In this document: in pieces, positions 1 through 64,000 of the stretch
How the letters are laid out: each line of letters starts with the position of its first letter
How positions within the stretch are numbered: the stretch's first letter is position 1
NCBI GenBank assembly: GCA_041671525.1
Contig: JBAZBJ010000001.1
Location: forward strand, 9,638 to 73,637
Reading direction: 5' to 3'
Length of the DNA stretch: 64,000 nt
Origin: Parcubacteria group bacterium
GTDB taxonomy: Bacteria > Patescibacteriota > Minisyncoccia > Moranbacterales > UBA2206
Translations under genes and position numbers: made by a program
The notes under the pieces: generated by a model
The model's database searches: none
Seen by the model: only the letters and a program-made list of their open reading frames with translations
Told to the model about the DNA's origin: nothing

Positions 1-2
1 TG

Positions 3-419
3 ATTGTAATCTTTGCGACTGCGCTGGGAATTTTTTCATTGGCTGGCGACAAGCAAATAGATAACGCGCAGGATGAGCCAACAACCGTTGTAGCTGAAAA
101 GGCTATGTCGAAGCAGGCGTGCGAACATTATTATGAAGGTGAGGCGCAGGTTGCCGGCTGGTTGGTTAGCGCGGACGATGGAGACTTGGTCGTGCAGTTA
201 GCCCGGGCCGATCTGGAAAAAATGCCCAAGACGGCGCAGACTGTAGATAATTCCCAGGTGAAACTGGTGGATGCTTCGCCTGAGATCAAAAAAAGTCTCG
301 AAAAATCCAGCAGTGAAAAACCCGTTAGCATAACCATCAAGGGTTATGCGACCGTTTGCAATTCAGCCATGCCACTGATCAGTCTGGAGCCGGCCACGAT
401 TGCTTTCAAGAAAAGCTAA
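3..419 (+). CDS. hypothetical protein, 5' end cut by window edge
   Basis: Frame is open from nt 3; in-frame codons upstream of the tracked TTG at 39 read IVIFATALGIFSLAG (hydrophobic anchor-like); no family motif recognised. Confidence 0.35.
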   Translation: MVIFATALGIFSLAGDKQIDNAQDEPTTVVAEKAMSKQACEHYYEGEAQVAGWLVSADDGDLVVQLARADLEKMPKTAQTVDNSQVKLVDASPEIKKSLEKSSSEKPVSITIKGYATVCNSAMPLISLEPATIAFKKS

Positions 420-526
420 ATTATCATTAGGAAAATACAGCAGGTGTGCAAAAGTCGAGGATTCCTTGACTTTTTTGACCTGGGGGTGCTAAGCTACGGT
501 CAATAAAAGGTCAATCATTCGGTCAT

Positions 527-1555
527 ATGAAAATTACTAAAATCATCCGTAAATTGGGCGAGATCGGGAAGAAGTCCAATACTGCCGTTTGCGATGTCTT
601 TTTGTGCAAAACCAACCGGAAACGCGATCTGATCATTATCGCAATCTCGGTTTTTGTCGCTTCAATCATTATCGCGGATAGCCGTTATTCCCTGGTCAAT
701 CTGCTAAAGCGAAATATCCAGGCCAATAAAGTTGTTGAGGATACGGTTGCGGCTCCTGAGGTGAGGGTCTATGAGCAGGTCAAGGCGATCCAGGAAACCA
801 TCGATACGAGCAAGTGGAAAAATTATCAAAGTCAGTGGTATGGCGTGGAATTGAAATATCCCGAGCAGTGGGGAAACCCGATCCATCGATCTGCCACGCG
901 GGGAACCAAATGGGAATATCGTTCGCAATTTCGCAGTGAGACAGTTGGCGCGAACAATCCCTATGTCGGTTTTGATCTCGTGATCTATCCGATCGCTGTG
1001 ATTAAGGAGGCGACAAATACGGATGAATTTCCTAAAATCAAAAGTCCGGAGCTGAAGGAAAAGGAATCGTGCGCAATGTTCGATGGACATCTGATCGAAA
1101 CTGGAGACTATGCGGCCGAAGAAATTTATGTTCCGGCCGAAGATGATTGTTATGATGCGGCCTTGTATTTCAGTTTTACCCGGGACGCATATGTGTATAA
1201 TCTGGTACCGGTCATGCGTGATGGCTATGAGCGTACCAGTGATCCGATGGTGGATGTGGCGGATCATTTTCCTGAATTTTTTTCGGTGGCTTCGCAGTTA
1301 AGCACGATTGACATAGTGCGACCGAAACCGAAGGCGGTCGCAACTCCAACCCCAAAAGTTGTCAGCGCGCCGCAGCCGTATATCTATAAAAAAGACAGTG
1401 TAGGAAGACGGGTCTGTGGCACAAAAAATGATAAACCGGCCAAGAGCAAGAAAAACAAAAGTCGGCACATGGATATGGAATGTTGTCTGGATCCGGATGA
1501 ATATCCGAATCCGAACTGCTATTATGATCCGGCGAAATACGGAAAATATCTATAA
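527..1555 (+). CDS. hypothetical membrane-anchored/secreted protein with Cys-rich C-terminal tail
   Basis: 342-aa ORF; single N-terminal hydrophobic helix (LIIIAISVFVASIIIA); C-terminal HMDMECCLDPDEYPNPNCYYDP; followed by a terminator. Confidence 0.5.
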   Translation: MKITKIIRKLGEIGKKSNTAVCDVFLCKTNRKRDLIIIAISVFVASIIIADSRYSLVNLLKRNIQANKVVEDTVAAPEVRVYEQVKAIQETIDTSKWKNYQSQWYGVELKYPEQWGNPIHRSATRGTKWEYRSQFRSETVGANNPYVGFDLVIYPIAVIKEATNTDEFPKIKSPELKEKESCAMFDGHLIETGDYAAEEIYVPAEDDCYDAALYFSFTRDAYVYNLVPVMRDGYERTSDPMVDVADHFPEFFSVASQLSTIDIVRPKPKAVATPTPKVVSAPQPYIYKKDSVGRRVCGTKNDKPAKSKKNKSRHMDMECCLDPDEYPNPNCYYDPAKYGKYL

Positions 1556-1582
1556 ATAAAGAAAAGCATAGCAAGCATAACG

Positions 1583-1606
1583 AAAGCCGCCGCGGGCGGC
1601 TTTTTG
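1583..1606 (+). terminator. rho-independent terminator
   Basis: gccgcc-gcg-ggcggc hairpin followed by TTTTT just after the 527..1555 stop. Confidence 0.7.
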
Positions 1607-1696
1607 TGTGGATAGAATAAATGCTAACCAGGAGTGTATTATGGAAGACTGAACCGAACTTTTTTGCGAGTGAAATTTCGGAAAACAAATTTTTTT

Positions 1697-2752
1697 ATGA
1701 TGAAAAAGCGCATACATTGGGCTGTGGGTTTTCTGGGAATTGCAATCCTGGCTTTTGTCTTTGGCGGGGCGATTGCGGAAATCCGAGCAAGATTTTTTTC
1801 GCCTTCGGGGACGAGTGTGATTGAAGCGGGTGTGGCCCCAACGGAGGAGTCTGCAGCGGAAAAGACGGGAAATGATCAAGATGGCGTGGATCAATCCATG
1901 AGTGATCCGGCACCTGTTTCGGAACAAGCGCAAGTGCCGTCAACCGGTCAATCTGAGGACAGCTTTTCCTTCGCGATTCTCGGCGATACGCAGCGCTTTG
2001 ATGCGGCCAATTCCGCCGGTGGTTTTCAGCAGGCAGTGCGAGCGATCAACGGCAAGGATGTTGATTTTGTGATGACAGTTGGTGATCTGCTCTCGAGTTG
2101 TGACAAGGGCTGCGCCGGAAAGCTGGTGGAATGGCAAAAGATTATTGGCTTATTGGCGCCCAAAACCTATGCGGTGATGGGTAACCATGATCGGACGGGC
2201 AGAAGCACGGCGGATGAGGCTTGGCAAAAAGTGTTCGAGATGCCGACTAACGGGCCGGCCGGTTACAGCGAAATGGTTTATTCCTTTGATTTTAAAAATA
2301 CGCATTTCGTGGTTCTCAATAGCGAGAAACCTAAGGAGCATGTCATCAACAAAACACAGCGCGATTGGTTAGAATCTGATTTAGGAGCTAATAAAAAGGA
2401 AAATATTCTGGTTTTTTATCATGAGCCGGCGTACCCGGTCAGTTCCAAGATCGGCGAAAGTCTGGATTTTGAAAAAAAAGAGCGTGATGAGTTTTGGAAT
2501 ATTTTGACAAAATATCAGGTGACGGCAGTATTTAATGGGCATGAGCATATTTTTAGCCGGCGAAAAATTGGTAATATCTATCAATTTGTAGTGGGCAACA
2601 CTGATTCCTTTGATCATGACCTGCCCAAGCCGGGGGTGGCCGAATATAGCTTTCAGGGTAAGAGTTTCGCGGTGGTCAAGGTTACTGGGAGGGATATTTT
2701 TATCAGCCTGTATTCAGTGGAAGGTAAGTTGACAAATGAGTTTGGATTTTGA
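1697..2752 (+). CDS. calcineurin-like metallophosphoesterase with N-terminal membrane anchor
   Basis: Motifs AILGDTQ, VMTVGDLL, MGNHD, FNGHEH in canonical order; start moved to ATG 1697 (MMKKRIHWAVGFLGIAILAF anchor) rather than tracked 1634. Confidence 0.8.
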   Translation: MMKKRIHWAVGFLGIAILAFVFGGAIAEIRARFFSPSGTSVIEAGVAPTEESAAEKTGNDQDGVDQSMSDPAPVSEQAQVPSTGQSEDSFSFAILGDTQRFDAANSAGGFQQAVRAINGKDVDFVMTVGDLLSSCDKGCAGKLVEWQKIIGLLAPKTYAVMGNHDRTGRSTADEAWQKVFEMPTNGPAGYSEMVYSFDFKNTHFVVLNSEKPKEHVINKTQRDWLESDLGANKKENILVFYHEPAYPVSSKIGESLDFEKKERDEFWNILTKYQVTAVFNGHEHIFSRRKIGNIYQFVVGNTDSFDHDLPKPGVAEYSFQGKSFAVVKVTGRDIFISLYSVEGKLTNEFGF

Positions 2753-2814
2753 CCGAATAATATGACGTTCGGCACCACGATTCCCTTTTTTTCAGACAGT
2801 GGTATAATAAAAGC

Positions 2815-3873
2815 ATGCAACTCAAGAATTATAATGTCTATTTTTTCTTTTTTGTTTTGATCGCCATCACGGTGGTGGCCTATTTTATCATGCAGCCGTT
2901 TTTGGTGCCATTTCTGATCGCGGCGGTGTTGGCGCACTTGTTCAGTCCGTTGCACGGGATCCTTTCGAAATTTCTCAAAAGCAAGGGATTGGGTTCGGTG
3001 TTGGTGTGCCTGTTGGTCGCGCTGATCATCATCGTGCCGATCTTTGTAGTTTTGTCTTTGGTTGTCAATGAAATTCAGGATGTCATCAACCGCTTTACCA
3101 CTGATCCGGAGGCGGTCAAAAGCACGATAAACAATTTTTCCGGCAGTTTGACGACGTTGCCGATCTTCCATCTTTTTGCGCCGGAAAAATTCATCAATGA
3201 GGCTTCCATCATTTCCGCGGTCAAGAGTCTGTCGCAAAACGCCCTGACTATCCTGCAGAGCGCCTATCAGGGCGTGGCACACTTCATTTTTGTCACTTTT
3301 ATTATGTTCTTCTCGCTGTTCTATCTGCTGATCGACGGTCACCGACTGGTGAAAAAGATCATGCAACTGAGCCCGCTCGCGGACAAATACGAAAATATCC
3401 TGATCGCTAAATTCAATTCGATTACCCGCGCGACAATCAAGGGTACCATCCTGATCGGCATTATCCAAGGCACGATCGGGAGCATTCTCTTTTCCGCGAC
3501 GGGGGTGGCGTCGCCGGTCTTTTTCGGGGTCATCATGATGATTTCCTCGGTCATTCCTTCAATCGGTTCCGGTTTGGTTTGGCTGCCGGTTGGCGTGGTC
3601 ATGCTGCTTCTGGGACACACAACGGAAGGCATTACGATTCTGGTGGTGGGGGGATTGGTCATCAGCATGATTGATAACCTGGTGCAGCCGAAGCTGGTCG
3701 GCAAAGATACGCAGATGCATCCGCTTTTGATTTTGTTTGCCACCTTGGGTGGCATCGCTTTGTTCGGCTTCTCCGGCTTCATCGTGGGACCGATGCTCAT
3801 GTCACTTTTCGTGGCGTTGTGGGACATCTATGCGCTGGAATTCAAAGGTCAGTTGGATAATTATAATAAATAA
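2815..3873 (+). CDS. AI-2E family transporter (PerM/TqsA-like, UPF0118)
   Basis: 352-aa polytopic membrane protein with N- and C-terminal TM clusters around a central soluble loop; overall resemblance to AI-2E permeases (recognition from memory). Confidence 0.7.
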   Translation: MQLKNYNVYFFFFVLIAITVVAYFIMQPFLVPFLIAAVLAHLFSPLHGILSKFLKSKGLGSVLVCLLVALIIIVPIFVVLSLVVNEIQDVINRFTTDPEAVKSTINNFSGSLTTLPIFHLFAPEKFINEASIISAVKSLSQNALTILQSAYQGVAHFIFVTFIMFFSLFYLLIDGHRLVKKIMQLSPLADKYENILIAKFNSITRATIKGTILIGIIQGTIGSILFSATGVASPVFFGVIMMISSVIPSIGSGLVWLPVGVVMLLLGHTTEGITILVVGGLVISMIDNLVQPKLVGKDTQMHPLLILFATLGGIALFGFSGFIVGPMLMSLFVALWDIYALEFKGQLDNYNK

Positions 3874-3885
3874 AATGAACATCGG

Positions 3886-4374
3886 ATGTTTGAAGCGTTT
3901 ATAATTTTTGGCGCGAAATATTTGATTGTCCTTTCGGGGATTATTTTTTTGGCATATCTGTTGCAACAATCGGGAGACAAACAAAAGCAGATCATACTAT
4001 TTGCGATTATCAGTCTACCGACGATTTATGTGGCGGCCAAGCTGGCTTCGCTTGTGTATTTTGATCCGCGACCGTTTGTGGTTGGAAATTTCGCGCCACT
4101 CATCCCGCACGCGGCGGACAACGGTTTTCCTTCTGATCACACATTGTTGGCCGGCGCGCTCTCAGCGGTCATCTTTTTCTTCCATAAAAAAATCGGCCTA
4201 ATTTTGTTGGTGGTGGCGTTGGTGGTGGGGGGCGCTCGGGTTTTGGCCGGGGTGCATCACGCGGTGGATGTTGTGGGCAGTATAGGCATCGCATTTTTTG
4301 TCGCGTATTTGTTGCATAAATCAGTATTGCCGATTATGCTAAAATCCAAACTGTATACGCACTATTTGAGGTAA
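3886..4374 (+). CDS. PAP2-family phosphatase (undecaprenyl-diphosphatase-like)
   Basis: PSDHT and GGARVLAGVHHAVDV acid-phosphatase motifs in a 162-aa multi-TM protein. Confidence 0.75.
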   Translation: MFEAFIIFGAKYLIVLSGIIFLAYLLQQSGDKQKQIILFAIISLPTIYVAAKLASLVYFDPRPFVVGNFAPLIPHAADNGFPSDHTLLAGALSAVIFFFHKKIGLILLVVALVVGGARVLAGVHHAVDVVGSIGIAFFVAYLLHKSVLPIMLKSKLYTHYLR

Positions 4375-4444
4375 AAAATTGGCGGAATCAAAATCAGGGT
4401 GTATTATGAGGGAGAGGGATGAGCCCTTTCTTTTATTTTAGTCT

Positions 4445-6238
4445 ATGGCAGAAAAGAAGGACAATTTAAAGGCTGAAAAAAGTGGAGTAAACATCCGTGA
4501 TTTTTGGTTGCACCTTTGGACCTTGATAGTGCCCTTTCATGGGCAGATTTTTGGCGTGTTGGTGCTGATTATTTTTGCGGAAATAGTTAAGCTGAGCGGA
4601 CCGTATTTTTTGAAATTGATTATTGATAATTTGATGGCCTTTGATGCGACTAGAATAAAGGAGATACTAATTTTCATTGCGCTGATGTTTGCGTCTAATG
4701 AGGCGGGATCGCTTTTGAGCTATGTGATTGATGGAAAAATGTTTCAAATTTTAGGTGGTATCAATGAATATATTCCTCATCAAGCTTTGCAAAAGTTATT
4801 ATCACTGCCGCTGGGTTATCATGAAAAAGAAAACACTGGCAATAAGGTAGTAAAAATAACGCGTGGGGTGGACAAGATTGATAGTTTGCTTGGCAATTTG
4901 TCCTGGGAAGTCGTGCCAACAATTTTCCAGATAATTTTTACGGCTGCAGTTCTACTGTTTTTAGACTGGAGATTCTTTTTGATTTTATTGTTTTTTATTC
5001 CGATTTTTGTTTTTCTGACGCTGAAAGTTAACAAGGAGGTTTATCCGTATCGGCGTAAAAGATTTATGAGTCAGGATGAATCGGCCGGGGTGATGGCACA
5101 GGCGATTATTAATATTAACACGGTTAAATCATTCGTGCAGGAGAAAAAGGAGTCCACTAAATTTCAGAAAATTATCAGTCAGGTTAAAGATAATATTTGG
5201 CTAGAATTTAGCCGAATTATCAAATACAATGTTAAGCGAAATTTTGTTATCGATGTGGGTCGGGCCTTCATTTTAGTAGCGGGATTTTTTTTGGTTTGGA
5301 AAAACTCGATGTCGATTGGTAGTTTGGTTTTTGTTTACACGATTTCCGAAAAAGCTTTGCTTTCGCTATTTCGAATTTCGCGAATCTATGATCGAGTTAT
5401 GGAAAGTAGTGAAGCAATTGAGCGAATTTATAGTTTATCATTGGAAGAATCGGAAATTAAAAATGCCAAAAATGGCTTCAAACCAAAAAACATCGATGGT
5501 CAGATTGAATTTAAAAATGTGACCTTTTCCTATTCAGACAGTACACAAAAGGCCTTGAATAAAGTCAACTTTAGTATTAATGCCGGCTGTATGACAGCCT
5601 TGGTGGGTCCTTCGGGTGGCGGTAAAACGACGGTCGCGCGCATGGTGTATCGGCATTATGATCCAACCAAGGGAGATGTGCTGCTCGATGGCAAAAAATT
5701 GCAAGAATATGACCTGTATGCTTTTCGAAAATTCATCGCGATCGTGCCGCAGGAAGTGGAAATTTTTAATACGAGCGTAAAAGACAATATTGCTTACGCC
5801 AAATCGAATGCTAGTTTTCAGGAAGTGCAGGCGGCGGCGCGAATTGCCAACGCGGAGGAGTTTATCACCCAGCTTAAGGGCGGCTATGAAACGCTAGTGG
5901 GCGAGCGCGGCATCAAATTGTCGGGTGGTCAGCGGCAGCGGATCGGGATTGCGCGGGCGATTTTGGCCAATCCGCGAATTTTGATCTTTGATGAAGCGAC
6001 CAGCAGTCTGGATTCGTATAGTGAAAAACTGATCCAGGAAGCTATGGACAAAATCGTGAAGGGGCGAACCGTGATTGTGATTGCGCATCGCCTGAGTACG
6101 ATCAAAAAAGCCGACAAGATTGTGGTGCTGGAGAAGGGCAAAGTGATCGAGGAAGGCAGTCATTTTGAATTGGCACAGGTTAGTGGCGGGCTATATCAGA
6201 AATTGATCAAGTTGCAAGAAGTGGGCGACGTGGATTAA
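4445..6238 (+). CDS. ABC exporter, fused permease/ATPase (MsbA/multidrug type)
   Basis: N-terminal 6-TM domain; Walker A GPSGGGKTT, signature LSGGQRQRIGIARA, Walker B ILIFDEATSSLD. Confidence 0.9.
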   Translation: MAEKKDNLKAEKSGVNIRDFWLHLWTLIVPFHGQIFGVLVLIIFAEIVKLSGPYFLKLIIDNLMAFDATRIKEILIFIALMFASNEAGSLLSYVIDGKMFQILGGINEYIPHQALQKLLSLPLGYHEKENTGNKVVKITRGVDKIDSLLGNLSWEVVPTIFQIIFTAAVLLFLDWRFFLILLFFIPIFVFLTLKVNKEVYPYRRKRFMSQDESAGVMAQAIININTVKSFVQEKKESTKFQKIISQVKDNIWLEFSRIIKYNVKRNFVIDVGRAFILVAGFFLVWKNSMSIGSLVFVYTISEKALLSLFRISRIYDRVMESSEAIERIYSLSLEESEIKNAKNGFKPKNIDGQIEFKNVTFSYSDSTQKALNKVNFSINAGCMTALVGPSGGGKTTVARMVYRHYDPTKGDVLLDGKKLQEYDLYAFRKFIAIVPQEVEIFNTSVKDNIAYAKSNASFQEVQAAARIANAEEFITQLKGGYETLVGERGIKLSGGQRQRIGIARAILANPRILIFDEATSSLDSYSEKLIQEAMDKIVKGRTVIVIAHRLSTIKKADKIVVLEKGKVIEEGSHFELAQVSGGLYQKLIKLQEVGDVD

Positions 6239-6258
6239 ATAATCGGCAAAAAAATAGT

Positions 6259-6290
6259 AAAACAGTCCGCTGCGGTGGGCTGTTTTGCTT
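6259..6290 (+). terminator. rho-independent terminator
   Basis: aaaacag...ctgtttt stem with T-run right after the ABC exporter stop. Confidence 0.6.
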
Positions 6291-6372
6291 TAGCTGAGGC
6301 GTATATTTTTTGTGAAAGCTTTGTTTGAAGCCAAAAGGGGAGTTGGGGCGGAATATGGCTTGAAACACGGGA

Positions 6373-6401
6373 TTGACATTGCCCTGAATAAAAAGTATAC
6401 T
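6373..6401 (+). promoter_or_regulatory. sigma70-like promoter
   Basis: TTGACA (6373-6378), 17-nt spacer, TATACT (6396-6401); about 175 nt upstream of 6580 CDS. Confidence 0.6.
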
Positions 6402-6579
6402 GGATAGCACAATTCAAAAAGCTATAGTCCCGCAAAGGAACTTTTTTTATTGTAAGAGCACAATTGAATAACAATTTAATAGTCTCGAGTATCTCGCATC
6501 GATTCGAGTCGAAGCGGGTTGAGACGCATTAATCATTAAGGAAAAAAATATTTGTAGACAAAAAAATCACGGACGTTTT

Positions 6580-7407
6580 GTGGGGGCGATTGTGCTGGGC
6601 GCTGTCGTAGCGCTGATGCCAATCATGACTGTTGATGCAGAAGCGTCATCCGGATCTCCTTTGAAAAAAGCCATTGAATTTTCCAAGGAAAAAATAACCG
6701 GAGTGAAAAGCATAACGATCGATAATCAAGTTGGAGATCAGATTGAACAGGACGATGTAAAAAAGACGAAACAGGCGGAAGAGAAGCAACAAAAAAAGAA
6801 AAAAATACCGCGCGGAGTGACCAATCTGAGTGAAGTGGAAAAGGCCGTAGAGTTTGCCAGCGAAAAGACTGGGGTGCGCAAGGACTTTATTATGGGCATG
6901 TTGGTGGTGGAATCGGATTTGGGTCGCAATCCCGGCAAGTGTACGTATGGTGAGGTGGAGGCAGATGCCGAGAGATCTCACAAAAATGGCCAGTTAAGCG
7001 AGACGGCGTGGAACACCTTTCAGGAGAGGAAGAATTTGGTGAAATCGATTGCGGATGGTTTGGGCTATGACTATGAAAAATTACGAGTTTCGTGTAATCC
7101 GGCCAGCTATGCTGGTACCGGTGGCGCGATGGGTATTCCCCAATTCATGCCGGATACTTGGTTTGAATATAAGGATAGGGTGGCGGCTGTTGTTGGTAAA
7201 GAAAATCCGGATCCATGGAATGTTCTGGATGGCGTGACGGCCATGGCGCTCAAGGTAGCGGATGTGCCGGGCGTCGTTGAACATAATCAGTGGTCAGAGC
7301 GAGCAGCATCGAAGTTATATTTGTCAGGGACAACTTCTTGGCGTTATGATTGGTATGCATCAGAGATCCAATATTGGGCGAATAACTATGCGAAGCTGAT
7401 CGGCTAA
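6580..7407 (+). CDS. secreted lytic transglycosylase-like cell-wall hydrolase (GTG start)
   Basis: Signal-like N-terminus; GGAMGIPQFMPDTW motif typical of MltB/SLT_2-type lytic transglycosylases. Confidence 0.6.
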   Translation: MGAIVLGAVVALMPIMTVDAEASSGSPLKKAIEFSKEKITGVKSITIDNQVGDQIEQDDVKKTKQAEEKQQKKKKIPRGVTNLSEVEKAVEFASEKTGVRKDFIMGMLVVESDLGRNPGKCTYGEVEADAERSHKNGQLSETAWNTFQERKNLVKSIADGLGYDYEKLRVSCNPASYAGTGGAMGIPQFMPDTWFEYKDRVAAVVGKENPDPWNVLDGVTAMALKVADVPGVVEHNQWSERAASKLYLSGTTSWRYDWYASEIQYWANNYAKLIG

Positions 7408-7420
7408 ATTTCGACCAACA

Positions 7421-7456
7421 AAAAAGACCATCCTGCACACGCGGGATGGTCTTTTG
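7421..7456. terminator. bidirectional terminator between convergent genes
   Basis: aaaaagaccatcc-N10-ggatggtctttt: 9-bp perfect stem flanked by A-run and T-run. Confidence 0.7.
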
Positions 7457-7468
7457 TCAATTCTAATT

Positions 7469-9577
7469 CTAGAAAACCGGTTTGCCGGCGTTGCCACCAG
7501 AGATTTTGCTCTTGCTGCCGTCAGCTGAAATAATCTCGATTTTTGTCGTGACTTTGTCGGGCGCCAATTTTTTGGCGCTTTTCTCGGAAATTTTTTTGCC
7601 GCTGGATATTTTATAGTAAGTGATTTTTGTCTGTTGCGGCGCAAAAGCGACTTGCGGTTCCGGCAGATTTGTTTTTTGGGTGTCATACGGCGGGAAGCCG
7701 ACGTTTGGATATTCTTGGATAACCTGGGACATAAATTTGTTCCAGATCGGCGCGGCCACAAAAGAACCATCCGCGCCGGCGCGCATCGGTCGACTGTCGT
7801 TGTTGCCCGCCCAAACCCCGACCGCGATATAGGGCGTAAAGCCGACGGTCCAAGCATCACGAAATTCCTGAGTGGTTCCGGTTTTGGCAGCTACGGTGCG
7901 TCCGGGTATAAACAGCTTGTTGTTCGGCCCGAAGATCGGAGTACGCGCTTGGTTGTCGGAAAGAATCGAGTCAATCTTACGGGCGATTTGCGGGTCCAGC
8001 ACCGGCAAATTTTTTGGCGTGTTTTCCCGGATGATTTCCTTTTTATTATTGAGAATTTTCAAAATCGGATCAACCGGATTGCGCTTGCCATCATTAGCAA
8101 AAACGGAAAAGCCGGAAGTTTCATCCAGAAGGGTCACCTCGCCACCGCCGATGACCAGTGACAAGCCATAGCGGTTACGATCATTGAGGGTGGTGATGCC
8201 CAAGCGATGAGCAATTTCCAGCGCGTCATCGATGCCGACTTCACGTAGAGTTTTGATGGCGGGAACATTGAGTGACATGGAAAGTGCCTGGCGCATGGTC
8301 AGGACGCCGTGAAATTTGCCGTCATAATTACGGGGAACGTAGTTGCGTCCGGAACCGTCCGGACCGAAATTGGTTTGCGCGTCGAGCACCAGCGTTTCCG
8401 GTTGGAAACCTTTTTCAAAAGCTTTGGCATAGACAAATGGTTTGAAAGAGGATCCGGGTTGGCGCGGGCTAGTCGCCACGTTGACCTGTCCATCAATCGT
8501 TTGCGCGAAATAATCCTTGCTCCCCACCATGGCCAAAATCTGGCCATTTTGCGGATCGAGGGCGACCAGCGCGGCGTTCGTGGCGCCGTATCTTTTCAGA
8601 TTATAATCAGCGCTGTCCTGGATAATTTGTTCGGCCAATTTTTGTTTGTCATAATCCAGCGTGGTATAAATTTTCAGACCACCTTCCTCGATCATTTGGC
8701 GACCATAGTTTTGTTCCAGCTGACCTAGGACATAAAAAACAAAATGGGGCGCGTCAATAGATTGTTTGAAAGGGGTGACTTTTTGCAGAGTGTCTTCTTG
8801 GAGGGCGGCAATGACATCTTGCTTGCTAACAAAGTTTAAAGCGGCAATTTTTTCTAACACATCCTTTTGGCGAGCGCGAAGCTCATCCGTGTTATTGCCA
8901 TAGGGAGAATAGTAGGTTGGAGCCTTGGTCATGGCGGCGAGCATGGCGGCCTCGTCCAGAGTGAGATCTGCTGCTTTCTTGTTGAAATAGGTTTCCGCCG
9001 CCGCTTCGATGCCATAAGCGTTGGAGCCGTATGGCACCTCATTCAAATAGGCGTCCAGAATCTGATCCTTGGTATGTTTCCTTTCAATTTTAATGGCATA
9101 AACGGCCTCTAGAACTTTGCGCTTGAGGGTTTTTTCGCGATTGAGAAAGGCGTTCCGGGCGAGTTGCTGGGTGATGGTTGAGCCACCCTGGCTGGCACTG
9201 CCCTGTTCCAGATTAACTTTCAGGGCGCGCAGGATGGCGGTGGGATCAACGCCGTGGTGTTGGTAAAAGGAGTCATCCTCGGTGGCGACTGTGGCCACCC
9301 GTACAAAGTTGGGAATTTCTTCATGGCTGACAGTTTTGCGATTTTCTTCGCCGTGCACCTCATACAGCACGTGAGTGCCGGTGCGATCATAAACAACGCT
9401 GGTTTGGGCGATATGGCGAGTGTAGAGAGTTGTGCCCAGCGGAGTTTTAGCGATCAGATACAAAAAACCGGCCGTGCTAATGGCCGCAATCATCACAAAA
9501 ACATACAGGGAAATCAGCATAGTTTCCTTGAGGAAGAAGCGGAGGGTCAATTTCTGTTTTTTTGCTTTGCTACTCAT
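7469..9577 (-). CDS. class A penicillin-binding protein (glycosyltransferase + transpeptidase)
   Basis: GT51 motifs EDDSFYQHHGVD and GGSTITQQL; transpeptidase SSFKP (SxxK), SLN (SxN), KTGTT (KTG); N-terminal TM anchor. Confidence 0.9.
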   Translation of the reverse strand: MSSKAKKQKLTLRFFLKETMLISLYVFVMIAAISTAGFLYLIAKTPLGTTLYTRHIAQTSVVYDRTGTHVLYEVHGEENRKTVSHEEIPNFVRVATVATEDDSFYQHHGVDPTAILRALKVNLEQGSASQGGSTITQQLARNAFLNREKTLKRKVLEAVYAIKIERKHTKDQILDAYLNEVPYGSNAYGIEAAAETYFNKKAADLTLDEAAMLAAMTKAPTYYSPYGNNTDELRARQKDVLEKIAALNFVSKQDVIAALQEDTLQKVTPFKQSIDAPHFVFYVLGQLEQNYGRQMIEEGGLKIYTTLDYDKQKLAEQIIQDSADYNLKRYGATNAALVALDPQNGQILAMVGSKDYFAQTIDGQVNVATSPRQPGSSFKPFVYAKAFEKGFQPETLVLDAQTNFGPDGSGRNYVPRNYDGKFHGVLTMRQALSMSLNVPAIKTLREVGIDDALEIAHRLGITTLNDRNRYGLSLVIGGGEVTLLDETSGFSVFANDGKRNPVDPILKILNNKKEIIRENTPKNLPVLDPQIARKIDSILSDNQARTPIFGPNNKLFIPGRTVAAKTGTTQEFRDAWTVGFTPYIAVGVWAGNNDSRPMRAGADGSFVAAPIWNKFMSQVIQEYPNVGFPPYDTQKTNLPEPQVAFAPQQTKITYYKISSGKKISEKSAKKLAPDKVTTKIEIISADGSKSKISGGNAGKPVF

Positions 9578-9624
9578 ATTTATTACTACTGTTTTTATTG
9601 TAAATTATTTTGTTCTTTACGCAA

Positions 9625-9653
9625 TTGACAAAAGTTCATTAATGGACTATAAT
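9625..9653 (+). promoter_or_regulatory. sigma70-like promoter
   Basis: TTGACA (9625-9630), 17-nt spacer, TATAAT (9648-9653), upstream of KH-protein/trmD genes. Confidence 0.65.
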
Positions 9654-9763
9654 AAAGTTAATCGAAAATAAGGTGAGGAACCCTGCTGTGGCGGGGGCGG
9701 ATGGTTGGTCGAACTTCCAAAAATCATTTTGTTTTGAGATAATAAATTCATAGAATTACTAAA

Positions 9764-10087
9764 ATGGCAGAACAAGACAGGGACTTCGTTGAGTATGTTG
9801 TGAAACAAATTGTTAACAACCCAGACGCAGTCAAAGTAGAAAGAAAAATCGACGAAATGGGAGTTCTCATCTCCTTGGATGTTGATCCAAGCGACATGGG
9901 AATGGTCATTGGACGAGAAGGTGCCACCGCAAAAGCGCTGCGAACTCTTTTGAGAGTGATCGGAGCAAAAAACAATGCTCGAGTTAATCTGAAGATTAAC
10001 GAACCGGAGGGATCGGAAAGAAAACCTCGCGAAGATCGCGAACCTCGCGTTGAGCGCAGCATTGATGATGTTGTTGGGGGCCTATAA
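9764..10087 (+). CDS. KH-domain RNA-binding protein (YlqC/KhpA-like) with basic/acidic C-terminal tail
   Basis: VKVERKIDEMGVLISLDVDPSDMGMVIGREGATAKALRTLLRV = type II KH core with GxxG-like VIGREG; located just upstream of trmD as in many bacteria. Confidence 0.75.
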   Translation: MAEQDRDFVEYVVKQIVNNPDAVKVERKIDEMGVLISLDVDPSDMGMVIGREGATAKALRTLLRVIGAKNNARVNLKINEPEGSERKPREDREPRVERSIDDVVGGL

Positions 10088-10197
10088 TTTAGAAAACTAA
10101 CAACTTTTTTCTCCCTCTTTTTGGAGTGGAGAAGTTAGACAAAAGAGCCTGTAAAAAGGCTTTTTTGTTTGTTTTAAATGTGTTATTATAGAAATGT

Positions 10198-10896
10198 ATG
10201 AAATTTGAGATTATTACAATCTTCCCGCGGATTTTCGATTCCTATTTTGCCGAGTCGATTCTTGGACGTGCCCGCAAAGCCGGCCTGATTGAAATTAAAG
10301 CGCATGACTTGCGGGACTACGCTGAGGGCAAGCATAAGAAAGTCGACGACACGCCGTATGGCGGTGGCGCGGGGATGGTGATGAAGGTCGAACCGATATA
10401 TCGAGCTTTGGGCTCGATAATTTCCAATTTCCAATTTCCAATTTCCAATAAAATTCCAAAAACTAAAAACGAAAAAACAAAAACTAGGACCATTCTCTTT
10501 TCGGCCAAAGGTAAAAGATATACACAAGGAGATGCAAAAAGGCTAGCTAAATATGACCAGTTGATTTTGCTGTGTGGGCGCTATGAAGGCGTGGATGAGC
10601 GGGTGGCCAAGCATTTGATTGATGAGGAAATTTCCATCGGTGATTATGTGTTGACTGGTGGGGAAGTTCCAGCCATGCTTGTAATTGATTCGGTGGCGCG
10701 TCTGTTGCCTCAGGTTTTGGGCAACGCGCAGAGCGCCATCAATGAGTCGCACAGCGTTGCGGGCGAACTGGAGCACCCTCAATACACTAAACCGGAAGAA
10801 TTCAATGGCTGGAAAGTGCCGAAGGCTTTGCTCTCCGGCAATCACGGAGAAATCGCGGCGTGGCGGAAAAAGAATAGTAAAATAAGAAAGACGTAG
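10198..10896 (+). CDS. trmD: tRNA (guanine37-N1)-methyltransferase
   Basis: MKFEIITIFPRIF..., DDTPYGGGAGMVM, LLCGRYEGVDERV, ISIGDYVLTGGE motifs; carries a low-complexity insertion (see repeat 10419-10446). Confidence 0.9.
   Translation: MKFEIITIFPRIFDSYFAESILGRARKAGLIEIKAHDLRDYAEGKHKKVDDTPYGGGAGMVMKVEPIYRALGSIISNFQFPISNKIPKTKNEKTKTRTILFSAKGKRYTQGDAKRLAKYDQLILLCGRYEGVDERVAKHLIDEEISIGDYVLTGGEVPAMLVIDSVARLLPQVLGNAQSAINESHSVAGELEHPQYTKPEEFNGWKVPKALLSGNHGEIAAWRKKNSKIRKT
10419..10446 (+). repeat. perfect 7-nt tandem repeat (aatttcc x4) inside trmD
   Basis: Read directly: aatttcc aatttcc aatttcc aatttcc aat; encodes ISNFQFPISN in the trmD frame. Confidence 0.95.
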
Positions 10897-10930
10897 AGAC
10901 ACATTGCAATGCGTCTCTACAGGCGGAAAT

Positions 10931-12034
10931 ATGGCAAATGATAAACAAAAACCAGATCGAATATTGATTTATGCGACTTTTGCGTTGCTGGTTTTTGGAT
11001 TGATCATGATCGCTTCGGCCGGCCTGGCCTATTCAAAGAGTCGGTTTGCGGATCCATACTTTTTCTTTAAGCGGCAACTCTTGGGCGTATCGATCGGGTT
11101 GATTGCAATGTATCTCACTCAAAAAATAAGTTATAATTTTTGGAAAAAAATTTCTTTTCCAATATTCGCTCTCAGTGTTGTTCTTTTGATTTTGGTTTTT
11201 GTGCCGGGGATCGGGTCGAAAATTTATGGTGCCAGTCGTTGGCTTGCGATCGGTCCATTGTCTTTTCAGCCGGCGGAAATGTTGAAAATCAGTCTGATCA
11301 TCTATCTGGCAGCCTGGCTAGAAAGTCGGGGTGGACGCATCCGGGATTTTTTTGAGGGACTTTTGCCGTTCATTATGATTGTCGCAGTCATCAGCTTTTT
11401 GCTGATAAAGCAGCCAGACATGGGAACGCTGGGCGTTGTCATTCTGATTGCAACTACGATGTTTTTCCTTTCCGGTTCAAAGCTTTCCCACATTTTTTTG
11501 ATGGGTTCAGTCGGATTTATCGCACTCCTTGCGCTGATAAAAATCGAATCGTATCGGATGAACCGGTTGTTGGTTTTTTTGCATCCCGAACTGGATCCGC
11601 GCGGCATCGGCTATCAGATCAATCAGGCGCTCCTGGCCATCGGCTCTGGCGGTATTTTGGGCGTGGGGTTGGGGCGCAGCATCCAGAAGCTGAATTATCT
11701 GCCCGAGCCGGTCGGCGACTCAATTTTTGCCATAATCGGCGAGGAATTGGGACTGGTCGGCTGTGTCGTTCTGATTGCTCTATTTGTCACTTTATTGATG
11801 CGGGGATTGAAAATTGCCAAGAATGCGCCAGATATGTTTTCGCAACTAGTAGCGATCGGAATTGTGGCATGGATTTTTTCGCAGGCCTTCATCAATATCG
11901 CGGCGATTTCCGGACTCATCCCACTGACCGGGATTCCATTACCATTCATCAGCTATGGCGGCACCTCAATTGTTTTTTTGATGGCCGCCATCGGCATTTT
12001 ATTGAATATTTCCAAGCAAACCAAATTAACTTAA
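10931..12034 (+). CDS. ftsW: FtsW/RodA/SpoVE-family peptidoglycan polymerase
   Basis: 10-TM SEDS protein; GASRWLAIGPLSFQPAE, KQPDMGT motifs; ATG 10931 preferred over tracked TTG 10904; followed by murG-murC. Confidence 0.85.
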   Translation: MANDKQKPDRILIYATFALLVFGLIMIASAGLAYSKSRFADPYFFFKRQLLGVSIGLIAMYLTQKISYNFWKKISFPIFALSVVLLILVFVPGIGSKIYGASRWLAIGPLSFQPAEMLKISLIIYLAAWLESRGGRIRDFFEGLLPFIMIVAVISFLLIKQPDMGTLGVVILIATTMFFLSGSKLSHIFLMGSVGFIALLALIKIESYRMNRLLVFLHPELDPRGIGYQINQALLAIGSGGILGVGLGRSIQKLNYLPEPVGDSIFAIIGEELGLVGCVVLIALFVTLLMRGLKIAKNAPDMFSQLVAIGIVAWIFSQAFINIAAISGLIPLTGIPLPFISYGGTSIVFLMAAIGILLNISKQTKLT

Positions 12035-12048
12035 TTTAAACTAATCAT

Positions 12049-13161
12049 ATGAAAATTGTTTTGACGGGTGGCGGCACAGGTGGACATATTATTCCTCTGA
12101 TAACGGTCGCGAAAAAAATTCAAGAAAATGCTGGAGTGAGCGGCGAGGTCGAATTTTTATTCATCGGTCCCAAGGGAAAGCTGGAAGATGATCTGATGGC
12201 AGGCGCCGGAATTCCGACCAAGGGCGTGTTGGTTGGCAAAATGCGGCGCTATTTTTCCTTCCATCATTTTCTGGATCCATTCAAAGTTTTGATCGGTATC
12301 ATTCAATCCTTGTGGCATTTGCTGGTCTTTATGCCGGACGCAATTTTTTCCAAAGGTGGTTACGCTTCAGTGCCGGTGGTTTTGGTCGGGTGGCTGTATC
12401 GCATTCCGATTTTGATCCATGAGTCCGACAGCATTCCTGGCATGACCAATGATGTGCTGGGCAAATTGTCCACCCGCGTGGCGGTTTCCTATCCGGAAGC
12501 GGAAAAAGATTTTGCGGCGACGCAGGTCGTGCTGACCGGCAACCCGTTGCGCGCGGATATTAACCAGGGTGACGCGGCCACGGGGCGCGCCAAGTTTTCT
12601 TTCACCGATTCCAAAAAAATTATTTATATAACAGGAGGTTCACAGGGTGCGCGGAATATAAATGATAAAATCATAAATATTTTGCCAGAATTATTGCATA
12701 AATATCAAATCATACATCAAACCGGCAGAAATAATTATGATGAAGTTGTGCATCGAGCCGCTGAAATGGGAATTAAGGCTGGTCGTGAGGGATATGTTCC
12801 GATTGCGTTTGCTGGTGAGGAATTAAAGGATATTTATGCGATGGCTGATTTGATAATATCTCGTGGAAGTGCCAATACTATTTCCGAAATTGCGGCTAAT
12901 GCCAAGCCCGCCATCCTTGTACCACTGATTAATTCGGCCAATGATCATCAGAAGATGAATGCCTATTCGATTGCGCGCACTGGCGGTTGCATCGTGTTGG
13001 AGGAAAATAATCTGGGAGAGAATCTGCTCCTGGGCAAAATTGAGGAGATTATGAACAGCGAAGAGCTGCGCGCCGGATTGTCCCAAAATATCCGGGGCTT
13101 TTATCATCCGGACGCGGCGGAAAAAATCGCGGCTGGAATTTTAAGTATGATTGCTCGCTAA
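12049..13161 (+). CDS. murG: UDP-GlcNAc:lipid I N-acetylglucosaminyltransferase
   Basis: LTGGGTGGHIIPL N-terminal G-loop; GT28 architecture; dcw-type neighbourhood. Confidence 0.9.
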   Translation: MKIVLTGGGTGGHIIPLITVAKKIQENAGVSGEVEFLFIGPKGKLEDDLMAGAGIPTKGVLVGKMRRYFSFHHFLDPFKVLIGIIQSLWHLLVFMPDAIFSKGGYASVPVVLVGWLYRIPILIHESDSIPGMTNDVLGKLSTRVAVSYPEAEKDFAATQVVLTGNPLRADINQGDAATGRAKFSFTDSKKIIYITGGSQGARNINDKIINILPELLHKYQIIHQTGRNNYDEVVHRAAEMGIKAGREGYVPIAFAGEELKDIYAMADLIISRGSANTISEIAANAKPAILVPLINSANDHQKMNAYSIARTGGCIVLEENNLGENLLLGKIEEIMNSEELRAGLSQNIRGFYHPDAAEKIAAGILSMIAR

Positions 13162-13224
13162 TATTCGCGAATTTTAAAACAAATAAATTCGAATTAATTT
13201 GATTAAACATTAGAAACTATTAGC

Positions 13225-14589
13225 ATGTTAGATCTGAAAAAAATAAAGAAAGTCTATTTCATCGGCATAAAGGGTTCGGGCGTGGTAGCAATTGTGGAAA
13301 TTTTGCAGAAGCTGGGCATCGCAGTGACCGGCTCAGACACGGCGGAAAAATTTTTTACTGACGAAGTGTTACAAAGATTGGGCGTCAAATACGTCGAAGG
13401 TTTTGCGGTGGAAAATATTCCGACAGACGTGGATCTGGTGGTATATTCGACCGCTTATCGTGAAGATAATAATGTGGAATTTGCGGAAGCAAAAAAAAGA
13501 AAGCTGGAAATGCGTAGTTATCCGGAAATGGTGGGCGAATTGTTCAATAAAAAATATGGTATCGCCGTCTGTGGCACGCATGGTAAGACCACCATTTCTT
13601 CAATGCTAGCCGACATTTTGAAAAATATCGGCGCCGATCCGAGCGCGATCATCGGCAGCCGGGTGACAGCTTGGGGGTCAAACGCGTTGATCGGCCAGGG
13701 TGAATTTTTTGTGTTGGAAGCGGATGAATTTCAAAATAAATTGAAATTATATGAACCCAAAGCGGTGATTTTGACTAGCATGGATTGGGATCATCCCGAC
13801 ACGTACCCGACCTTCGCGGAATATAAACAAGCCTTTGCGGATTTTGTGGGCAAGATTCCCAAAACAGGATTTTTGGTGGTGTGGGGCGACAGTGTGGCGA
13901 CCAACGAGGCGGCCTGCGCTTGTCAGTGTAATATTATCAAGTACGGATTTCAAAATGATAATGATGTGGTAATTACCAAAAAGGGCAATGGAAAGTTTTC
14001 AATTAAATTTTCTGAAAAAGATTTGGGAGAATTCGAAACGCAGTTGGTCGGCGAGCATAATTTATTGAACGCGGCGGCGGTGATTGCTGTCTGCCATCAG
14101 CTAAACCTGGACATGGAAAAAGTGCGGGCAGCCTTGCGCCAATTTAAGGGTACCTCGAGACGTTTTGAATACATCGGGCAACGGAATGGCGCGATTTTGA
14201 TCGATGATTATGGTCACCACCCGGAAGAAATCAAAGCCACGCTCAAAGGCGCGCGCGAGAAATATCCAGACAAAAATTTGATCGCGGTTTTTCATCCGCA
14301 TTCCTATTCACGCACCGAAGCGCTGCTGCAAGACTTCGCGCAGTCTTTTGATGACGCGGATCAAGTAATTGTCTTGGATATCTATGGCAGCGCGCGGGAA
14401 AACACGGGCAAGGTCAGTTCACCGGACCTGGTAAAATTGATTAATAAATATATGCGTGACAAGGCGGAGCATATTCCAACCATCGACGAAGCGGTGGAAT
14501 CTTTGCAAGACAAAATTACCGATCAGGATGTGGTCCTGGCCATCGGCGCGGGCAATGTTTTTGAGGTAGTGAAGAAATTGAAGGAATAA
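13225..14589 (+). CDS. murC: UDP-N-acetylmuramate--L-alanine ligase
   Basis: FIGIKGSGVVA, CGTHGKTT P-loop, DDYGHHPEE motifs of Mur ligases (MurC type). Confidence 0.9.
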   Translation: MLDLKKIKKVYFIGIKGSGVVAIVEILQKLGIAVTGSDTAEKFFTDEVLQRLGVKYVEGFAVENIPTDVDLVVYSTAYREDNNVEFAEAKKRKLEMRSYPEMVGELFNKKYGIAVCGTHGKTTISSMLADILKNIGADPSAIIGSRVTAWGSNALIGQGEFFVLEADEFQNKLKLYEPKAVILTSMDWDHPDTYPTFAEYKQAFADFVGKIPKTGFLVVWGDSVATNEAACACQCNIIKYGFQNDNDVVITKKGNGKFSIKFSEKDLGEFETQLVGEHNLLNAAAVIAVCHQLNLDMEKVRAALRQFKGTSRRFEYIGQRNGAILIDDYGHHPEEIKATLKGAREKYPDKNLIAVFHPHSYSRTEALLQDFAQSFDDADQVIVLDIYGSARENTGKVSSPDLVKLINKYMRDKAEHIPTIDEAVESLQDKITDQDVVLAIGAGNVFEVVKKLKE

Positions 14590-14600
14590 TTTAAAATAAT

Positions 14601-15443
14601 ATGTCAGAAAATTGGCCAAAAACGAATACGCCAGATGCTTCGTCGTTAGAAAAAACGGGGGAATCAGGAGAGCAGAAAAACATTGCTGAGGCGTTGAAAA
14701 AAATTGACGGTGCGGATATTTTTGATAAGAATTACCTTGAAAAAATCAAGATTGTTGTATTTGGGTATGACCAAAGAAAAGTAGGCGTTTTTGAAAATGG
14801 AAGCATGCATGATACCGGAACGGAAGAATTTTCCTTACAAGATTTTATGCAAGGCAAGAGAACTGATTTTGTGGGGATACATCCAAAAAGTGAGTTTATG
14901 GAGCTTGATTTGACGAAGCTCGCTGACAAGCAGTTTTTGCCATTCCTATTCTTTGACGGAAAATTGCAATATGAAGAATTGGTGGTACATGAAATGGCAC
15001 ACACTCTGTTCGATTTGCAATATAAGGCTGCAAATGGTGATTATGAAGATCGAGACGGTCTGACGGATGTATCTGAAAAATATCGAGAATACGTAGTGAA
15101 TGAAATAAAAAGTTTATTTGGTGCAAAATATCCTAAGCTGGAATTGGATAATTTTTCCTTTAGTCGGCAACAAATTGCAGAAATTTTCGCTTTCGCATAT
15201 CAGCGTGAATATTGCAATAGATCCAATGAAAATATGGAGGTGCATGTTGAGTTGCAGGCGAGGGGAAAAGAATTTTTAACAGAGCCTGAAAAGATATTGG
15301 CCGACTTTAATAAAAAAAATGAGAGAAATTGTTCCATGACAGATTTTTATGAGGAGAATCATATTTTGTCCTTGCTGGTTGTGCCATTATTGGAAGAAAA
15401 ATACCCAAATTTTAAGGAAAGAATAAAATTTTTCAATTTATAA
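14601..15443 (+). CDS. hypothetical protein with HExxH motif (possible zinc-metallopeptidase fold)
   Basis: 280-aa ORF; only recognisable feature VVHEMAHTLF. Confidence 0.45.
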   Translation: MSENWPKTNTPDASSLEKTGESGEQKNIAEALKKIDGADIFDKNYLEKIKIVVFGYDQRKVGVFENGSMHDTGTEEFSLQDFMQGKRTDFVGIHPKSEFMELDLTKLADKQFLPFLFFDGKLQYEELVVHEMAHTLFDLQYKAANGDYEDRDGLTDVSEKYREYVVNEIKSLFGAKYPKLELDNFSFSRQQIAEIFAFAYQREYCNRSNENMEVHVELQARGKEFLTEPEKILADFNKKNERNCSMTDFYEENHILSLLVVPLLEEKYPNFKERIKFFNL

Positions 15444-15484
15444 CAATGACAAAACAGAACAAAAATATATACAATCCTGATTTT

Positions 15485-15499
15485 GGACACTGGGTGTTC
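15485..15499. repeat. degenerate REP-like 15-mer unit (ggacactgggtgttc)
   Basis: One-mismatch copy of the GGACAC-NNN-GTGTCC palindrome, 23 nt upstream of the Y1 transposase start. Confidence 0.7.
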
Positions 15500-15521
15500 A
15501 AAAGAGTAGAATAAAATAAAA

Positions 15522-16160
15522 ATGCGAAAAATTGAGTTTAAAAACGGGGAATATTATCATATTTATAATCGGGGTGTTGAAAAGCGCGATATTTTTCTGA
15601 ATGATTTTGATTATCTGAGATTTTTGAAAGCCCTGAATGAATTTAATAGGGTTGATTCAATCGGCAGTATTTTTGAGCAGGGTATCCGAGATAAGAAGAC
15701 AACATTTGGACACCCAGTGTCCAAATTGGTGGAGATTAATGCATATTGCATAAATCCTAATCATTATCATTTAATTCTAAGGCAATTGCAGGATAAAGGA
15801 ATTGAAAAATTTATGCATAAGGTTGGTATGGGATATGCAAAATATTTTAACCATAAATATAAACATTCAGGCGTTGTGTTTCAGGGAGGGTTTCAGGCGA
15901 TCCATATTGATTCCAATGAATATCTTTTATATCTTTCTGTTTATGTAAACAAGAATAATTTTATTCACGGATATGGTAAGAATGATTGGAAATATTCGAG
16001 CGTATTGGATTATTTGGGTAAACGCAAGGACGAGTTATGTAGTAAGGATGTTGTTTTGGGGCAATTTAAAAGTATTGAGGAATATAAGGAATTTATGGAG
16101 GTTAATGCGCTACACTTAAAGGAGAAAAAAGAAATGGAAAAATATTTATTAGAGGAATAA
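15522..16160 (+). CDS. IS200-like Y1 (HUH) transposase, REP-associated tyrosine transposase (RAYT)-like
   Basis: GEYYHIYNRGVEKRDIF N-terminus, HUH motif NHYHLIL, catalytic-Tyr region YLLYLSVYVNKNN; flanked by palindromic REP-like units. Confidence 0.8.
   Translation: MRKIEFKNGEYYHIYNRGVEKRDIFLNDFDYLRFLKALNEFNRVDSIGSIFEQGIRDKKTTFGHPVSKLVEINAYCINPNHYHLILRQLQDKGIEKFMHKVGMGYAKYFNHKYKHSGVVFQGGFQAIHIDSNEYLLYLSVYVNKNNFIHGYGKNDWKYSSVLDYLGKRKDELCSKDVVLGQFKSIEEYKEFMEVNALHLKEKKEMEKYLLEE
15708..15722. repeat. REP-like 15-mer unit inside the transposase CDS (ggacacccagtgtcc)
   Basis: Exact palindromic unit; encodes FGHPVSK. Confidence 0.8.
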
Positions 16161-16169
16161 CAAGGCAAA

Positions 16170-16202
16170 GACACCCAGTGTCCTTTTGGACACTGGGTGT
16201 CC
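16170..16202. repeat. REPIN-like doublet hairpin
   Basis: gacacccagtgtcc-tttt-ggacactgggtgtcc; the 40-nt aaagacacccagtgtccttttggacactgggtgtccaaa string is identical to the copy at 17299-17331. Confidence 0.9.
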
Positions 16203-16212
16203 AAAATTCATT

Positions 16213-17277
16213 ATGAAATTTGAATGGCAAGGCCCGTTGCGGCCGAATGAAAAACCGTCGAAAGAAGAAATAAAAAATCCTACCAAAAAAACGGTAGAGA
16301 CGCAATTTATTGCGTCTAAATCTGACGAAAAGCCGGAAGACGTCAAAAAACCCGAAAATGTCGAACAAGAACTCTCGCCGGAGGTGATTGAGATGATTAT
16401 GGGGAAGGTGCAGGATATAAATGAAATTGGCACTGCTTATTCTGTTGTAACTAGTGGTAGGGATACAACCAAGAATATTTTGAAAGATGGTTTTTTGGGA
16501 AATAATTGGACTTCTAATAAGGAGTCCTGGGCAAAAAAAATAAGGAAAGAGAAAAAAGGCGTGGTCTTTTTTAATATCGTAGGCACCGAACGGGATAGGA
16601 CTGATTTTAAGAAAAATTCCTTGAATGAATACAATGCGATAGCGAAATCATATTACTTCAAACAAAAAGGTCGAGAAATAGCAATAATTTTTGATTTAAA
16701 ACCATTCAGGCCAGCCAGCCCTCACAAATACAAATATGCAGACAGAGAAAAGCAAGAGGGTCGTACTTTTCGCTACGCACGTGATTATGATATGAACTAC
16801 GAAATTGAAGACCACATAACTCCAAGTCGAGAAACTGCAAAACAATTTTATGAGGGAGAATTATATGATGAATATGGTGGTGTAGATAATATGAAACACA
16901 ATGGCTTATTAGAAAAAGAACATAAATTTAGCGAGGATGAATGGGCGCTATGGATACCAAAAGTTGATACGGAACGCGGCTTTACCCTGTCGTATCGGAT
17001 ACCACCAAGATTATTCAAGGGCATTGTCTTTCAACCAGATACTGATTACTTAAAAATTGAAAAATTAACGCCAGAAAGAATGTCGGAGGAGACAAAAAAC
17101 ATTGCTTTGATTATGAAAGAGGCTTGTGGTGAAAAAACTGAATTATATTTACCCATTTATGATAAAACAGGCAACCTTCTCTGGCCCAAACAAATGTCCT
17201 ACGAAGAAGTGAAAAAGTTTGTGGCGGAGAGGGCGGAGAAAAAAGCAGAAGTAGATTCTGAAACAAGTTCAGAATGA
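16213..17277 (+). CDS. hypothetical protein bracketed by two identical REPIN-like hairpins
   Basis: ATG 16213 (tracked start 16186 lies inside the hairpin); 354 aa, K/E-rich ends, no recognised motif. Confidence 0.55.
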   Translation: MKFEWQGPLRPNEKPSKEEIKNPTKKTVETQFIASKSDEKPEDVKKPENVEQELSPEVIEMIMGKVQDINEIGTAYSVVTSGRDTTKNILKDGFLGNNWTSNKESWAKKIRKEKKGVVFFNIVGTERDRTDFKKNSLNEYNAIAKSYYFKQKGREIAIIFDLKPFRPASPHKYKYADREKQEGRTFRYARDYDMNYEIEDHITPSRETAKQFYEGELYDEYGGVDNMKHNGLLEKEHKFSEDEWALWIPKVDTERGFTLSYRIPPRLFKGIVFQPDTDYLKIEKLTPERMSEETKNIALIMKEACGEKTELYLPIYDKTGNLLWPKQMSYEEVKKFVAERAEKKAEVDSETSSE

Positions 17278-17298
17278 CAATATATGAAAGCGCATAAA

Positions 17299-17331
17299 GA
17301 CACCCAGTGTCCTTTTGGACACTGGGTGTCC
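17299..17331. repeat. REPIN-like doublet hairpin (second copy)
   Basis: Identical to 16170-16202 including aaa flanks. Confidence 0.9.
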
Positions 17332-17336
17332 AAATA

Positions 17337-20102
17337 ATGATAATGCCAAAAGAAAATAAAAATATCTATAACCTGACTTCGGACGAAGTATTAAAGAGAT
17401 TTGATGCTTCGCTTCAAGGCCTCTCAATTCAGGAGGCGGAGAAGCGGCTCAGGGAATTTGGGGCGAATAAGTTGCAGCGCAAACAGAATTGGAAGTGGTT
17501 GAAATTGATTTGGAATCAATTTAATGATGCGTTGGTCTGGATTTTGTTGGTGGCGGCGGGGTTGGCGGCGCTTTTTCGGGAGTGGCGGGATGTGACGATC
17601 ATTTTGATCATTGTCGCGATCAATTCGATCATCGGCTTTTTGCAAGAATTCAAAGCCGAGCGGATTTTGGATAGCATCAAAAAATTGACTACTGACAAGG
17701 CAGTGGTGATTCGCGGCGGGGTGCGCCAGGAAATTGAGGCGGCGGAATTGGTGGTGGGCGACGTGGTGGCGCTCACTAGCGGCGACAGCGTGCCGGCCGA
17801 TGGGTATCTTATCGAAGCGTACGATTTGCGCGTCAATAGTTTTATTTTTACCGGTGAATCGAAACCGGAAACCAAAAAAGTCGGCGTGATGGAAAATCAT
17901 CCGGTTTTGGCGGACATTGATAATATGGTTTTTTCCGGGGAAACGATTGCGACGGGCGAGGCGAAATTTGTGGTGACGGGCACGGGCATGGGCACGGAAC
18001 TGGGGAAGATTGCCAATCTGACCCAGGAAGTCAAAGAAGATCTGACGCCGATGCAGAAGCAGATGCGTTCTTTGGGGCGCCAAGTGACGATTCTTTCGAT
18101 TTTGATTGGAGTCGTGGTGATGATTGCCGGGCAATATTTCAAGATGTCACTCTATGACAACTTTTTGTTTGCCTTGGCCTTGGCGGTGTCGGTTGTGCCG
18201 GAAGGATTGCCAGCCGCGATTTCAGTGGCGCTGTCACTCGGAATGAAGCGCTTGCTCAAGGAAAATGTGCTGGCCAAAAAATTGAACGCCGTGGAAACGC
18301 TGGGCTCGGTCAACATTATCTGCACGGACAAAACCGGCACGATTACGAAAAATGAATTAATGGTAACTCGGGTGGTGGTGAATGATGAAATCCTGGAAGT
18401 TTCCGGCTCGGGCTATGAACCAGTCGGCAACTTCTCAAAAAATGGAAAAATAATCAAGACTGGTGAAATTGAAAATTTGGAATTGCTGATGCGGATCGGG
18501 ACTTTGTGCAATGGGGCAAGCCTGCTGAAGGAAGGTGGACAGTGGAAAATCATTGGTGATCCGACTGAAGGCGCGATCGTGGTAGTTGGCAAAAAATATA
18601 ATGACGCGGATGGCTATTTTGTCAAAGGCGAAACGAAAATCACCGAAAATCCTTTTTCCTCCGAGAGGATGCGGATGAGTGTGGTGTATAAGGGTGATTT
18701 GGGGGTTCCGGGAAGTTTGGGAATAGTTTCTTATGTGAAGGGTTCACCGGATGTGCTTTTGGAATTGTGCACACAAAAAAAAGTTGGTGACAAAATTTCG
18801 GAATTTACGCCAGCGGAAAAAGAACAGACCAAGGAAATTTATAACCAAATGTCAGCGCAGGCGTTGCGGGTGTTGGCGTTTGCGTATCGTGAATTACCCT
18901 CACCCCCAGCCCCTCTCCCAGGGGGCGAGGGGGGTTTTAGCGTTGGGGAAGCAGAAAAAAATCTTATCTGGGTAGGGATGATGGCGATGATTGATCCGCC
19001 ACGGCTGGACGTGACGGCGGCCATTGCCGAATGCAAGACGATGGACATCAAGGTTATTATGATTACCGGCGATTATGAAATCACCGCCAAAGCCATCGCG
19101 AAAAATATCGGCTTGATTGATGACAAAAATAAATATGAAATTATCAATGGAAAAACACTGAGCATTTTGAAAGATCGGGAAGTTTATCAAAAAATCAAAG
19201 CGGGGGATGTGGTGTTCGCGCGCATCGCGCCGGAACAGAAGTTGCGGATTGCGACCATTTTGAAAAACAACAAACAGGTGATTGCGATGACCGGCGACGG
19301 GGTCAATGACGCGCCGGCGTTGAAATATGCGGACATCGGGGTGGCGATGGGAATCATCGGCACGGATGTGTCCAAAGAAGCCGGCGACATGATTTTGCTG
19401 GATGATAATTTTGCTTCGATTGTCCATGGCATCAAGGAGGGGAGGACGATTTTTCAAAATCTCAAAAAATTTGTGCACTATGTTTTGACTTCTAATGCCA
19501 GTGAACTTTTGACCGTAATTTTTGGCGTGCTGCTGCAAATCCCGGCGCCGATCATGGCGGTGCAGATTTTGTCGATCGATCTGGCGACGGATGTTTTTCC
19601 ATCTTTTTCTTTGGGTCTGGAGCCGCCGGAGCCCGGGACGGACAAAAAAGTTATTAATTCCAAAGGCGCAATCATTGGCTGGAAAGGCTTTAGGCGCATC
19701 ATTTATCTGGGCATCATTATGGCCACCGCCGGAACAGTGGCCTTCCTCTGGTCGATGCTGCGCGGCGGCTGGTATTTCGGCGAGGCCGTGACGGCCGACA
19801 TGGCGCTTTATGTGAAGTCCACCACGGTGACCTACGCGGTGCTGGCCATGACGCAGATGGCTAATCTGTTGCAATCACGCAGTGAAAAATTGTCGCCGTT
19901 TGAACTCGGATTTTTCAAAAACAAATATGCGATTGGTTCAATTTTCATCTCAATCGCAATTCTGCTATCATTCATGTATGTGCCGCTGTTGCAAAAATAT
20001 CTGCACATGAGCCCGATCGATTGGAAAGATTGGCTGGCAGTGGTTGTATCAGTTATAGCAGTATTCTTGTGGGAGCAGGGGCGAAAAGCGGAAGAAAAAT
20101 AA
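17337..20102 (+). CDS. P-type cation-transporting ATPase (Ca2+/Mg2+-type, P2-like)
   Basis: TGES (FTGESKP), phosphorylation site ICTDKTGTITKNE, hinge MTGDGVNDAPALK; 10-TM layout; ATG 17337 preferred because 17307 lies in the REP hairpin. Confidence 0.9.
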   Translation: MIMPKENKNIYNLTSDEVLKRFDASLQGLSIQEAEKRLREFGANKLQRKQNWKWLKLIWNQFNDALVWILLVAAGLAALFREWRDVTIILIIVAINSIIGFLQEFKAERILDSIKKLTTDKAVVIRGGVRQEIEAAELVVGDVVALTSGDSVPADGYLIEAYDLRVNSFIFTGESKPETKKVGVMENHPVLADIDNMVFSGETIATGEAKFVVTGTGMGTELGKIANLTQEVKEDLTPMQKQMRSLGRQVTILSILIGVVVMIAGQYFKMSLYDNFLFALALAVSVVPEGLPAAISVALSLGMKRLLKENVLAKKLNAVETLGSVNIICTDKTGTITKNELMVTRVVVNDEILEVSGSGYEPVGNFSKNGKIIKTGEIENLELLMRIGTLCNGASLLKEGGQWKIIGDPTEGAIVVVGKKYNDADGYFVKGETKITENPFSSERMRMSVVYKGDLGVPGSLGIVSYVKGSPDVLLELCTQKKVGDKISEFTPAEKEQTKEIYNQMSAQALRVLAFAYRELPSPPAPLPGGEGGFSVGEAEKNLIWVGMMAMIDPPRLDVTAAIAECKTMDIKVIMITGDYEITAKAIAKNIGLIDDKNKYEIINGKTLSILKDREVYQKIKAGDVVFARIAPEQKLRIATILKNNKQVIAMTGDGVNDAPALKYADIGVAMGIIGTDVSKEAGDMILLDDNFASIVHGIKEGRTIFQNLKKFVHYVLTSNASELLTVIFGVLLQIPAPIMAVQILSIDLATDVFPSFSLGLEPPEPGTDKKVINSKGAIIGWKGFRRIIYLGIIMATAGTVAFLWSMLRGGWYFGEAVTADMALYVKSTTVTYAVLAMTQMANLLQSRSEKLSPFELGFFKNKYAIGSIFISIAILLSFMYVPLLQKYLHMSPIDWKDWLAVVVSVIAVFLWEQGRKAEEK
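18897..18936 (+). repeat. GC-rich imperfect palindrome embedded in-frame in the ATPase gene
   Basis: ccctcacccccagcccctctccc-agg-gggcgaggggggtt; cccctctccc / gggcgagggg pair with one mismatch; translated PSPPAPLPGGEGG. Confidence 0.7.
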
Positions 20103-20105
20103 TCT

Positions 20106-21059
20106 ATGCTGAATATTCAAGAAAACATTTCACTTGCAAAATATACGACGTTCCGCATCGGCGGGCCGGCGAGGTTTTTTGTGGAAGTGGAGAATGCCGA
20201 AGAAATTGCAGAGGCGATCGAATATGCCCAAAATAATAAATTTAAATTTTTCATCCTGGGTGGCGGCTGCAATGTGCTGGTTTCTGACAGTGGCTTTGAT
20301 GGTTTGGTCATCCGGATCAAGAATACTTTGTTCATGATTCATGACGTTTCTGTCGGATGTGGCGCCGGAGTGCCGCTGGCCAAGGTGGTCAAAGATTCGA
20401 TTGAGAGCGGTCTAACTGGCATGGAGTGGGCGGCGGGAATTCCGGGCACGGTCGGTGGGGCGATCCGTGGCAATGCTGGGGCGTTCGGCGGCGAGATGGC
20501 GCAGGGCATAAACACCGTGAACTTTATCGATCCGGCGGAGCTGTATGAAGAGGATAACAAAACCGTCAAGATCAAAACTTTTTCCGCGGCGGACTGTCAG
20601 TTTGCGTATCGCAACAGTATCTTCAAGCAAAATCCAAATCTGATCATTCTGTCAGCCAGTCTGAGGTTGGAAAAGGGAGACCGGGCAGAGAGTGAAAAGA
20701 AGGTCAAGGATATTTTGGCGCAAAGGAGTTCCAATCAGCCCAAAGGTGCCAGTGCTGGATCATATTTCATCAATCCGGTCGTCAGCAATCCGGAACTGCT
20801 CGCGGAATTTGAAAAGGAGACTGGTCAGAAAAGCAGAGGAGGAAAATTGCCGTCGGGCTGGCTGATTGCCAGGGCGGGGTTGAGAGGCAAAAAAATCGGT
20901 GGGGCGCTGGTAAGTATGGAGCACGCAAATTTTATCGTGAACACCGGCACGGCCACCGCAGAAGACATAACCGCTTTGGACAGTCTGGTGAAACAACAAG
21001 TGCGGGATAAATTCGGCGTGCAGCTGCAGGAAGAAGTACAATATTTGGGATTTAATTAA
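20106..21059 (+). CDS. murB: UDP-N-acetylenolpyruvoylglucosamine reductase
   Basis: TTFRIGGPA, ILGGGCNVL, AGSYFINP motifs of MurB. Confidence 0.9.
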   Translation: MLNIQENISLAKYTTFRIGGPARFFVEVENAEEIAEAIEYAQNNKFKFFILGGGCNVLVSDSGFDGLVIRIKNTLFMIHDVSVGCGAGVPLAKVVKDSIESGLTGMEWAAGIPGTVGGAIRGNAGAFGGEMAQGINTVNFIDPAELYEEDNKTVKIKTFSAADCQFAYRNSIFKQNPNLIILSASLRLEKGDRAESEKKVKDILAQRSSNQPKGASAGSYFINPVVSNPELLAEFEKETGQKSRGGKLPSGWLIARAGLRGKKIGGALVSMEHANFIVNTGTATAEDITALDSLVKQQVRDKFGVQLQEEVQYLGFN

Positions 21060-21073
21060 TTTAAGATAATCAT

Positions 21074-21445
21074 ATGACAACAGAAAAAAGCATTCGCATG
21101 TTTTTCAAGGGTTTGAAAATTGATGATCGCACCGAAGACTATGTCACCAAAAAAATCAAAGCAATCGAGAAAATTTTGGACAAGGTGACACGGGTGGAGA
21201 TCGAAATTGATATGGATAAGAAAAAGGGAAAATTCCGGGTGGAGGTGATGATCAAAACGCCGTATAAGCTGTATCGCGCCGAAGAATCAACGGAAAGCGT
21301 GGAGGGTTCAATTGACGCGGTGGAGCAGGAAATCAAGAGTCAGGTCAAAAAAGACATCGAAAAGATCCGGACGTTGAGATTGCGCGGCAAACGCTCGATC
21401 AAGAAAAAAACGGTGCTCGACAAAGACGCGCGGTTCCGGAAATAG
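21074..21445 (+). CDS. hpf: ribosome hibernation promoting factor / RaiA family
   Basis: 123-aa protein; KGLKIDDRTEDYVTKKI...RVEIEI...FRVEVMI...YRAEES..S.EGSIDAV pattern typical of sigma54-modulation/HPF proteins. Confidence 0.75.
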   Translation: MTTEKSIRMFFKGLKIDDRTEDYVTKKIKAIEKILDKVTRVEIEIDMDKKKGKFRVEVMIKTPYKLYRAEESTESVEGSIDAVEQEIKSQVKKDIEKIRTLRLRGKRSIKKKTVLDKDARFRK

Positions 21446-21466
21446 GCAACTTTGCTTCAAATAAAG

Positions 21467-21494
21467 CTCTTCTCAGAAATGGGAAGAGTTTTAT
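21467..21494 (+). terminator. rho-independent terminator
   Basis: ctcttc-N10-gaagag stem followed by tttta. Confidence 0.65.
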
Positions 21495-21548
21495 AATTGC
21501 CGAAAAAGCTTTGTTTAAAGCAAAAAATCAGATTTAGAGAGCTGGCTA

Positions 21549-21577
21549 TTGACAGATCCGGCTTTTCATGCTAGACT
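21549..21577 (+). promoter_or_regulatory. sigma70-like promoter
   Basis: TTGACA (21549-21554), 17-nt spacer, TAGACT (21572-21577). Confidence 0.6.
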
Positions 21578-21677
21578 ATTTGGTTGTTCGTTACAAATTT
21601 TTTATAGCGGAGGCGGGCTTATTTTTTAAATAAGTCCAATTAATAACAATCCTAAGAAAATTCCTGGGAGGGAAAAA

Positions 21678-22232
21678 ATGAACAAGAAGATGTTAGTTTT
21701 TGTAGTTTTGGCGATTATCGTAATGTTCGGCGTTAGCGATGTTTTCGCTAACGGATCACAGCGCGCTGATGGAGGAGTGAAGATTGCCCTGAAGGCGCCG
21801 TATGACCTCATCTATCCGATCAATGTTCCAACTGACGTCAAGGGGTTTGGTGTCGTGGAGGATGTCCAGGAATACGATTCCTGGTTCTGCGATAATGACC
21901 AGACCATTGAGGTTAAGAATAAATACAAGGTATTTTCCTTGCCGGTTAGGGTTTCCGAAATGAACAAGTGGAATGTCGGTAAACTTAGTCTCACTGGGGC
22001 TGACTCGTCCGGTCTCATGCGCGATATAACCGGCTACATGTCTGCTGATCCGGCAGGCAAAACAGTTTACGTGGAGTTCGCCGGGCAGTACTGCGCGCAA
22101 CAATTTGAGCAGTATTATGACGATGCTCGTCAGACGTGGATGTGTCGCGTGCAGCCGGAGATGGTATGCAACGCTCCGGAATATTATCTCAACGGGCGGC
22201 TACTTTTAACAGTAGTACCATACCTGAGGTAG
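21678..22232 (+). CDS. hypothetical secreted protein
   Basis: Signal peptide MNKKMLVFVVLAIIVMFGVSDVFA; four Cys; no family recognised. Confidence 0.55.
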   Translation: MNKKMLVFVVLAIIVMFGVSDVFANGSQRADGGVKIALKAPYDLIYPINVPTDVKGFGVVEDVQEYDSWFCDNDQTIEVKNKYKVFSLPVRVSEMNKWNVGKLSLTGADSSGLMRDITGYMSADPAGKTVYVEFAGQYCAQQFEQYYDDARQTWMCRVQPEMVCNAPEYYLNGRLLLTVVPYLR

Positions 22233-22237
22233 AAAGC

Positions 22238-22285
22238 AAGCAGCTATGTTTCGATAACTCGAAACCTCTAGCTGCTTTTTATTTT
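22238..22285 (+). terminator. rho-independent terminator (long compound hairpin)
   Basis: aagcagcta...tagctgctt outer stem with inner gtttcga-taac-tcgaaac stem, then TTTTT. Confidence 0.75.
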
Positions 22286-22361
22286 TGAAAATGTGGATAA
22301 CTTGCTATGTATTTTTCGCGTTATCTATGGCATAATAAAAGCATAAAATAACTAAAACAAA

Positions 22362-22922
22362 ATGAACAAAAAAATCGCCACGGAGTTTGCTTTTGGGATT
22401 ATAATCATTATTGCTATCATTGTTGGCGGAGCAGTTTGGCTTTCCGGCAATCAGAAAGCAGAAGCGCCGACATCGAATGTCAAAACAACGCAGCCAGCAC
22501 CGCAACCTGCGGCAACTGATGAAACCGCCGACTGGCAGACGTATCGGAATGAGAAGTATGGGTTTGAGTTTCAGTATCCGAGGGGGTGGAATGTTAAAGA
22601 AATTCAGGATGGCGTAATTGCTCTGTCTAAGGATAATTTGCCAAAAAATACAATAAATATAAATATTACCAATAATACAGAAGGTAAGAGCTTGGGTGAA
22701 ATTACCCAAGAGAGAATTGCTAACCTGCAAATTCAAAAAAACTCCACCGATGTGTTTTTGGGCGGGCTGCCAGCTAAGCGAGTGAAAGACAATGGAATTG
22801 TTACTTACAACGGAGTCTATTCAATTAACAAAGAGCATATTTATTATCTGTATATTTCCGAAGAGTCTCAATTGAATGCAACTTTTAATCAAATACTTTC
22901 CACCTTCAAATTTACAGAATAG
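22362..22922 (+). CDS. hypothetical membrane-anchored exported protein
   Basis: N-terminal TM (FAFGIIIIIAIIVGGAVWL) then soluble domain; no family recognised. Confidence 0.5.
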   Translation: MNKKIATEFAFGIIIIIAIIVGGAVWLSGNQKAEAPTSNVKTTQPAPQPAATDETADWQTYRNEKYGFEFQYPRGWNVKEIQDGVIALSKDNLPKNTININITNNTEGKSLGEITQERIANLQIQKNSTDVFLGGLPAKRVKDNGIVTYNGVYSINKEHIYYLYISEESQLNATFNQILSTFKFTE

Positions 22923-23032
22923 CTCACTAAATCAGAAAACCTTCTCCTTGCCGAGAGGGTTTTTGTTTGGTAGAATAAAGGAGTTTTAATGACTAAATAA
23001 CGACGCTTAACCTCTTCCGTCCGCGGCGGACA

Positions 23033-23056
23033 CCTTCTCCTTAAATAAGGAGAAGG
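23033..23056 (+). promoter_or_regulatory. perfect 10-bp hairpin sequestering the Shine-Dalgarno sequence upstream of secA
   Basis: ccttctcctt-aaat-aaggagaagg; 3' arm contains AAGGAG; 5' arm resembles the anti-SD 16S tail. Confidence 0.5.
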
Positions 23057-23079
23057 GAATATGGAAGAAAACACTTTTT

Positions 23080-25713
23080 ATGGCATTTTTTAGCAGTATT
23101 TTTGGCTCAAATACACGGGAAATCAAGAAACTTCAACCCATCGTGGACAAGATCAATTCCTTCGGTCCGGAGTATCGCAAGCTGTCCGATGAAGAGCTGA
23201 AAGCCAAAACGCAAGAATTCAAGGAGCGCATAACCAAAGGAGAAACGCTGGATGAAATTTTGCCGGAGGCTTTTGCGGTGGTGCGGGAAGCGGCGGACCG
23301 GGTGATTCAGGAGCGGCATTTTGACACGCAGCTAATCGGCGGCATCGTGCTGCACAGCGGCAAGATTGCGGAAATGAAAACGGGTGAAGGCAAAACCTTG
23401 ACCTCGACTTTGCCGATCTATTTGAATGCGCTCTCTGGCCACGGTGTGCACGTGGTGACCGTCAATGATTATTTGGCCAAACGCGATTGCAACTGGATGG
23501 GTTCCATCTTCAATTTTCTGGGTGTGTCCACGGCCTGTATCATCCATGATGCGTCATATCTGTATGAACCGAAAATTTTGGATGCCAACGAAGTGACGGT
23601 GGAGATGGAAAATCTGCGGGAAGTTTCACGGCGCGAAGCGTATGCGGCCGACATTACCTATGGCACTAACAATGAATATGGTTTCGATTATTTGCGCGAC
23701 AATATGGTGCCGAGTCTGCCACAGATGGTGCAGCGCGAACTCAATTATGTGATTGTGGATGAAGTGGATTCCATCTTGATCGATGAGGCGCGCACGCCGC
23801 TGATCATTTCGGCACCGGACACGGAATCGACCAAGCTCTATCAGCAATTTGCGCAACTCGTGCCCAGATTGAAAAAGGATGAAGATTTTGAGGTGGATGA
23901 AAAAATGAAAGCCGTGGTCATCACGGACGCGGGAATTTCCAAAATGGAAAGCTGGTTGGGCGTGGGCAATATTTATGAAAGTGGCAAGATAAATTATGTG
24001 CATCATCTGGAACAGGCCTTGAAGGCACAGGTGATTTTTCAGCTAGATCGTGATTATGTGGTCAAGGACGGCGAAGTGATTATTGTGGATGATTTCACTG
24101 GCCGGTTGATGCAAGGGCGTCGCTACAGTGAGGGTTTGCATCAGGCCATTGAAGCCAAGGAAAAAGTGGCGGTGCAAAAAGAATCACGGACGCTCGCGAC
24201 CATCACTTTTCAGAATTATTTCCGCATGTACAACAAAATTTCGGGCATGACCGGCACGGCGCTGACGAGCGCGGAAGAATTTTTCAAGGTATACAAGATG
24301 GACGTGATGGAAATCCCGACCAACAAGCCGCTGGTGCGTAAAGATTTGCCGGACGTGGTGTATAAAACGGAAAAAGGTAAATTTGATGCCATCGCGGAAA
24401 AAATCAAGGAATTGAACCAGACCGGGCAGCCGGCGCTGGTGGGCACCATTGCCATTGAAAAATCAGAATATCTGAGTGCGCTTTTGACGCGCCACGGCGT
24501 GCCCCACGAAGTTTTGAACGCCAAAAACCACGAACGGGAGGCACAGATTGTGGCCAAAGCGGGGCAGAAAGGCTCAGTGACCATTGCCACCAACATGGCG
24601 GGACGCGGAACCGACATCAAGCTGGGTGAGGGTGTGCGGGAAGTGGGCGGGTTGTATATTATCGGCACCGAGCGGCACGAAGCGCGCCGCATCGACAATC
24701 AGCTGCGTGGCCGCGCCGGTCGTCAAGGTGACCCGGGTGTGTCCGAATTTTATGTTTCGCTGGAAGACGAATTGATGCGGCGTTTCGGCGGTGACAAATT
24801 GAAAAGCATGATGGATCGCCTGGGCTTGCCGGAAGATCAGCCGATCCAGAACGGCATCATTTCCAAAACCATCGAAAACGCGCAATCGAAAATTGAAGGT
24901 TTTAACTTTGATATTAGAAAACACGTCTTGGATTATGACGACGTGATGAACAAACAGCGCGAAGTGGTGTATAAAAAACGGAAAGAGATTTTGGAAGCGC
25001 AAGACACCAAGAATGAAATGCTGGAAAACATCAAAGAAGAACTGGAGCGGCTGGTATCTTTTCACGCGGTGGGGGAAGAAGGCGAGTGGCAGATCAAGGA
25101 AATTTTTGAGAATTTCAAGAGTATCGTGCCAGCAGAGGAAGGAGTCTTGGTGAAAATGGAAGAAATCCAAAACAACAAACGGGAAAATTCGGCGGAGAAG
25201 ATCACGTCAATGGTGGAATATTTGGTCGGCCTGGCCAAGGAGAATTATAACAAAAAAGAGCAGGAAGTCGGCACGGATCAGCTGCGCTATTTGGAAAAAT
25301 CCATCATGCTGCAAACCATCGACATGATGTGGATGAATCATCTGGACGAGATTGATTACTTGCGCGAAGGCATCGGGTTGCGTGGCTATGGTCAGCGCGA
25401 TCCATTGATCGAATACAAGCGCGAAGCGTTTGGGATGTTTTCGCATCTGATGGAAAATGTCCGCTCATCGATCGTGCACACAATTTTCAAGATCAATGTC
25501 GTGGCGGCTCCACAGACGGAAGCACAACCGAAAAACTTGCAATTCAAAGGCGCGGCGGAAGAAGTGGAACAATTCGGCGCGGCCAAGGAGGCGGACACGA
25601 ATCAGAAATCTGAAGCCAAACAGATGCCAATTATTAATAAAGATAATGTGGGCAGGAATGACCCGTGCCCGTGCGGCTCAGGCAAGAAATATAAGAACTG
25701 TTGTGGGAAGTAG
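23080..25713 (+). CDS. secA: preprotein translocase ATPase SecA
   Basis: N-terminus SIFGSNTREIKKL, Walker A MKTGEGKTL, DEAD-like VDEVDSILIDEARTPLIIS, C-terminal zinc finger CPCGSGKKYKNCCG. Confidence 0.95.
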   Translation: MAFFSSIFGSNTREIKKLQPIVDKINSFGPEYRKLSDEELKAKTQEFKERITKGETLDEILPEAFAVVREAADRVIQERHFDTQLIGGIVLHSGKIAEMKTGEGKTLTSTLPIYLNALSGHGVHVVTVNDYLAKRDCNWMGSIFNFLGVSTACIIHDASYLYEPKILDANEVTVEMENLREVSRREAYAADITYGTNNEYGFDYLRDNMVPSLPQMVQRELNYVIVDEVDSILIDEARTPLIISAPDTESTKLYQQFAQLVPRLKKDEDFEVDEKMKAVVITDAGISKMESWLGVGNIYESGKINYVHHLEQALKAQVIFQLDRDYVVKDGEVIIVDDFTGRLMQGRRYSEGLHQAIEAKEKVAVQKESRTLATITFQNYFRMYNKISGMTGTALTSAEEFFKVYKMDVMEIPTNKPLVRKDLPDVVYKTEKGKFDAIAEKIKELNQTGQPALVGTIAIEKSEYLSALLTRHGVPHEVLNAKNHEREAQIVAKAGQKGSVTIATNMAGRGTDIKLGEGVREVGGLYIIGTERHEARRIDNQLRGRAGRQGDPGVSEFYVSLEDELMRRFGGDKLKSMMDRLGLPEDQPIQNGIISKTIENAQSKIEGFNFDIRKHVLDYDDVMNKQREVVYKKRKEILEAQDTKNEMLENIKEELERLVSFHAVGEEGEWQIKEIFENFKSIVPAEEGVLVKMEEIQNNKRENSAEKITSMVEYLVGLAKENYNKKEQEVGTDQLRYLEKSIMLQTIDMMWMNHLDEIDYLREGIGLRGYGQRDPLIEYKREAFGMFSHLMENVRSSIVHTIFKINVVAAPQTEAQPKNLQFKGAAEEVEQFGAAKEADTNQKSEAKQMPIINKDNVGRNDPCPCGSGKKYKNCCGK

Positions 25714-25762
25714 GAGCTGAAAACAAAGTCGTTTCCGTCCGCAAATAAGCGGATAAATGGGG

Positions 25763-25792
25763 AAAACCCGTGCGAAGAGCACGGGTTTTTTC
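25763..25792 (+). terminator. rho-independent terminator
   Basis: aaaacccgtgc-gaaga-gcacgggtttttt. Confidence 0.85.
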
Positions 25793-25896
25793 TATGCCGA
25801 AAACCCCCGATCTCGATAATAATTTGCAAGTCTAAAAGGTCGAGGCCGGCGGCGCCATAGTCCGCATAAGTTTACAAAAGCTGACAAAACAACGAT

Positions 25897-26148
25897 ATGA
25901 AAAATCTAACGAAAACAATAAAAAGCATACGCAGCGAAGTGCGCGGAAAAGACATGCAAGGTCGCATCCGGGCAAAAGCTGAATTGCTGGCGCAAGATCT
26001 TGAGGAAGATATTTCGGATGAGGTCGGGGAACTCATGGGAAAGCTCACGACCGAATTCACGGAAGGATCAGAGATCGAATTGGCAGGCTATGTCTTCGAT
26101 CAGATCAGGCAAGCATTGCTTGACGAGATCAAAAAGCAACTTAAATAA
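25897..26148 (+). CDS. hypothetical protein (phage block)
   Basis: 83-aa acidic helical ORF, no motif. Confidence 0.4.
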   Translation: MKNLTKTIKSIRSEVRGKDMQGRIRAKAELLAQDLEEDISDEVGELMGKLTTEFTEGSEIELAGYVFDQIRQALLDEIKKQLK

Positions 26149-26498
26149 AATCACAGTCGGATGCATATCGCACGGCTGGTGATCAACCTAATTTATGACC
26201 GCAATAACTTGCGAGCACGCAAAGAAAACATTTGTATGCGTCACCCAATTTCTGACATTGATGGTGATGCTCGACATGATGCTTCTCTTCCTCTCGCTAG
26301 CTCAAATTGCTTCGGGAGGTCAGAGCGGATATTGGGATCCATTCTGGCAATCACAAGCGCGAATGGTGGTGGCTATTCTTAAATGAAAAATCACTTGCCA
26401 TGCTGAATGCATCCTGACCAATAATCAAGGTTTCCGATTTCTGAACAGCCATTCACCCGGCAACTGATTTCAGGGGTCGGAAACCTGCTGAAAACAAG

Positions 26499-26873
26499 AT
26501 GGGAATCGATATTTATGCGCACTGGAAAAACCAAACACCCAAACAAAAGCAGGAGCAGATGACAGGTTTTTCCACGGCGCACGGACACGTGGGATATCTG
26601 CGGGAAGCCTACCACGGCAACCCATATGCAACTCACTACATGTTCCAAGAAGTTTTTGCCAAGAAGGGGGAAGCGAAAATTCCAGCTAAAATCTTACGCG
26701 AACGATTGCCGAGGACTCTCGAACTGGTCGAAGAGCGAGAGCGCAGAATCTATAAGCAAATGAGAAGCAAACAGATCGACAGGATCAAAAAAAGCTTCGT
26801 TGATTTCGTGAAATTGTGCGAGCAAAAAGAAAAACAAACCAAGGAGTCTTGCACGATAGTGGCTGACTATTGA
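26499..26873 (+). CDS. hypothetical protein (phage block)
   Basis: 124-aa ORF abutting the next ORF (stop 26873, next ATG 26875). Confidence 0.45.
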   Translation: MGIDIYAHWKNQTPKQKQEQMTGFSTAHGHVGYLREAYHGNPYATHYMFQEVFAKKGEAKIPAKILRERLPRTLELVEERERRIYKQMRSKQIDRIKKSFVDFVKLCEQKEKQTKESCTIVADY

Positions 26874-26874
26874 T

Positions 26875-27108
26875 ATGAATTATTTATTCAACCTTGAATG
26901 GGATGAGCTTCCCGAGGAATTGCGGGAAGAAAAAATAAGCCAGTATATTATCGATGGCGGAAAGCGCCAATGCGAGAAGTGTGAGGGAGAAGATATCTAT
27001 TGCAAAGTATGCAAAGGTCTCGGACAGGTTGATCCTGATCCCGATGATTTGCACGAACAGGAAGAAGCGGAAGAATGCATCAAAGCTCATTTCCCCATTT
27101 ATTTCTAA
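26875..27108 (+). CDS. hypothetical zinc-ribbon protein (phage block)
   Basis: CEKCEGEDIYCKVCKGLG = two CxxC pairs. Confidence 0.45.
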   Translation: MNYLFNLEWDELPEELREEKISQYIIDGGKRQCEKCEGEDIYCKVCKGLGQVDPDPDDLHEQEEAEECIKAHFPIYF

Positions 27109-27183
27109 CAGCTCTCATTAGTCCTGGTTTTGAAAAAATATCAGGCGGGAAACAGGGGGCTGTTTCCCTTTCGCCAAAAAAAT

Positions 27184-28104
27184 ATGGAAGACGAAATATC
27201 ATCGATAATTCCAAACACGACTCAAATTCCACATCTCATCATACGAGGGTGGATGCCTCTTTTGAGCGACGTAGAACTCAGAGTGCTTCTTGTTGTAGCT
27301 GATCAGACGTTGGGGTGGATCGAGGATCCGGAAACAAAAAGACGCAAAGAAAAGGATTGGATAAGTCAGAGTCAGCTGATGAAAAAAATAAGCCGGAGCG
27401 ATCGGGCGATTCAAAACTCGCTCAAACGATTAGTGGACGAACTGAGAATTATCCAAGCCCATGATGAATTAGGAGAGCTTTTGGATTCACCGCAAAAGCG
27501 CATGAAGTGCGGCGGAAAAATATTCTATCGTCTCAGTCTGAAACATCCTCATCAAGCCACCCCCGAAAATAGTTCGGGGGCAGTAAAATCCGCTGAGCAT
27601 TCACAACCCCCGAAAAGTCTTCGGGCGAAAAAATTTCGGGCTACAAAAGAAACTGTTTTTACAAAGAAGTCCTATCGGACAAGCGCGCTTGCCGGGGATA
27701 AAAAAATAATTCCAACCCGCTATTTTTTCGGAAAGTTCAGGCAGCTGTGTCAGGCAATCAGAAATACTGAGCCGATCTTCGTGAAGTTCAAGGACGGAAA
27801 ACTATTAAGTCACGCACTATGCCATTTGACTGAATTCCAGTTGGAGCTAGAACTCATATGGTTTTTGCAAAACAAAAAAGAAATGAATCCGAGCTTGGGA
27901 GCGGCGCTGTGCAAAGAGGTGATCAGAGATTTTATAAAAGCAAGTTATCGGGAGTATGGATTTTACAGAAATTTGGAACGGGTCGCGATGCAACATAGCA
28001 GTACAAAAAATACAAATGCAACCAATGAAGTCGAAGAAGAGAGGAAAATGATTGAAGCGCTTGAAAGACTAAAGAAATCATTCAGTGTTTTGCGGAGAAA
28101 TTAA
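27184..28104 (+). CDS. hypothetical protein, possible phage replication/wHTH DNA-binding protein
   Basis: N-terminal LSDVELRVLLVVADQTLGW...SQSQLMKKISRSDRAIQNSLKRLVDE resembles wHTH replication-organiser N-domains (weak, from memory); ATG 27184 or TTG 27130. Confidence 0.35.
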   Translation: MEDEISSIIPNTTQIPHLIIRGWMPLLSDVELRVLLVVADQTLGWIEDPETKRRKEKDWISQSQLMKKISRSDRAIQNSLKRLVDELRIIQAHDELGELLDSPQKRMKCGGKIFYRLSLKHPHQATPENSSGAVKSAEHSQPPKSLRAKKFRATKETVFTKKSYRTSALAGDKKIIPTRYFFGKFRQLCQAIRNTEPIFVKFKDGKLLSHALCHLTEFQLELELIWFLQNKKEMNPSLGAALCKEVIRDFIKASYREYGFYRNLERVAMQHSSTKNTNATNEVEEERKMIEALERLKKSFSVLRRN

Positions 28105-28154
28105 TAAGCATGTGAATTGATAAAAAATTTCTTCAGAGAAACAAAAACAAACAA

Positions 28155-29411
28155 ATGAAACATTTAGATTTATTTTCTGGTATCGGCGGTTTTGCCTACG
28201 CAATCGATCAGGTATGGCCTGGAGCCGAACATATATTTTGCGATAACGATAAATTTTGCCAGCAAGTTTTGAAAAAACACTGGCCCAACTCGAAAATTTA
28301 TGGAGATATACGAGCTATACGGTCAAGGAGATTTATTGCCGACTCCGACAGTGACAGATGCATCGGAAGGGGCAAGAAAATCAACACAACAAAAACCAAC
28401 AAGCAAACACAGCGTAACCTTAAAAAATATTATGCAAAAATTAACATCCTTACCGGAGGCTTCCCATGTCAACCTTTCTCCCAAGCCGGAAAAAGGCGAG
28501 GCACAGAAGATGACCGTTATCTCTGGCCAGAAATGCTTCGAGTCATCCGTCTTACAAAACCGAACTGGGTCATTGCTGAAAATGTGCGCGGATTACTTAC
28601 TATGCAAGGCGGAGTGGTATTCGAACAAGTGTGTCTTGACCTGGAAGATTCCGGCTACGAAGTCCAGCCGTTTATTATTCCAGCTGTCGCCGTCAACGCT
28701 CCGCACAGAAGAGACAGGATCTGGTTTGTTGCTCACGCCATCAGCGATACAGCCGATAGAAAGAAAAAATGCGGAAAGCTATCTGAAGCGGCAGATAAAC
28801 AGGAACAAAACGGGACACAATACGGTTCCTCCCGGCAATCTCTACGAACAGCTTTTGGCGAAAGGTGCAAAAGATTTAAGAAAAACGAATCTGTGGCCCA
28901 GGATGTTGGGAACGCCAAAAGCGCAAGACAGTCGAGCATCAATGAAAGACAGGGGAAAGCACAATATGGGAGAGCAGGTGCAGGCAGCGATAAATGCATT
29001 ACTCCCAACGCCAAGAGTAAGCGAAAAGGAAGGCTCTCCAGTGAAAAATGCGGAACTGCGAAATGGACGGTGGAGCAGAATGAATCAAAAGGGAGTGAGA
29101 TTCGGAGTGAAGGTAAAAGATGTGTTGGCGGTGTTGCCTACGCCGAGAGCAGGAAATCCGGGAAGCAGACCAAATGGCAAGGGTGGGAAAATTTTGAACG
29201 AAGAGATTGGGAAAGAATCTGGATTGAAGTTGCAGCCGAACTTTGTGGAGTGGATGATGGGCTACCCGCAAAATTGGACGGACTTGAATTATCAAAATCA
29301 AGACATCGAATAGAAAGATTAAAAGCCCTCGGAAATGCAATTGTTCCACATGTGGCAGTTGAAATTATGAGAGCGATTAAAGAAGCTGATGAAGGCATTA
29401 GCAATACTTGA
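28155..29411 (+). CDS. DNA (cytosine-5)-methyltransferase, phage type
   Basis: Motif I DLFSGIGG, IV GGFPCQPFS, VI AENVRGLL, VIII PHRRDRIWFVA, X LKALGNAIVP, all in one uninterrupted frame. Confidence 0.8.
   Translation: MKHLDLFSGIGGFAYAIDQVWPGAEHIFCDNDKFCQQVLKKHWPNSKIYGDIRAIRSRRFIADSDSDRCIGRGKKINTTKTNKQTQRNLKKYYAKINILTGGFPCQPFSQAGKRRGTEDDRYLWPEMLRVIRLTKPNWVIAENVRGLLTMQGGVVFEQVCLDLEDSGYEVQPFIIPAVAVNAPHRRDRIWFVAHAISDTADRKKKCGKLSEAADKQEQNGTQYGSSRQSLRTAFGERCKRFKKNESVAQDVGNAKSARQSSINERQGKAQYGRAGAGSDKCITPNAKSKRKGRLSSEKCGTAKWTVEQNESKGSEIRSEGKRCVGGVAYAESRKSGKQTKWQGWENFERRDWERIWIEVAAELCGVDDGLPAKLDGLELSKSRHRIERLKALGNAIVPHVAVEIMRAIKEADEGISNT
28300..29313 (+). CDS. 337-codon ORF in the +1 frame fully embedded in the C5-MTase gene (5 LPTP-type repeats and a FVEWMMGYPQNWT box); coding status unresolved
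   Basis: No stop for 1014 nt; LLPTPTVTD, LLLTPSA, MLGTPKAQD, LLPTPRVSE, VLPTPRAGN, LQPNFVEWMMGYPQNWTDL. Confidence 0.4.
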   Translation: MEIYELYGQGDLLPTPTVTDASEGARKSTQQKPTSKHSVTLKNIMQKLTSLPEASHVNLSPKPEKGEAQKMTVISGQKCFESSVLQNRTGSLLKMCADYLLCKAEWYSNKCVLTWKIPATKSSRLLFQLSPSTLRTEETGSGLLLTPSAIQPIERKNAESYLKRQINRNKTGHNTVPPGNLYEQLLAKGAKDLRKTNLWPRMLGTPKAQDSRASMKDRGKHNMGEQVQAAINALLPTPRVSEKEGSPVKNAELRNGRWSRMNQKGVRFGVKVKDVLAVLPTPRAGNPGSRPNGKGGKILNEEIGKESGLKLQPNFVEWMMGYPQNWTDLNYQNQDIE

Positions 29412-29522
29412 GGAGTTTGGGACCCAATAGTCTGACTCTTCGAGTGTGGCTAATCCACACATTTTGCCTGCTGGTCGACAGGCAGTTGAAAGATAAAAAA
29501 TAATAAAGAAAAGTTAAAACAT

Positions 29523-29780
29523 ATGGAACAAGATCAGAACTTATTGGAGGAGATTTTGCGGGCTATCGTTAATTATCCTGCAGAGGTGCAGGTAGAAAGG
29601 CACGTCGATGAAATGGGAGTTCTCCTCTCTGTAAAACTTGGAGAAGGTGATGCTGGAATTGTGATCGGAAAAGACGGACGCGCTATTAAGGCGATACGCG
29701 CGATTATGAGTCTTGTCGGTCGCAAGAGCAAAGCTCGTCTTAGTGTTCGACTCGATGTGCCGGACCTGCCAAGAGCGTAG
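29523..29780 (+). CDS. KH-domain RNA-binding protein, phage-block paralog of 9764..10087
   Basis: VQVERHVDEMGVLLSVKLGEGDAGIVIGKDGRAIKAIRAIMSLV aligns residue-for-residue with the chromosomal KH protein. Confidence 0.7.
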   Translation: MEQDQNLLEEILRAIVNYPAEVQVERHVDEMGVLLSVKLGEGDAGIVIGKDGRAIKAIRAIMSLVGRKSKARLSVRLDVPDLPRA

Positions 29781-29867
29781 GATCAGCATCGGAAGTGCAC
29801 TAATCAAAACGGCGGCGTTGCCGCTACGGGCAGGACAAATAAACAAAATCTGTCAAAACAAATAATT

Positions 29868-30173
29868 ATGAACAGAACTAAAAAAGGAAAACTTTTCGAG
29901 CGGAAAGCATACGATATTATTCTGCAAGAAGGTTATTGGATTGAAAAAGCTCGTGTTGCGAAATTTCAACCCCAAGATCTTTTCGGATGTTGGGATTTGA
30001 TAGCTGTCGATAAGAAAAATATTCGCTTTATTCAAGTCAGCACTGAACGCTTCAGTTCGCGATCAAGGGCTGATCAGGAAAGAATGATGGCTTTTCCCAA
30101 ACCGCCGCATACATCAAAAGAATACTGGCGATGGAATGTTAAAAAAGATAAATTCGAAATAATAACAATATGA
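29868..30173 (+). CDS. hypothetical protein, possible PD-(D/E)xK / resolvase-like nuclease
   Basis: GKLFERKA...DLFGCWDLIAVD...IRFIQVS spacing resembles E...D...(E/Q)xK nucleases; weak. Confidence 0.3.
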   Translation: MNRTKKGKLFERKAYDIILQEGYWIEKARVAKFQPQDLFGCWDLIAVDKKNIRFIQVSTERFSSRSRADQERMMAFPKPPHTSKEYWRWNVKKDKFEIITI

Positions 30174-30466
30174 AAACAAGACTTGAAACATTGGAGTTGA
30201 TTCACGACTCATTATTGGAGGAAAAGCTGCGATTGGAAATAGCCATTTTGAACATGGAAGATCGTGGCGACGATGACGTTATAGTTCCGCGCATGACACC
30301 ATTCAGCCTAGACGGACAAAAAACCAAGAAAGAACTTGCAGCTGAGTTTCAGGAGCGGATCGAAAAAGTCGAAAACGCCATGCTTAAAACAAAAAAATTA
30401 ATAGAAGAAGAATATGTTCGCACTAAAAATATTCCAAAAGAAATCCCAGTCGGAGAAAATAAATAA
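30170..30466 (+). CDS. hypothetical coiled-coil protein
   Basis: 98-aa ORF overlapping previous stop by 4 nt. Confidence 0.4.
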   Translation: MKTRLETLELIHDSLLEEKLRLEIAILNMEDRGDDDVIVPRMTPFSLDGQKTKKELAAEFQERIEKVENAMLKTKKLIEEEYVRTKNIPKEIPVGENK

Positions 30467-30622
30467 ATCCATCGATAGCGTTTCTATCCCCCGTGAACTT
30501 TTAGCCGAAACTCAAAGTCGACGCATTGATATGATTCAAAGGGAAGAAGAAATTGAAGTGAATATGGATCTTTCGAAATGGATGCGCTTTTTAATTCGAA
30601 TCAAATTATTCTTAACACGTTT

Positions 30623-31894
30623 ATGGATAAAAATTCAAAAATAATAAAAATTTCAGATCTCAAACATCCGTCCTATAACCCGCGGGAAATCAAGAGTGAT
30701 GACGTCGATGCTTTGAAGCGGTCTATTGAAAGATTCGGACTTCGGGGACTCGTAACGATCAACACTCATAAGGGTCGCGACGGTTTCATTGTGGGCGGTA
30801 ACTTGACTGTTATGGTACTTAAGGAGTTGGGGTGGGAAACGATACCGAAAGAAAACGTGGACCTGGTAGACCTTAACGAAAAAGAAGAAAAAGCATTGAG
30901 TCTGGCATTAAATAAAATTGCCGAACGACGAAGCTGGAATGATGAAAAGTTGGCTGAACTTATGGTAGAGCTCAACCAGTCAGATTTTGACTTGACAGTA
31001 ACTGGTTTCAATGAGGTTGAAATCAGTAATCTTCTTGATACGCAGATACTTGATGAGCCGGAAGACGAGGAAGATAAAACTGCTGAAGAGGAATATGAGG
31101 AAATAAAAAAACCGGAGTCAAAATATGGCGAGATATATAAGCTGGGAAGGCATCGTCTCATGTGCGGGGATGCAACGAAAATAGAGGATGTGAAAAAACT
31201 GATGGAGGCTGTAAAGGCTGATATGGTTTTTACTGATCCGCCGTATAACGTCGCTCATGTGAGTCATGAAAAAAGCGGTAAATTTCCTACAGAGCAGGGA
31301 AGGATTTTGGGCGACCAACAGAGCCAGGAAGACTTCGAAGCATTCAGTGAAAAAGTGTTTGCCAATTACCATGAAATTCTGAAACCCGGCTCGACGATTT
31401 ATGTCTGCACCGGCTACACTAGTTATCCGCTCTGGTACTACGAAATGCTGAATTCGGGCTTTGAATTTTCATCGACGATAGTGTGGGTCAAACCATCTTT
31501 TTCTATCGGATGGAGCGATTACAAAAAACAATACGAACAGATCATGAAAGCCAAGAGAAGCAAGAGCAAAACCAAGGCTCAGCCATTAATATATGGCTGG
31601 AAAAAGGGCGAGAGGCATTTTTTCTTTGGAGATAATAACGAGAGTGACGTGTGGGAATTTCCCAGAAAGGCAGTTACTAAAATGGAGCATCCGACGGAAA
31701 AACCAGAGTGGCTCATCATGCGGGCGATTAAGAATTCCAGCCGAATGGGTAATATCATCGTTGATTTCTTCGGCGGATCAGGCAGTACGCTTTTTGCCGC
31801 AAACAAACTAGGTCGCACCTGTTATCTGTTGGAACTTGATCCGTGCTGGTGCGATGTCATTCGAAAACGTTGGAACAATGTAAAGCAAAAATAA
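30623..31894 (+). CDS. ParB-like N-terminal domain fused to N6/N4 DNA methyltransferase
   Basis: ParB-N-like KISDLKHPSYNPREI...GLRGLVTIN; MTase motif IV FTDPPYN and motif I DFFGGSGST; ATG 30623 preferred over 30578. Confidence 0.8.
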   Translation: MDKNSKIIKISDLKHPSYNPREIKSDDVDALKRSIERFGLRGLVTINTHKGRDGFIVGGNLTVMVLKELGWETIPKENVDLVDLNEKEEKALSLALNKIAERRSWNDEKLAELMVELNQSDFDLTVTGFNEVEISNLLDTQILDEPEDEEDKTAEEEYEEIKKPESKYGEIYKLGRHRLMCGDATKIEDVKKLMEAVKADMVFTDPPYNVAHVSHEKSGKFPTEQGRILGDQQSQEDFEAFSEKVFANYHEILKPGSTIYVCTGYTSYPLWYYEMLNSGFEFSSTIVWVKPSFSIGWSDYKKQYEQIMKAKRSKSKTKAQPLIYGWKKGERHFFFGDNNESDVWEFPRKAVTKMEHPTEKPEWLIMRAIKNSSRMGNIIVDFFGGSGSTLFAANKLGRTCYLLELDPCWCDVIRKRWNNVKQK

Positions 31895-31907
31895 CTTCAC
31901 GACAATT

Positions 31908-32471
31908 ATGGCAAAGCTGGCAATTACAACATCTAAAATGCCTGGAGAGACGGAGCAGCAATACACCGCCTGGCTTTTGTATTGTGAAGCAGGAAGTCTT
32001 AGAAAGACATTTGGCCTGTGGGACAAGGTTGGGCAAAGCTTGGGTGAAGCTGGGGCAGAATTCGTCGACAGGCTGGGCAAGAAACCGAGCGATACGACTC
32101 TGGAGAATTGGTCGAAAAAGTTTCGCTGGGTCGAACGTAAAGAGCTCAAACTAACCGAAGATTTGGAAGGACTTCGTAAAAAGGCGCAAGAAATAAAACA
32201 GAAAAAAGTTTTTGTGATAGGTGAGATTTTCTGGGAAAAAATTCAGTCACTGAAGAAGCAGATGAAAAAAGGCGAAGGTGCGACAGTGGATGAGATTAAA
32301 AAATTATGGGAAATGTTTCGCACAGAGATGGGGGAGTCTTTGGGCAAGCATGAGCTGAGCATTAGGGAAGAAGAACAGAAGCCACCGACTGCAGAAGAGC
32401 AGGAGCTAGGAGAAGCAATAGACGAATCTATCAAAGCATTTTATGAACGAAAAGGAAAAGCAAAAAAATAG
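31908..32471 (+). CDS. hypothetical protein, possible terminase small subunit (position-based)
   Basis: Immediately upstream of and overlapping the terminase large subunit; helical, basic N-terminus. Confidence 0.35.
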   Translation: MAKLAITTSKMPGETEQQYTAWLLYCEAGSLRKTFGLWDKVGQSLGEAGAEFVDRLGKKPSDTTLENWSKKFRWVERKELKLTEDLEGLRKKAQEIKQKKVFVIGEIFWEKIQSLKKQMKKGEGATVDEIKKLWEMFRTEMGESLGKHELSIREEEQKPPTAEEQELGEAIDESIKAFYERKGKAKK

Positions 32472-33984
32472 CATTTTGTATTGGATCAAAGAGAATGGAG
32501 TAAAGAGTGAAAGCGGTGATCCGATTGAATTTTCCGATCACCGCTTCATGTTGGATATTTATTCAGACCGTACGCCTGTGCAGGTTATACGCAAGGGTTC
32601 CCAGATCGGAGCAAGCACGATGGAGATTTTGCGGGCAATTCATGCAGCACGGTTCTGGGGAATCAATCAGATATACACCCTTCCCACGGCTGATGATGTG
32701 GCTGAGTTCGTGAAAAGCAAAGTAAATCGCATCATGAAAATAAATGCATGCATTCTGGACGGAGTGAGCGGCAGGGACGTGGATTCCATTGAGCAGAAAC
32801 AGATAGGAAAATCATTCTTGTTTTTCAAGGGAACTTACACGGAAAAAGAAGCGATCATGCTCACGTCTGACCGCAACATACATGACGAGCTGGATAAATC
32901 CAAGGCCGAGGTTATTCGCGATTATACGAGTCGCATGGGATTTTCAAAAATAAGAAGCCAACATTACTTCTCGACTCCGACTGTTCCCGATGTGGGAGTT
33001 GACAGACTTTTTGGACAATCTGACCAGAAGCACTGGCGCTTCAATTGCCCTCATTGCGATCATGAACAGCACATGGAATGGGAAAAGAACGTGGACCGTG
33101 AGCGAAGAATCTATATTTGTCAGAAATGCAGAAAGGAAATAACTCCGCGCTGGGCATGTGATAACGGAAGATGGGTGGCAAGATATCCAGGAGAAGCGAT
33201 AAGCGGATATTGGATAAGTCAGATGATATGCCCATGGCGCTCAGCAGCTGACCTTCTGACGGAAGAATCCAATGCCGAGGATTTGCGGTATTTCTATAAT
33301 TTCGTTTTGGGATTACCGTACATTGCCGCTGATCAGAAAATTCCCCAGGGACTGTTTCTTCGTAATATCACCAATGAGGAAGCTGAAACCTCAGGCTGGA
33401 ACGTTATGGGAGCGGACACGGGAGACGAGAATCACGTAGTGATTGGCAATGCCAAAGGGATATTCTGGATCGGCAAAATCAAGGATCGCCCGAATAAAAC
33501 ACGTTGGGAATATATGGCTGAACTCATTCAATTTTATGATATACGGGTTTGCGTTATTGATGCCATGCCGTGGACTGAAGAAGCACTGCGTCTGGCTCGT
33601 CAGTTTCCGTATCGCGTCTATGTCAATTTTTACAAGGAAGACCCGAAAATGCTGGAGGTCATTCGCTGGAGCGATGAAGCGGAAGAAGGCGAAAAAGTTT
33701 TCGAGGAAGAGGTGAAGGTGCTCACTTCGCGTAACCGTATTATTGACGATACCATCTCCTCATTGCGTAGAGGCGAGATAAAATTTGCCATGAAGCCAAA
33801 TGACGCGACTTTTCGAATGCTCATAGACCATTCTCAGACAATGTATGCAAGAACGGTAACAAACCAATACGGTCAGGAAAAACGAGAATGGGAAACGACT
33901 ACCGGCACGGATCACGCCTGGCACGCCCTAATTTATTGGCATATAGCTTTCAAAAAAAGATTAAAATATGAACCGAACAAATAA
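32443..33984 (+). CDS. phage terminase large subunit (GpA-like)
   Basis: N-terminal ATPase region (VIRKGSQIGAST, LTSDRNIHDELD), central CPHCDHEQ...CQKCRKE zinc ribbon, C-terminal nuclease-like half; resembles Terminase_GpA family (from memory). Confidence 0.65.
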   Translation: MNEKEKQKNSILYWIKENGVKSESGDPIEFSDHRFMLDIYSDRTPVQVIRKGSQIGASTMEILRAIHAARFWGINQIYTLPTADDVAEFVKSKVNRIMKINACILDGVSGRDVDSIEQKQIGKSFLFFKGTYTEKEAIMLTSDRNIHDELDKSKAEVIRDYTSRMGFSKIRSQHYFSTPTVPDVGVDRLFGQSDQKHWRFNCPHCDHEQHMEWEKNVDRERRIYICQKCRKEITPRWACDNGRWVARYPGEAISGYWISQMICPWRSAADLLTEESNAEDLRYFYNFVLGLPYIAADQKIPQGLFLRNITNEEAETSGWNVMGADTGDENHVVIGNAKGIFWIGKIKDRPNKTRWEYMAELIQFYDIRVCVIDAMPWTEEALRLARQFPYRVYVNFYKEDPKMLEVIRWSDEAEEGEKVFEEEVKVLTSRNRIIDDTISSLRRGEIKFAMKPNDATFRMLIDHSQTMYARTVTNQYGQEKREWETTTGTDHAWHALIYWHIAFKKRLKYEPNK

Positions 33985-34195
33985 TCAAAAATCAATAATG
34001 CCGGCAGGGCATGAACGCAATATAATCCTGTCAGACATAGCCAAGGATATCACTTCAATCGAAGAAGAGGGATTCGGCAGGGTTGTGATAGAAATAAAAA
34101 GCGGAAAAATCGTGAACTGGTGGAAAGTGGCTTCGCGTACCAGGCGCGGTTTTCTCAAAAGAATGAAAGACAGCCACGGCGAGTCGATGCTATAA
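33968..34195 (+). CDS. hypothetical small protein (YezD/DUF2292-like?)
   Basis: GFGRVVIEIKSGKIVNWWKV resembles the DUF2292 beta-hairpin motif; weak. Confidence 0.3.
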   Translation: MNRTNNQKSIMPAGHERNIILSDIAKDITSIEEEGFGRVVIEIKSGKIVNWWKVASRTRRGFLKRMKDSHGESML

Positions 34196-34569
34196 AGACC
34201 GAATTCAAAAAGTAAAAATCTTTACAAAATATTTACCAATTTTTTACCGAAAATTATCACTGCTGCAGTTATAATAATTCCAGCAAGATGAATTTCTTGG
34301 AGATTAAAAAGGTTCTTGTCCGGAGTATTTCAGAGAGGGAGGAATATTACGGAGGGTCGATGCGAACCAGTATCTCAGAATATAATTTTTTAAGGTAATA
34401 ATACGATTTCGCAATTGGCATCCGAATATATAAGCGTTCTGCAAAGAAAACACTCTTACGGGTGCGCGCCTTTCTTTGTGGGCGTTTTCGGTTTGTTTTT
34501 GCGTATGGGCAAATAGGATTTAAAATGATAGAATATCTGTGTTGCATAAAATATCAGCGTTCAAAAAAT

Positions 34570-35241
34570 ATGCGAATTTTGGTTATAGATGATGATCCGA
34601 AAATAGCTGAGTTTCTGAAATCGAATCTGGAAGTCGAGCTTTTTGCAGTGGATGTGGCAACGGATGGAGAAAAAGGATCTTATCTGGCTCGCTCTAATGA
34701 TTATGATCTGGTTATTCTGGACAATGTGCTTCCGAAGAAAATAGGCATAGAGGTGTGCCGTGAAATTCGCGAGAGAAAGAAAGGAGTCAGGATATTGATG
34801 CTTTCCGCATTATCGGATATCGCGACCAAAGTAGACCTTCTGGATGGAGGTGCGGATGATTACCTTACTAAACCATTTTCCTTCAAAGAGTTACTATCCA
34901 GAGTGAAAGCATTGATGCGTCGCCCCAATATTGCCGTCAATGAAATTGTTAATATAGGCGATCTGATTATAGATACAAGTAATCATGAAGTTACGCGTGG
35001 AAAAAAGAAGATACGTCTTACCCGCAAAGAGTTCATGCTTTTGGAATATCTTGCCAAGAATGCAGGACGCACATTGACTCAGGGAGATATACTTGAGCAC
35101 GTGTGGGACATGGAGCTGGACGTTTTTTCCAATACGCTGAAGTCGCACATAAGAAACCTGCGTGCCAAGATAGACAGCGGAAGGAAAGAGAGCATTATTC
35201 AAACGGTAAACGGTAGAGGATATAAAATAGAATTGAACTGA
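34570..35241 (+). CDS. OmpR-family response regulator
   Basis: MRILVIDDD, DLVILD, LTKPF receiver motifs; C-terminal winged helix LTRKEFMLLEYL...VNGRGYKI; ATG 34570 preferred over tracked 34462. Confidence 0.9.
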   Translation: MRILVIDDDPKIAEFLKSNLEVELFAVDVATDGEKGSYLARSNDYDLVILDNVLPKKIGIEVCREIRERKKGVRILMLSALSDIATKVDLLDGGADDYLTKPFSFKELLSRVKALMRRPNIAVNEIVNIGDLIIDTSNHEVTRGKKKIRLTRKEFMLLEYLAKNAGRTLTQGDILEHVWDMELDVFSNTLKSHIRNLRAKIDSGRKESIIQTVNGRGYKIELN

Positions 35242-35450
35242 TTTCTCAACTTTTTCTTTACCTTTTCTTTACCTCGTTTTGATACAATGGAAACATGATT
35301 CTTGGTCGAGGAATTATTTTTATCAAAATAATAACAATAAGAAAATGAAAAAGAAAATCATCAAGAAAATTTTGACAAGCAAAAAGCTTAGACATGCAGT
35401 CCCACTGAGCGCATTTGTGGTGTCAATCGCAAGCGTCGCTCAACCCTGGG

Positions 35451-36917
35451 ATGCCATATAAAACTATTAACGAGCAATCAATAAAAGACAGGGTCATCGG
35501 AGCCCGCATTTTTTTCAAGCGTCTTTTTGCAAAGGTTGCTCGTTTTTCGTATAAAAAATTACTAGAGTCAAAAGCTGTCCGTGAGGAGCAGCGTGGAAAA
35601 GAATTTATCCTCAATGTCATACTGATCAGTTCGATAGTCCTTTCCGGCATATTCAGCTTCCTTGCTTTTTTCGGTTCAATAACTGAAAGTCATTACAGTG
35701 GAATACCCATCGGAACAGCGACAATAGTCTTTGGATTTTTTCTGATACTCTATCTTTTATCAAGAAACAAATTGTTCATGATTTCTTCGTATTTGCTGGT
35801 TCTGACATTTTTTCTTTTCACCACATATACCGTGTACCGCTGGGGAGTTGAACTTCCTCAGGGACTGATAACATATGCGCTCATTATCGTAATAGCGGGG
35901 ATACTTGTCAGTGCCCGTTTTGCCTTCGAGATGACGTTTGTGATTTCATCGGTTGTTATCATTCTCACCTATTTCCAGATAAGCAATATCACGCATCCGA
36001 AACTATATTGGAAACCTGAAGCTTTAATGATGAATGATGCGGTTGAATTCGCCATTACCTTCATGATAATTTCCGTCGTGTCCTGGTTATATAACCGTGA
36101 AATAGCAAGCTCACTTAAACGGGCGATAAGATCAGAAGAAGAACTCAAAAAAGAACGGGACATGTTGGAGATAAGAGTTAGGGAAAGAACAGAGGAGCTG
36201 GAAAAGATCCAGGCGGAAAAGATGAACCAGGCCGCAAGATTCATAGAATTCGGCAAAATATCCTCGGGACTTTTTCACGATCTAATCAATCACATGACAT
36301 TCTTGTTTTTCAATATAGAAAAAGCCAGTGACTCCAGTCAGCAAGAGCTGGTTCAAATAAAAGAGCAGCTAAGGCAGGCAAACGAGACCAAAGACGTTTT
36401 AATGGATTACATAGATGCCGCAAAGAAACAAATTCAAAACCAAAAATCGGACTCGATGTTTTCAATGAAAAAAGAAATATTAAGTATTATTAAGATATTG
36501 GGATACAAGTTGAAAATAGAAAATGTCGAGATAAATCTTGCGGGCGAGTTCGATATCGTTACTTATGGAAATCCGATAAAATTCAATCAGATCATAATAA
36601 ACATAGTCTTGAACGCATTGGATGCTTATGAAAGTGGCGAACAGAAAGAGAGAAGCATAAACATAAATCTGAACAAGTCTGACGGCAATGCAGTGACCAT
36701 CATTGAAGATTGGGCAGGTGGAATACCGGAAGAAATAAAGGATAAAATATTCGAGCCATTTTTTACCACCAAGGGTCCTGAAAAAGGAGCAGGAATAGGC
36801 CTTACGACTGTGAAAAATATAGTCGAAGAAGAGTTTGGCGGGACAATAAGACTCGAAAGCGTCTTGGGACAAGGTTGCAAATTCATAATAGAAATACCAA
36901 TCAGAAATGAATCTTGA
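35451..36917 (+). CDS. sensor histidine kinase (multi-TM sensor domain)
   Basis: About 6 TM helices, coiled coil, H-box SSGLFHDLINHM, N-box NIVLNALDA, G1 EDWAGGIPEE, G2 GAGIGLT; start ATG 35451 or TTG 35415. Confidence 0.85.
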   Translation: MPYKTINEQSIKDRVIGARIFFKRLFAKVARFSYKKLLESKAVREEQRGKEFILNVILISSIVLSGIFSFLAFFGSITESHYSGIPIGTATIVFGFFLILYLLSRNKLFMISSYLLVLTFFLFTTYTVYRWGVELPQGLITYALIIVIAGILVSARFAFEMTFVISSVVIILTYFQISNITHPKLYWKPEALMMNDAVEFAITFMIISVVSWLYNREIASSLKRAIRSEEELKKERDMLEIRVRERTEELEKIQAEKMNQAARFIEFGKISSGLFHDLINHMTFLFFNIEKASDSSQQELVQIKEQLRQANETKDVLMDYIDAAKKQIQNQKSDSMFSMKKEILSIIKILGYKLKIENVEINLAGEFDIVTYGNPIKFNQIIINIVLNALDAYESGEQKERSININLNKSDGNAVTIIEDWAGGIPEEIKDKIFEPFFTTKGPEKGAGIGLTTVKNIVEEEFGGTIRLESVLGQGCKFIIEIPIRNES

Positions 36918-38868
36918 TAAGGACATAGAAAATGCTATATCTTCAGGTATTAATTACTTGAGCCAGAAACAAAAACGAGATGGAAGTTTTTCCAATCGTG
37001 TTTCGACTTCCAAAAATTTCAGTAGCTATGAAGAAAATCAATCCGCCTTTCCCACAAGTCTGATATTATCTAGTCTGAACAGTTTTCCGAATATGGGAGA
37101 ACTGGGAAAAATAAAGAATAATGTTTCAAAATTCATTTTGGGTCAGCGAAGCGAGTTTTGGTCATGGAATTATTGGAAAAGGAATTCTGCTGAAAGCAGT
37201 AAGTCGCCATATCCTGAAGACCTGGATGACACATGCTGCGCCGTGGCTGCTTTGACGGGATACGATTCCAAGTCCGTTTCCGCCGGAGCGATAGCCAAGG
37301 TAATTAATCTTCTGGCATACAGTGAAAGCAAGGAGGGCGGTCCGTATTTCACCTGGATCACTCCACCGGATGCGAACAAGGGCTGGAAGGACACAGACCT
37401 TGCAGTCAACAGCAATGTGGGCTACTTTCTTTCGCTTCAGGATGTGACTTTGCCGAGCATAGTCTCGCTTACAGAAAAAGCAATCGCTTCCGATAAATAT
37501 GATTCCCCGTATTATCATTCGGAGAATTCCGTGATTTATTTTATTTCCAGATGGTACAAGGGGAAAAAGAAAAGCAAGGCTCTTTCATATCTTCTTGAAA
37601 AGAGGCAATGCAACCACTCCTGGGGCAATCCATTGGAAACCGCATTGGCCATCAGTGCACTCATAAATTTCGGATACGAAAAAGAAAAACTAGAAAGAAG
37701 CATTGAATATATTTTACGACACCAAAAATCAGGTGGATGGAAAGAGCATCCGTTCGTAATAGAATTCATCAAAAAGAAGCGGAAGCATTATGCCGGCAGC
37801 TCAGAGTTGACGACCGCATTCTGTCTTGAAGCTTTGGGAAAATTTTCGACTCCGGACAAAAAAATGAAGAGCAAAGGAAAACTGGCAGACAGCAAGCAAC
37901 AAAAGATGCGCAAGAGAATAATCGAAATGTCAGATCGAAGATTTTCGGAATTAAGCTCCGAACTCTCGGAAAGTTTTTTGGCTGCCAGAAAGAAGATATT
38001 GAAAGGAGACAAAGGGGATCAGATAATGTTGCTGCCATATTATTTCCAAAAATCACTGGGGCAAAAAGAGATAGATGAACGCTTGATTGCGGAGCTGGGT
38101 GCCACCAGCCTTTACGGGTGGACAGCTTACACGATTTACGACGATTTTCTGGATGGCGAAGGAGATCCGAAACTTTTGTCTCTGGCAAACATTTGTCTCA
38201 GGGAATTGACTTCGATATATTCGGTGAATTTTTCGAATGACGAGAAGTTCCTTAGTTTCTTCGGAAAGATAATGGACAGGATTGATTCGGCCAATTCGTG
38301 GGAGGCATCAAATTGCCGGGCGAAAATAGTAGGCTCATGCCTGATGATTCCAGAAAGACTGCCGGAATACGAAAACATGGAAAAATTAGCCGACAGGTCT
38401 ATTGGGCACGCTCTTGGAGCAGCAGCGATTCTTTATCTGAATACGAATGAAACGGAATCAGAAGAAATGAAAAACTTAATTTCATTTTTTGAAAATTACA
38501 TCATAGCACGACAGCTTAACGATGATGCACATGATTGGGAGGAAGATTTGAAAAGAGGACAATTGAGTCCTGCAGTAGTTTCCGTTTTGAAGAGATATGC
38601 GAAACCGAATGCCTCCAAGAATAATGGAGAGTTGGATCTGAAAAAACAGCTGAAGCAATTGCAGAAAATATTCTGGTACGACGTCATCCATGAAATATGC
38701 GATAAAGCACTTTTTCATATTAAGGAGTCCAGAAAAAATCTGGAAAGTATTAAGGGGCTTAAGGACAAAGCCATCTTTGAAAGCATGCTTGGAGCCGTTG
38801 AAGAATCAGCCCAAAAAGCCGTTACTGAGCAAAAAGAAATGCTGGAGTTCCTGGAAGAATACAGGTAA
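36907..38868 (+). CDS. fusion protein: prenyltransferase/squalene-cyclase-like alpha/alpha toroid (DxDD) + class I terpenoid-synthase-like domain
   Basis: PEDLDDTCCA (DLDDT at 37219-37233); DDFLD (38140-38154); NDDAHDWEE (38518-38544), 126 aa after the DDxxD box; overlaps the kinase stop by 11 nt. Confidence 0.55.
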   Translation: MNLDKDIENAISSGINYLSQKQKRDGSFSNRVSTSKNFSSYEENQSAFPTSLILSSLNSFPNMGELGKIKNNVSKFILGQRSEFWSWNYWKRNSAESSKSPYPEDLDDTCCAVAALTGYDSKSVSAGAIAKVINLLAYSESKEGGPYFTWITPPDANKGWKDTDLAVNSNVGYFLSLQDVTLPSIVSLTEKAIASDKYDSPYYHSENSVIYFISRWYKGKKKSKALSYLLEKRQCNHSWGNPLETALAISALINFGYEKEKLERSIEYILRHQKSGGWKEHPFVIEFIKKKRKHYAGSSELTTAFCLEALGKFSTPDKKMKSKGKLADSKQQKMRKRIIEMSDRRFSELSSELSESFLAARKKILKGDKGDQIMLLPYYFQKSLGQKEIDERLIAELGATSLYGWTAYTIYDDFLDGEGDPKLLSLANICLRELTSIYSVNFSNDEKFLSFFGKIMDRIDSANSWEASNCRAKIVGSCLMIPERLPEYENMEKLADRSIGHALGAAAILYLNTNETESEEMKNLISFFENYIIARQLNDDAHDWEEDLKRGQLSPAVVSVLKRYAKPNASKNNGELDLKKQLKQLQKIFWYDVIHEICDKALFHIKESRKNLESIKGLKDKAIFESMLGAVEESAQKAVTEQKEMLEFLEEYR

Positions 38869-38929
38869 TAGAGAACAGTAGGGAATGTTTGGGGCTGTAA
38901 GCAAAAGCAAACCGGCTTTGGGGTGGTTA

Positions 38930-38985
38930 TACCAATTCGGCACAAAATACGCCCGTTGGCCCAAATTTGGCCAAATAACGGGTCC
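38930..38985 (+). repeat. inter-module repeat copy 1 (short form)
   Basis: Core cccgttggcccaaatttggccaaata (38952-38977) matches cores at 48889, 52336, 57487. Confidence 0.7.
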
Positions 38986-39105
38986 ATAAAAAGACTAGCC
39001 AATCAATGGGAATGGTGCAATAATAGTAATATGTATCGATGATTATTACTAAACAAAAAGCACTAACATTAGTACTTGCAATAAGATTTAAGGTGTTTAA
39101 AAAAT

Positions 39106-40887
39106 ATGGCAAATAACAAACAAAAACTAGAACTTACATGGATTGGAAAAGATAATTCTGAGTATGACATTGCCAACATTGAACCTCGTATTTTGGAAGA
39201 AAATGCAGACCTTTCTAATTGTGAGAAAGATCCCAACACTGAAAACATGATTATTCATGGGGATAACCTTCTTGCGCTTAAGGCACTCTTGCCAGAGTAT
39301 GAAGGCAAAATAAAATGTATCTATATGGATCCACCATATAATACTGGAAATGCATTTGAGCATTACGATGATAGTGTGGAACATAGTACATGGCTTTCTC
39401 TTATGAAGCCAAGATTGGAATTACTAAAAATGCTTTTGAGTGATGACGGAGTATTGTGCATACAATTAGATGATGTCGAGCAAGCTTATTTAAAAGTATT
39501 GCTTGATGAAGTATTCGGGCGATCAAATTTTATTAATCAAGTAAGTGTTAAAATGAAGCAGACGGCTGGCGCAAGTGGGGGCGGTGAAGATAAACGACTT
39601 AAAAAAAATATAGAGTACATATTAATTTATACAAAAAACTACCAAGCATTTCCAAAATTTAATGAGGTATTGGAAGAAGAAAATCTTTTTGATCTTATTA
39701 ATGAAATGAGAGATCAAGGTAAAAGTTGGAAATATACTAGGGTTTTTATGTCCATGGGGAGCCGTTCATTTTTCTCTGAAATACAGGACGGATCTGGATT
39801 ACCTATTAAAATTTACAAACACAGTGATGTTAAAATAAGTACCATACCTGAATTGATGAAAGCAGAGGGATTAACTGAAGAAGAAACTTACTTTAAATAT
39901 TTTGATAAAATATTTAGAGATACCAACGCTCAGAGTTCAATACGAACAAGGGTTATGGACGCAACAAAAGGCGCAGGGGATTTTTTTAGTATCGATTACG
40001 TTCCACGCTCGGGTAAATCTAAGGGTCAAACAGTAACCTCCTTTTACAAAGGCAATAATAGAGATTTAATTGCTTGGTTAAAGGATGTGGCAGTAAAGAA
40101 AAAAAATTCCATAGTAAAGCTAGAAAAACTTGGAACGTACTGGGAAGGTTTTCCTTTAAATAATTTAACGAAAGAGGGTGGAGTTTTATTCCCGAATGGC
40201 AAGAAGCCAGAAGCTCTAGTTCAAAGAATTTTGGACTTGATATCGAGTGAAGGCGATTTTGTACTCGATTCATTTCTTGGCTCAGGTACTACTACTGCAG
40301 TTGCGCATAAAACTGGAAGAAAGTATATAGGCATCGAAATGGGGGATCATGCATACACACATTGCAAAGTACGAATGGATAAGGTAATAGACGGATCGGA
40401 TCAAGGTGGTATAAGTAGAGCAGTCGAGTGGCAAGGTGGTGGTGGATATAAATTTTATGAACTGGCTCCAAGTTTTATTACTAAAGATGAATTTGGCAAT
40501 GCTGTAATTGATGTTTTTTATGATGATTCCAAACTCATCAAAGCAATGTGTAAGTTGATGAGCTTTGCTTATCAGCCAAGTAAAACAGAATATTGGAAAC
40601 ATGGTGTTGGGCAAGGAAAGAACTATCTTTATGTGACAACCCAACTTCTTACTAGTGGGATGATTCAACAAATTGCTGGACGTCTAACCGAAGGAGAGTC
40701 GTTGATTATTTGTCCCAAGAAATTTGAACCAGGTGCGGATAAAATTGATAGACGCATTACAATCAAAAAAATACCACAATCAATTTTAAAAGCATGTCAT
40801 TTTGGTAAAAAAGAATATCTACTTCCAATTAAAGAATCCGCTGTGGAAGAGATTGAAATTGAAGCGGAGGAAGATGATAACGAATAA
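39106..40887 (+). CDS. mod: Type III restriction-modification methyltransferase (Mod, N6-adenine, beta class)
   Basis: Motif IV CIYMDPPYNTG near N-terminus, motif I DSFLGSGTTTAVA near C-terminus; followed by overlapping res gene. Confidence 0.85.
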   Translation: MANNKQKLELTWIGKDNSEYDIANIEPRILEENADLSNCEKDPNTENMIIHGDNLLALKALLPEYEGKIKCIYMDPPYNTGNAFEHYDDSVEHSTWLSLMKPRLELLKMLLSDDGVLCIQLDDVEQAYLKVLLDEVFGRSNFINQVSVKMKQTAGASGGGEDKRLKKNIEYILIYTKNYQAFPKFNEVLEEENLFDLINEMRDQGKSWKYTRVFMSMGSRSFFSEIQDGSGLPIKIYKHSDVKISTIPELMKAEGLTEEETYFKYFDKIFRDTNAQSSIRTRVMDATKGAGDFFSIDYVPRSGKSKGQTVTSFYKGNNRDLIAWLKDVAVKKKNSIVKLEKLGTYWEGFPLNNLTKEGGVLFPNGKKPEALVQRILDLISSEGDFVLDSFLGSGTTTAVAHKTGRKYIGIEMGDHAYTHCKVRMDKVIDGSDQGGISRAVEWQGGGGYKFYELAPSFITKDEFGNAVIDVFYDDSKLIKAMCKLMSFAYQPSKTEYWKHGVGQGKNYLYVTTQLLTSGMIQQIAGRLTEGESLIICPKKFEPGADKIDRRITIKKIPQSILKACHFGKKEYLLPIKESAVEEIEIEAEEDDNE

Positions 40888-43711
40888 ACATATGATTCCA
40901 CAAGAAGCACTAAAATACATCAATGGCGCTATGAGTTTGCGTGCTCCACAAGTAAAAAGCTTAGAACTCTTTGCAAATTATTTGGAGTCACAATCTGGTC
41001 AGAAATTACTTGCACGCATGAAAAAGGAAACACGAGGTAATATTGCAGAGATTATGGCGGAAAGTAAAAAATATTTTAGTACTAAATCTGAAACCAAAGA
41101 ATTTGAAGAATTTGAGCGAGCTTTTCCTGCTTATACCCTTGCTTTAGCTACTGGCGTTGGAAAAACAAGATTAATGGGTGCTTTTGTGGCTTATTTATAT
41201 TTGGTTTATAACATACAGCATTTTTTAATCGTGGCACCAAACTTGACCATTTTCCGTAAACTACTTGAAGATTTTAGTAAGGCAAGTAATCCTAAGTATG
41301 TTTTTAAGGGTGTTCAGGAAATAAATCCGAATACTACAAAAATAATTACAACAGATAATTATACAAATCAGAGAGGAAAAACTCTTTTTGATAATCAGAT
41401 TGAAATCAATATTTTTAATATTCAACAATTTGCCCAGAAAGACATGACGAGTGAGCGTGGAATAACTAAAGCATGGGAAACTGCAGGTGAATCATATTTT
41501 GATTATTTGAAATCACATAATGATCTCGTGGTAATGCTAGACGAAGCTCATCACTATCATGCCGATGCTGCTCTTGGAGCATTGGATATACTCGACCCTC
41601 TCTTTGGCTTGGAAATGACCGCTACACCATATTTAGGCACGCGAGGTTCAGGGAAAAATGCAAGACAAATTAGAATGAAAAATGTTCTATATTCTTATAA
41701 TCTTGGTGATGCCATCAGGGGAAAATTAGTTAAGGATCCGTGGATAGGCACGGAGGCCGATGTGGATTTTGGTCAGTTTGATTCTGAATCAATTGAAACG
41801 GATGCGCGCAAGCTCCAATTGGCAGTATTTTTTCATGAGCGTGCAAAAAATGCATTGAGGGAATATGCATTGGAAAATAACGTGCCAAGAGTGAAACCAG
41901 TGTTATTAGTTGTTGCAAAAAACACTACTCACGCTGCAGAGTTGCGGGCCCTGATTGATAGTGATGATTTTCGCGGAGGAGAATTTAAGGGAAAAGTTAT
42001 TGAAATACATACTAAGCTTCATGGTGATGAAGCGGATGAAAATATTGAAAAATTAATTTCACTTGAACATCCTGATAACATAGTGGAAGTTGTGATTCAC
42101 GTTAACATGTTAAAAGAAGGATGGGATGTGACAAATGTCTATACGATTGCGCCATTGCGTGAATCTGCAGCTGCAATTTTAACTGAACAAACAATTGGGC
42201 GTGGATTGCGATTGCCATATGGAGAACGAACGGGAGTGCCATTAGTGGATAGACTAGTTCTTGTTGCTCATGAACAATTTGCTAAGGTTGTTGCACTTGC
42301 GAAAGATTCTCCATTGATCCAAGGTCAAGTAGAAGCAGTTTCAGAAGTAGAAGTCAAAGAAGTAAAAGTATTAACCGAGGTTCAATCGGTTGTTCTTGAT
42401 ACTGTTAAAGATGAAATAACTCACAACGAAGTAGTAATGGAAGAACTGCAAAAGAAAGCGGAAGAATTAGTTTCAGTCATTCCACGGATAGATGCAATGG
42501 ATATTGGTTTGCGAGAAAAATTTATTGCAACAAAAAAAGATGAATTAGTCGGAGACTTATCCAAGGAAACAATAAAAAATCTCACTTTTTCTAGCTATCA
42601 CGGTCAACAGTCTTCGCCAGCAAGTCCATCTTTTGTGACTGGGACTTTGTTTGGATCTTTTAGTGACGGAGCAAAAGATGAGCTTGCTAAAATTGCTCAA
42701 AAATCAGTAGAAACAATGGAGGAAAGAAATATTCCAATTCCGCGACTAACGATTACCCCACATTTTGGAGAACTTGTAATAAATTCATTTGACTTAGAAG
42801 CAAGTTTATTACATACATACACAAATGAACGTGCAATTCTTGAAGAGCAATTGCAAAATGATCGCGGAAAAAATTTGCTTGGCGAAGACGTTCCTGGGCG
42901 CCGAACGACAGAGATGACAAGGGTTAATAGTTTTGGTGCGAGCAATGGGCAAACTCCCCAAAGTGCTATTATTGGCGCGCTTTTAGATTTTCCATTAATA
43001 GATTATGATGATCCAAATCAAAAGGAATTATTGCTGAAATTGGCAGGACAGGCAGTGGGACATTATCGCTCAAAAGCGATTGATGAAGATAATCTGGCAT
43101 TGATTATTGATAGTAATGTCCACTCTATTGCTGAAGATATCAATAAACAAATTTTAGCACACCAAGAATTGAAATCTGAAAGTTATTTGGAATCTGAGGT
43201 GGAAGAACCAAAACCATATTTGGAGCAATATAATATTTCATTGTCCATTGGTGAAAAACCAGTTTCTCTTGAATCACAACTCAACACTTTTAGTGCTAAA
43301 TTTACTTACGGACAATTTCAAAGGGCATGTCATTCGATGTATCGCTTTGATTCTTCTGATGAAGTTCGATTAGCATATCTATTGGATAGTGATGAATCAG
43401 TGGAAGATTGGCTTCGACCAGCTCCGAACCAATTTGAGGGATTATATTGGCGTAATGTGGAGGGTGAATCGCACCGCTATGAACCTGATTTCGTTGTGGA
43501 ATTTGAAAGTGAGATAGTTATGATTGAAGTAAAGCCAGAATTAGAAATTCATGATTTAAGCGTGCAAGCAAAAAAACAAACTGCAGAAAAGTATTGTGAG
43601 GTAGTCAATAAGAATATTGGAAAGTTTGGGATAGTAAAGCCTTGGAGATATGTGATTATTCCAACGGAAAAAATTACAATCCAGTCGACAGTGGCAAGTT
43701 TAGCGATTTAA
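40874..43711 (+). CDS. res: Type III restriction enzyme Res subunit (SF2 helicase + C-terminal PD-(D/E)xK nuclease)
   Basis: Helicase motifs LATGVGKTR, MLDEAHHY, NMLKEGWDV, QTIGRGLRL; C-terminal YEPDFVVEFESEIVMIEVKPE; ATG 40874 overlaps mod stop by 14 nt (alternative ATG 40892). Confidence 0.85.
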   Translation: MITNKHMIPQEALKYINGAMSLRAPQVKSLELFANYLESQSGQKLLARMKKETRGNIAEIMAESKKYFSTKSETKEFEEFERAFPAYTLALATGVGKTRLMGAFVAYLYLVYNIQHFLIVAPNLTIFRKLLEDFSKASNPKYVFKGVQEINPNTTKIITTDNYTNQRGKTLFDNQIEINIFNIQQFAQKDMTSERGITKAWETAGESYFDYLKSHNDLVVMLDEAHHYHADAALGALDILDPLFGLEMTATPYLGTRGSGKNARQIRMKNVLYSYNLGDAIRGKLVKDPWIGTEADVDFGQFDSESIETDARKLQLAVFFHERAKNALREYALENNVPRVKPVLLVVAKNTTHAAELRALIDSDDFRGGEFKGKVIEIHTKLHGDEADENIEKLISLEHPDNIVEVVIHVNMLKEGWDVTNVYTIAPLRESAAAILTEQTIGRGLRLPYGERTGVPLVDRLVLVAHEQFAKVVALAKDSPLIQGQVEAVSEVEVKEVKVLTEVQSVVLDTVKDEITHNEVVMEELQKKAEELVSVIPRIDAMDIGLREKFIATKKDELVGDLSKETIKNLTFSSYHGQQSSPASPSFVTGTLFGSFSDGAKDELAKIAQKSVETMEERNIPIPRLTITPHFGELVINSFDLEASLLHTYTNERAILEEQLQNDRGKNLLGEDVPGRRTTEMTRVNSFGASNGQTPQSAIIGALLDFPLIDYDDPNQKELLLKLAGQAVGHYRSKAIDEDNLALIIDSNVHSIAEDINKQILAHQELKSESYLESEVEEPKPYLEQYNISLSIGEKPVSLESQLNTFSAKFTYGQFQRACHSMYRFDSSDEVRLAYLLDSDESVEDWLRPAPNQFEGLYWRNVEGESHRYEPDFVVEFESEIVMIEVKPELEIHDLSVQAKKQTAEKYCEVVNKNIGKFGIVKPWRYVIIPTEKITIQSTVASLAI

Positions 43712-43736
43712 AAATAGCAAAGAAAGATAAATAGTT

Positions 43737-44474
43737 ATGAATACATTCAAGCAATCAGCAATTGAAGTGCTGAAAAAAGCAGGAAAGCCTTTGCATTATA
43801 CTGAAATCACTCGGTTAGCTTTGGAATCGGGAATTTTGGAAACTGAGGGTGCAACGCCTGAATCTTCAATGAACGCCCAAATTACAGTAGATATCAAAAA
43901 CAAGGGCAAAGGCTCGGATTTCATGAAAACCGCACCCGGAACTTTTACACTTAATCATGATAAAAAAGAGGTAAAGCAAACACCTAAAATTATAGAAGCC
44001 GAAAAAGAGGCGGAAGAGAGGCTGGTAGTCGAAAGCGGATTCACCGGAAAAGGCGGAGAGCATCTGGTTTGCAGTGAACTTCTTTTTCGCGGTTTCAACG
44101 CTAGTATCATGAGTGTGGATGTCGGAATGGATATTGTGGCAGTAAAAGGAAATCAGCTCTTCGGAATACAGGTAAAAACTTCAAATCTGAATCGTTTCGA
44201 TACATATGTTTTTGATATTCGGAAAGTATCATTCGAGCGTCACAGTAGTGGCAGCATATTTTACATATTTGTTTTACATGGAGAAAAACAGAACCGTTTT
44301 TTGATTTTGCCTTTTCTTGAAATAGAAAAGAAGGTTCATGAAAAAGCAATATTGGAAGTGGGTCAAGGCAAGCGCTATCGTGTGAATATTAAATTCAGGA
44401 ATGATCATGTATATCTGGGGAACAAGGAACATGAAATGGGATATTTTTTGGATAACTGGAATTCGATAAAATAG
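43737..44474 (+). CDS. HARE-HTH domain fused to a PD-(D/E)xK-like nuclease domain
   Basis: N-terminus FKQSAIEVLKKAGKPLHYTEITRLALESG...TPESSMNAQITVDI...GTFTL (HARE-HTH pattern); C-terminal GEHLVCSELL...DVGMDIVAV...GIQVKTS. Confidence 0.55.
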   Translation: MNTFKQSAIEVLKKAGKPLHYTEITRLALESGILETEGATPESSMNAQITVDIKNKGKGSDFMKTAPGTFTLNHDKKEVKQTPKIIEAEKEAEERLVVESGFTGKGGEHLVCSELLFRGFNASIMSVDVGMDIVAVKGNQLFGIQVKTSNLNRFDTYVFDIRKVSFERHSSGSIFYIFVLHGEKQNRFLILPFLEIEKKVHEKAILEVGQGKRYRVNIKFRNDHVYLGNKEHEMGYFLDNWNSIK

Positions 44475-44526
44475 TTTTTAACAATGGAATAAATAGATTA
44501 TTGATATTCAGTGTAATTGAGGCGAT

Positions 44527-46536
44527 ATGATTAGTAATACTTCAAAATTAAAAATTTTTGGCATAATCAATGAGATCTTTCACAACAGATTCTTTTTATT
44601 AGTGTTTTTTGGTCTAATCTTTGTCTCGCTAAACTGGTTTTTTGTTGGAAATCTTTTTCCAGATCCTGATGTTTTAAACCTTTGGTTTTATTCGGGTATT
44701 TTTATGGTTTTATTTTCACTTCTTTTTATCGAGCCTTACTATACTTCTCCCAAAAATGTAATTACAAATGCCGTTCCATTATTACTTGTTTTTCTTTCAA
44801 TAAAAAGCAGTTTTGAAAATAAATTTCCATGGTGGCTTGCAATGACTATTCTTCTGTCGCTTCTAATTGCGTCAATAGTTGCGATTGCCTTAGAGGATAA
44901 AAACAAAAGCCCCGAACACAACAAAAATAAGATTGCCGAATGGTTAAAAAATTTTGTTGTTTTGTTTGGTCAAGGCAAAATTTTATATTCAGCAGTTTTC
45001 CTTTATTTTCTTTTTACGTATTATTCAACGCAAAACACCTATACATTAATTTTGCTTATCATTTGGTTTTTTATTTTAGCAATAGATCCAAAAAAGATAA
45101 AAAGCACATTTATTATAAATACCAAAGAATTATCTGAGAATGCAATCGGTGAAATTTTTGGTGTTCAATCCAAGAAGATTTTCCTGGTTAAACTTTTTGA
45201 TGATAGGAAGGGTATTTTGAAATTTGATATTGTTAAGTTTAGGTATTCAATGCAAGATTCAAATGATTTTTTAATGTCAGGTATTGTTTTTGATACGTAT
45301 CTGCTTAATCAAGAGAAATGGGCAAAGATTCTACAATTAGGCAAAATAGCAAAAAACAGCTCTGGTTCTGAAAAAAATGTTGTCTATAAAGTATCCGATA
45401 AGGAAGAAATCTCTACCTTAGAAAAAGAACTGCGTACAGACAATTTTGTAGGTATAGTGATTGAGGGTTCAAATATAGGAAAGATTAAATTTGAATACTC
45501 AAAAAAACAAGATGATCTACAAGAGGGAGATTTGGTTGAATTAAGAACCAATGGTAGAAGATTATTTTATCAAGTAGTTAATGGCGTCACTGAAAAAGAA
45601 AGTCTTGAACATCGAAATGAAACTGGTTTTATCAAGGGCGAGGCAATTCAACTCGGAGAATGGATAAATGACGAGCTGTCCTTTCAAAAGTATGGTTGGG
45701 TTCCATCTATTAATATCCCAATTTTTAAAGCGGATACGTCCGATATTGAGGTAAAAAGTTTTAAATATCCTGATTACAAACTCGGAATAATTCCGAATAC
45801 ATCATTGCCATCCGTTATTAATTTGGCTGATGCTGTTAGTCACCATATGGCACTTCTTGGGGTCACTGGATCAGGAAAATCTTTTCTTGCGCGCGAAATT
45901 ATAAATCAACTCAAGCAAGACACTAAGGTTATTTGCATTGATTTTACTGGTGAATGGGAAAAAGAATTGAATAAATATGATATCAAAAATACACTATTAG
46001 GTGGTGCGAATATTAATAATTTTTTGGAAAATGATGAAGGAAAAGTTGGTATTGTTGGATTGTCAGCCATGTCTAATACTTCTGAAGTAATACAGCAAAC
46101 AGAAAAACTATTTGAAACTATATTTAATTTTGCAAAAGAAAAATACAATCAAAACACGCCGGTTAAAATATCATTAGTACTCGAAGAGGCACACACTATT
46201 ACTCCGGAAACTTCCTTTTTGGGAGACCTTGGAGATTATGGATCCAATAAAGCTTTAGTTAATAAGATGAGTCAGGTTGCTTTGCAAGGAAGAAAATATG
46301 GAGTTGGAATGATGATTATTGCTCAAAGAACTGCAAATGTCTCCAAAACAGTTTTGACTCAATGCAACACAGTAATTTGTTTTCAAGCATTTGACGAAAC
46401 TAGTTTTAATTTCTTAGGAAACTATGTTGGCAAGGATCTTGTTTCAACTCTTCCAAATTTAAAACAATATCATGCAATTGTTACTGGCAAGGCAATAAAA
46501 TCAAATGTCCCTATGATTATTGATCTAAAAAGATAA
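44527..46536 (+). CDS. membrane-anchored HerA/FtsK-like (DUF87-type) ATPase
   Basis: About 6 N-terminal TM helices; Walker A LLGVTGSGKSF, Walker B ISLVLEEAH, MMIIAQRTANVSK...VICFQ typical of HerA-clade ATPases. Confidence 0.65.
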   Translation: MISNTSKLKIFGIINEIFHNRFFLLVFFGLIFVSLNWFFVGNLFPDPDVLNLWFYSGIFMVLFSLLFIEPYYTSPKNVITNAVPLLLVFLSIKSSFENKFPWWLAMTILLSLLIASIVAIALEDKNKSPEHNKNKIAEWLKNFVVLFGQGKILYSAVFLYFLFTYYSTQNTYTLILLIIWFFILAIDPKKIKSTFIINTKELSENAIGEIFGVQSKKIFLVKLFDDRKGILKFDIVKFRYSMQDSNDFLMSGIVFDTYLLNQEKWAKILQLGKIAKNSSGSEKNVVYKVSDKEEISTLEKELRTDNFVGIVIEGSNIGKIKFEYSKKQDDLQEGDLVELRTNGRRLFYQVVNGVTEKESLEHRNETGFIKGEAIQLGEWINDELSFQKYGWVPSINIPIFKADTSDIEVKSFKYPDYKLGIIPNTSLPSVINLADAVSHHMALLGVTGSGKSFLAREIINQLKQDTKVICIDFTGEWEKELNKYDIKNTLLGGANINNFLENDEGKVGIVGLSAMSNTSEVIQQTEKLFETIFNFAKEKYNQNTPVKISLVLEEAHTITPETSFLGDLGDYGSNKALVNKMSQVALQGRKYGVGMMIIAQRTANVSKTVLTQCNTVICFQAFDETSFNFLGNYVGKDLVSTLPNLKQYHAIVTGKAIKSNVPMIIDLKR

Positions 46537-46544
46537 TAGCTTAT

Positions 46545-48062
46545 ATGAAATTATCAAAAACAAACTTTCTGATATGCCTCGATTGTGCAAAAAATGCTTG
46601 GTTGAAAATTCACAAGCCGGAGGTATATAAGAAAAAGGCACTTTCTTCTTTTGAGTTGAATATTATTGATACCGGAAATCAAATTGATGAACTTGCACGT
46701 GGTCTTTTCCCCGGTGGAATTCTTGTTGAAAACCGCGATGATGCAGAACGTACAAGAAAGCTCTTGAAAGAAAAGACTGCTGTGATTTATCAGCCTGTTT
46801 TTGCAACTGAAAAATATCTTGCAGTCGCTGATATTTTCGTCTTTAACACGAATACAAATGCTTATGATCTATATGAGGTGAAATCATCAACAATTTCGGA
46901 AGAGAGTGGGGGAAGAAAAACTGAAGATTATTTGATAGACATGGCTTTTCAAAAGAATGTTCTGAATGATTTGAGTATTGAGGTTGGAACTCTTAATTTG
47001 ATTAGGCTTAATAAAAAATATGTTCGTTCTGGCGACATTAACTTAAAAGAACTATTTTTTATAGAGGACTTAACTAATAAGGTAAATGAGAAACTAAAGG
47101 ATATTAAGCAGAAAATGGAAGGAGCCTATGAGCTGTTATCCAGCGAAGATGAGCCAAGGGGCAATTGCGATTGTATCTTGAAAGGAAAAAATGCGCATTG
47201 TACTACTTCTTGGTATTCAAATTCTGATTTGCCAGAATATTCCGTTCATTCAATTTCAAGAATCGGCACTAACAAGAAAAAATTGGCCGAGTTGGTGGAC
47301 GGTGGAATTTTAAGTATTTATGATGTGCCTGCTGATTTCAAATTATCTGACAATCAAAGAAGGCAGGTGGATACGGCGCAGTCTGGCAAGGAATATATTG
47401 ATAAAAAAGGCATTGCTGAATTTTTAGGAACGATGAAATATCCATTGTCATTTCTTGATTATGAAACATACCCATCAGCTTTGCCAAGATATAATGGGTA
47501 CAGTCCATATCAGCAAATAACTTTTCAATTTTCACTGCATGTGATTGACTCACACGAGAGCGAATTGGAACATTATGATTTTATCTATACCGATCAAGGT
47601 TGTCCTGATGAAAGTTTTGCAAAAGCACTGGAAAAGCATCTCCCTAAAACAGGAAGTGTTATTGTTTGGAATCAGAGTTTTGAAAAAAGCAGAAATGAGG
47701 AAATCGGGAAGCACTTGCCGGAGTATCGTAATTTTATGCAAAGTGTAAACAATAGAGTTGTTGACCTGATGATTCCATTTTACGGAAAAACCACAATGTA
47801 TGATCATCCAGAATTCAAGGGAAGTGCTTCAATAAAATATGTTTTGCCGGCTCTTGTTCCTCATCTTTCATATAAAGATTTGCATATTCAAGAAGGTGGT
47901 ACCGCATCAGATACTTGGAATCGCATTGTGTCAGGGGAATATTCTGAAGATGAAAAAAATATGAAAGTGCAGGCGCTCAAAAATTATTGCCATCTTGATA
48001 CTTTAGCTATGGTTGAAATTTGGAGGAAGTTGAAATCAGTTAAAAAAGATTTTTTAGAATAA
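46545..48062 (+). CDS. DUF2779-like protein: Cas4/RecB-like PD-(D/E)xK nuclease + RNase-H-fold (DEDD-like) exonuclease
   Basis: N-terminus MKLSKTNFLICLDCAKNAWLK; ADIFVF...YDLYEVKSS; Cys cluster CLDC...CDCILKGKNAHC; FLDYETY, VWNQSFEKSRNEE, HLDTLAM. Confidence 0.55.
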   Translation: MKLSKTNFLICLDCAKNAWLKIHKPEVYKKKALSSFELNIIDTGNQIDELARGLFPGGILVENRDDAERTRKLLKEKTAVIYQPVFATEKYLAVADIFVFNTNTNAYDLYEVKSSTISEESGGRKTEDYLIDMAFQKNVLNDLSIEVGTLNLIRLNKKYVRSGDINLKELFFIEDLTNKVNEKLKDIKQKMEGAYELLSSEDEPRGNCDCILKGKNAHCTTSWYSNSDLPEYSVHSISRIGTNKKKLAELVDGGILSIYDVPADFKLSDNQRRQVDTAQSGKEYIDKKGIAEFLGTMKYPLSFLDYETYPSALPRYNGYSPYQQITFQFSLHVIDSHESELEHYDFIYTDQGCPDESFAKALEKHLPKTGSVIVWNQSFEKSRNEEIGKHLPEYRNFMQSVNNRVVDLMIPFYGKTTMYDHPEFKGSASIKYVLPALVPHLSYKDLHIQEGGTASDTWNRIVSGEYSEDEKNMKVQALKNYCHLDTLAMVEIWRKLKSVKKDFLE

Positions 48063-48063
48063 T

Positions 48064-48798
48064 ATGAGAAATGAAGAATTAAGTGATAAAACAATAAATG
48101 AAATATGCAAACTCCCTTGTCGCATGTGTGATTTAGGGACTAATCATATTGTTTTAAAATCAATCGAAAATCATTGGTTAGAGGATGAGGCGGAGATATA
48201 TGGATGGGATAAATTTGAAATTGTGAAGTGTCAAGGATGTGATCAAATATCTTTTCGTTCCATAACGAGTTGTTCAGAGGATTATGCTACTGACTGTGAG
48301 ACTGGGGATATGATTTATTTAGAGCGTGAGAAGCTTTATCCTGGTAGGATTATTGGGAGAAAAAGCCTGGATGATGTTTATTTTTTGCCATTTGAAATAA
48401 GGGGTATGTATAACGAGACGCATGGAGCTATGTGTGCCAAACTAAATGTTTTATCGGGGGCAGGAGTAAGAATTTTAGTTGAATCAATATGCAAACAACA
48501 GAATGCAGAAGGTAAAGACCTAGAAAAAAGAATTGATGATTTAGTCTTAAAGGGGGTATTAACAAATCAAGAAGCTGAAACTTTGCACGGCACGAGAATG
48601 TTAGGAAATAGATCTGTGCATGAAATTATTACTCCGAAGGATGTTGAGTTGGATATTGCAATGGATATTGTAGAGAATTTAATTAGAAAGGTTTATATAA
48701 TACCGAAAAAAGCGGAAAAACTTCCAAAGCGAATAAATAGAAAAATAGCTCCGAAGGTTGAACCTTCGGAAAAAATAGATGAGGAAATAGCTAAGTAA
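48064..48798 (+). CDS. zinc-ribbon + DUF4145-like protein
   Basis: CRMCDLGTNH...CQGCDQISF ribbon; C-terminal helical domain ...AGVRILVESICK...LHGTRMLGNRSVHE resembling DUF4145. Confidence 0.5.
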   Translation: MRNEELSDKTINEICKLPCRMCDLGTNHIVLKSIENHWLEDEAEIYGWDKFEIVKCQGCDQISFRSITSCSEDYATDCETGDMIYLEREKLYPGRIIGRKSLDDVYFLPFEIRGMYNETHGAMCAKLNVLSGAGVRILVESICKQQNAEGKDLEKRIDDLVLKGVLTNQEAETLHGTRMLGNRSVHEIITPKDVELDIAMDIVENLIRKVYIIPKKAEKLPKRINRKIAPKVEPSEKIDEEIAK

Positions 48799-48829
48799 TG
48801 CTGCTTACCTGGATAAGCGAATATTCTGC

Positions 48830-48920
48830 GGTTTGTGCGAATTTCGGCGAGGGTAGTGGCGATTTACCCGAATAGACCACGAAAGTCACCCGTAGGCCAA
48901 AATTTGGCGAAATAGGCGCT
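48830..48920 (+). repeat. inter-module repeat copy 2
   Basis: Core cccgtaggccaaaatttggcgaaata (48889-48914) plus upstream tagtggcgatttacccgaatagacc segment shared with copies 3 and 4. Confidence 0.7.
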
Positions 48921-48975
48921 GAAATCTTCAATTGTATTCAGGATAATATTTATTCGGGTCAATTTTATTTTTTTG

Positions 48976-48984
48976 TGGTATAAT
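48976..48984 (+). promoter_or_regulatory. extended -10 promoter element (TGgTATAAT)
   Basis: tggtataat about 40 nt upstream of the 49023 ATG. Confidence 0.5.
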
Positions 48985-49022
48985 TTAAAAAGATTTGTGA
49001 TGTGTATTAAGATAAGAATTTT

Positions 49023-49772
49023 ATGCCACCTAGTGAACGAAATACTAAAATTGTGATTACTGAATCGGGAAACAGATGCGCTTTTTCTTTTGGAAAAGAG
49101 ATTTGCAATGAGATTTTAGTAAAAGAAAATAATGGTGGAGGAGTTGCTTTTATCGGTGATATCGCCCATATAAAGGGTGAAAATGAGGGATCAGCTAGAT
49201 ATGATGAAAATATGGTCAAGGGGGATAGAAATAACTCCGAAAATCTTATGGTGTTGTGTAAAAATCATCATAAGACTATAGATGACCAAGAAGATGTTTA
49301 TACAGTCGAAGTATTATTGAAAATGAAAGACAATCATAGAAAATGGGTAATTGATAAAACCAATAAGGCACTTCCCGAAATAACGTTTATTGAACTTGCG
49401 ACTGTTACTCAATTTTTAATGAGAAACGCATCCCCAGTTGATGTCATAGAGGGAATTTGCCCCAAGGACAAAATTAAAAAGAATGGCTTGAGTGCTGAAG
49501 TTGAAAATCAAATCACGATGGGAATGTCTAGGGTGAGGCTTGTTCAAAATTATATAAGCCAATCACTGGATTCTGAATTCGGTGAAAAACTAAAGCAAGG
49601 ATTTATTACTGAATACGGCAGGTTAATATCTGATGAGAAACTTCAAGGAGATGATGTTTTCGATAGTTTGTTAGATTTTGCTTCAAACAGTAGTGGCGAC
49701 TTTAAGAATAGAGCTGCTGGACTCGCAGTTCTCACATATTTTTTTGAGCAATGTGATATTTTTGAAAAATGA
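49023..49772 (+). CDS. HNH endonuclease effector with C-terminal helical domain (ABC-3C-type effector)
   Basis: GDIAHIKGENEG...NNSENLMVLCKNHHKTID = H-N-H; first gene of a three-gene set ending with a DUF2326-like ATPase. Confidence 0.6.
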   Translation: MPPSERNTKIVITESGNRCAFSFGKEICNEILVKENNGGGVAFIGDIAHIKGENEGSARYDENMVKGDRNNSENLMVLCKNHHKTIDDQEDVYTVEVLLKMKDNHRKWVIDKTNKALPEITFIELATVTQFLMRNASPVDVIEGICPKDKIKKNGLSAEVENQITMGMSRVRLVQNYISQSLDSEFGEKLKQGFITEYGRLISDEKLQGDDVFDSLLDFASNSSGDFKNRAAGLAVLTYFFEQCDIFEK

Positions 49773-49990
49773 TTCTTCCAACAAAACACATACAAACAAA
49801 AAGATCACTTATTGGTATGGGAGCAGGGATACTATCTATGCTCGATAAGCCATATAATGTTTCTTCGTTATGGCACAGGGCTAAAAAGCTTCCAGAGGTA
49901 AGAACATTTGAAACGTTTGTGATAACGTTAGATTTTTTGTTTGCATTGGACGCCATAGGAATGGAAAATGGATTTATAAATAAAAAATAA
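49769..49990 (+). CDS. 73-aa middle component of the three-gene ABC-3C-type set
   Basis: Start overlaps upstream stop (ATGA); small helical protein between effector and ATPase. Confidence 0.5.
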   Translation: MILPTKHIQTKRSLIGMGAGILSMLDKPYNVSSLWHRAKKLPEVRTFETFVITLDFLFALDAIGMENGFINKK

Positions 49991-49996
49991 AAAAAG

Positions 49997-51748
49997 ATGC
50001 GAATTTTTTCAGTAAAATCAGACAGAGAAACATTCAAGGAGGTTATATTGGAACCTGGATTTAATGTTGTATTGGCGGAAAGAACAAAGGAATCTTCAAG
50101 TAGGGATTCAAGAAACGGTCTGGGAAAATCATCACTGATTCATATTATTCGATTTTGTTTGGGCAGTGGTATAAATAAAACTCTTGAGAGCGAGAAGCTT
50201 GCTGATTGGACCTTTACACTAGATATTGAATTGGGAGGTAAAAATTACTCCATATCAAGGAATACCGGAAATAAAAATAAGATTATTATTGATGGTGATT
50301 GCTCTGATTGGCCAATAAGGCCAGAGGTTGATTCTTTTGCTGGCAGAAGTAGGCAAATAATGAGCGTTACTGATTGGGTTAAAGTTTTAGGAAAATTATC
50401 ATTCGATATGAATTTTTCATATCCTGATTTTAGTTACGTCCCTACTTTCGGTAGTTGTAGAGCCTATTTTATTAGGAATAGCGAGGAAGGTGGAATGCTA
50501 GATCCATTTAAACAAAGAGGTAACCAATTAGAATGGGACAAACAGATAAACAATGCCTTTTTATTGGGCTTAGACTGGACATATGCAAGTAAATGGCAGG
50601 TTTTGAAAGATAGAAAGAAAATTATAAATCAGCTAAAGAATGAGGCACAAAGTGGGATGCTTAAGGATATGGAGGGAAGCATTGGAGAGCTAGAGGCTAA
50701 AAAGATAAGATTGGAGAATGAAATAGTCAAGCAGGCGGAGCAACTAAAAAATTTCAATGTCCACCCTCAATATCAGGAAATAGAAAGAGAAACTAATGAT
50801 ATTACTGTAAAAATCCACGACCTTTCAAACGATAATATTAGTGATAAAAGTCTTTTGGGTTATTATGAAAATAGCTTTGAAGAGGAAGGGGATGTTGATG
50901 TAAATATCGTAAATAAAGTCTATGAAGAGGCTGGTGTTGTCTTGCCTAATGGTGTTAAAAAAAGACTTGAGGATGTTAAGGAGTTTCATAAAAAAATAAT
51001 TGTTAACAGAAAAGATTTTCTTGTTTCTGAGATTGCTCGATTAAAAGAAAATTTTAGCAGAAGAGATAATGAAAAATTGAATCTATGTGAAAGGCGGAAA
51101 GAATTGTTTGAGATATTGAATTCCCATAAAGCCTTAGATGAATATACGAAAATGCAACAGTATGCGCTGAAATTAACAAGTGAGTTTAATGATATTTCAA
51201 AAAGGATAGATAATCTTAAAAGGTTTGAACAAGGAAAAAGTGCGCTAAAAATAGATTTGGAATTAGTACAACAAGAGGCGAGGGTTAGCTTGGATGAAAG
51301 AAGTGAGATTAAAAATAAAGCCATTAACCAATTTAATGTTAATTCCGAGATACTTTATGAATCTCCAGGAAATCTTTCGATAGATGTTTCTTCGAATGGA
51401 TATGAATTTGGTGTGACCATTGAGAGAGAGGGAAGCCACGGAATAAAAAATATGAAGATTTTATGTTATGATATTATGCTTTCAAAATTGTGGGCCGATA
51501 AGGGGATGTCTTTCCCATTAATTCACGATAGTGTTCTTTTTGCAGATGTGGATGAAAGACAAGTAGCTTTAGCATTGGAATTGGCAGTTAAAGAATCAGA
51601 AAGCAGAGGATTTCAGTATATTTGTACGCTAAACTCAGATACTATTCCTTATAATGACTTCAGTAAAGGATTTGATATAAATAAATTTGTTAGAAAAACA
51701 TTTACAGACTCGAGCGAAGACGGTGGTTTATTTGGTATACGTTTTTAG
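49997..51748 (+). CDS. ABC/SMC-like ATPase with long coiled-coil insert (DUF2326/YydD-like)
   Basis: N-terminal FNVVLAERTKESSSRDSRNGLGKSSLIHII P-loop region, about 250-aa coiled coil, C-terminal PLIHDSVLFADVDERQ (Walker B/D-loop-like). Confidence 0.6.
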   Translation: MRIFSVKSDRETFKEVILEPGFNVVLAERTKESSSRDSRNGLGKSSLIHIIRFCLGSGINKTLESEKLADWTFTLDIELGGKNYSISRNTGNKNKIIIDGDCSDWPIRPEVDSFAGRSRQIMSVTDWVKVLGKLSFDMNFSYPDFSYVPTFGSCRAYFIRNSEEGGMLDPFKQRGNQLEWDKQINNAFLLGLDWTYASKWQVLKDRKKIINQLKNEAQSGMLKDMEGSIGELEAKKIRLENEIVKQAEQLKNFNVHPQYQEIERETNDITVKIHDLSNDNISDKSLLGYYENSFEEEGDVDVNIVNKVYEEAGVVLPNGVKKRLEDVKEFHKKIIVNRKDFLVSEIARLKENFSRRDNEKLNLCERRKELFEILNSHKALDEYTKMQQYALKLTSEFNDISKRIDNLKRFEQGKSALKIDLELVQQEARVSLDERSEIKNKAINQFNVNSEILYESPGNLSIDVSSNGYEFGVTIEREGSHGIKNMKILCYDIMLSKLWADKGMSFPLIHDSVLFADVDERQVALALELAVKESESRGFQYICTLNSDTIPYNDFSKGFDINKFVRKTFTDSSEDGGLFGIRF

Positions 51749-51769
51749 AAATAAAGACAAATCCAGAAA

Positions 51770-51797
51770 ACAAAAATACAGTCATTTTATTTGACTG
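51770..51797 (+). terminator. rho-independent terminator
   Basis: acagtca-ttttatt-tgactgt followed by TTTTTTT. Confidence 0.75.
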
Positions 51798-51820
51798 TTT
51801 TTTTATGTAGCACATAGTCA

Positions 51821-51849
51821 CATGCGAGTTGACTGCCAAGGCTTAAAAG
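51821..51849 (+). promoter_or_regulatory. sigma70-like promoter
   Basis: TTGACT (51821-51826), 17-nt spacer, TAGAAT (51844-51849). Confidence 0.6.
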
Positions 51850-52034
51850 GCTAGAATAAGGCTAACAATTGAATTGGCCTAAACCTTGCTTTTCGGTAAG
51901 GCATGGTCTGAAATCCATGAACATAATAACGGTCTTCTGATCGGTATCATGTTCATGGTCTTATCTCGAAAGGGATATGGGTAGCTCGCAAGGGTTGCCA
52001 CCGACGGGAGACCTTTTTTGTATTCAAAAAAACA

Positions 52035-52256
52035 ATGGATGATCAACGCAAAAGAAATTTGGAATTTCAAATGGATAGTGGGGAATTGCACGCACAGATG
52101 GCAACAGTGTTGAATTTGGTCAGGGAGGATGCGACTTCGAAAGGTTGGAATCAGAAACACGAAGAAATGCTCAGAGGAACCATCGAGGATCTGATGTTTA
52201 TACATGATCATTACAACCTGTTTTTCAAACCGAAAAAACATCAGAATTACGAATAA
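52035..52256 (+). CDS. hypothetical 73-aa protein downstream of a long structured leader
   Basis: ORF only; no motif. Confidence 0.35.
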   Translation: MDDQRKRNLEFQMDSGELHAQMATVLNLVREDATSKGWNQKHEEMLRGTIEDLMFIHDHYNLFFKPKKHQNYE

Positions 52257-52263
52257 TGGACTT

Positions 52264-52365
52264 TGCGCGATTTTGGCACATTTAAGCAAATTACAACCCT
52301 AGTGGCATATTTGATCGGACGAGGAGCAAAAACAGCTTGTAGGGCAGAATTTGGCGAAATACGGA
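52264..52365 (+). repeat. inter-module repeat copy 3
   Basis: Core cttgtagggcagaatttggcgaaata (52336-52361) and upstream tagtggcatatttgatcgg segment. Confidence 0.65.
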
Positions 52366-52509
52366 CAACCCTCGATGTTTTTTGATGGTTTTTCTAATTT
52401 TATATTTGACGAATAAAAGAGTCGAACTTTTTGAATGTGTTTGCTTGAATAAATCTAGGCTTAATGATATTATAAAATCAAGTAAAAAGGCCTAATATAT
52501 AGCAAAATT

Positions 52510-53154
52510 ATGAAATTGTTGCTGACATCCACAGGATTTACAAATCAAAAAATACGAGACTTTTTTGTTTCTCAATTTGACGCACTTGAAAATAAGAAAG
52601 CTTGCTTGATTTATACAATAAGACAGGAAGGTGATTGGCAGTGGGTTGAACGTTATGATAGCGAACTGAAAGAGATAGGCTTGCAATATGACGGTGTAAA
52701 TATTTCAGAGGAAAAAGATCTGTCTGATTTACAGGAATATGACATTTATTATGTTTGTGGCGGTAATACTTTTTACATACTTGGTAGACTTAGAAAAACT
52801 AACCTAGACAAGGTTATTTTGAAGGCGGTTGAAGAAGGAAAATTTTATGTTGGTGTGAGTGCAGGTTCTATTGTTGTAGGCCCTGATATTGAAGTTGCTG
52901 GGATTGGTGAAGGAGATGAAAATGACATCAATCTTTCTGATTTAAGCGGATTTAATTGGGTGCCCTTTCATATTTCTCCTCATTATACAGAACAAGACAA
53001 AAACGATGTTGAGGAATTTTATAATAAAAGAAAAGAATCACTAATAGCACTCACGGATGACCAAGCATTGTTTGTAACTGACAAAGAAGTGTTGCTTGTT
53101 GGAAATAAAGGCGTGACTGAGTTATCTGAACTTAATATTATAGACGAAGAATAA
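52510..53154 (+). CDS. peptidase S51 (dipeptidase E-like)
   Basis: MKLLLTSTGF, YVCGGNTFYIL, YVGVSAGSIV (nucleophile Ser), FHISPHY. Confidence 0.75.
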   Translation: MKLLLTSTGFTNQKIRDFFVSQFDALENKKACLIYTIRQEGDWQWVERYDSELKEIGLQYDGVNISEEKDLSDLQEYDIYYVCGGNTFYILGRLRKTNLDKVILKAVEEGKFYVGVSAGSIVVGPDIEVAGIGEGDENDINLSDLSGFNWVPFHISPHYTEQDKNDVEEFYNKRKESLIALTDDQALFVTDKEVLLVGNKGVTELSELNIIDEE

Positions 53155-53179
53155 TAAAAAATATAAATTTATTTCTATT

Positions 53180-53665
53180 ATGTTTGGAGAATCAAAAAAT
53201 ATTATACCGCTTGGAAAAGGACTTGAATTGCAAGAAAAAAAGGAGCAACAGAATGTCGAAAGTATAAGGGCTGGAATCGCTAATCTTCAAGATGGAAAAG
53301 AAAAATTTGAAGAGTGGCAAAGAATTGCTCTTGAGCATGGTGATGAGCAGAATGCTCTTCTGTATGAAGTTGAAGCACTCGAAAATGAAATGCTCATTAT
53401 GGAAGGTGAGATTCTTTGCAGCGAATCTGATATTATGCAAATTGAAAGATGGCAGCAACATTTCAGTCATGTGATGGATGTAGATAGTAAACGTGAAGCG
53501 GAAGAGCGTATTGATGACATTGATTCTGAACTGGAATTCATATCTGATTATTTGGATTCGTTGCTTGAGGACGTTAATGCTGACGAAATAAAAAAGCAAA
53601 AAATTCAAGAACTATTAAAGAAGAAAGAAAGGTTGGAGGTTGAGAGATTAAATTATTCTAAATAA
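53180..53665 (+). CDS. hypothetical acidic coiled-coil protein
   Basis: 161-aa E/Q/L-rich ORF. Confidence 0.4.
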   Translation: MFGESKNIIPLGKGLELQEKKEQQNVESIRAGIANLQDGKEKFEEWQRIALEHGDEQNALLYEVEALENEMLIMEGEILCSESDIMQIERWQQHFSHVMDVDSKREAEERIDDIDSELEFISDYLDSLLEDVNADEIKKQKIQELLKKKERLEVERLNYSK

Positions 53666-53670
53666 TAAAC

Positions 53671-54264
53671 ATGAAGACAATTATTTTTGATTTTGATGGT
53701 GTAATTCATGATACTTTTGAATTGGCATATAAAATTAACGTTGAGCTTTTTGGCAAGCAATTGACTGAAGAAAATTACAGAGATTTTTTCAATGGGAATA
53801 TTTTTGAAAGTGCAAAGGTTACCAAGGATGATAATGATAAATTTTTCAAATTGCAAAATGAAGCATTTAAGTATTTAAAGATAGACGAAAGTATTAAACA
53901 GCATCTAGAAAAATTAGCTGAAGAGTATTCATTGTTCATCATTTCTTCCAATCAAGAAGAGGCACTGGACACCTATTTTCAAAATAATAATTTCACTCAT
54001 ATCTTCAAGGAAATATTAGGAGCAGAAACGCATCAATCTAAAGTGGAAAAATTCAAGTATCTATTTGAGAAATATAACCTAGAGGCTGATGATTGTATTT
54101 TTGTTACAGATACGTTGGGTGATATATTGGAGGGCAATAAAGTAGGCGTCAGAACAATTGCGGTAGATTTTGGTTTTCACAAACGAGACAGACTTGAAAA
54201 GGGAAAACCTTTCAGGATAGTCTCAAGTTTTGATGAAATATTAGAAGTAATAAAAAACGTGTAA
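53671..54264 (+). CDS. HAD-superfamily hydrolase
   Basis: Motif I IIFDFDGVIHDT, motif II IISSN, motif IV FVTDTLGD. Confidence 0.75.
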   Translation: MKTIIFDFDGVIHDTFELAYKINVELFGKQLTEENYRDFFNGNIFESAKVTKDDNDKFFKLQNEAFKYLKIDESIKQHLEKLAEEYSLFIISSNQEEALDTYFQNNNFTHIFKEILGAETHQSKVEKFKYLFEKYNLEADDCIFVTDTLGDILEGNKVGVRTIAVDFGFHKRDRLEKGKPFRIVSSFDEILEVIKNV

Positions 54265-54267
54265 AAT

Positions 54268-54936
54268 ATGAAAATTAATATTGACCTAATTCCTAATAAT
54301 AAATCCCTCCCTAAGGAGGATTTAGAACTTGTTAGAAAAGTAATACTAAAACATGCCAAAAAAGTTGAAAGCATGTTACCTTTTAAGGTGCAGAATTTTA
54401 CTTTCACTGTGTATGCATGGGACAAGGATGGAATTGGTGCATTTACAAAGGCAGAAGATTGGGTACATATCAATATTAATTACGGGCAGTTAATAATCAA
54501 GGGAGTCCCTAATGAAAAACTTATAGATAAATTAATCTATATAATTTATCACGAGATGCACCATGCTTGTAGAGGATATGTAGGTTTTCTACCTAAAAAT
54601 GAGCAGCATATTTTAATCAGTTCTATAATCTCTGAAGGACTGGCTGACCATTTTGCAATCGAGCAATATCCAAGTAAAAATATTCTGGAAACTATAGGCT
54701 ATGATATGGCTGAGATTTCTTCATGGATTAAAAAACTAGGAAAAGTCTTATGGAATAAGGAAAGCGATGACGATTCGTGGTTATTTGGTGGAAAGGAAAA
54801 ACCAAAATTACTCGGATATAAAATTGGCAGATATATAATTCAAGAAGTTAAAGAAAAGCAACCAAAGTTAAATTCAATCAATTTAATAAGTACAAGTTCC
54901 GAAAAGATTCTCAAATTGAGCGGAATTAATTTCTAA
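54268..54936 (+). CDS. predicted zinc-dependent protease-like protein (DUF2268-like)
   Basis: IIYHEMHHACRG HExxH motif, SEGLADHF downstream. Confidence 0.5.
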   Translation: MKINIDLIPNNKSLPKEDLELVRKVILKHAKKVESMLPFKVQNFTFTVYAWDKDGIGAFTKAEDWVHININYGQLIIKGVPNEKLIDKLIYIIYHEMHHACRGYVGFLPKNEQHILISSIISEGLADHFAIEQYPSKNILETIGYDMAEISSWIKKLGKVLWNKESDDDSWLFGGKEKPKLLGYKIGRYIIQEVKEKQPKLNSINLISTSSEKILKLSGINF

Positions 54937-54949
54937 TAATTCAAAAAAT

Positions 54950-55417
54950 ATGAATGATATAAAAATCAGAAAAGCTGGTGAAGAAGATTTTCCTGCTGTA
55001 TTTTCTTTGATAAAGGAACTTGCTGTTTTTGAAAAGTGTCCAGAAAAGGTCACAAATTCTGTTGAACAAATGAAAAATGAAAAGGATTTTTTCCAGTGCC
55101 ATGTGGCTGAGAATGGCAGCAAAGAGATTGTAGGCATGACCGTGTTCTTTTTTTCTTATCATACATGGGTTGGCAAGTCATTGTATTTTGATGATTTATA
55201 TGTGAAAGAAACTTATAGAGGTAAACAAATAGGTAAAAAATTACTTGCAAAAATCTTTGAAATTGCAAAAGAGGAAAATTGCAAAAGAATAAGTTGTTTG
55301 GTTTCAGAATGGAATAATCCTGCGATTGAGTTATATAAAAAATATGGCGTTTACATTGATTCTGGGTCAAAAAGTTTTAATTTTGATGAAGGTGGCATTA
55401 AGAATTTCAAATTATAA
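54950..55417 (+). CDS. GNAT-family N-acetyltransferase
   Basis: 155 aa; acetyl-CoA loop YRGKQIGKKLL; IRKAGEEDFPAVFSLI N-terminus. Confidence 0.8.
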   Translation: MNDIKIRKAGEEDFPAVFSLIKELAVFEKCPEKVTNSVEQMKNEKDFFQCHVAENGSKEIVGMTVFFFSYHTWVGKSLYFDDLYVKETYRGKQIGKKLLAKIFEIAKEENCKRISCLVSEWNNPAIELYKKYGVYIDSGSKSFNFDEGGIKNFKL

Positions 55418-55510
55418 TGCAATTTGATATGAAGTAATGTGCCAAACATTTACGATATAAAATAAACGTAGGCGCTGATTTGTTTTCGAATAACAATAGA
55501 AATCAACAAT

Positions 55511-56608
55511 ATGAACAAACAAGAAACAATGGGTTACAAAATAGCAAACACGGAAAGTTCTGAAAAAGAAAAAGATGCAGAACAACAAATATTAAATGCT
55601 CTATCGCATGAGTATGGTCTTTCAGTTCTGAAATTTCTCAAAGAGCCAGAAAAGGGAATAAGTTCCAAGAACTTGATCGTTTCCTCTAAAGACGGCAGTA
55701 GTTACTTTATTAAATGTTTTAAAAAAGCTGATGCTGAGAGAGTTAATGTTTCAGAAAATGCAGCATGCTTTATTGGTGAAAATTCAGATTTGCCAGTAGT
55801 GCTTCCCTTGAAAAATAAAGAAGGTGGATTGCACGTTGTTATTGATGGTCAAACGTATTCAATTTTCCCTAACATACCCCATGTTCAATATTCCCCCGAA
55901 TCAGCGTCTGAGTGGGTTGAGCTTTCAAGAAATCTCGGGCAGTTCTTGGGAAAAATTCATTTAGTTTCTCAGAAGACAGAAATTCCCGAAACGATAGAAA
56001 TGATTTCAAGATGGACCCCGGATGATCCAAAGGAAGCGATTGCTATATATGAAAAAATAAAAAGTATAATTGAACGCAAAACAACCACAGATGAATATGA
56101 TCAGAAGGCACTTGAATTTATCCAATTAAAAACTGATTTGATTGCACAAAATGAATTTACAAAAAGAGACCAACAGCCCCTTGTTGTTTGTCATGGTGAT
56201 TACCACAAAGACAATCTGCTTTTAAATGAGCAAGGAGAAATAACTGGAATTTGTGATTGGGATATAAGCGGCAAGGCGAATCCTTATGTCGAATTTGTTA
56301 GGTCTTTTAGTATGTGCGTTATCAGGAGGGATTTTGATAATTTGCAGGACAAAAAAGAAATGGCGAAAGCTTTTCTGGATGGTTACAGAAGTAACTGTGG
56401 ATTTGTTTTCAATGTTGAAGAATTGAAATACGCAATAGAATCTTGGTATCAAAAATTGCTAACGTCTCCGTGGCCACTTCCTGAGCATTATTATTCTTTA
56501 GGTGATGCTAATAAAACTGATAATATATTATACTCAGAATATAAAAAGGTGATTTTCCTTCGTGATAGGAGAAATGAGCTTCTTGATTTAATTTGTTCTT
56601 GCTTATAA
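55511..56608 (+). CDS. aminoglycoside/homoserine-kinase-type phosphotransferase (APH family)
   Basis: Catalytic loop VVCHGDYHKDNLLL and ICDWD metal-binding motif. Confidence 0.75.
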   Translation: MNKQETMGYKIANTESSEKEKDAEQQILNALSHEYGLSVLKFLKEPEKGISSKNLIVSSKDGSSYFIKCFKKADAERVNVSENAACFIGENSDLPVVLPLKNKEGGLHVVIDGQTYSIFPNIPHVQYSPESASEWVELSRNLGQFLGKIHLVSQKTEIPETIEMISRWTPDDPKEAIAIYEKIKSIIERKTTTDEYDQKALEFIQLKTDLIAQNEFTKRDQQPLVVCHGDYHKDNLLLNEQGEITGICDWDISGKANPYVEFVRSFSMCVIRRDFDNLQDKKEMAKAFLDGYRSNCGFVFNVEELKYAIESWYQKLLTSPWPLPEHYYSLGDANKTDNILYSEYKKVIFLRDRRNELLDLICSCL

Positions 56609-56721
56609 TGCATCATAAATATGAATAAATCACAAGTATCTAGCCCAGAGGAAAGAATTAGATATGCAGAAGAATTGAAAAAATACTAAGCTGGTAATAA
56701 TAAGCAACTAACATAAAAACA

Positions 56722-57033
56722 ATGAAAAAAACAATCATTCTTTTGGGGAGTATCTTTTTAATAACTTCTTTAAATAGATTGTTGTTGGCAATAATTATCT
56801 TGCCAATTATCTACTTTGTTTATAAGGGAAACAAAAAGGCGATGATTCTTGCTGGCATATATTCAGGTATTTTAACGATTGTGAATATAGCAGTTTATAT
56901 TGAAAATAATCGTAATGAGCAGGGCGACTTTTATTCCAGTCTAATGCCAGCTTATATTTATTTAGGTCTGTATATTTTAGCTTTAGTTTTTCTGAAAAAA
57001 TCTTATAAAGCAGAAAAGTTAAAAAAGGTATAA
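56722..57033 (+). CDS. small membrane protein (3 TM)
   Basis: 103-aa hydrophobic ORF. Confidence 0.45.
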   Translation: MKKTIILLGSIFLITSLNRLLLAIIILPIIYFVYKGNKKAMILAGIYSGILTIVNIAVYIENNRNEQGDFYSSLMPAYIYLGLYILALVFLKKSYKAEKLKKV

Positions 57034-57050
57034 TTTTTTATTTAAAACAG

Positions 57051-57329
57051 ATGGAAAATCAAAAAGCGATACAAAATGAATCTTTTATGGATAAAATCAA
57101 AAGTATTCATTGGATTGTTCAGATTATAATTTTTGGCGGATTGCTCTCGCTTATTTTTTCTGGGGATTTTAAGAATTTGGCAGGGGCTATGCTTATTTTG
57201 TCTTTGTATTCCGCCTATTCCTTGTTTAGACCATCTCTCAAAAATAGAAGATTGTTTTATCTTCTTCTTGCAGTGATATCGTTTATCAGTGTCTTTGTTT
57301 TAATAGCTATCGGACAATTATTGGCTTAG
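57051..57329 (+). CDS. small membrane protein (3 TM)
   Basis: 92-aa hydrophobic ORF. Confidence 0.45.
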   Translation: MENQKAIQNESFMDKIKSIHWIVQIIIFGGLLSLIFSGDFKNLAGAMLILSLYSAYSLFRPSLKNRRLFYLLLAVISFISVFVLIAIGQLLA

Positions 57330-57411
57330 GAGTTAAATGTTTTGTTTAACGAATCTCCAAAAAATAATCATCAGAAATGGTGACCTTCATGTTTTTTTGG
57401 AAATATTTTGA

Positions 57412-57515
57412 GTCCGCAAAATTCGGACGTTTCAGTGGGGAGTCGGATATTGTGGTACAGTTTACCGAATGAGACCCCAATAGACGCGTGTTGGACGAAA
57501 TTTGGGCTTGTTCGG
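57412..57515 (+). repeat. inter-module repeat copy 4 (most diverged)
   Basis: ttgtggtacagtttaccgaatgagacc and cgtgttggacgaaatttgggcttgt align with copies 2 and 3. Confidence 0.55.
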
Positions 57516-57597
57516 AGCTGATTTCTTTACTTAGAAGTCATTTTGCGATAAAATATTGATATAGGGATACTTCAATTTTATTGCATGAAAAGAAACC

Positions 57598-59829
57598 ATG
57601 AAAGGAGTTGAATTCGGAGAACCCCAATATGCGGCGGCAATGGAATCGAAAGACCGATCCCGTGGCGTTTCCGAAAAGGAGATATTGGATCAGTTTTCCA
57701 AGAAAGAACAAAAAGAAATAAAATATAAACAAAGAGTACTTGCATCGCTTGCCTATTTTATAGGCAAGGATTTTGAAATTCCTGTTGAATTGAATCAACC
57801 CGGAGGCGGATGGCACTGGAATTTTAAAGACAATAAAATCGGAATCGATCCCAAAGATCTCTTGGAAAAACCTTTGGACTATTTGCGTTATCTCATCTGC
57901 CATGAGGGAAGTCACCGCAGAATTTCCAGGACAGATTTCATCCCCGTGGAAACATGGCAGCAGCCGGGTTTTTCCTACATGATGAATGCCATCGAGGATC
58001 CGAGGGTGGATAATTTCGTCGCGGAAAACTATCCGAAATTCAATGAATTTTCACAGCATTTCCATGATGTAGAAATAGAAAATTTGGAAAATAAATATAA
58101 AGAAGAATCTAAAGAAAAGCTCGGTCATCAGCCACGGTTCATTCAGGCCGGCTTTGAATATCTGAGACTCTGGTATAAAGAAACGCAAGGGCAAGCTACG
58201 GAAATAAGTAAAGATTTGCCTCAAGAAGTCCAGCAAGTCGTTCAAAAAACCATAGCTTCAGCTAGGGATTCCTGGTGGCGTTATCCTTTGAAGGGAGAAG
58301 CTGATTCGAACGACGACCTGATAAAAAACTACGCTAAAGTTTCATATGAAATAAATCTCGACGAAGTGTGGCCGGAATTCAAAAAACTGGTTGACGAGGA
58401 TATGAAAGATCAGAACATGCAGGAGTCTCTCAAGGATATGCAATCCAAAGAGCAGCAGGAAGGAAAGGGCCAGGGCGTGCCCCAGCAATTGAAAGATCAG
58501 TTGTCTCCTCAGCAGCAAAAAGAATTGGAGGATGCGATTGATAAAGCAATTGAAGAAGTCAAAAAAGAAAGAGAAAAAAACAAAGCCGAAGCTGGAAAAG
58601 ATGGAGAAAAACCAAAGGATGGATCAGAGGCAGGCGAAGGCGAGCCGAAGGACGGATCTGGAAAGGGCGAAGGTCAACCGCAGGAAGGACAAGGTGGGAA
58701 GCCCATAGATCTCGATTCTCTTTCGGAAGGTTTGAAACAAAAAATAAAAGAATTTATAGATTCACTTCCGCCTGAAAAGAAAAGAGAACTTCAGCAAAGA
58801 GCCGAAAAAGAAATCAAAGGTCTGGAACAGAAAATAAATGAAGAGCTGGAAGGAAAACTTTCTGAAAATCCGCAACAAAAAGTTGAGCGATCTGCAGAGG
58901 GAAAACCTGAAGGCAAAAAAACAGAGTCCGCTCCAGAGCAACCGCGGTCTGATTTTGACAGGGAGCAGGAAGAGCAGAGAAAAAAAGATCTTGATAAATA
59001 CAGGGACATTCTGGAAAAGTCTCTTGAGAAAGATGCAAATATTTACGAGAGATACAGGAGTGAAGTGCTGCCGGTAATCGAAAGTCTGGAAAATGATTTG
59101 CGGGAAATTTTTGTCGCCCGCAGAGCAAGCAGATGGAAAAGTGGATTCAAAACTGGTAAGAGGATAGATATCAAAACTAGAATTCAGGAAAAAGCCAAGG
59201 GTATTTCTCCCGTTGAAAGCAAGGCATGGCAAAAACGTGAGCTTCCTTCTGAAAAGGATTATGCAATTTCAATATTAGTGGATCTTTCAGGATCAATGTC
59301 TGGACAAAAAATACAGGAAACATTTAAGGCTTTGATCGTGTTGTCCGAAGTGCTGAACAAGCTTTCCATAAAAACCGAGATTCTCGGATTCAATGATCGT
59401 CTGTATGAGTATCAGACATTCGGCGAAAGTTTTTCACGCGAAATCAGAGAAAACATGGGAGGAGCCCTGCGAGAAGTTGATAACCATAACGGCGGTCGCG
59501 CAGATTATAATGATGACGGCTGGGCACTTCAGGAAACTTCGCATCGCCTGGCTCGGCAAAAGGCGAACGAGAAATTCATCATGGTGCTTTCCGACGGTGT
59601 GCCGGAAGCGTCTCCGCAGCACAGAGGATCAGAGTTTGATTTGAACAGAGTGGTCAATCACATTACGCAGGAATCCGATCAAAAACTTATCGGTCTAGGA
59701 ATCGGCAGTGGTACTGGTCATGTTGAGAAATATTATCCGAACAGTCTTGCAAATATCAATGTAAAAGAGATGGCTGAAAAGTTGGCTGACACGATCAGAG
59801 AAATGATTGTGAATTATCAAAATTTTTGA
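57598..59829 (+). CDS. metallopeptidase-like (HExxH) N-domain + charged linker + C-terminal vWA domain protein (CobT/DUF2201-like partner of AAA ATPases)
   Basis: LICHEGSHR and NAIEDPRVDN N-domain; long K/E/Q/G-rich middle; vWA MIDAS ILVDLSGSM ... VLSDG. Confidence 0.65.
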   Translation: MKGVEFGEPQYAAAMESKDRSRGVSEKEILDQFSKKEQKEIKYKQRVLASLAYFIGKDFEIPVELNQPGGGWHWNFKDNKIGIDPKDLLEKPLDYLRYLICHEGSHRRISRTDFIPVETWQQPGFSYMMNAIEDPRVDNFVAENYPKFNEFSQHFHDVEIENLENKYKEESKEKLGHQPRFIQAGFEYLRLWYKETQGQATEISKDLPQEVQQVVQKTIASARDSWWRYPLKGEADSNDDLIKNYAKVSYEINLDEVWPEFKKLVDEDMKDQNMQESLKDMQSKEQQEGKGQGVPQQLKDQLSPQQQKELEDAIDKAIEEVKKEREKNKAEAGKDGEKPKDGSEAGEGEPKDGSGKGEGQPQEGQGGKPIDLDSLSEGLKQKIKEFIDSLPPEKKRELQQRAEKEIKGLEQKINEELEGKLSENPQQKVERSAEGKPEGKKTESAPEQPRSDFDREQEEQRKKDLDKYRDILEKSLEKDANIYERYRSEVLPVIESLENDLREIFVARRASRWKSGFKTGKRIDIKTRIQEKAKGISPVESKAWQKRELPSEKDYAISILVDLSGSMSGQKIQETFKALIVLSEVLNKLSIKTEILGFNDRLYEYQTFGESFSREIRENMGGALREVDNHNGGRADYNDDGWALQETSHRLARQKANEKFIMVLSDGVPEASPQHRGSEFDLNRVVNHITQESDQKLIGLGIGSGTGHVEKYYPNSLANINVKEMAEKLADTIREMIVNYQNF

Positions 59830-59841
59830 TATAATAAAAAC

Positions 59842-60939
59842 ATGAAAAATTCTTACGAAGCAATTTTTGGTTTAGGAGGAAAAAAGAAAGATGAGGAAAA
59901 AAAATCATCTGAAAGTAAGCCTGTTTCTGGAGAAAATCCAGTTGAACAAGAACAATCCTCCTCTGAACTGGAAAATGCAACAAGCATAAAAAAAGAAATT
60001 TTAGAAATAACTCAGGGAAAAAACCTTGAGGATTTGGCGTTGGAAGATTTGCAAAAAGTTCTGGCGAAATACAAAGAAATGGAAATTGCTCTCGGGCTTC
60101 CTGAGGCAGAACCGAAGGGTGACGTTCGCGAGCAGATGCAACGCGCGAAAGAAATTATGGGAGAAGATTTTTTCGCTCATGAAGAAATAGAAAAAGCATT
60201 CGGCTTTAAAGTTAGTCCTGAGCTAATTCCCGAAGTTCCTTTTTCACGTGAAGATCTGGAACGCGCAAGAGAATTGAATCAGTTCCTTATTCTGAGAGTA
60301 GACAAAACCGGTGACGGAAAGCCCTTGACGTTGGCGAAAATGAATGAGCTTCTCGGAGGAAAAACAAAAGACGGCAGCAAAGCCTTGTATGCCGATGATG
60401 AAAGCGGCAGTGGAAAGATAGAAGACGATTCATGGTACAAAGATGAAGATTTCGCGTTGAAGGATGTGCCGAAACTTTCATGGGCACTTGTAAGCAAGGA
60501 AGTCATTTCATCTTCTCCTGACAAAAACTATCTGGATCAGACATCTGAAATAGTGGACTATCTGAAGAATGAAGTTTTTAAGGGAAAAGAAATTCCTGTT
60601 GAATTCCAGTCTGCGATTTCTGAATTTGAAAAATCAAAAGACGGAATAGAAAAGCTCATGAATGAAGATTGGGAAAAAGCAGCTGAAAAACTCGAAGGAC
60701 TTGCAATCACCAAACTTACCAGGCAGACGCCAGCTGAAGCTATCTATGATATTTTTGTTTATTTTCAAAATAAAGGAGAAAGATTATTGGAAAATATGTA
60801 TACCTGGACTTCACGCCGGAGCTCTGACGGCAAGCTTGTGCTTGTTGGCGGCTTCGATTCCGACGGTGCGGATGTCAGTAGCCACAGGCCTGACGATTCC
60901 CACGACAGTCTCGGCGTGTCTTTCTCCCGCAGTCTTTGA
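59842..60939 (+). CDS. DGR target protein 1 (stand-alone variable C-terminal domain)
   Basis: C-terminal roughly 265 aa clearly paralogous by eye to the C-terminus of 61414..63513; last 126 nt = variable repeat VR1. Confidence 0.75.
   Translation: MKNSYEAIFGLGGKKKDEEKKSSESKPVSGENPVEQEQSSSELENATSIKKEILEITQGKNLEDLALEDLQKVLAKYKEMEIALGLPEAEPKGDVREQMQRAKEIMGEDFFAHEEIEKAFGFKVSPELIPEVPFSREDLERARELNQFLILRVDKTGDGKPLTLAKMNELLGGKTKDGSKALYADDESGSGKIEDDSWYKDEDFALKDVPKLSWALVSKEVISSSPDKNYLDQTSEIVDYLKNEVFKGKEIPVEFQSAISEFEKSKDGIEKLMNEDWEKAAEKLEGLAITKLTRQTPAEAIYDIFVYFQNKGERLLENMYTWTSRRSSDGKLVLVGGFDSDGADVSSHRPDDSHDSLGVSFSRSL
60813..60938 (+). repeat. DGR variable repeat VR1
   Basis: 126 nt aligned without gaps to TR 63811-63936; 10 mismatches, all at TR adenines. 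Confidence 0.9.
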
Positions 60940-60975
60940 AGATTTGAGATTTGAATTTTGAATATTTGAAAAGAA

Positions 60976-60992
60976 TTTTTGCGAAGCAAAAA
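60976..60992 (+). promoter_or_regulatory. hairpin 37 nt downstream of VR1 (tttttgc-gaa-gcaaaaa)
   Basis: Identical hairpin at the identical offset after VR2; may double as terminator. Confidence 0.6.
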
Positions 60993-61009
60993 ATTAAAAG
61001 AAATATATT

Positions 61010-61411
61010 ATGCAAGAAGAAATACGAAAATTTTTGGAAATGACGAACGGTTCCACGGAGCTGTGTCTTATGATAGCGCAAGATGACCAGGAGCTCGCAA
61101 CCGTTGAAAAGGAAGTCAGCGATGCCGGATTCCAAAAAACCAAAAATATCAGAGAAATATTCAATGCGATAAAAAACGGGACCAAAATATATTTCACCTT
61201 GGGCGAAGCCCTTGGAAACAATATATACAACATTTTAGCTCAATATCCCACGGGACAGGTTACTGCAAATGACGGTCAGAAAAATCTGGTTGCGAATCCT
61301 GATTATAAAAATGGATCAGTTTTGATTTTGATAACAAAAGAAAATTTAGAAAAAATTGAGAAAAGCGAAAAAAGTCTGCTGAGAATTGCAGGCTTGACTT
61401 GGCAAAAATAA
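61010..61411 (+). CDS. hypothetical 133-aa protein between the two DGR targets
   Basis: ORF abutting the ATPase gene (stop 61411, next ATG 61414); no motif recognised. Confidence 0.45.
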   Translation: MQEEIRKFLEMTNGSTELCLMIAQDDQELATVEKEVSDAGFQKTKNIREIFNAIKNGTKIYFTLGEALGNNIYNILAQYPTGQVTANDGQKNLVANPDYKNGSVLILITKENLEKIEKSEKSLLRIAGLTWQK

Positions 61412-61413
61412 TC

Positions 61414-63513
61414 ATGACACCAGAAACACAAAAATTTCAGGAAAAAGTTGTCGACAGGGCAACAACCCCAATAGCAGAAACGGAACATTCCGTTGCTTAT
61501 TTGGGCGTCGAACTTCCAAAAGGAAAGGGTGGCGATTTTTGTCCGAAACGGGAAAACTATCAGGGTTATATCAATGAAGAGTTTTCGCTGGAACTGCAGA
61601 GAAAAATAGCTACATCCTGGAAACTTGACCAGCCTATTTTGATTGAGGGAGGAACCAGCATCGGAAAAACCACTACTGTGAGAAAAATGTGCGCAGAACT
61701 CGGCTATGAAGTTTATTACAAGAACCTTAACGGAACAACGGATGTCGAAGATCTGATGGGAAGGTATGTGCCGAATCCTGACAGGAAAACTGCCAATGAT
61801 CCCGAATACAAATGGGCTGACGGACCTGTTACTCAGGGACTCCGACAGGACAGTGAAAAAATAAAAGTGATAATTTTGGATGAATATAACTCTGCCAATC
61901 CGAACATTGTCATTCGTTTGCATGAAGTGCTGGACGAATTGGAAAAGAACGGAGAGGTTGTGCTTGCCGAGGATGCATCGGAAAGAGTCAAAGTTGGCAA
62001 AACAAGAACCAAAGTTATCGCACTTACGAATCCTCCAGGAAAGGGATATCTCGACCGACAACCTCTTGATCCTGCTCAGCTTCGTCGTTGGAATTATCAA
62101 AAGGAAGTGTCTGAATTGCCGAAGGACACCTTTTCAGGATCGGTTGATATCATGTTTCATCTGAAGCCTGAAACAAAAGAAATGGCGGAGGAAAAGTTTT
62201 TGCTTTCAAGCGATGTTGAAATTCCAATCGGTGAGCTTCGGGAAGTTCCTGGCATGAAAGAATTGGTTGAAAAATACAAGGAATTCCATCATGCTGCAAA
62301 AGAACTTTTGAAGAACAGGAAGATTGGTCAGGATCAGCCGCAGGCTTTCATGTACGATGACCGCATGGAACCGCAGAGAGTGCTGAAATTCATTCAGAAT
62401 TTTTATCGCGGCGATATCAATGAAGTGTGGAAAGAAGCTCTCAGATATTTCTATGTGAACAAACTCGAAGATGATACCGACAAGCAGAAATTGCTTGAGC
62501 TTATCAATGCAATCGAATATGCCCAGCCAGCAGAATCAAGGCGCAAGGGACTGGAACGTGAAGGTGCGGGCGCCGAAGCAATGGCAAAAGCTGAGACTCC
62601 TGAAGAAAAGGAAAGACTTCGAACGCTTGCGGAAATCGAACGTGTCAGAAAAAGAATAGAGGAAAGCGGAAAAGTGCCGGACGGATTTTTTGAGGAAAAA
62701 AGAGAAGGACTAAGCGGAGCCTTGGCTGAACAGATTAAAAATGCCAAAGAAATTCTGGGCAAAAAAGATGTTTTGGGGATAGAAGAAATCGAAAATACAT
62801 TCGGAATAAAAGTGCGGGCGGAAGACGTGCCAAACATTCCTTTCTCCAAAGAAGAATTGGAAAAAGCCAAGGAACTTGGACAATTCCTGATTCTTCGCGT
62901 AGGGGAGGGATCAGACGGCAAGAAATTGACCATGGAAAACATGCATGGAATTCTGTCGGATGAATTCAAAAAAGAAGGTCTTGGTAAGATTCTGCATGAA
63001 ATTTCCTGGTATAAAGATGAGGATTTCTTCAAAAAAGAAACGCCTAAACTTTCCTGGTCTTTGGTAAGCAAGGAAGTCGTTCCGGATTCGACAAACAAAA
63101 ATTATCTGCAGCAAACCGAACGCATGATTGATTATGTTCAAGATTCGGTTTTCAAGGGAAAGACCATGCCGAAAGAATACCAAGATGCTCTTCGTGAATT
63201 TGCCGAGAAGAAATCCACAATACAAAAAATGATGAGCGATGACTGGCAGAAGGCTGCCGAGATGCTGGCGGAACTTTCCATAAACAAACTAACAAGGCAA
63301 TCACCTTCTGAATTCATTTATGATATGATCGCTTATTTGAAGAGCAACAAAGAAAGATTAATGGAAAATATGTATACCTGGACCATGCGCCGGTACTCTG
63401 GCGGCGAGCTTGTGCTTGTTGGCGGCTTCGATTCCGACGGTGCGGGTGTCAGGGGCCGCAGGCCTGGCCATTCCCGCGTCTATCTCGGCGTGTCTTTCTC
63501 CCGCAGTCTTTGA
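61414..63513 (+). CDS. AAA_5/MoxR-CobS-type ATPase fused to DGR-variable C-terminal domain (DGR target 2)
   Basis: Walker A ILIEGGTSIGKTTTV, Walker B VIILDEYNSANPNI, LTNPPGKGY...LDPAQLRRW; C-terminal domain paralogous to 59842..60939; last 126 nt = VR2. Confidence 0.8.
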   Translation: MTPETQKFQEKVVDRATTPIAETEHSVAYLGVELPKGKGGDFCPKRENYQGYINEEFSLELQRKIATSWKLDQPILIEGGTSIGKTTTVRKMCAELGYEVYYKNLNGTTDVEDLMGRYVPNPDRKTANDPEYKWADGPVTQGLRQDSEKIKVIILDEYNSANPNIVIRLHEVLDELEKNGEVVLAEDASERVKVGKTRTKVIALTNPPGKGYLDRQPLDPAQLRRWNYQKEVSELPKDTFSGSVDIMFHLKPETKEMAEEKFLLSSDVEIPIGELREVPGMKELVEKYKEFHHAAKELLKNRKIGQDQPQAFMYDDRMEPQRVLKFIQNFYRGDINEVWKEALRYFYVNKLEDDTDKQKLLELINAIEYAQPAESRRKGLEREGAGAEAMAKAETPEEKERLRTLAEIERVRKRIEESGKVPDGFFEEKREGLSGALAEQIKNAKEILGKKDVLGIEEIENTFGIKVRAEDVPNIPFSKEELEKAKELGQFLILRVGEGSDGKKLTMENMHGILSDEFKKEGLGKILHEISWYKDEDFFKKETPKLSWSLVSKEVVPDSTNKNYLQQTERMIDYVQDSVFKGKTMPKEYQDALREFAEKKSTIQKMMSDDWQKAAEMLAELSINKLTRQSPSEFIYDMIAYLKSNKERLMENMYTWTMRRYSGGELVLVGGFDSDGAGVRGRRPGHSRVYLGVSFSRSL
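63387..63512 (+). repeat. DGR variable repeat VR2
   Basis: 126 nt aligned without gaps to TR; 20 mismatches, 19 at TR adenines, 1 at a T (TR 63877). Confidence 0.9.
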
Positions 63514-63549
63514 AAATTTGAGATTTGAATTTTGAATATTTGAAAAGAA

Positions 63550-63566
63550 TTTTTGCGAAGCAAAAA
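63550..63566 (+). promoter_or_regulatory. hairpin 37 nt downstream of VR2 (tttttgc-gaa-gcaaaaa)
   Basis: Same sequence and offset as after VR1. Confidence 0.6.
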
Positions 63567-63810
63567 TTAGTTCATGGAGATGATAGATTTTGGATGGCTG
63601 TGAATCTTTTGTATCTTTATTTCATACAAAGTATCCATGGCTAATGTAGGTATGTTTACGGATATGCCTCGCCAAGTTCTAAAGACTGCTTATATTCCTC
63701 CAGTACAGATAGCCGAAAGGTGAGTCTGTCGCGTTTTCATACAAATGAGACCCGCTTTCCTCGCGGAAGCGCGAATCGTTGCTGCCAAAGAAGGAGGAAT
63801 ATAAAAAGGG

Positions 63811-63936
63811 ACGCCGGAACTCTGACGGCAAGCTTGTGCTTGTTGGCAACTTCGATTCCGACGGTGCGAATGTCAATAGCAACAGGCCTGACAATTCCAA
63901 CGACAATCTCGGCGTGTCTTTCTCCCGAAGTCTTTG
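63811..63936 (+). mobile_element. DGR template repeat (TR), non-coding copy of the target 3' end
   Basis: No start codon (in-frame TGA at 63746-63748, no ATG after it); AAC/AAT-rich (would read NVNSNRPDNSNDN); 28 of 126 positions are A by my count; donor of all VR differences. Confidence 0.9.
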
Positions 63937-63966
63937 CCCCGTCTTAACTGGCGGGGTTTTCCTTTT
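63937..63966 (+). other. hairpin plus T-run directly after TR (ccccgtc-ttaact-ggcgggg tttt)
   Basis: 7-bp stem with one G-U pair; could be a terminator or part of the DGR RNA. Confidence 0.4.
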
Positions 63967-64000
63967 CCGGCTTGAGACTCTTGATCCAGCCGCCAAGCAT

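Follow-up and report, generated by a model that had tools for sequence, protein, structure and literature searches.

A cytosine methyltransferase gene that probably carries its second subunit in an overlapping +1 frame

In the stretch of Parcubacteria DNA analysed here (64,000 nucleotides, hereafter the window), two long open reading frames share the plus strand and one lies wholly inside the other. This raises the question of whether the locus makes two proteins, one protein through frameshifting, or one protein only, with the inner frame a by-product of composition. The frames had been reported by a sequence-only reading, and we have found both at the coordinates it gave. Frame A (28155..29411, ATG start, 418 aa; hereafter alpha) encodes the large domain of a C5-cytosine DNA methyltransferase with motifs I-VIII and X. 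Frame B, +1 relative to A (28300..29313, ATG start, 337 aa; hereafter beta), ends at a TAG codon (29311-29313), corresponds to 81% of the alpha span, and encodes a variable region of proline repeats together with motif IX. An alternative genetic code in the window has been considered and rejected, as code 11 leaves both frames open. Judging from the comparisons below, A and B are both real coding frames, and we put at roughly 0.8 the probability that the locus is a nested alpha/beta C5-methyltransferase of the M.EcoHK31I type, with two chains made from two frames.

The assignment of frame A is clear. It scores above the curated cut-offs of PF00145 (E=3.4e-46, 158.6 bits; cut-off 22) and TIGR00675 dcm (E=4e-37, 128.5 bits; cut-off 100.65), matches phrog_363 with E=2e-65, and has a 100% identical counterpart in a Parcubacteria MAG, where the protein is labelled DNA (cytosine-5-)-methyltransferase. 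The motifs, read directly, come in the order proposed earlier: motif I, for AdoMet binding (DLFSGIGGF, 28167..28193; aligned with M.HhaI 12-66, pLDDT about 90), motif IV, with the catalytic Cys in PCQ (GGFPCQPFS, 28455-28481), motif VI (ENV, 28578-28586), motif VIII (PHRRDRIWFVAH, 28701-28736) and, just 3' of the beta stop, motif X (RLKALGNAIVP, 29316..29348; aligned with YKQFGNSVV at M.HhaI 298-314, pLDDT 72-91). The likeness of the frame-A tail to short phage Dcm tails is also borne out, since the pure A tail matches phrog_363 positions 283-320 with E=2e-6.

On the other hand, alpha does not hold a target-recognition domain (TRD) and motif IX between motifs VIII and X in the same polypeptide. 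The alpha profile aligns with M.HhaI over 12-66, 66-176 and 298-314, and skips 177-297, i.e., the small domain. In the AlphaFold2 model the large domain is predicted with confidence and aligns over about 200 columns with M.HhaI, M.HaeIII and DNMT1 (Foldseek E about 1e-10), while pLDDT is below 50 at residues 63-93 and about 30 at residues 198-370, which reach 29264. These low-pLDDT stretches coincide with the segments where beta is the primary frame. Because M.HhaI 177-297 is skipped, residues 198-370 are predicted to be disordered and are unselected at the amino-acid level, and motif IX is found in frame B, alpha appears to lack an in-frame TRD and motif IX.

Frame B supplies motif IX and, presumably, the recognition region. 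All six motifs described for it are present in sequence and translation: LLPTPTVTD (28333-28359), LLLTPSA (28726-28746), WPRMLGTPKAQD (28894-28929), LLPTPRVSE (28999-29025), VLPTPRAGN (29131-29157) and motif IX, LQPNFVEWMMGYPQNWTDL (29230-29286). Beta matches phrog_1008 over aa 12-332 (E=3.5e-28). Had frame B been without homologues, or closed by stops in orthologous genes, the overlap could have been put down to composition; instead it has 332 homologues at E<=1e-3, and the orthologues do not carry such stops. At the same threshold there are 33,682 beta-like cluster representatives, one of them in phage N15, and distant beta clades are linked with an hhalign probability of 98%. Scans with the window's beta, and with enterobacterial and mycobacteriophage betas, gave no Pfam or NCBIfam family; the beta profile matched no PDB sequence. 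Alone, beta is predicted to be largely non-globular, and a fold search of its low-confidence AlphaFold2 model (pLDDT 59) against the PDB returned nothing meaningful.

Sequence comparison places motif IX in beta. When the beta tail is joined to alpha motif X, the chimera aligns with PF00145 positions 273-323 at E=5e-3 with 16.7 bits, which is below the Pfam cut-off of 22 bits, and with phrog_116 at 441-492 with E=2.5e-7, spanning both parts. It also matches the single-chain phage methyltransferase families phrog_10223, 16528 and 26324, while PF00145 is not matched by the pure alpha tail. Taking beta as the probable small domain rests on this motif, on its position and on the complementarity with alpha. 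The PTP array, of 0-8 modules per locus, is presumed to be the target-recognition region. Tandem TRDs, each giving one target specificity, characterise the multispecific phage C5-methyltransferases of the SPR / phi3T type. About 30 aa separate the last PTP module from the motif IX that follows it, and at this place a conserved TL motif can be read directly in the TRDs of two single-chain loci (L169 and L170); the TL motif of M.HhaI occupies the matching site. The PF00145 match does not extend from motif IX back to this module, so the homology between PTP module and TL motif is a positional argument only.

Which frame is under selection has been read from substitution rates at the three A codon positions, where A1 equals B3, A2 equals B1 and A3 equals B2. 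A second triplet, where given, comes from an independent set of loci selected by frame A, in which the phase switching is reproduced. The A-only 5' end shows.16/.12/.49. In the first beta-primary segment (28333..28433), LLPTPTVTD and KSTQQKPTSKHSVTLK are encoded by B, and frame A is low-complexity filler (residues 63-93). Over 28446..28736, with motifs IV, VI and VIII and the alignment to M.HhaI 66-176, the peak is at the A wobble position (.14/.07/.29;.17/.08/.32) and B is simply read through. It moves to the B wobble position in the variable segment (28746..29207;.33/.16/.16;.375/.147/.102), where the repeated [LW]xPTPxAxD modules lie (28894-28929, 28999-29025, 29131-29157) and frame A is a K/R/E/S/G-rich linker, predicted to be disordered; the window compared with locus L008 gives 75/18/13 here. 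In the next about 80 nt (29208..29286), motif IX of beta lies over the conserved alpha tail W352...LCGVDDGLPAKLD (29208-29279) and both frames are conserved, with both wobble positions raised and the shared second position low (.22/.10/.24;.26/.12/.23). The A-only 3' end with motif X returns to an A wobble peak (.15/.07/.42). Overall, primacy passes between the frames five times over the length of the gene.

The openness of the frames differs in its weight as evidence. Among 62 homologous loci, frame A shows 0 stops across the variable segment where about 270 are expected, frame B shows 0 across motifs IV-VIII where 126 are expected, and the third frame of the overlap has a mean of 19.7 stops per locus. 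For the window alone, 0.3% of trials keep A open over the variable segment when B is recoded synonymously, and 5% keep B open over motifs IV-VIII when A is recoded. In the catalytic core, stops are by nature scarce in the +1 frame (under recoding, P(open) is about 0.11), and this frame is also open over motifs IV-VIII in the single-chain methyltransferase of Streptococcus phage pST. Beta conservation over motifs IV-VIII is thus largely imposed by alpha ('MTxxSGxKC' and 'GSGLLxTP' of beta are alpha motifs read in +1), and B openness there is by itself weak evidence. On the whole, the overlap exceeds chance, and the codon-position switch excludes an account by composition only.

The layout is conserved far beyond the window. 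B is A+1 in all 87 loci chosen with frame B, both ORFs being intact in 85 of them, and 78 of the 80 bacterial genome loci chosen with frame A only contain a nested B; in the remaining 2 the frame-B ORF is kept and frame A is broken. Altogether the arrangement is conserved in about 165 diverged loci, isolate phage genomes included, with a same-strand overlap of 0.6-1.3 kb and hosts among Patescibacteria, Bacteroidota, Firmicutes, Proteobacteria, Planctomycetes and others. The nested layout is shared by a homologous enterobacterial subfamily, which includes locus L171 and gene 58 of phage N15. Beta has been seen only alongside an alpha-type gene (about 170 loci). Annotators have independently called both genes in Paenibacillus phage Tadhana (gp54/gp55) and E. 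coli phage fTaEco01. Gene callers otherwise retain either alpha or beta.

Beta also has, by the same kind of comparison, its own conserved start. The ATG in the window (28300-28302) lies within the alpha codons Y49-G50-D51-I52 (TAT GGA GAT ATA, 28299..28310), and the first beta ATG is at +1 of the Tyr/His codon of Y/H-G-D-I in 34 of the 59 loci carrying this motif; where Tyr is TAC, beta starts at another, upstream ATG. SD-like motifs precede 49% of beta starts versus 15% of other ATG triplets. The window's own beta start has no SD-like motif upstream.

These observations lead to the following proposal. Alpha would be translated from 28155 to 29411 and would provide the AdoMet-binding catalytic large domain, motifs I-VIII and then X, with about 170 residues of disordered linker in place of its small domain; all that this linker would need is to contain no stop codon. 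Beta would initiate independently at ATG 28300 inside the alpha YGDI codons, run as a poorly structured N-terminal arm through the catalytic-core DNA, and then supply what alpha lacks, i.e., the variable [L/W]xPTPxAxD array, presumably for target recognition, and motif IX. The two chains would finally assemble non-covalently into a complete enzyme, as has been shown experimentally for M.EcoHK31I. Production of both chains is indicated indirectly, by frame-specific purifying selection, by maintained ORFs and by a conserved beta start that SD-like motifs accompany; that the chains assemble physically, that both are needed and that beta takes part in target recognition is what we infer. The earlier suggestion of overprinting, with two proteins, is thus supported by the open and conserved frames, the switching substitution phase and the separate beta start.

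Could the second frame nevertheless be a by-product? Purine-rich sequence has fewer stops, the catalytic core is intrinsically stop-poor in +1, even in a conventional methyltransferase, and a few MAG loci (L098 and L163) do contain indels, so that non-coding openness shaped by composition and A conservation, or else assembly errors or a pseudogene, might be suspected. However, in the variable segment it is the wobble position of B that collects the substitutions, with no codon-position signal in frame A, and beta-specific motifs, including the N-terminal LLPTPTVTD found in many homologues, are conserved where frame A is not; the conservation table and the wobble signal agree here with the earlier remark that the repeats are better conserved in frame B. 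The identical architecture also recurs in about 165 independent loci, including isolate phages, for which reason sequencing indels are rejected as its cause, and the distant beta clades still match each other. The comparative data have already refuted this explanation, and we leave it a negligible probability. A separate role of beta, for example as an overprinted regulator, DNA-binding or anti-restriction factor, is less improbable and still unlikely. It would suit a protein that belongs to no Pfam or NCBIfam family, is mostly non-globular by prediction when alone, and carries variable repeats that change rapidly in evolution. It does not suit the fact that beta holds motif IX, the sole canonical motif absent from alpha, at the canonical place just before motif X, nor its having been seen, in about 170 loci, only together with an alpha-type gene; in addition, the beta-type sequence of mycobacteriophages runs on into motif X, and the precedent of M.EcoHK31I argues for a subunit.

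Programmed frameshifting, which the sequence-only reading had also put forward, would make one polypeptide by reading A to motif VIII, moving +1 into B, which gives the variable region and motif IX, and going back by -1 to A, which gives motif X. The canonical order of I-VIII, TRD, IX and X would then be recovered; B-type motif IX and A-type motif X are contiguous in single-chain relatives; and in mycobacteriophage relatives, with I-VIII in one frame and PTP-IX-X in +1 over a 182-nt overlap, a single shift would be enough to give one chain. We regard it as very improbable. Two efficient shifts would be needed here, and the conserved, PTP-type GSGLLxTP of B shares its nucleotides with motif VIII of A, which means that one chain cannot hold both. 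Moreover, A is open in 62 of 62 loci over about 170-250 codons that would stay untranslated (P about 0.025 each), and B is open upstream as far as its conserved ATG. A frameshifted gene should have a conserved slippery site and a zero frame closed beyond it, whereas both frames continue open past the junctions, and no conserved heptamer or homopolymer is found there: the window's junctions have no canonical slippery heptamer, heptamers occur in 10 of the 62 loci versus about 7 expected, and homopolymers in 9 of the 62 versus about 8 expected. M.EcoHK31I, for its part, functions as two separately expressed chains. The idea of a frame switch caught midway is not supported as stated either, since different phyla keep the arrangement in a stable form. 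Plausibly it arose from a single-chain ancestor that once underwent a double frame change; gene fission by frame changes, with no de novo birth, is likely.

The reading of the locus as a nested two-chain enzyme, if correct, has consequences for annotation. Thousands of phage, prophage and plasmid genes labelled 'DNA cytosine methyltransferase' are probably half-enzymes whose partner is an unannotated +1 gene, with effects on the prediction of methylomes, on phage methylase cloning and on REBASE-type inference of specificity. The overlap is conserved across phyla with a clear functional rationale, and with its alternating primary frame it offers a strong natural benchmark for the detection of dual coding. 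The filler linker of alpha suggests a way for the beta recognition region to vary freely. Taking a larger step, we tentatively suggest, with somewhat more doubt than belief, that a very large superfamily of phage, prophage and plasmid C5-methyltransferases normally has a nested or +1-overlapping beta (tens of thousands of cluster representatives, N15 included), and that in this superfamily recognition resides in the overprinted beta, the PTPxAxD modules are possibly exchangeable or tandem units, and the second gene has been missed by most annotations, Pfam and NCBIfam. If this is true, the placement of the M.EcoHK31I TRD in alpha would need revisiting. In the literature on nested methyltransferase genes in phages and on the 'Mte8-like' label, we have found no functional description.

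The nested layout itself is known from M.EcoHK31I of E. coli HK31 (Lee, Kam and Shaw 1995), a precedent that the sequence-only reading did not name, and what is new is its scale, with more than 30,000 beta-like cluster representatives lacking a Pfam or NCBIfam model. In M.EcoHK31I, beta lies entirely within alpha in another frame, starts at internal ATGs and has motif IX; both chains are required, the N-terminal part of beta is needed for association with alpha, and the TRD is placed in alpha, not in beta (PMC2836561, PMC3404938). Compared by layout and published description, the locus agrees with it in the same-strand nesting in an alternative frame and in the motif split, with I-VIII and X in alpha and IX in beta. 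It differs in that the alpha segment between VIII and X is without amino-acid-level selection and predicted to be disordered, while beta is long (337 aa) and has a conserved variable region; the gene also lies in a phage replication module, with no adjoining restriction gene seen. A search of 5,426 E. coli genomes with the catalytic-core DNA gave no match.

M.AquI is a C5-methyltransferase naturally split after motif VIII, with I-VIII in alpha and the distal TRD and motifs IX and X in beta (Karreman and de Waard 1990; PMC3404938). The 'DNA methylase x2' pairs of mycobacteriophages (Noelle gp77/gp76) are split after VIII in the same way, and their second chain, in +1 with a 182-nt overlap, has the same PTP modules and motif IX as beta (hhalign 98.3%, E=1e-14). 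In both, however, alpha ends just past VIII, beta is un-nested and motif X goes with beta, whereas motif X of the window (29316-29348) is in frame A, past the beta stop. Together, the nested and the M.AquI-like mycobacteriophage forms suggest a route from single-chain to split and nested enzymes. To turn to the locus and single-chain enzymes, M.HhaI and M.HaeIII, and those of Raoultella phage M26a and Streptococcus phage pST, have the large catalytic domain and the set of motifs in common with it, with TRD and motif IX in frame between VIII and X, while in the window these are in the +1 frame. Same-strand overprinted genes of viruses likewise give two proteins under asymmetric constraint, with a disordered or low-complexity secondary frame; unlike them, the two products of the window would be parts of one enzyme.

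We have compared the two overlapping frames with known protein families. Frame A (28155..29411, + strand) is open for 418 aa, and frame B (28300..29313, + strand), at +1 relative to A, is open for 337 aa; the six frame-B motifs located by the sequence-only reading all lie in the window as it had described. Frame A, encoding the product alpha, matches the C5-cytosine methyltransferase family PF00145 (E=3.4e-46) and phrog_363 (E=2e-65), with ~150 surplus residues relative to both profiles; its protein is 100% identical to one encoded on a 130-kb contig of a Parcubacteria MAG, from which the window probably derives. Frame B, encoding beta, matched no family in Pfam and NCBIfam; phrog_1008 matches it over nearly the full length (E=3.5e-28), and 332 homologues were found in a collection of 5.8 billion proteins.

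The alpha profile aligns to the large domain of M.HhaI (12-66, 66-176 and 298-314) and skips the small domain (177-297). In the AF2 model of alpha, residues 1-62, 94-197 and 371-418 are confident, and pLDDT is ~30 at 63-93 and 198-370, which are exactly the segments where beta is the primary frame; Foldseek matched this model to M.HhaI, M.HaeIII, DNMT1 and MET1 over ~200 columns. For beta by itself the model is poor (pLDDT 59), with islands of confidence at 160-170, 250-280 and 310-330, and neither a fold search with the model nor a profile search of PDB sequences gave a PDB match. We also built a join of the beta tail (286-337) and motif X of alpha (387-418). It matched PF00145 positions 273-323 at a sub-threshold E=5e-3 and, across both halves, several families of single-chain phage methyltransferases: phrog_116 (441-492, E=2.5e-7), phrog_10223, phrog_16528 and phrog_26324. 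The pure alpha tail gave no match to PF00145, and in phrog_116 motif X alone was matched. Because the join matches methyltransferase families and the pure alpha tail fails PF00145, the sequence comparison identifies LKLQPNFVEWMMGYPQNWT of beta as motif IX, which in ordinary enzymes stands in frame directly before motif X. Read in the alpha frame, these nucleotides give LCGVDDGLPAKLD, which is conserved as well and matches the phrog_363 tail; this bears out the earlier remark that the frame-A tail resembles those of short phage Dcm enzymes.

The nested layout is widely conserved. With either frame as the tblastn query, the same site is reached in 54 Paenibacillus larvae phages, and the searches also converge on one site in Bacteroides phages (~30% identity in both cases). 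Both ORFs were present in all six diverged loci inspected by eye, and in the record of phage Tadhana the nested CDSs are both labelled 'DNA-cytosine methyltransferase'. On metagenome contigs, the gene caller retained frame B alone, and ~140-nt gaps are seen at the frame A start. In a set of 87 loci, mostly collected with the frame-B profile, B is at A+1 in every locus, and 85 of them keep the two ORFs intact. For an unbiased sample we took 80 bacterial genome loci collected by frame A alone: 78 carry a nested +1 ORF with beta-type motifs, and the remaining two retain the frame-B ORF with frame A broken. The hosts include Patescibacteria, Bacteroidota, Firmicutes, Proteobacteria, Planctomycetes, Verrucomicrobiota, Omnitrophota and Acidobacteriota, among others.

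Certain members deviate. Four Bacteroides genome loci (L159, L161, L162 and L166) have three in-frame stops in the alpha frame, all of them TGA at sites of Trp in homologues; reading TGA as Trp gives a complete alpha ORF of 406-426 aa, and the nested beta frame has zero TGA. This pattern points to (pro)phages in which TGA is recoded, or to a dependence of alpha synthesis on a suppressor tRNA. In two metagenome proteins (P0017 and P0051) the alpha N-terminus is fused in frame to beta, in L098 the frame changes by 1 nt within the variable segment, so that the alpha and beta tails are exchanged, motif IV of L163 is interrupted by a stop, L035 and L072 have beta or alpha in two pieces, and the beta ORF of L027 extends ~470 nt beyond the alpha stop. 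Indel errors or pseudogenes could account for these last cases, or they may be genuine variants.

We have further counted mismatches per frame-A codon position (A1=B3, A2=B1, A3=B2) in 18 disjoint pairs of related loci. The A-only 5' end (A1.16, A2.12, A3.49) and 3' end (.15,.07,.42) show the A wobble, which is damped over motifs IV-VIII (.14,.07,.29), and the stretch from the B start to motif IV is mixed (.27,.14,.36). In the variable segment between motifs VIII and IX the wobble is that of B (.33,.16,.16), with no signal of A, and from motif IX to the B stop both frames are seen (.22,.10,.24). Along the gene, therefore, selection passes in turn through A, B, A, B, both frames and A. The switch is replicated in a second, independent set (19 pairs from the A-selected genomes; variable segment.375,.147,.102), and between the window and the homologous locus L008 the mismatches in this segment are 75/18/13 (A1/A2/A3).

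The frame not under selection nevertheless stays open. Under synonymous recoding of B in 62 loci, ~270 frame-A stops are expected in the variable segment and none is seen (4.3 expected per locus; mean probability of A being open 0.025); recoding of A over motifs IV-VIII gives 126 expected frame-B stops against none. The third frame has a mean of 19.7 stops per locus. As the loci are kin, the combined probabilities are only indicative. This openness is what would be expected if each frame were translated from end to end. The sequence-only reading had also considered programmed frameshifting that would give chimeras; that A and B yield one polypeptide in this way seems to us very improbable, as such a model has no need of open non-selected frames. 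The canonical slippery heptamers of the window (28422, 28764 and 28953 in the B frame, 29189 in the A frame) include none at a needed junction, and none is conserved across the 62 loci: 10 of these have a heptamer between motif IX and the stop of beta (~7 expected), and 9 have an A/T run after motif VIII (~8 expected). In addition, motif VIII of A and the conserved GSGLLxTP of B occupy identical nucleotides, so both are impossible within one chain.

Beta has a start of its own. Of 59 loci in which alpha has the conserved motif Y/H-G/D/E-D-I, 34 form the first ATG of beta from TAT or CAT followed by G, as at 28300 in the window (TAT GGA); loci with Tyr as TAC use a different ATG, farther upstream. 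At 49% of beta starts GGAG, GAGG or AGGA stands 5-18 nt before the ATG, and for the other ATGs of the same genes the figure is 15%; in the window's own clade such motifs are absent, and an A-rich leader is found instead.

Overall, we consider a nested alpha/beta methyltransferase assembling from two chains to be the probable reading (about 0.8). The alpha linker would be filler, required solely to remain open, and beta would contribute motif IX and presumably target recognition. The latter role is somewhat favoured, since beta alone is under selection from motif VIII to motif IX, its PTP modules ([L/W]xPTPxAxD repeats) range in number from 0 to 8, and the last lies ~30 residues before motif IX, the site of the single-chain target-recognition (TRD) motif. 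We read that 'T-L/I-T-A' motif directly in the single-chain loci L169 and L170, and take it to stand ~30 residues before motif IX in M.HhaI also. A single-chain ancestor was likely split by frame changes.

The locus belongs to a module of a phage or prophage. Upstream of it lies a replication-initiator O-like gene (27130-28104), and 1.2 kb downstream is a second DNA methyltransferase, a ParB-methyltransferase fusion (30578-31894, +; phrog_498 E=6.5e-124, ParB-like nuclease part phrog_620 E=4.7e-36), directly followed by the small and large terminase genes (31908-33984). Between both methyltransferases are two small ORFs with no PHROG match, whose products by eye look like a KH-type RNA-binding domain (29523-29780, +; …GIVIGKDGRAIKAIRAI…) and a small PD-(D/E)xK-type nuclease (29868-30173, +; …DLIAV…IQVS…). 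Two large phage genes stand farther upstream: a 931-aa ATPase (17307-20102, +; phrog_12316, E=2e-165) and an 877-aa product of unassigned function (23080-25713, +; phrog_32805, E=1e-282).

Nested +1 ORFs with W-PTP-TASD modules and QLNPxxxRWLMGxP also occur in the methyltransferase of the Enterobacter plasmid pTO42E (721-1653), gene 58 of phage N15 (881-1609 of the locus) and E. coli phage fTaEco01 ('putative Mte8-like protein'). They lie inside annotated cytosine methyltransferase genes and are themselves unannotated or 'Mte8-like'; that of pTO42E passes the alpha stop by 16 nt. Enterobacterial beta matches 240 phage records, including Escherichia, Klebsiella, Rhodobacter, Salmonella, Burkholderia and Xanthomonas, and hhalign relates the window-type beta profile to it (98.5%, E=4e-15) and to gp76 of mycobacteriophage Noelle (98.3%, E=1e-14). 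Of 1.84 billion cluster representatives, 33,682 match the beta profile at E<=1e-3, and 3,186 still do so at E<=1e-30. The scale of the family and the almost complete absence of beta annotation are apparently under-appreciated, and we found no paper describing either in the open-access literature.

Raoultella phage M26a and Streptococcus phage pST, as single-chain controls, differ in having motifs IX and X in frame. In pST the +1 frame is nevertheless open over motifs IV-VIII, so the core there is intrinsically stop-poor; its 139-aa +1 ORF labelled 'methyltransferase' (1352-1771) is probably a spurious call, because it ends directly after motif VIII, without motif IX.

In the two-chain M.EcoHK31I, the beta gene is nested wholly in that of alpha in a different frame; alpha carries motifs I-VIII, X and a predicted TRD and beta carries motif IX. 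Both chains are required; translation of beta begins at internal ATGs, and it is through its N-terminus that beta associates with alpha (PMC2836561, PMC3404938). The other natural split, M.AquI, has motifs I-VIII on alpha and IX-X on beta (PMC3404938). The Noelle form (gp77/gp76) resembles M.AquI: alpha (motifs I-VIII) stops right after motif VIII, and a +1 ORF overlapping it by 182 nt carries the PTP modules with motifs IX and X. It may be an intermediate in the split of a single-chain ancestor, or else a possible case of one frameshift; many mycobacteriophages have entries reading 'DNA methylase (x2)'. The architecture in the window, compared with the published description of M.EcoHK31I, agrees with it feature by feature. 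The finding is real and is accounted for by a known kind of system, the M.EcoHK31I type.

Follow-up and report, generated by a model that had tools for sequence, protein, structure and literature searches.

A degenerate intergenic repeat, 75–100 nt long, that stands before consecutive operons of a bacterial genomic island is probably, to judge from its sequence, a composite regulatory cassette: in essence, a portable promoter unit placed before accessory, mostly defence, operons (rough probability 0.55). The window, by which we mean the whole 64,000-nt stretch of DNA that was analysed, carries four copies of this element, all on the same strand. Promoters and gene regulation are, to our knowledge, poorly understood in the Candidate Phyla Radiation (CPR), whose members cannot be grown alone. 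The element offers a concrete, testable cis-regulatory unit that is found across at least seven families of Moraniibacteriota and is associated with operons for accessory and defence functions. The chromosomal hotspot that it marks adjoins a terminase remnant and is a place where restriction-modification, ABC-3C, HerA-like and DGR-linked systems accumulate and are exchanged.

Copies of the element and the gene blocks between them

The four same-orientation repeats described in the first-pass annotation of this DNA are all there, on the + strand at the positions listed below, and the upstream segment that it assigned to copies 2–4 proved real when we checked the sequence. Its spacing also holds, with 129, 109, 149 and 86 nt between the end of the core and the next start codon for copies 1–4, respectively, and the block contents that it named agree with Pfam annotation. 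The conserved operon, the copies and the blocks are arranged as follows.

34462..38868, + strand: conserved operon, found ahead of the first copy in each of the six islands
34462/34570-35241, + strand: OmpR-type response regulator gene, in the conserved operon
35415-36917, + strand: histidine kinase gene, in the conserved operon; absent from three islands
36907-38868, + strand: gene for a cyclase-like protein of 653 aa, in the conserved operon
38912..38985, + strand: copy 1, core cgcccgttggcccaaatttggccaaata; AATTTGG at 38964-38970
39106..48798, + strand: cargo block 1, type III restriction-modification (Mod, Res), HARE-HTH, HerA-like ATPase, DUF2779, DUF4145
48848..48922, + strand: copy 2, between the DUF4145 gene and the ABC-3C operon; AATTTGG at 48901-48907
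49023..52256, + strand: cargo block 2, ABC-3C system, LOOT RNA, 73-aa ORF
49023-51748, + strand: ABC-3C system, in cargo block 2
51876-51999, + strand: LOOT RNA (Rfam), beside copy 3 and outside it
52035-52256, + strand: 73-aa ORF, in cargo block 2
52294..52368, + strand: copy 3, directly 3′ of the unit of LOOT RNA and 73-aa ORF, before the enzyme operon; AATTTGG at 52348-52354
52510..57329, + strand: cargo block 3, S51 peptidase, HAD, DUF2268, GNAT, APH-type kinase, two small ORFs
57444..57520, + strand: copy 4, before the vWA / DGR-target / AAA operon; AATTTGG at 57499-57505
57598..63513, + strand: cargo block 4, vWA protein, DGR target, small protein, AAA_5 ATPase with DGR variable region

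The intergenic gap that holds each copy is 220–270 nt long, and gaps within blocks are mostly shorter than 60 nt; copy 1 begins 44 nt past the stop codon of the cyclase-like gene. Pairwise identity among the four copies is 45–66%, with AATTTGG (7 nt) as their only invariant stretch. The repeat nevertheless stands well clear of chance: allowing up to three mismatches, GGCNNAAATTTGGCGAAATA has 3 sites against 0.18 expected, and 0 of 100 shuffles reached 3. An nhmmer profile built from the four copies and run against the whole 1.18 Mb assembly returned just these four (E values of 2e-15 to 4e-17), the next-best match having an E value of 0.38, and all four exact matches to GTNGGNCNNAATTTGG in the genome fall in this island. 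The core is therefore confined to this island, rather than being spread through the genome irrespective of modules. A repeat at every module boundary, as the first-pass annotation had it, is too strong a statement. We found no copy at the boundary between the phage-like module and the two-component system (34196-34461), at that between ABC-3C and LOOT RNA (51749-51875), or in the region after 63513.

The island lies in a CPR chromosome, with SecA, MurB and YceG flanks, and the only phage-type genes near it are RepO-like, methylase, TerS and TerL genes, with no structural genes. All island copies sit in the variable stretch that separates the cyclase-like gene from a conserved 176-aa/255-aa/YceG flank. 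The host of the window's element is a Candidatus Moraniibacteriota (Patescibacteria/CPR) bacterium. We rejected a dispersed repeat of the MITE or REP type, as there are four copies only, all within 19 kb and on one strand.

A promoter consensus at a fixed distance from the core

Across 17 copies of the element, the conserved core CGCCCGT..GGGCGAAATTTGGCGAAATA lies 19–21 nt upstream of TTTACT-N17-TAAAAT in 9–10, copy 4 among them; TTTACT-17-TAnnAT is found 19–21 nt past the core in nine, and TTTAAA occupies that register in a tenth. The 17-nt spacers between the hexamers are unrelated in sequence (TAGAAGTCATTTTGCGA, TTACGGTCGTTTGGGAG, CCGCGACCGAATAAGAG, GGAAGATTTATTTTTGC and TTGGAGCCCGTAAAGAG). 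Hexamers and spacer length are thus kept while spacer sequence is not, which is the pattern expected of a working promoter. An operator or promoter-proximal element was one of three readings put forward by the first-pass annotation and is the best supported of them, given a sigma-70-type promoter at a fixed register in these 9–10 copies from several families. In the window, the candidate promoters are the following.

38996..39024, + strand: promoter-like site after copy 1, TAGCCA-17-AATAAT with TG; 25 nt past the core and off the canonical register
48976..48984, + strand: extended −10 (TGGTATAAT) after copy 2; about 70 nt past the core
52445..52473, + strand: promoter-like site after copy 3, TTGAAT-17-TATTAT with TG; about 90 nt past the core
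57526..57554, + strand: predicted promoter of copy 4, TTTACT at 57526-57531, 17-nt spacer, TAAAAT at 57549-57554; 20 nt past the core

The register of the copy 4 promoter is also kept in copies of 8–9 other loci. In copies 1–3, a canonical −35/−10 pair is absent at the fixed register and the best promoter-like sites lie 11–90 nt past the core; with the distance so variable, the core cannot act at a fixed distance there. A sequence similar to the extended −10 of copy 2, CTGTGGTATAATT, occurs downstream of related copies in L130 and G162. A general promoter scan of the region gave 66 sites against 74 expected from shuffled sequence, and in view of this lack of excess, consensus matches alone are weak evidence. 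A sigma-54 reading of TGGC..N..TTGGC, made by eye, was discarded, the GG/GC dinucleotides being lost in G021_1, G014 and copy 4.

In the portable promoter unit that we propose, a full cassette would run from a variable leader of 40–50 nt (in which copies that come after the cyclase-like gene have a small GC hairpin), through a short GC inverted repeat (CGCCC-GTGT-GGGCG), an A/T-rich tandem repeat (GGCGAAAT-TT-GGCGAAATA) with a period of 10–11 bp and a stretch that is first G-rich and then T-rich, to a sigma-70-type promoter, TTTACT-N17-TA(A/T)AAT, placed 19–21 nt past AATTTGG. Transcription of the downstream operon would start a few bases past the −10, at about 57561 for copy 4. For the conserved 35–50 nt, which lie at about −45 to −95, we infer a role as upstream promoter element or as binding site of a factor; the same stretch may also attenuate read-through from the preceding operon. 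The four window copies would be old paralogues heading four consecutive operons of a hypervariable island, with copy 4 presumably keeping the canonical promoter and copies 1–3 only the upstream core, their other promoter-like sites lying further downstream. Recurring over about 70 nt in direct orientation, the copies also serve as end-points for the gain or loss of whole operons, an event seen once, between near-identical contigs.

If the conserved stretch binds a factor, one candidate is encoded in the island itself. The core could be the operator of the island's OmpR-type response regulator, so that one two-component system would switch all four cargo operons, with tandem GGCGAAAT half-sites at about −65 and −54 binding a head-to-tail dimer. 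The regulator gene lies 3.5–4.5 kb upstream of the first copy in six of six islands, and its product, at 79–89% identity, is among the best-conserved proteins. The core is a direct repeat with a period of 10–11 bp at a position typical of class I activators, TTTACCGAA is found in both copy 2 and copy 4, and, upstream of the regulator gene itself, a TATAAT is preceded by three TTTAC boxes spaced 11 bp apart. These boxes, however, are unlike the core GGCGAAAT. Moreover, G162, G310 and G112 have the element and no full-length OmpR-type homologue of the regulator, G196 and G189 have regulator relatives of 45% only, and G007 has a 58% homologue and no element. The three element-bearing genomes that lack a full-length homologue weaken the case for the island's response regulator as the binding factor, and we consider this assignment improbable.

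The element might instead work through the structure of its DNA or RNA, be it a single-strand hairpin like that of attC, an intrinsic terminator or a small structured RNA. Two short GC inverted repeats are present in its consensus, CGCCC-GTGT-GGGCG and, with a T-rich run after it, GCCCGT...ACGGGC; 72–79% of their cells are paired, and single-sequence folds of G021_2, L130_1, G087_1 and G087_2 take an A-tract / stem / U-tract shape. RNAalifold, however, found zero consensus pairs on either strand, and the fold energies of the four window copies (DNA, both strands) equalled those of shuffles (z of −0.6 to +1.1). For the two named helices, assessed in 16 copies, paired cells and covariation likewise equalled shuffled controls, and unpaired substitutions were uncompensated. 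Without compensatory changes or excess folding energy, the inverted repeats leave a terminator or attenuator role unsupported. Rfam gave no match at the element sites, its sole match in the window being the LOOT RNA. On the RNAalifold, shuffle, covariation and Rfam results, we rejected a structured RNA or hairpin and regard a structure-based function in general as very unlikely.

Distribution of the element and exchange of blocks

At least 11 further genomes of the order also carry the element. Six genomes have their first copy 44–47 nt past the conserved response-regulator/cyclase-like operon, where it adjoins a phage-derived TerS/TerL module and opens a variable region of 10–40 kb that is rich in restriction-modification and other defence genes. 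Copy 1 of the window is orthologous to the first copy of five other islands; besides the window's, islands with the element are those of G021, G076, G084, G087 and G095/G178, and the cargo downstream of their first copy varies. Five further families of the order have single copies, and near these lies no gene for TerL, a response regulator or the cyclase-like protein; they are again upstream of co-directional operons, one of them a type I restriction-modification operon. In three of these further-family copies (G310, G196 and G189), TTTAC(T/C/A)-N17-TAnnAT is found at the same register. A cos/pac site or an iteron, as might be suggested by the TerS/TerL and RepO-like genes nearby, was rejected because single copies occur without these genes.

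Scans of sequence collections used a 20-nt pattern whose matches are mostly due to chance. Among genomes, 4 of 16 matches were true copies (three known islands and the new L039), and all five viral matches were limited to the pattern itself. Among the 80 metagenome loci listed, six held eight true copies, of which only L130 and its duplicate L070 were new; L070 is identical to L130 in this region and does not count as an independent event. Eight IMG/VR contigs with the TerL module had no copy within 10 kb.

Copies 1, 2 and 3 have closer relatives in other genomes than in their own, among them G095_1 (79%), G087_2 (74%) and L130_2 (68%), respectively. Each window copy is closer to a relative in another genus than to the copies of its own genome, indicating long-term selection rather than decay. 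Similarly, G021_M2 and G095_M2 share 91% identity over 78 nt between flanks that are unrelated on both sides, and where their similarity ends this comparison showed neither terminal inverted repeats nor duplications. The element is maintained while its surroundings change.

Such relationships bear on the proposal that the repeats are neutral, decaying scars left by serial integrations: att remnants or, as the first-pass annotation suggested, duplicated minus-strand gene 3′ ends. The copies are indeed degenerate, and the minus-strand translations of copies 2–4, compared by eye, give loosely related peptides ending in stops. Yet nhmmer searches of the 1.18 Mb genome yielded neither an intact source gene nor a fifth copy, and the window contains no tRNA or tmRNA gene that could have served as an integration target. 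Indels of 1 nt (GT/GTG before TGG) break the frame within the supposed coding core, conserved positions form contiguous blocks, AATTTGG and CGCCCGT for example, with no period of three, and the closest relatives of each copy lie in other genera or families. The decayed gene ends were accordingly abandoned, and we judge a scar origin extremely unlikely. Tandem accretion of islands at an att site was rejected as well: AATTTGG alone is invariant, and there is no shared integrase.

That blocks can come and go between copies is seen in one comparison of relatives, between G076 and the near-identical contig of G095. G076 has the layout cyclase-M-MTase, and G095 has cyclase-M1-(HsdM-like 536 aa, 1024 aa, HARE-HTH)-M2-(235, 823, 370 aa)-M3-MTase, where M denotes a copy of the element. 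The two differ by an 11.2-kb, two-operon segment bounded exactly by copies M1 and M3. The single G076 copy is a chimera, as positions 19498-19564 align to both M1 and M3, with M1 on the left and M3 on the right.

This indel raises the question of whether the element is a dedicated site-specific recombination site, with operon-sized cassettes cut and inserted at the core and stacked behind the cyclase-like gene, and with the promoter as a passenger. The recombinase would then be island-encoded, host Xer-like or unrecognised, in the manner of integron or pdif modules. The exact absence of two G095 blocks between copies and the chimeric nature of the lone G076 copy are consistent with such a site, and M1 and M3, at about 75% identity with a longest exact match of about 13 nt, make a poor RecA substrate. 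The near-identity of G021_M2 and G095_M2 between unrelated DNA points the same way, as do the inverted arms GCCCGT...ACGGGC that flank the core in the consensus. Similarity is lost at nearly the same point, just after CGAAATA, in 7 of the 17 copies, and this shared end could instead mark a preferred crossover site. Recombinase genes lie close to some copies: the G014 copy is immediately 5′ of a tyrosine recombinase gene, the islands of G000 and G021 have a tyrosine recombinase at their right end, and the G196 and G112 copies are in regions with integrase genes.

Against this, the loci with the element have no recombinase in common. Only two of the six islands carry the 303-aa tyrosine recombinase, whose occurrence in the family is sporadic; integrase linkage of the element was rejected for this reason, and the conserved module has no recombinase-like gene. 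The absence of an integrase from the window, reported by the first-pass annotation, is correct within those limits; a tyrosine recombinase gene, the only one near the island, lies about 1.6 kb beyond the right end (contig C1:75249-76157), about 8 kb past copy 4, but none is consistently linked to the element. The G076 junction falls 5′ of the core whereas the recurrent loss of similarity falls 3′ of it, so that the two do not define one crossover point. In the same islands, many mosaic breakpoints fall elsewhere than at the element (the HARE-HTH single-gene patch, the DUF2779 patch and the 823+370 aa pair), and the single copies of other families are not in arrays. Finally, one polymorphism was found, and deletion between direct repeats accounts for the G076/G095 difference equally well. 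Of the cassette recombination site that had been suggested, the presence or absence of blocks exactly between copies thus stands, in one near-identical pair, but a hairpin, a fixed crossover and a consistently linked recombinase do not, and we hold a dedicated recombination site to be rather unlikely.

A more far-reaching version, which we consider unlikely and speculative, makes the element the site of an unrecognised cassette-accretion system of CPR bacteria, in which promoter-bearing defence operons would be excised as circles and inserted, at the conserved core, behind a fixed 'landing' gene. Such a system would resemble integrons but would use double-stranded, promoter-carrying sites, with a host Xer-like recombinase or a protein of the conserved module. 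Were the element a true recombination site, it would represent a new kind of cassette system.

Likeness to known systems

The closest known analogue of the putative promoter cassette is the PeSL (promoter-early stem-loop) cassette of T4-like phages, for which promoter and terminator activity and mini-circles were shown experimentally (Arbiol et al. 2010, PMC2839356; Comeau et al. 2014, PMC4122927). The element, like a PeSL, is a small composite intergenic motif in which a sigma-70-type promoter, here a predicted one, is combined with a GC inverted repeat and with A/T-rich sequence lying upstream of the −35 (PMC2839356, PMC4122927). Shared, too, are direct-orientation repeats before variable, mostly accessory genes in hyperplastic regions, and indels between close relatives that are bounded by copies, an expression signal coinciding with an exchange point. 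Because its context is a CPR chromosome and not the genome of a T4-like phage, we classify the element as an analogue of PeSLs rather than a member. Whereas PeSLs reside in a lytic phage genome, number about 50 and bound single ORFans, the element resides in a chromosomal island beside a terminase remnant, has 1–4 copies per genome and bounds multi-gene operons of 3–10 kb. Its conserved part lies mainly upstream of the −35, and its tandem GGCGAAAT core is absent from PeSLs; its stem-loop is short and without covariation support. If the cassette is both an expression driver and an exchange point, it would extend the PeSL principle from T4-like phages to cellular genomes of minimal gene content and provide a simple marker for new accessory operons in these genomes.

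Integron attC sites are similar in that repeats of one orientation separate successive gene units, many for defence, with the first copy fixed beside conserved genes. However, attC is a structure-defined imperfect hairpin with R''/R' core sites, is promoterless and depends on an adjacent IntI, whereas the element has no hairpin signal, includes a promoter among its predicted parts and has no recombinase next to copy 1.

Short sites also flank modules in the pdif modules of Acinetobacter plasmids and in Xer-dependent integrating elements, which are gained and lost without a module-encoded recombinase. Sites of the dif type measure 28 bp and consist of a 6-bp spacer flanked by two inverted arms of 11 bp each. 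The element resembles pdif modules in that short recurring sites flank discrete accessory modules, but its core is a direct repeat without dif architecture and all copies have one orientation. Lambdoid phages, for their part, have boundary (linker) sequences, which are short conserved patches of intergenic homology at module junctions that serve modular exchange. Those linkers are phage-to-phage homologies, whereas the element, with its predicted promoter, is found in cellular genomes of several families.

Four intergenic copies between gene blocks

Aligning the four copies of the degenerate intergenic direct repeat, hereafter the element, placed all of them on the plus strand at the positions reported by the first-pass annotation, and Pfam assignments agreed with the block contents that it had described.

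Element copies and adjoining gene blocks (Pfam)
38912-38985, plus strand: copy 1, preceded by a response regulator, histidine kinase and cyclase-like protein; followed by type III R-M, HARE-HTH, HerA-like ATPase, DUF2779 and DUF4145
48848-48922, plus strand: copy 2, followed by an ABC-3C system
52294-52368, plus strand: copy 3, followed by S51 peptidase, HAD, DUF2268, GNAT and APH-type kinase
57444-57520, plus strand: copy 4, followed by a vWA protein, DGR target and AAA_5 ATPase

About 75 nt are common to the aligned copies, with the strongest conservation at C.C..GT.GG.C..AATTTGG; a 20-nt pattern allowing up to three mismatches occurs at 3 sites against 0.18 expected. The first-pass annotation had proposed searching the whole genome for this core, and a four-copy profile run against the 1.18-Mb assembly (window, C1:9638-73637) matched only these four copies (E 2e-15 to 4e-17; next E 0.38). 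Each lies in a gap of 220–270 nt between runs of co-directional, closely packed genes. The observation of the element is confirmed. The copies do mark block boundaries, but not every one: 34196-34461, 51749-51875 and the region beyond 63513 have none. A dispersed MITE-type repeat was rejected, with only four copies, on one strand, within 19 kb.

Pairwise identity among the four copies is only 45–66%, and closer relatives of each exist outside the genome, including the orthologous first copy in G095 (79% to copy 1), the second copy in G087 (74% to copy 2) and the second copy on metagenome contig L130 (68% to copy 3). The second copies of G021 and G095 are 91% identical over 78 nt, with unrelated DNA on either side. 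The copies thus appear to be old paralogues under selection rather than decaying scars, and with closer relatives in other genomes a neutral scar is highly improbable. The earlier suggestion of decayed duplicates of a gene end, left by serial integrations, did not hold: the profile search revealed no source gene or fifth copy in the assembly, the window contains no tRNA, the supposed coding core is interrupted by one-nucleotide indels, and conservation falls in contiguous blocks.

A role through nucleic-acid structure is very unlikely. RNAalifold returned zero consensus pairs on either strand, single-strand DNA folds of both strands equalled shuffled sequence, and an Rfam scan gave no match at the copies (the sole match, LOOT RNA at 51876-51999, adjoins copy 3). 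Across 16 copies (nine genomes plus one metagenome contig), covariation at two consensus inverted repeats (CGCCC-GTGT-GGGCG and GCCCGT...ACGGGC) was no higher than in shuffled controls. The alignment, folding and Rfam results ruled out a structured RNA or attC-type hairpin.

Variable islands in related genomes

A sequence-only covariance model detected the element in 7 of 71 family genomes, one of them (G013) by a weak partial match (E 0.004); G095 (alias G178) gave four copies with the same model. One layout is common to six genomes (the window's own, G000, and G021, G076, G084, G087 and G095), in which the first copy opens a variable island; the six islands hold 4, 2, 2, 1, at least 1 and 4 copies.

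Common order of the islands and their flanks
Step 1: SecA
Step 2: phage-derived module (RepO-like, C5 methylase, ParB-methylase, TerS, TerL, 71-75 aa ORF)
Step 3: OmpR-type response regulator, a kinase in some, and a 650-730 aa cyclase-like protein
Step 4: element, 44-47 nt past the stop of the cyclase-like gene
Step 5: unrelated cargo, 10-40 kb
Step 6: conserved flank of 176-aa and 255-aa genes on the opposite strand, then YceG

Among island genomes TerL is ~90% identical versus ~71–74% for SecA, and within the family TerL occurs in 5 of 71 genomes, all element-bearing. Eight IMG/VR contigs with the TerS/TerL module have no element copy within 10 kb; YceG follows the module within ~2 kb in five, and in the other three, flank-gene homologues (255-aa and 176-aa) surround it. 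This adjacency of module and flank genes, with no element, argues that the segment from regulator to cargo is an insertion or hotspot. In the window the phage-type module spans 26499-34195 (RepO-like, C5 methylase, ParB-methylase, TerS, gpA-type TerL with ~90% identity across genera, 75-aa ORF), with capsid, portal and tail genes all absent; the terminal ORF is positioned like lambda gpW but matches no family. Several CPR lineages have it at one shared chromosomal position (SecA ... YceG), such contigs being listed as viral by IMG/VR; it is perhaps a packaging module that has been domesticated or is satellite-like.

An order-wide search recovered single copies in five further families (G162, G310, G196, G112 and G189), none with TerL, the regulator or the cyclase-like gene nearby. 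In G162, G310, G196 and G189 the copy has a co-directional operon 3' of it, which in G196 is type I R-M. LOOT RNA (Rfam RF03000, 80 bits) with a small ORF lacking a Pfam match (51876-52256) is a recurrent unit of these islands, directly 5' of an element copy in G000, G087, G095 and G310 and of a degenerate copy in G084, and not directly 5' of the element in G021 or G112.

A predicted promoter downstream of the core

We anchored 17 copies on AATTTGG. Nine carry TTTACT, a 17-nt spacer and a TA(A/T)AAT-like hexamer, beginning 19–21 nt past the core, and a tenth has TTTAAA at the canonical register; TTTAC(T/C/A)-17-TAnnAT is likewise in register in G310, G196 and G189. The hexamers and their spacing are conserved while the spacer sequences are unrelated, as would be the case for a functional sigma-70-type promoter, which we predict for the 3' part of the element. 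Similarity between orthologous first copies ends right after the -10, at the start of the cargo. Of the readings in the first-pass annotation, the promoter-proximal one is the best supported. Copy 4 is among the nine; copies 1–3 retain the upstream core alone and have their best promoter-like sites 11–90 nt past it.

Predicted promoter and promoter-like sites
57526-57531 and 57549-57554, plus strand: TTTACT and TAAAAT of copy 4, canonical register
38996-39024, plus strand: promoter-like site, copy 1
48976-48984, plus strand: promoter-like site, copy 2
52445-52473, plus strand: promoter-like site, copy 3

Judged from sequence, the likeliest identity of the element is a reusable promoter cassette that serves accessory operons (probability about 0.55). 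In its core, GG(N)CGAAAT is repeated in tandem with a 10–11 bp period, around positions -69 to -49 from the inferred start, an arrangement that suggested the OmpR-type regulator of the island as binder. That the element is this regulator's operator is nevertheless improbable, because element-bearing G162, G310 and G112 lack a full-length homologue and the TTTAC boxes ahead of the regulator gene are unlike the core. The core could possibly have a UP-element-like role. The ~370 nt of non-coding DNA 5' of the response-regulator gene (34196-34569) are conserved in five islands; they begin with three TTTAC boxes spaced 11 bp apart, then TATAAT, and include further conserved blocks (for example, AGAAAATACTC..CGAGTGCGCGCCTTTCTTTG), possibly a long structured leader, with no Rfam match.

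Gene-by-gene mosaicism and possible recombination between copies

Strain-level presence or absence of blocks bounded by the repeat, a comparison proposed in the first-pass annotation, was seen once. G076 and G095 have near-identical flanks (96–100% amino-acid identity), with the order cyclase-M-methylase in G076 and cyclase-M1-[HsdM-like 536 aa, 1024 aa, HARE-HTH]-M2-[235, 823, 370 aa]-M3-methylase in G095 (M, element copy). By BLASTN, G076 19498-19564 matches both M1 and M3, and in alignment this copy is M1-like on the left and M3-like from about CGCCCGTG rightwards. The difference can be read as a cassette insertion or deletion between direct repeats; either way, the copies delimit at least one operon-scale indel. 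M1 and M3 are ~75% identical and share no long exact match, so in this one event RecA-dependent exchange is not obviously favoured. The G095 contig concerned (L039, contig C2) is labelled 'uncultured Bdellovibrionales' and assigned to another family than G076, but the housekeeping proteins that it encodes share 96–100% identity with those on contig C30 of G076. A mis-binned contig in one of these two bins is probable.

The hybrid copy and the low M1/M3 identity would suit a dedicated recombination site, as would two tyrosine recombinase genes: one immediately 3' of the G014 copy, which is not in such an island, and another at the island's right end, ~1.6 kb beyond the window.

C1:75249-76157: 303-aa tyrosine recombinase, Phage_integrase and SAM-like N-terminal domain

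An orthologue occupies the equivalent position in G021 but is absent at the other four islands, the family is sporadic, and no recombinase common to all element loci was found. Several genomes (G090, G074 and G011) have 3–5 paralogues grouped on a single contig. Further breakpoints within these islands do not coincide with the element: the HARE-HTH gene alone is shared by G000 and G095 (88% nucleotide identity), the DUF2779 gene alone (46545-48062) by the window and G087 (85%), and the left neighbours of the 823 + 370 aa pair differ between G095 and L130. The HARE-HTH patch (43737-44474) spans exactly the gene length. Such single-gene patches amid otherwise unrelated cargo represent gene-by-gene mosaicism inside defence operons. 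One indel bounded by copies supports the cassette-site reading of the first-pass annotation in part, and we regard a dedicated site as unlikely.

Dif-like sites have an 11-6-11 inverted architecture that the element lacks, and were ruled out; attC sites were ruled out because the element has no hairpin or IntI and carries a predicted promoter. The closest known match is the PeSL cassette of T4-like phages, a small composite motif that joins a stem-loop to a strong sigma-70 promoter with A/T-rich sequence ahead of it, concentrated in hyperplastic regions 5' of variable genes, where recombination between copies yields indels and mini-circles (PMC2839356, PMC4122927). The element resembles it in make-up, placement and link to indels, but it lies on a CPR chromosome, differs in copy number and in how large the bounded units are, has a GGCGAAAT core and lacks support for a functional stem-loop.

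Elsewhere in the assembly, fifteen short contigs (C17-C22, C24-C32) have 28–36% G+C versus 42–48% in the main contigs, consistent with the bin's 8.8% contamination estimate. A 39-nt palindrome (AAAGACACCCAGTGTCCTTTTGGACACTGGGTGTCCAAA) occurs twice in identical form (16167-16205 and 17296-17334), with two weaker ones at 15464 and 15687; together they flank an IS200-like Y1 transposase gene (15522-16160) and a 363-aa ORF (16186-17277), and the region they bound (15464-17334) resembles an IS200/IS605-type element that terminates in hairpins.

Follow-up and report, generated by a model that had tools for sequence, protein, structure and literature searches.

In the solved complexes of HerA ATPases, the HAS-barrel face is occupied by SIR2, DUF4297 or NurA, whereas in the membrane-anchored HerA considered here it is proposed to be occupied by transmembrane (TM) helices. 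Proteins of the DUF2779 family are already in the literature as dual nucleases with a Cas4-like and an RNase-H-fold domain (PMC3985635, PMC13621843), and RAZR/PD-T7-4 is a characterised stand-alone abortive-infection RNase encoded by a single gene (PMC13017515). The DUF4145 domain is HEPN-related (PMC3710099), as the initial annotation of the present locus had stated. That annotation proposed that one gene of each kind, adjacent in Parcubacteria DNA, together form a single uncharacterised three-gene defence module. The comparison reported here favours, with a probability of roughly 70%, a different reading, namely that three units with independent evolutionary histories meet in this 4.3-kb interval, which would not encode a single operon-borne system. 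The new element of the locus is the HerA protein.

Layout of the locus

The window, by which we mean the whole 64,000-nt stretch of DNA that was analysed, contains the three genes at 44527-48798, and the relevant features are as follows.

36907..38868, +, left framework gene, 653 aa (Pfam SQHop_cyclase_C 1.1e-6, weak squalene-cyclase-like repeat)
39106..40887, +, Type III mod methyltransferase (PADLOC MTase_III 3.2e-138; Pfam N6_N4_Mtase 1.7e-43)
40802..43711, +, Type III res with C-terminal TnsA-like endonuclease fold (PADLOC REase_III 1.1e-120; Pfam ResIII 2.7e-20)
43737..44474, +, HARE-HTH protein, restriction-modification (R-M)-associated and DNA-binding (Pfam HARE-HTH 4.2e-18)
44527..46536, +, gene 1, TM-HerA, 669 aa (Pfam DUF87/HerA, PADLOC HerA)
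46545..48062, +, gene 2, DUF2779 dual nuclease, 505 aa (Pfam DUF2779)
48064..48798, +, gene 3, RAZR/PD-T7-4-family protein, 244 aa (Pfam DUF4145, PADLOC PD-T7-4)
49023..51748, +, ABC-3C-type candidate pair PDC-M68A/PDC-M68B (PADLOC 9.2e-71 and 1.9e-180)
49023-49772, +, PDC-M68A, HNH+CTD10 (Pfam CTD10, HNH_2)
49997-51748, +, PDC-M68B, DUF2326 (Pfam DUF2326)
53671..54264, +, HAD hydrolase, right-hand framework gene (Pfam HAD_2 1.2e-22)

The start of res probably lies downstream of the listed TTG. As a description of the interval the initial annotation was accurate: the coordinates of the three co-directional reading frames and the 8-nt and 1-nt intergenic distances are exact, all quoted motifs are present, the region is AT-rich (GC 0.33-0.35), and it is flanked by Type III mod/res (39106-43711) and the ABC-3C-type pair. 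No terminator-like site was seen on the + strand between the three genes, which are almost certainly co-transcribed in the window. This spacing is nevertheless of little weight for the existence of a module, because DUF2779 in related genomes of the Candidate Phyla Radiation (CPR; Patescibacteria) lies 1-93 nt behind whatever gene precedes it, such as 7 nt behind GajB or 15 nt behind an SMC-like ATPase.

TM-HerA and its family

Gene 1 encodes a membrane-anchored HerA ATPase and represents a real, uncharacterised defence-island family. It matches DUF87/HerA in Pfam (5.8e-13) and HerA in PADLOC (2e-30), and the six TM segments claimed from the sequence proved sound, as six hydrophobic segments at aa 20-189 (nt 44584-45093) are helices in the structure model at pLDDT of about 85-92. 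Among the full-length proteins of the family (gene 1 and 121 representatives, 122 in all), 103 have five to six such N-terminal segments. The distribution of charges is compatible with the positive-inside rule for a predicted N-in/C-in topology. Next comes a beta-rich HAS-barrel region (aa ~200-420, nt 45124-45786). The RecA-like HerA ATPase domain, at aa 421-669 (nt 45787-46533), carries Walker A (G445-K451) and Walker B (E553-E554) in the motifs GVTGSGKS and VLEEAH. The soluble part has the complete HerA fold, with SIR2/HerA 8woc (1.4e-19), HerA-NurA 9x1m and 4d2i as top Foldseek matches, and TdpAB is also among the structural matches. The Walker motifs and residues R589, R601 and K607 show at least 99% conservation in the set of gene 1 plus 121 representatives, while the TM domain is only moderately conserved (mean top-residue frequency 0.32 vs 0.50 for the ATPase), a level also compatible with a simple anchor. 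Clustering at 50% identity divides the family into at least 419 clusters. Neither PADLOC nor NCBIfam has a specific model for it; HerA matches were only partial (70.9 bits, the cut-off being 800), and no description of TM-HerA was found in PADLOC models and literature.

Genomic neighbourhoods of TM-HerA

Orthologues of gene 1 (50-82% identity, many phyla) were compared at 17 loci from genomes and 22 from metagenomes, 34 of them non-redundant, a sample that is metagenome-heavy and in which many contigs stop close to the gene. Of the 33 informative loci, 24 have TM-HerA within an R-M operon or directly behind one, and these operons are of Types I, II, IIS, IIG, III and IV. A Pfam scan of the 123 nearest neighbours at the 34 non-redundant loci returned R-M families for all of the top 17, led by ResIII (11), N6_Mtase (8), Methylase_S (8), N6_N4_Mtase (7) and HSDR_N (7), with Eco57I (6), D12 MTase (4), DpnII (3), GmrSD_N (3) and AlwI (2) further down. 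In Type I operons TM-HerA is placed between hsdM/S and hsdR, as in the order hsdM-HerA-hsdS-hsdR with 4-nt overlaps in L007 and similar embedding in L012, L045 and L048, and a homologue on an Arcobacter plasmid (29% identity) is likewise inside a Type I operon. Type III systems adjoin it in the window, L040 and L041; other partners are Type IIS AlwI (L001, L058), DpnII (L002, L006, L047), DpnI (L042), EcoO109I with a C5 methyltransferase (L003), a Type IIG enzyme (L014) and GmrSD (L004, L011). However, R-M adjacency alone is no proof of functional coupling, because it is frequent for ordinary SIR2-HerA too, with Type III mod/res nearby in 8 of 22 genome loci.

Nucleotide homology between the window and the 39 TM-HerA loci is confined to 44565-46544, that is, the reading frame itself, and HerA copies 80% identical to each other stand behind non-orthologous Type III systems. 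These comparisons portray TM-HerA as a strongly conserved, horizontally mobile single-gene cassette. In L011 it follows an EcoRI-methyltransferase and a GmrSD_N/HNH gene whose counterparts in L093, L095, L112 and L114 (50-60% and 38-40% identical, respectively) precede PDC-S06, an SMC-like ATPase or GajA-GajB, so that the slot of TM-HerA is one that Gabija or PDC-S06 fills elsewhere. In plasmid-borne defence islands it adjoins AbiE and reverse transcriptases. The proposed co-occurrence of the three families fails in this sample, as DUF2779 is adjacent in 1 of the 34 orthologous loci (L004, also the only one in which tblastn finds it) and relatives of gene 3 in none of the 34.

The DUF2779 and DUF4145 genes

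The dual-nuclease assignment of gene 2 was borne out by its match to DUF2779 (2.8e-38) and by a structure model (pLDDT 92) in which an N-terminal half similar to Cas4 (4r5q) and MGME1 is joined to an RNase H-like C-terminal half. A Cas4/MGME1-like PD-(D/E)xK domain with a Cys cluster spans aa 1-~230 (ADIF...DLYEVKS, CLDC, CDC-x8-C), and a DEDDy RNase-H-fold exonuclease-like domain spans aa ~295-505 (FLDYETY, WNQSFEKS, HLDTLAM). Without exception, 51 homologues retain D96, D108/E111/K113, C14/C208/C210/C219 and D305/E307/E380/Y481/D485. The homologues at 70-88% identity all belong to CPR genomes, where seven further independent contexts show seven different upstream cargoes; HerA is absent beside DUF2779 in all seven, and unrelated genes abut it instead. 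The left framework gene is 62% identical over 120 aa to a gene in L093 that precedes different cargo upstream of DUF2779, and the HAD gene is 72% identical to one downstream of DUF2779 in L099. Because these flank genes are common to relatives, DUF2779 is placed between two variable hot spots, the cargo of which differs among relatives. The left hot spot lies between the 653-aa gene and DUF2779, and its replaceable cargo consists of Type III mod, res, HARE-HTH and, last, TM-HerA; the right-hand cargo begins with gene 3 and includes PDC-M68A/B, which lies outside the trio. On the basis of the two flank genes and nine contexts, gene 2 appears as a vertically conserved framework gene of a Parcubacteria lineage, probably a housekeeping nuclease that processes DNA ends, although DUF2779 could alternatively be a component found at the end of all such islands.

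Gene 3 has the zinc ribbon (Cys4: C19, C22, C56, C59) and DUF4145 domain (Pfam 2.4e-14) originally reported, the latter a HEPN RNase domain with an R178...H186 pair (R-x7-H) within RMLGNRSVHE. Its inclusion in an uncharacterised system did not stand, as the protein belongs to the already named single-gene RAZR/PD-T7-4 family (PADLOC PD-T7-4 1.5e-8). Homologues occur alone after dnaK, Ymh or uvrB, and HerA is absent from all three contexts.

Alternative explanations and a proposed model

TM-HerA is most likely an autonomous, R-M-embedded defence protein. A less likely scenario would make it a membrane-anchored dsDNA pump that seizes incoming DNA, or the ends left by restriction, at the site of entry and, acting on DNA with no specific protein partner, feeds the restriction enzyme and end-processing nucleases (Cas4-like, DUF2779, ExoVII, host enzymes). 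In its favour, a "HerA/FtsK capture system" has been described as a concept (PMC10853773), TM-HerA shares operons with R-M systems of every type, and its structural matches include HerA-NurA and TdpAB. In addition, 8 of 34 loci encode a DNA-end enzyme immediately behind it, which is Cas4-like in L016, L041, L046 and L053, XseA/XseB in L011 and L050, Pif1 in L004 and DUF2779 in the window. However, R-M genes are missing from the vicinity in about a quarter of the informative loci (L005, L010, L015, L043, L055, L057, L061), TM-HerA is often the final operon gene with no nuclease partner, and xseAB may be a mere core gene beside the insertion site. It is more doubtful still that TM-HerA and a Cas4-family nuclease form a two-gene unit, a bacterial membrane version of HerA-NurA; were DUF2779 to take the nuclease role here, the HerA-DUF2779 pairing would be functionally right even though the nuclease family of the pair is not conserved. 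A solo Cas4-like gene (59% identical) follows HerA by 4-10 nt in four independent loci with different R-M systems upstream, its Cys pattern recurs in the Cas4-like N-terminal domain of DUF2779, and DUF2779 adjoins HerA in 2 of 35 loci (the window and L004); a facultative HerA-nuclease partnership is therefore conceivable. On the other hand, 28 of 34 loci have no adjacent Cas4-family gene, BLASTP detects no similarity between the solo protein and DUF2779 (E 0.15), HerA is missing from the seven further CPR contexts, and both DUF2779-HerA cases are from CPR, where DUF2779 borders defence islands anyway. Of the HerA-nuclease pairing first suggested, what survives is this minority theme, and not a conserved pairing with DUF2779.

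There is only a slim chance that TM-HerA is not a defence protein but a DNA transporter in the membrane (serving uptake, export or the transfer of elements) that merely hitch-hikes in mobile R-M cassettes, with FtsK/SpoIIIE, type IV coupling proteins and the archaeal Ced importer as analogues. The combination of an N-terminal polytopic membrane domain with a ring ATPase resembles that of DNA pumps, gene 1 weakly matches TrwB_AAD_bind (6.9e-5) and NCBIfam CedD (2.6e-10), and CPR bacteria rely on DNA uptake. However, by sequence and by fold it is closest to HerAs of defence and repair and not to FtsK or VirD4, conjugation, competence and relaxase genes do not recur in the 34-locus Pfam scan, and the shared slot with Gabija and PDC-S06 and the plasmid islands with AbiE and reverse transcriptases also speak against it. 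Least probable of all is a lineage-specific module in which translocase, dual nuclease and HEPN RNase act jointly. The tight, terminator-free, single-strand arrangement would suit such a module, and all three genes are plausible nucleic-acid-targeting defence parts; however, no second instance occurs in 34 HerA loci, nine DUF2779 contexts and three gene 3 contexts, the gene 3 family works alone (PMC13017515), and synteny assigns the genes to different evolutionary units.

For TM-HerA as an autonomous protein, a model may be proposed in which six subunits assemble a HerA ring beneath the membrane, with 36 TM helices at the HAS-barrel face. At the inner membrane the ATPase ring would engage DNA ends, whether invading or cut by restriction, and the conserved TM assembly would serve as the output, either by membrane permeabilisation (abortive infection) or as a conduit. 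With the TM assembly as output, TM-HerA would thus be a second defence line, independent of the accompanying R-M system. This effector role is tentative, and the odds lie somewhat against it.

A minor observation concerns the gene directly upstream of TM-HerA. The HARE-HTH protein is absent from the other TM-HerA loci, and a 51%-identical N-terminus is found behind a Type IIG methylase in L099.

The three-gene arrangement and its surroundings

The initial annotation proposed that three neighbouring genes form one uncharacterised defence module, and its description of the DNA was accurate: the open reading frames lie where they had been placed, separated by gaps of 8 nt and 1 nt, and every motif quoted from them was found.

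44527-46536, + strand: gene 1, TM-HerA, a HerA-type ATPase with an N-terminal membrane domain
46545-48062, + strand: gene 2, DUF2779 nuclease
48064-48798, + strand: gene 3, zinc ribbon and DUF4145

The AT-rich setting (GC 0.33-0.35 against about 0.45 upstream) was likewise borne out, as were the flanks, namely a Type III restriction-modification (R-M) system (PADLOC MTase_III 3e-138, REase_III 1e-120) with a HARE-HTH protein after it and, on the other side of the trio, the ABC-3C-type pair PDC-M68A/B. The window belongs to a metagenome-assembled genome (MAG) of Parcubacteria, and each of the three proteins has a 100%-identical database entry under that label. The three-gene system itself is not supported. 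Co-occurrence elsewhere had been set as the test, and the trio recurs in 0 of 34 other non-redundant HerA loci. Genome and metagenome scans yielded 39 orthologous HerA loci (34 non-redundant), mostly metagenomic and with many contigs that stop near the gene; a tblastn search of all 39 for genes 2 and 3 found one DUF2779 gene and no gene-3 homologue, and the trio as a module was therefore rejected. The single DUF2779 gene, at locus L004, lies upstream of HerA with 40% identity, and only at L003, among the 34 non-redundant loci, does a weak DUF4145-like protein precede HerA. No HerA adjoined close homologues of DUF2779 or gene 3 in the contexts examined. The HARE-HTH gene, considered as a partner of HerA, is missing from all other HerA loci. 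A promoter and terminator scan of the trio returned fewer promoter-like sites than shuffled sequence and no terminator on the + strand inside it. For genome scans the case carries a caution: in compact genomes of the Candidate Phyla Radiation (CPR), to which Parcubacteria belong, close packing of genes in one direction should not be read as evidence that they work as a module, and a conserved DUF2779 gene between two defence hot spots can pass for part of either. What is new here is TM-HerA; the system to which gene 3 belongs is already known, and the architecture of gene 2 is already published.

Genes 2 and 3

Gene 3 matches Pfam DUF4145 (2.4e-14) and PADLOC PD-T7-4 (1.5e-8 over aa 46-226). 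Its Cys4 ribbon (C19-x2-C22 ... C56-x2-C59) is invariant or nearly so in 26 homologues, R178 is at least 90% conserved and H186 is invariant. PD-T7-4 has been renamed RAZR, a stand-alone abortive-infection RNase activated by assembly on phage portal-like rings (portal/Gp77; PMC13017515). Since the ribbon, the R178/H186 pair and the profile match coincide with a system that acts as a single gene, gene 3 is, by sequence, a member of the RAZR/PD-T7-4 family, and ring-triggered cleavage of ssRNA would be expected of it by likeness to RAZR. Both have an N-terminal Cys4 zinc ribbon, a C-terminal DUF4145 HEPN domain and single-gene occurrence, and the spacing of the R/H pair is equal (R178/H186 in gene 3, R146/H154 in RAZR-Ec, i+8; PMC13017515), although the relation to the E. 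coli protein is only distant in sequence and the two are likened by profile match and motif spacing. Homologues with 50-61% identity to gene 3 stand by themselves in three contexts: behind dnaK, behind a gene of the Ymh family, and overlapping the end of uvrB.

Gene 2 (Pfam DUF2779, 131.5 bits against a cut-off of 23.3) is, by its residues and predicted fold, a fusion in which a Cas4/MGME1-like nuclease bearing a four-Cys cluster is joined to a DEDDy domain of RNase-H fold. Foldseek matches its N-terminal half to Cas4 (4r5q, probability 1.0) and also to MGME1; matches of the RNase-H-fold half to RNase H and integrase cores are weak. Residues D96, D108, E111 and K113 are invariant, and D305, E307, E380, Y481 and D485 are invariant in 51 sequences. 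This fusion of a Cas4-like and a DEDD domain has already been published for DUF2779 (PMC3985635, PMC13621843), and the described UU173/MMSYN1_0389 proteins share with gene 2 both the Cas4-like PD-(D/E)xK plus DEDD(y) layout and the catalytic D, ExK and DEDD residues. The CPR branch of gene 2 keeps the four-Cys cluster, part of which the Mycoplasma protein has lost, and, unlike the described members, gene 2 borders defence hot spots. That the Mycoplasma homologue is quasi-essential fits a housekeeping DNA-end nuclease.

Among the best 120 homologues of gene 2 (66-100% identity), those with organism names are all CPR. Seven of the homologue contexts proved to be seven distinct arrangements, with different cargo ahead of DUF2779 each time.

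Genes ahead of DUF2779 in seven CPR contexts of gene 2 homologues
L093, L095: EcoRI-methylase/GmrSD-HNH/PDC-S06
L112: EcoRI-methylase/GmrSD-HNH pair and 919-aa SMC-like ATPase
L114: EcoRI-methylase/GmrSD-HNH pair and Gabija GajA-GajB
L099: Type IIG methylase, HARE-HTH, DUF3644
L102: RhuM, MazG, Schlafen-type helicase, SocA
L104: large serine recombinase with ICE-like genes

The genes downstream vary too, and the gap to DUF2779 is 1-93 nt whichever gene precedes it, so that the window's 8-nt gap carries little information. Two genes of the window have counterparts around these cargoes.

36907-38868: gene for a 653-aa protein, 62% identical to the gene preceding the cargo of L093
53671-54264: HAD gene, 72% identical to the HAD gene downstream of DUF2779 in L099

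The simplest reading would be a backbone of 653-aa gene, DUF2779 and HAD with two hot spots, the first of which would have taken up the Type III R-M, HARE-HTH and TM-HerA genes and the second the RAZR-like gene, the ABC-3C pair and others. On the evidence of a handful of relatives, gene 2 is a framework gene in the window. The 653-aa protein, the conserved left flank of the hot spot, has weak squalene-hopene-cyclase-type repeats (Pfam 1.1e-6, below family cut-offs). At L104 (4285-12427) DUF2779 stands straight after the large serine recombinase and ahead of HTH, RadC, ArdC-like, SRAP and relaxase genes, a set that places it within an integrative mobilisable element or on its margin; the surroundings of DUF2779 may act as an integration site in CPR genomes. 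Immediately upstream of the island, the window holds a phage-like block (27130-33984) with an O-like protein of replication initiation, two DNA methyltransferases, of which one is fused to ParB, and the small and large terminase subunits, the latter matching PHROGs terL at 2e-103; a response regulator and histidine kinase follow (34462-36917). The block may be what is left of a prophage, or else a mobile element related to phages that carries or abuts the defence island.

The TM-HerA protein and its family

The product of gene 1 is a HerA whose active site is intact and whose six-helix membrane domain is conserved. Six hydrophobic segments lie between residues 20 and 189 and form helices in the AlphaFold2 model (pLDDT 85-92), and the loops, read from the sequence, fit the positive-inside rule for an N-in/C-in topology, as a cytoplasmic ATPase requires. 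Residues ~200-669 make up a complete HerA, in which a beta-rich HAS-type barrel region (aa 206-420 in the model) precedes a RecA-like ATPase. Pfam assigns DUF87 (5.8e-13), the sequence matches in the PDB are all HerA (8xau, 8wiv, 9c1m, 4d2i), and the top 50 Foldseek matches are HerA or HerA-like throughout (SIR2/HerA, HerA-NurA, DUF4297-HerA, TdpAB), with alignments of 470-570 columns to 8wiv, 9x1m, 4d2i and 8xau at E values of 1e-19 to 1e-15. Across gene 1 and 121 full-length family representatives, the Walker A motif (G445-x2-G-x-G-K451), the Walker B pair E553-E554, and R589, R601 and K607 are at least 99% kept, and gene 1 carries the arginine finger residues and P-loop features of the HerA clade. 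These properties place it in the HerA clade of the FtsK-HerA superfamily, with a hexameric DNA-translocating ring as the predicted assembly. Five or six N-terminal hydrophobic segments are present in 103 of the same 122 proteins, with only moderate conservation of the membrane domain family-wide.

At least 419 clusters at 50% identity (E<=1e-30) make this a large family, and its occurrence in cultured hosts (a Legionella pneumophila record, an Arcobacter plasmid) eases testing. Close relatives (60-82% identity) are labelled as Parcubacteria, CPR3, Roizmanbacteria, L. pneumophila, Phycisphaerae and Melioribacteraceae, a spread that indicates horizontal movement. Nucleotide homology between the window and the 39 HerA loci starts and stops inside the HerA open reading frame (44565-46544), and HerA copies that are 80% identical sit behind non-orthologous Type III systems; TM-HerA thus moves as a mobile single-gene cassette. 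Homology ends with the reading frame, and no conserved flanking repeat or mobile-element signature surrounds the cassette, no recurrent transposase was found among its neighbours, and TM-HerA was found in none of 50,697 phage records. At L012 (2184-4189) and L010 (10004-12058) the gene is in two overlapping or adjacent pieces, either through frameshift or pseudogene formation or through assembly error. Neither PADLOC nor NCBIfam has a model specific for TM-HerA, and literature searches on DUF2779, on DUF87 with restriction, and on transmembrane or membrane HerA-like ATPases turned up no membrane HerA; the text of the embedding preprint of Payne et al. (bioRxiv 10.1101/2024.01.29.577857) has neither HerA nor DUF87, and its supplement holds generic P-loop matches only.

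Association with restriction-modification operons

TM-HerA shares operons with R-M systems of all types or is embedded in them. A Pfam scan of its 123 nearest neighbours gave R-M families for all of the 17 commonest, and R-M genes stand next to it in 24 of 33 informative loci, the window counted; about a quarter of informative loci have no R-M gene nearby.

R-M genes next to TM-HerA
Type I: L007, L012, L016, L045, L046, L048, L050, L052, L054
Type III: window, L040, L041
Type IIS AlwI: L001, L058
DpnII: L002, L006, L047
DpnI: L042
EcoO109I and C5 methylase: L003
PLD-type REase and methylase: L049
Type IIG and SNF2: L014
GmrSD: L004, L011
DNA-methyltransferase fragment directly upstream: L044

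R-M adjacency is frequent also for ordinary SIR2-HerA (8 of 22 genome loci); embedded or overlapping arrangements weigh more than adjacency alone. At L007 the order is hsdM-HerA-hsdS-hsdR with 4-nt overlaps, and HerA also lies between hsd genes at L012, L045 and L048; in these four loci and on the complete Arcobacter plasmid CP146529 a family member stands between hsdM/S and hsdR, the plasmid copy being a six-TM protein of 29% identity inside a Type I operon. In that record (CP146529.1, 51254-65619) at least five genes separate hsdM/hsdS from hsdR, the inserts comprising RhuM, a second hsdS, a hypothetical protein, a SLATT-domain protein, the DUF87 TM-HerA homologue and an "RNA-binding" (Schlafen/AlbA-like) protein; beyond the operon lie genes for a SprT protease and an integrase. 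An Aminobacter plasmid carries a family member between AbiE and two reverse transcriptases.

In four loci a solo Cas4-like gene (59% identical) lies 4-10 nt downstream of TM-HerA.

L016, 12027-14254: region with the solo Cas4-like gene
L041, 7996-8330: solo Cas4-like gene
L046, 7967-8238: solo Cas4-like gene
L053, 2043-2792: solo Cas4-like gene

The product is a PD-(D/E)xK protein of ~250 aa with CxxC...CDxC cysteines of Fe-S type, and different R-M systems lie ahead of it; at L016 there is a 4-nt overlap with a PDC-M36A homologue. Direct sequence similarity to DUF2779 was rejected, the BLASTP comparison not being significant. Two TM-HerA loci have xseA-xseB and one has Pif1. In the marine loci L013, L043 and L059 (e.g. 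L043 5450-5950), where TM-HerA lies away from R-M genes, a conserved 166-aa protein that has no Pfam or PADLOC match abuts or overlaps its start side and may be an alternative partner. A second set of matches (L018-L039 and L062-L092), taken as another family of HerA next to Type III R-M, aligned with the C-terminus of the ATPase only and was set aside as ordinary SIR2-HerA (+ DUF2130) systems; a DUF2130-SIR2-HerA-mod-res order recurs there in many Beta- and Gammaproteobacteria (L018-L039; e.g. L021 7067-16082).

Proposed role of TM-HerA

In solved HerA complexes, SIR2, DUF4297 and NurA dock at the HAS-barrel end. The membrane domain of TM-HerA is fused at this very place, which makes a role as effector or conduit plausible. 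By sequence and by fold, TM-HerA is best matched (8wiv, 8woc, 8xau, 9c1m, 8ziq) by the SIR2-HerA (Nezha/Gao19) and DUF4297-HerA systems, which share its HerA clade, its HAS-barrel and RecA-like ATPase and its location in defence islands. Those systems comprise two genes, with a separate soluble enzymatic effector mounted on the N-terminal (HAS) face of the HerA ring, whereas TM-HerA has its six-helix membrane domain at the docking place. Neither a SIR2 nor a DUF4297 gene was detected by Pfam or PADLOC in the window neighbours or among the 123 orthologue neighbours; SIR2_2 is present, by contrast, in the distant matches L018-L039. Scores against the NCBIfam models HerA_antiphage (70.9 bits, cut-off 800) and HerA_antiphage_2 (66.6, cut-off 850) fall far below the equivalog cut-offs. 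The archaeal and bacterial end-resection machine HerA-NurA has the same HerA fold (4d2i, 9x1m); however, it is linked to mre11-rad50, whereas TM-HerA is membrane-anchored, horizontally mobile and R-M-linked, lacks NurA, and only occasionally has a DNA-end nuclease partner in its operon, of the Cas4 family where there is one. FtsK/SpoIIIE, VirD4/TraD and the archaeal Ced importer also place a membrane domain before an FtsK-HerA ring ATPase, but TM-HerA belongs to the HerA clade, with a HAS-barrel and without the FtsK alpha and gamma domains; gene 1 has no FtsK_SpoIIIE Pfam match and only a weak TrwB_AAD_bind match around the P-loop, and its family has no relaxase or T4SS families among its neighbours and neither a conjugation nor a division context.

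A gene embedded in a defence operon is, as a rule, an autonomous, independent or guardian defence (bioRxiv 10.1101/2024.01.29.577857), the classic R-M-embedded guardian being PrrC (PMC12707154). Like TM-HerA, PrrC and other genes found by "guilt-by-embedding" in Type I operons supply an ATPase gene co-transcribed between hsd genes (PMC12707154; bioRxiv 10.1101/2024.01.29.577857). PrrC, however, combines an ABC-type ATPase with an anticodon nuclease in one protein and is tied to Type IC systems, whereas TM-HerA joins a HerA ATPase to a membrane domain, is found with every R-M type and has no dedicated PADLOC candidate model. The diversity of its R-M partners argues against a PrrC-like specific protein-protein lock, and since these partners have no common protein architecture, DNA, as ends or as incoming DNA at the membrane, is more likely what TM-HerA reads than any particular R-M enzyme. 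The habits of embedded genes, the PrrC precedent and the position of the membrane domain at the effector dock together favour an autonomous second-line defence with membrane output, to which we assign a probability of roughly 0.35-0.4. Ranked after it, and somewhat unlikely, is a "capture" helper as in the HerA/FtsK literature (PMC10853773): in DndH and BRC, HerA/FtsK-type pumps have been recruited to R-M-like machinery and are proposed to intercept or reposition invader DNA (PMC10853773, PMC12839542), but these are soluble multi-domain or multi-gene assemblies with Orc/Cdc6, REase, PglZ and comparable parts, among which a membrane-anchored stand-alone HerA is not described. A subset of loci may hold a two-gene variant of HerA with a Cas4-family nuclease.

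We regard gene 1 as a candidate new form of HerA-based defence, distinguished by riding with R-M operons of every type. We consider it doubtful that the family represents a widespread undescribed class of R-M-embedded machines, hexameric HerA with 36 membrane helices, that couple the fate of invader DNA at the inner membrane to a membrane output. On that reading, free ends from any type of restriction enzyme, or restriction failure, would be the trigger and pore opening or DNA conduction the output, and TM-HerA would form a type-agnostic second layer for R-M, with Cas4-family nucleases as optional help. Were TM-HerA functional in defence, it would be a HerA-based system with a fused membrane domain as effector and a clean single-gene module that plugs into every R-M operon type, with a bearing on how first-line restriction is backed up by or coupled to later layers of immunity.

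An EcoRI-type adenine methylase and a GmrSD_N-HNH gene form a cassette with a variable third slot in the CPR loci L093, L095, L112 and L114 and at L011, from a Gammaproteobacteria MAG. At L011, TM-HerA follows the pair, whose members are 50-60% and 38-40% identical to pairs elsewhere, and those pairs precede PDC-S06, an SMC-like ATPase or Gabija. The third slot is thus filled by PDC-S06 (PrrC-like AAA_13), the 919-aa SMC-like ATPase, Gabija GajA-GajB or TM-HerA, and the cassette resembles a core of R-M type whose back-up module can be exchanged.
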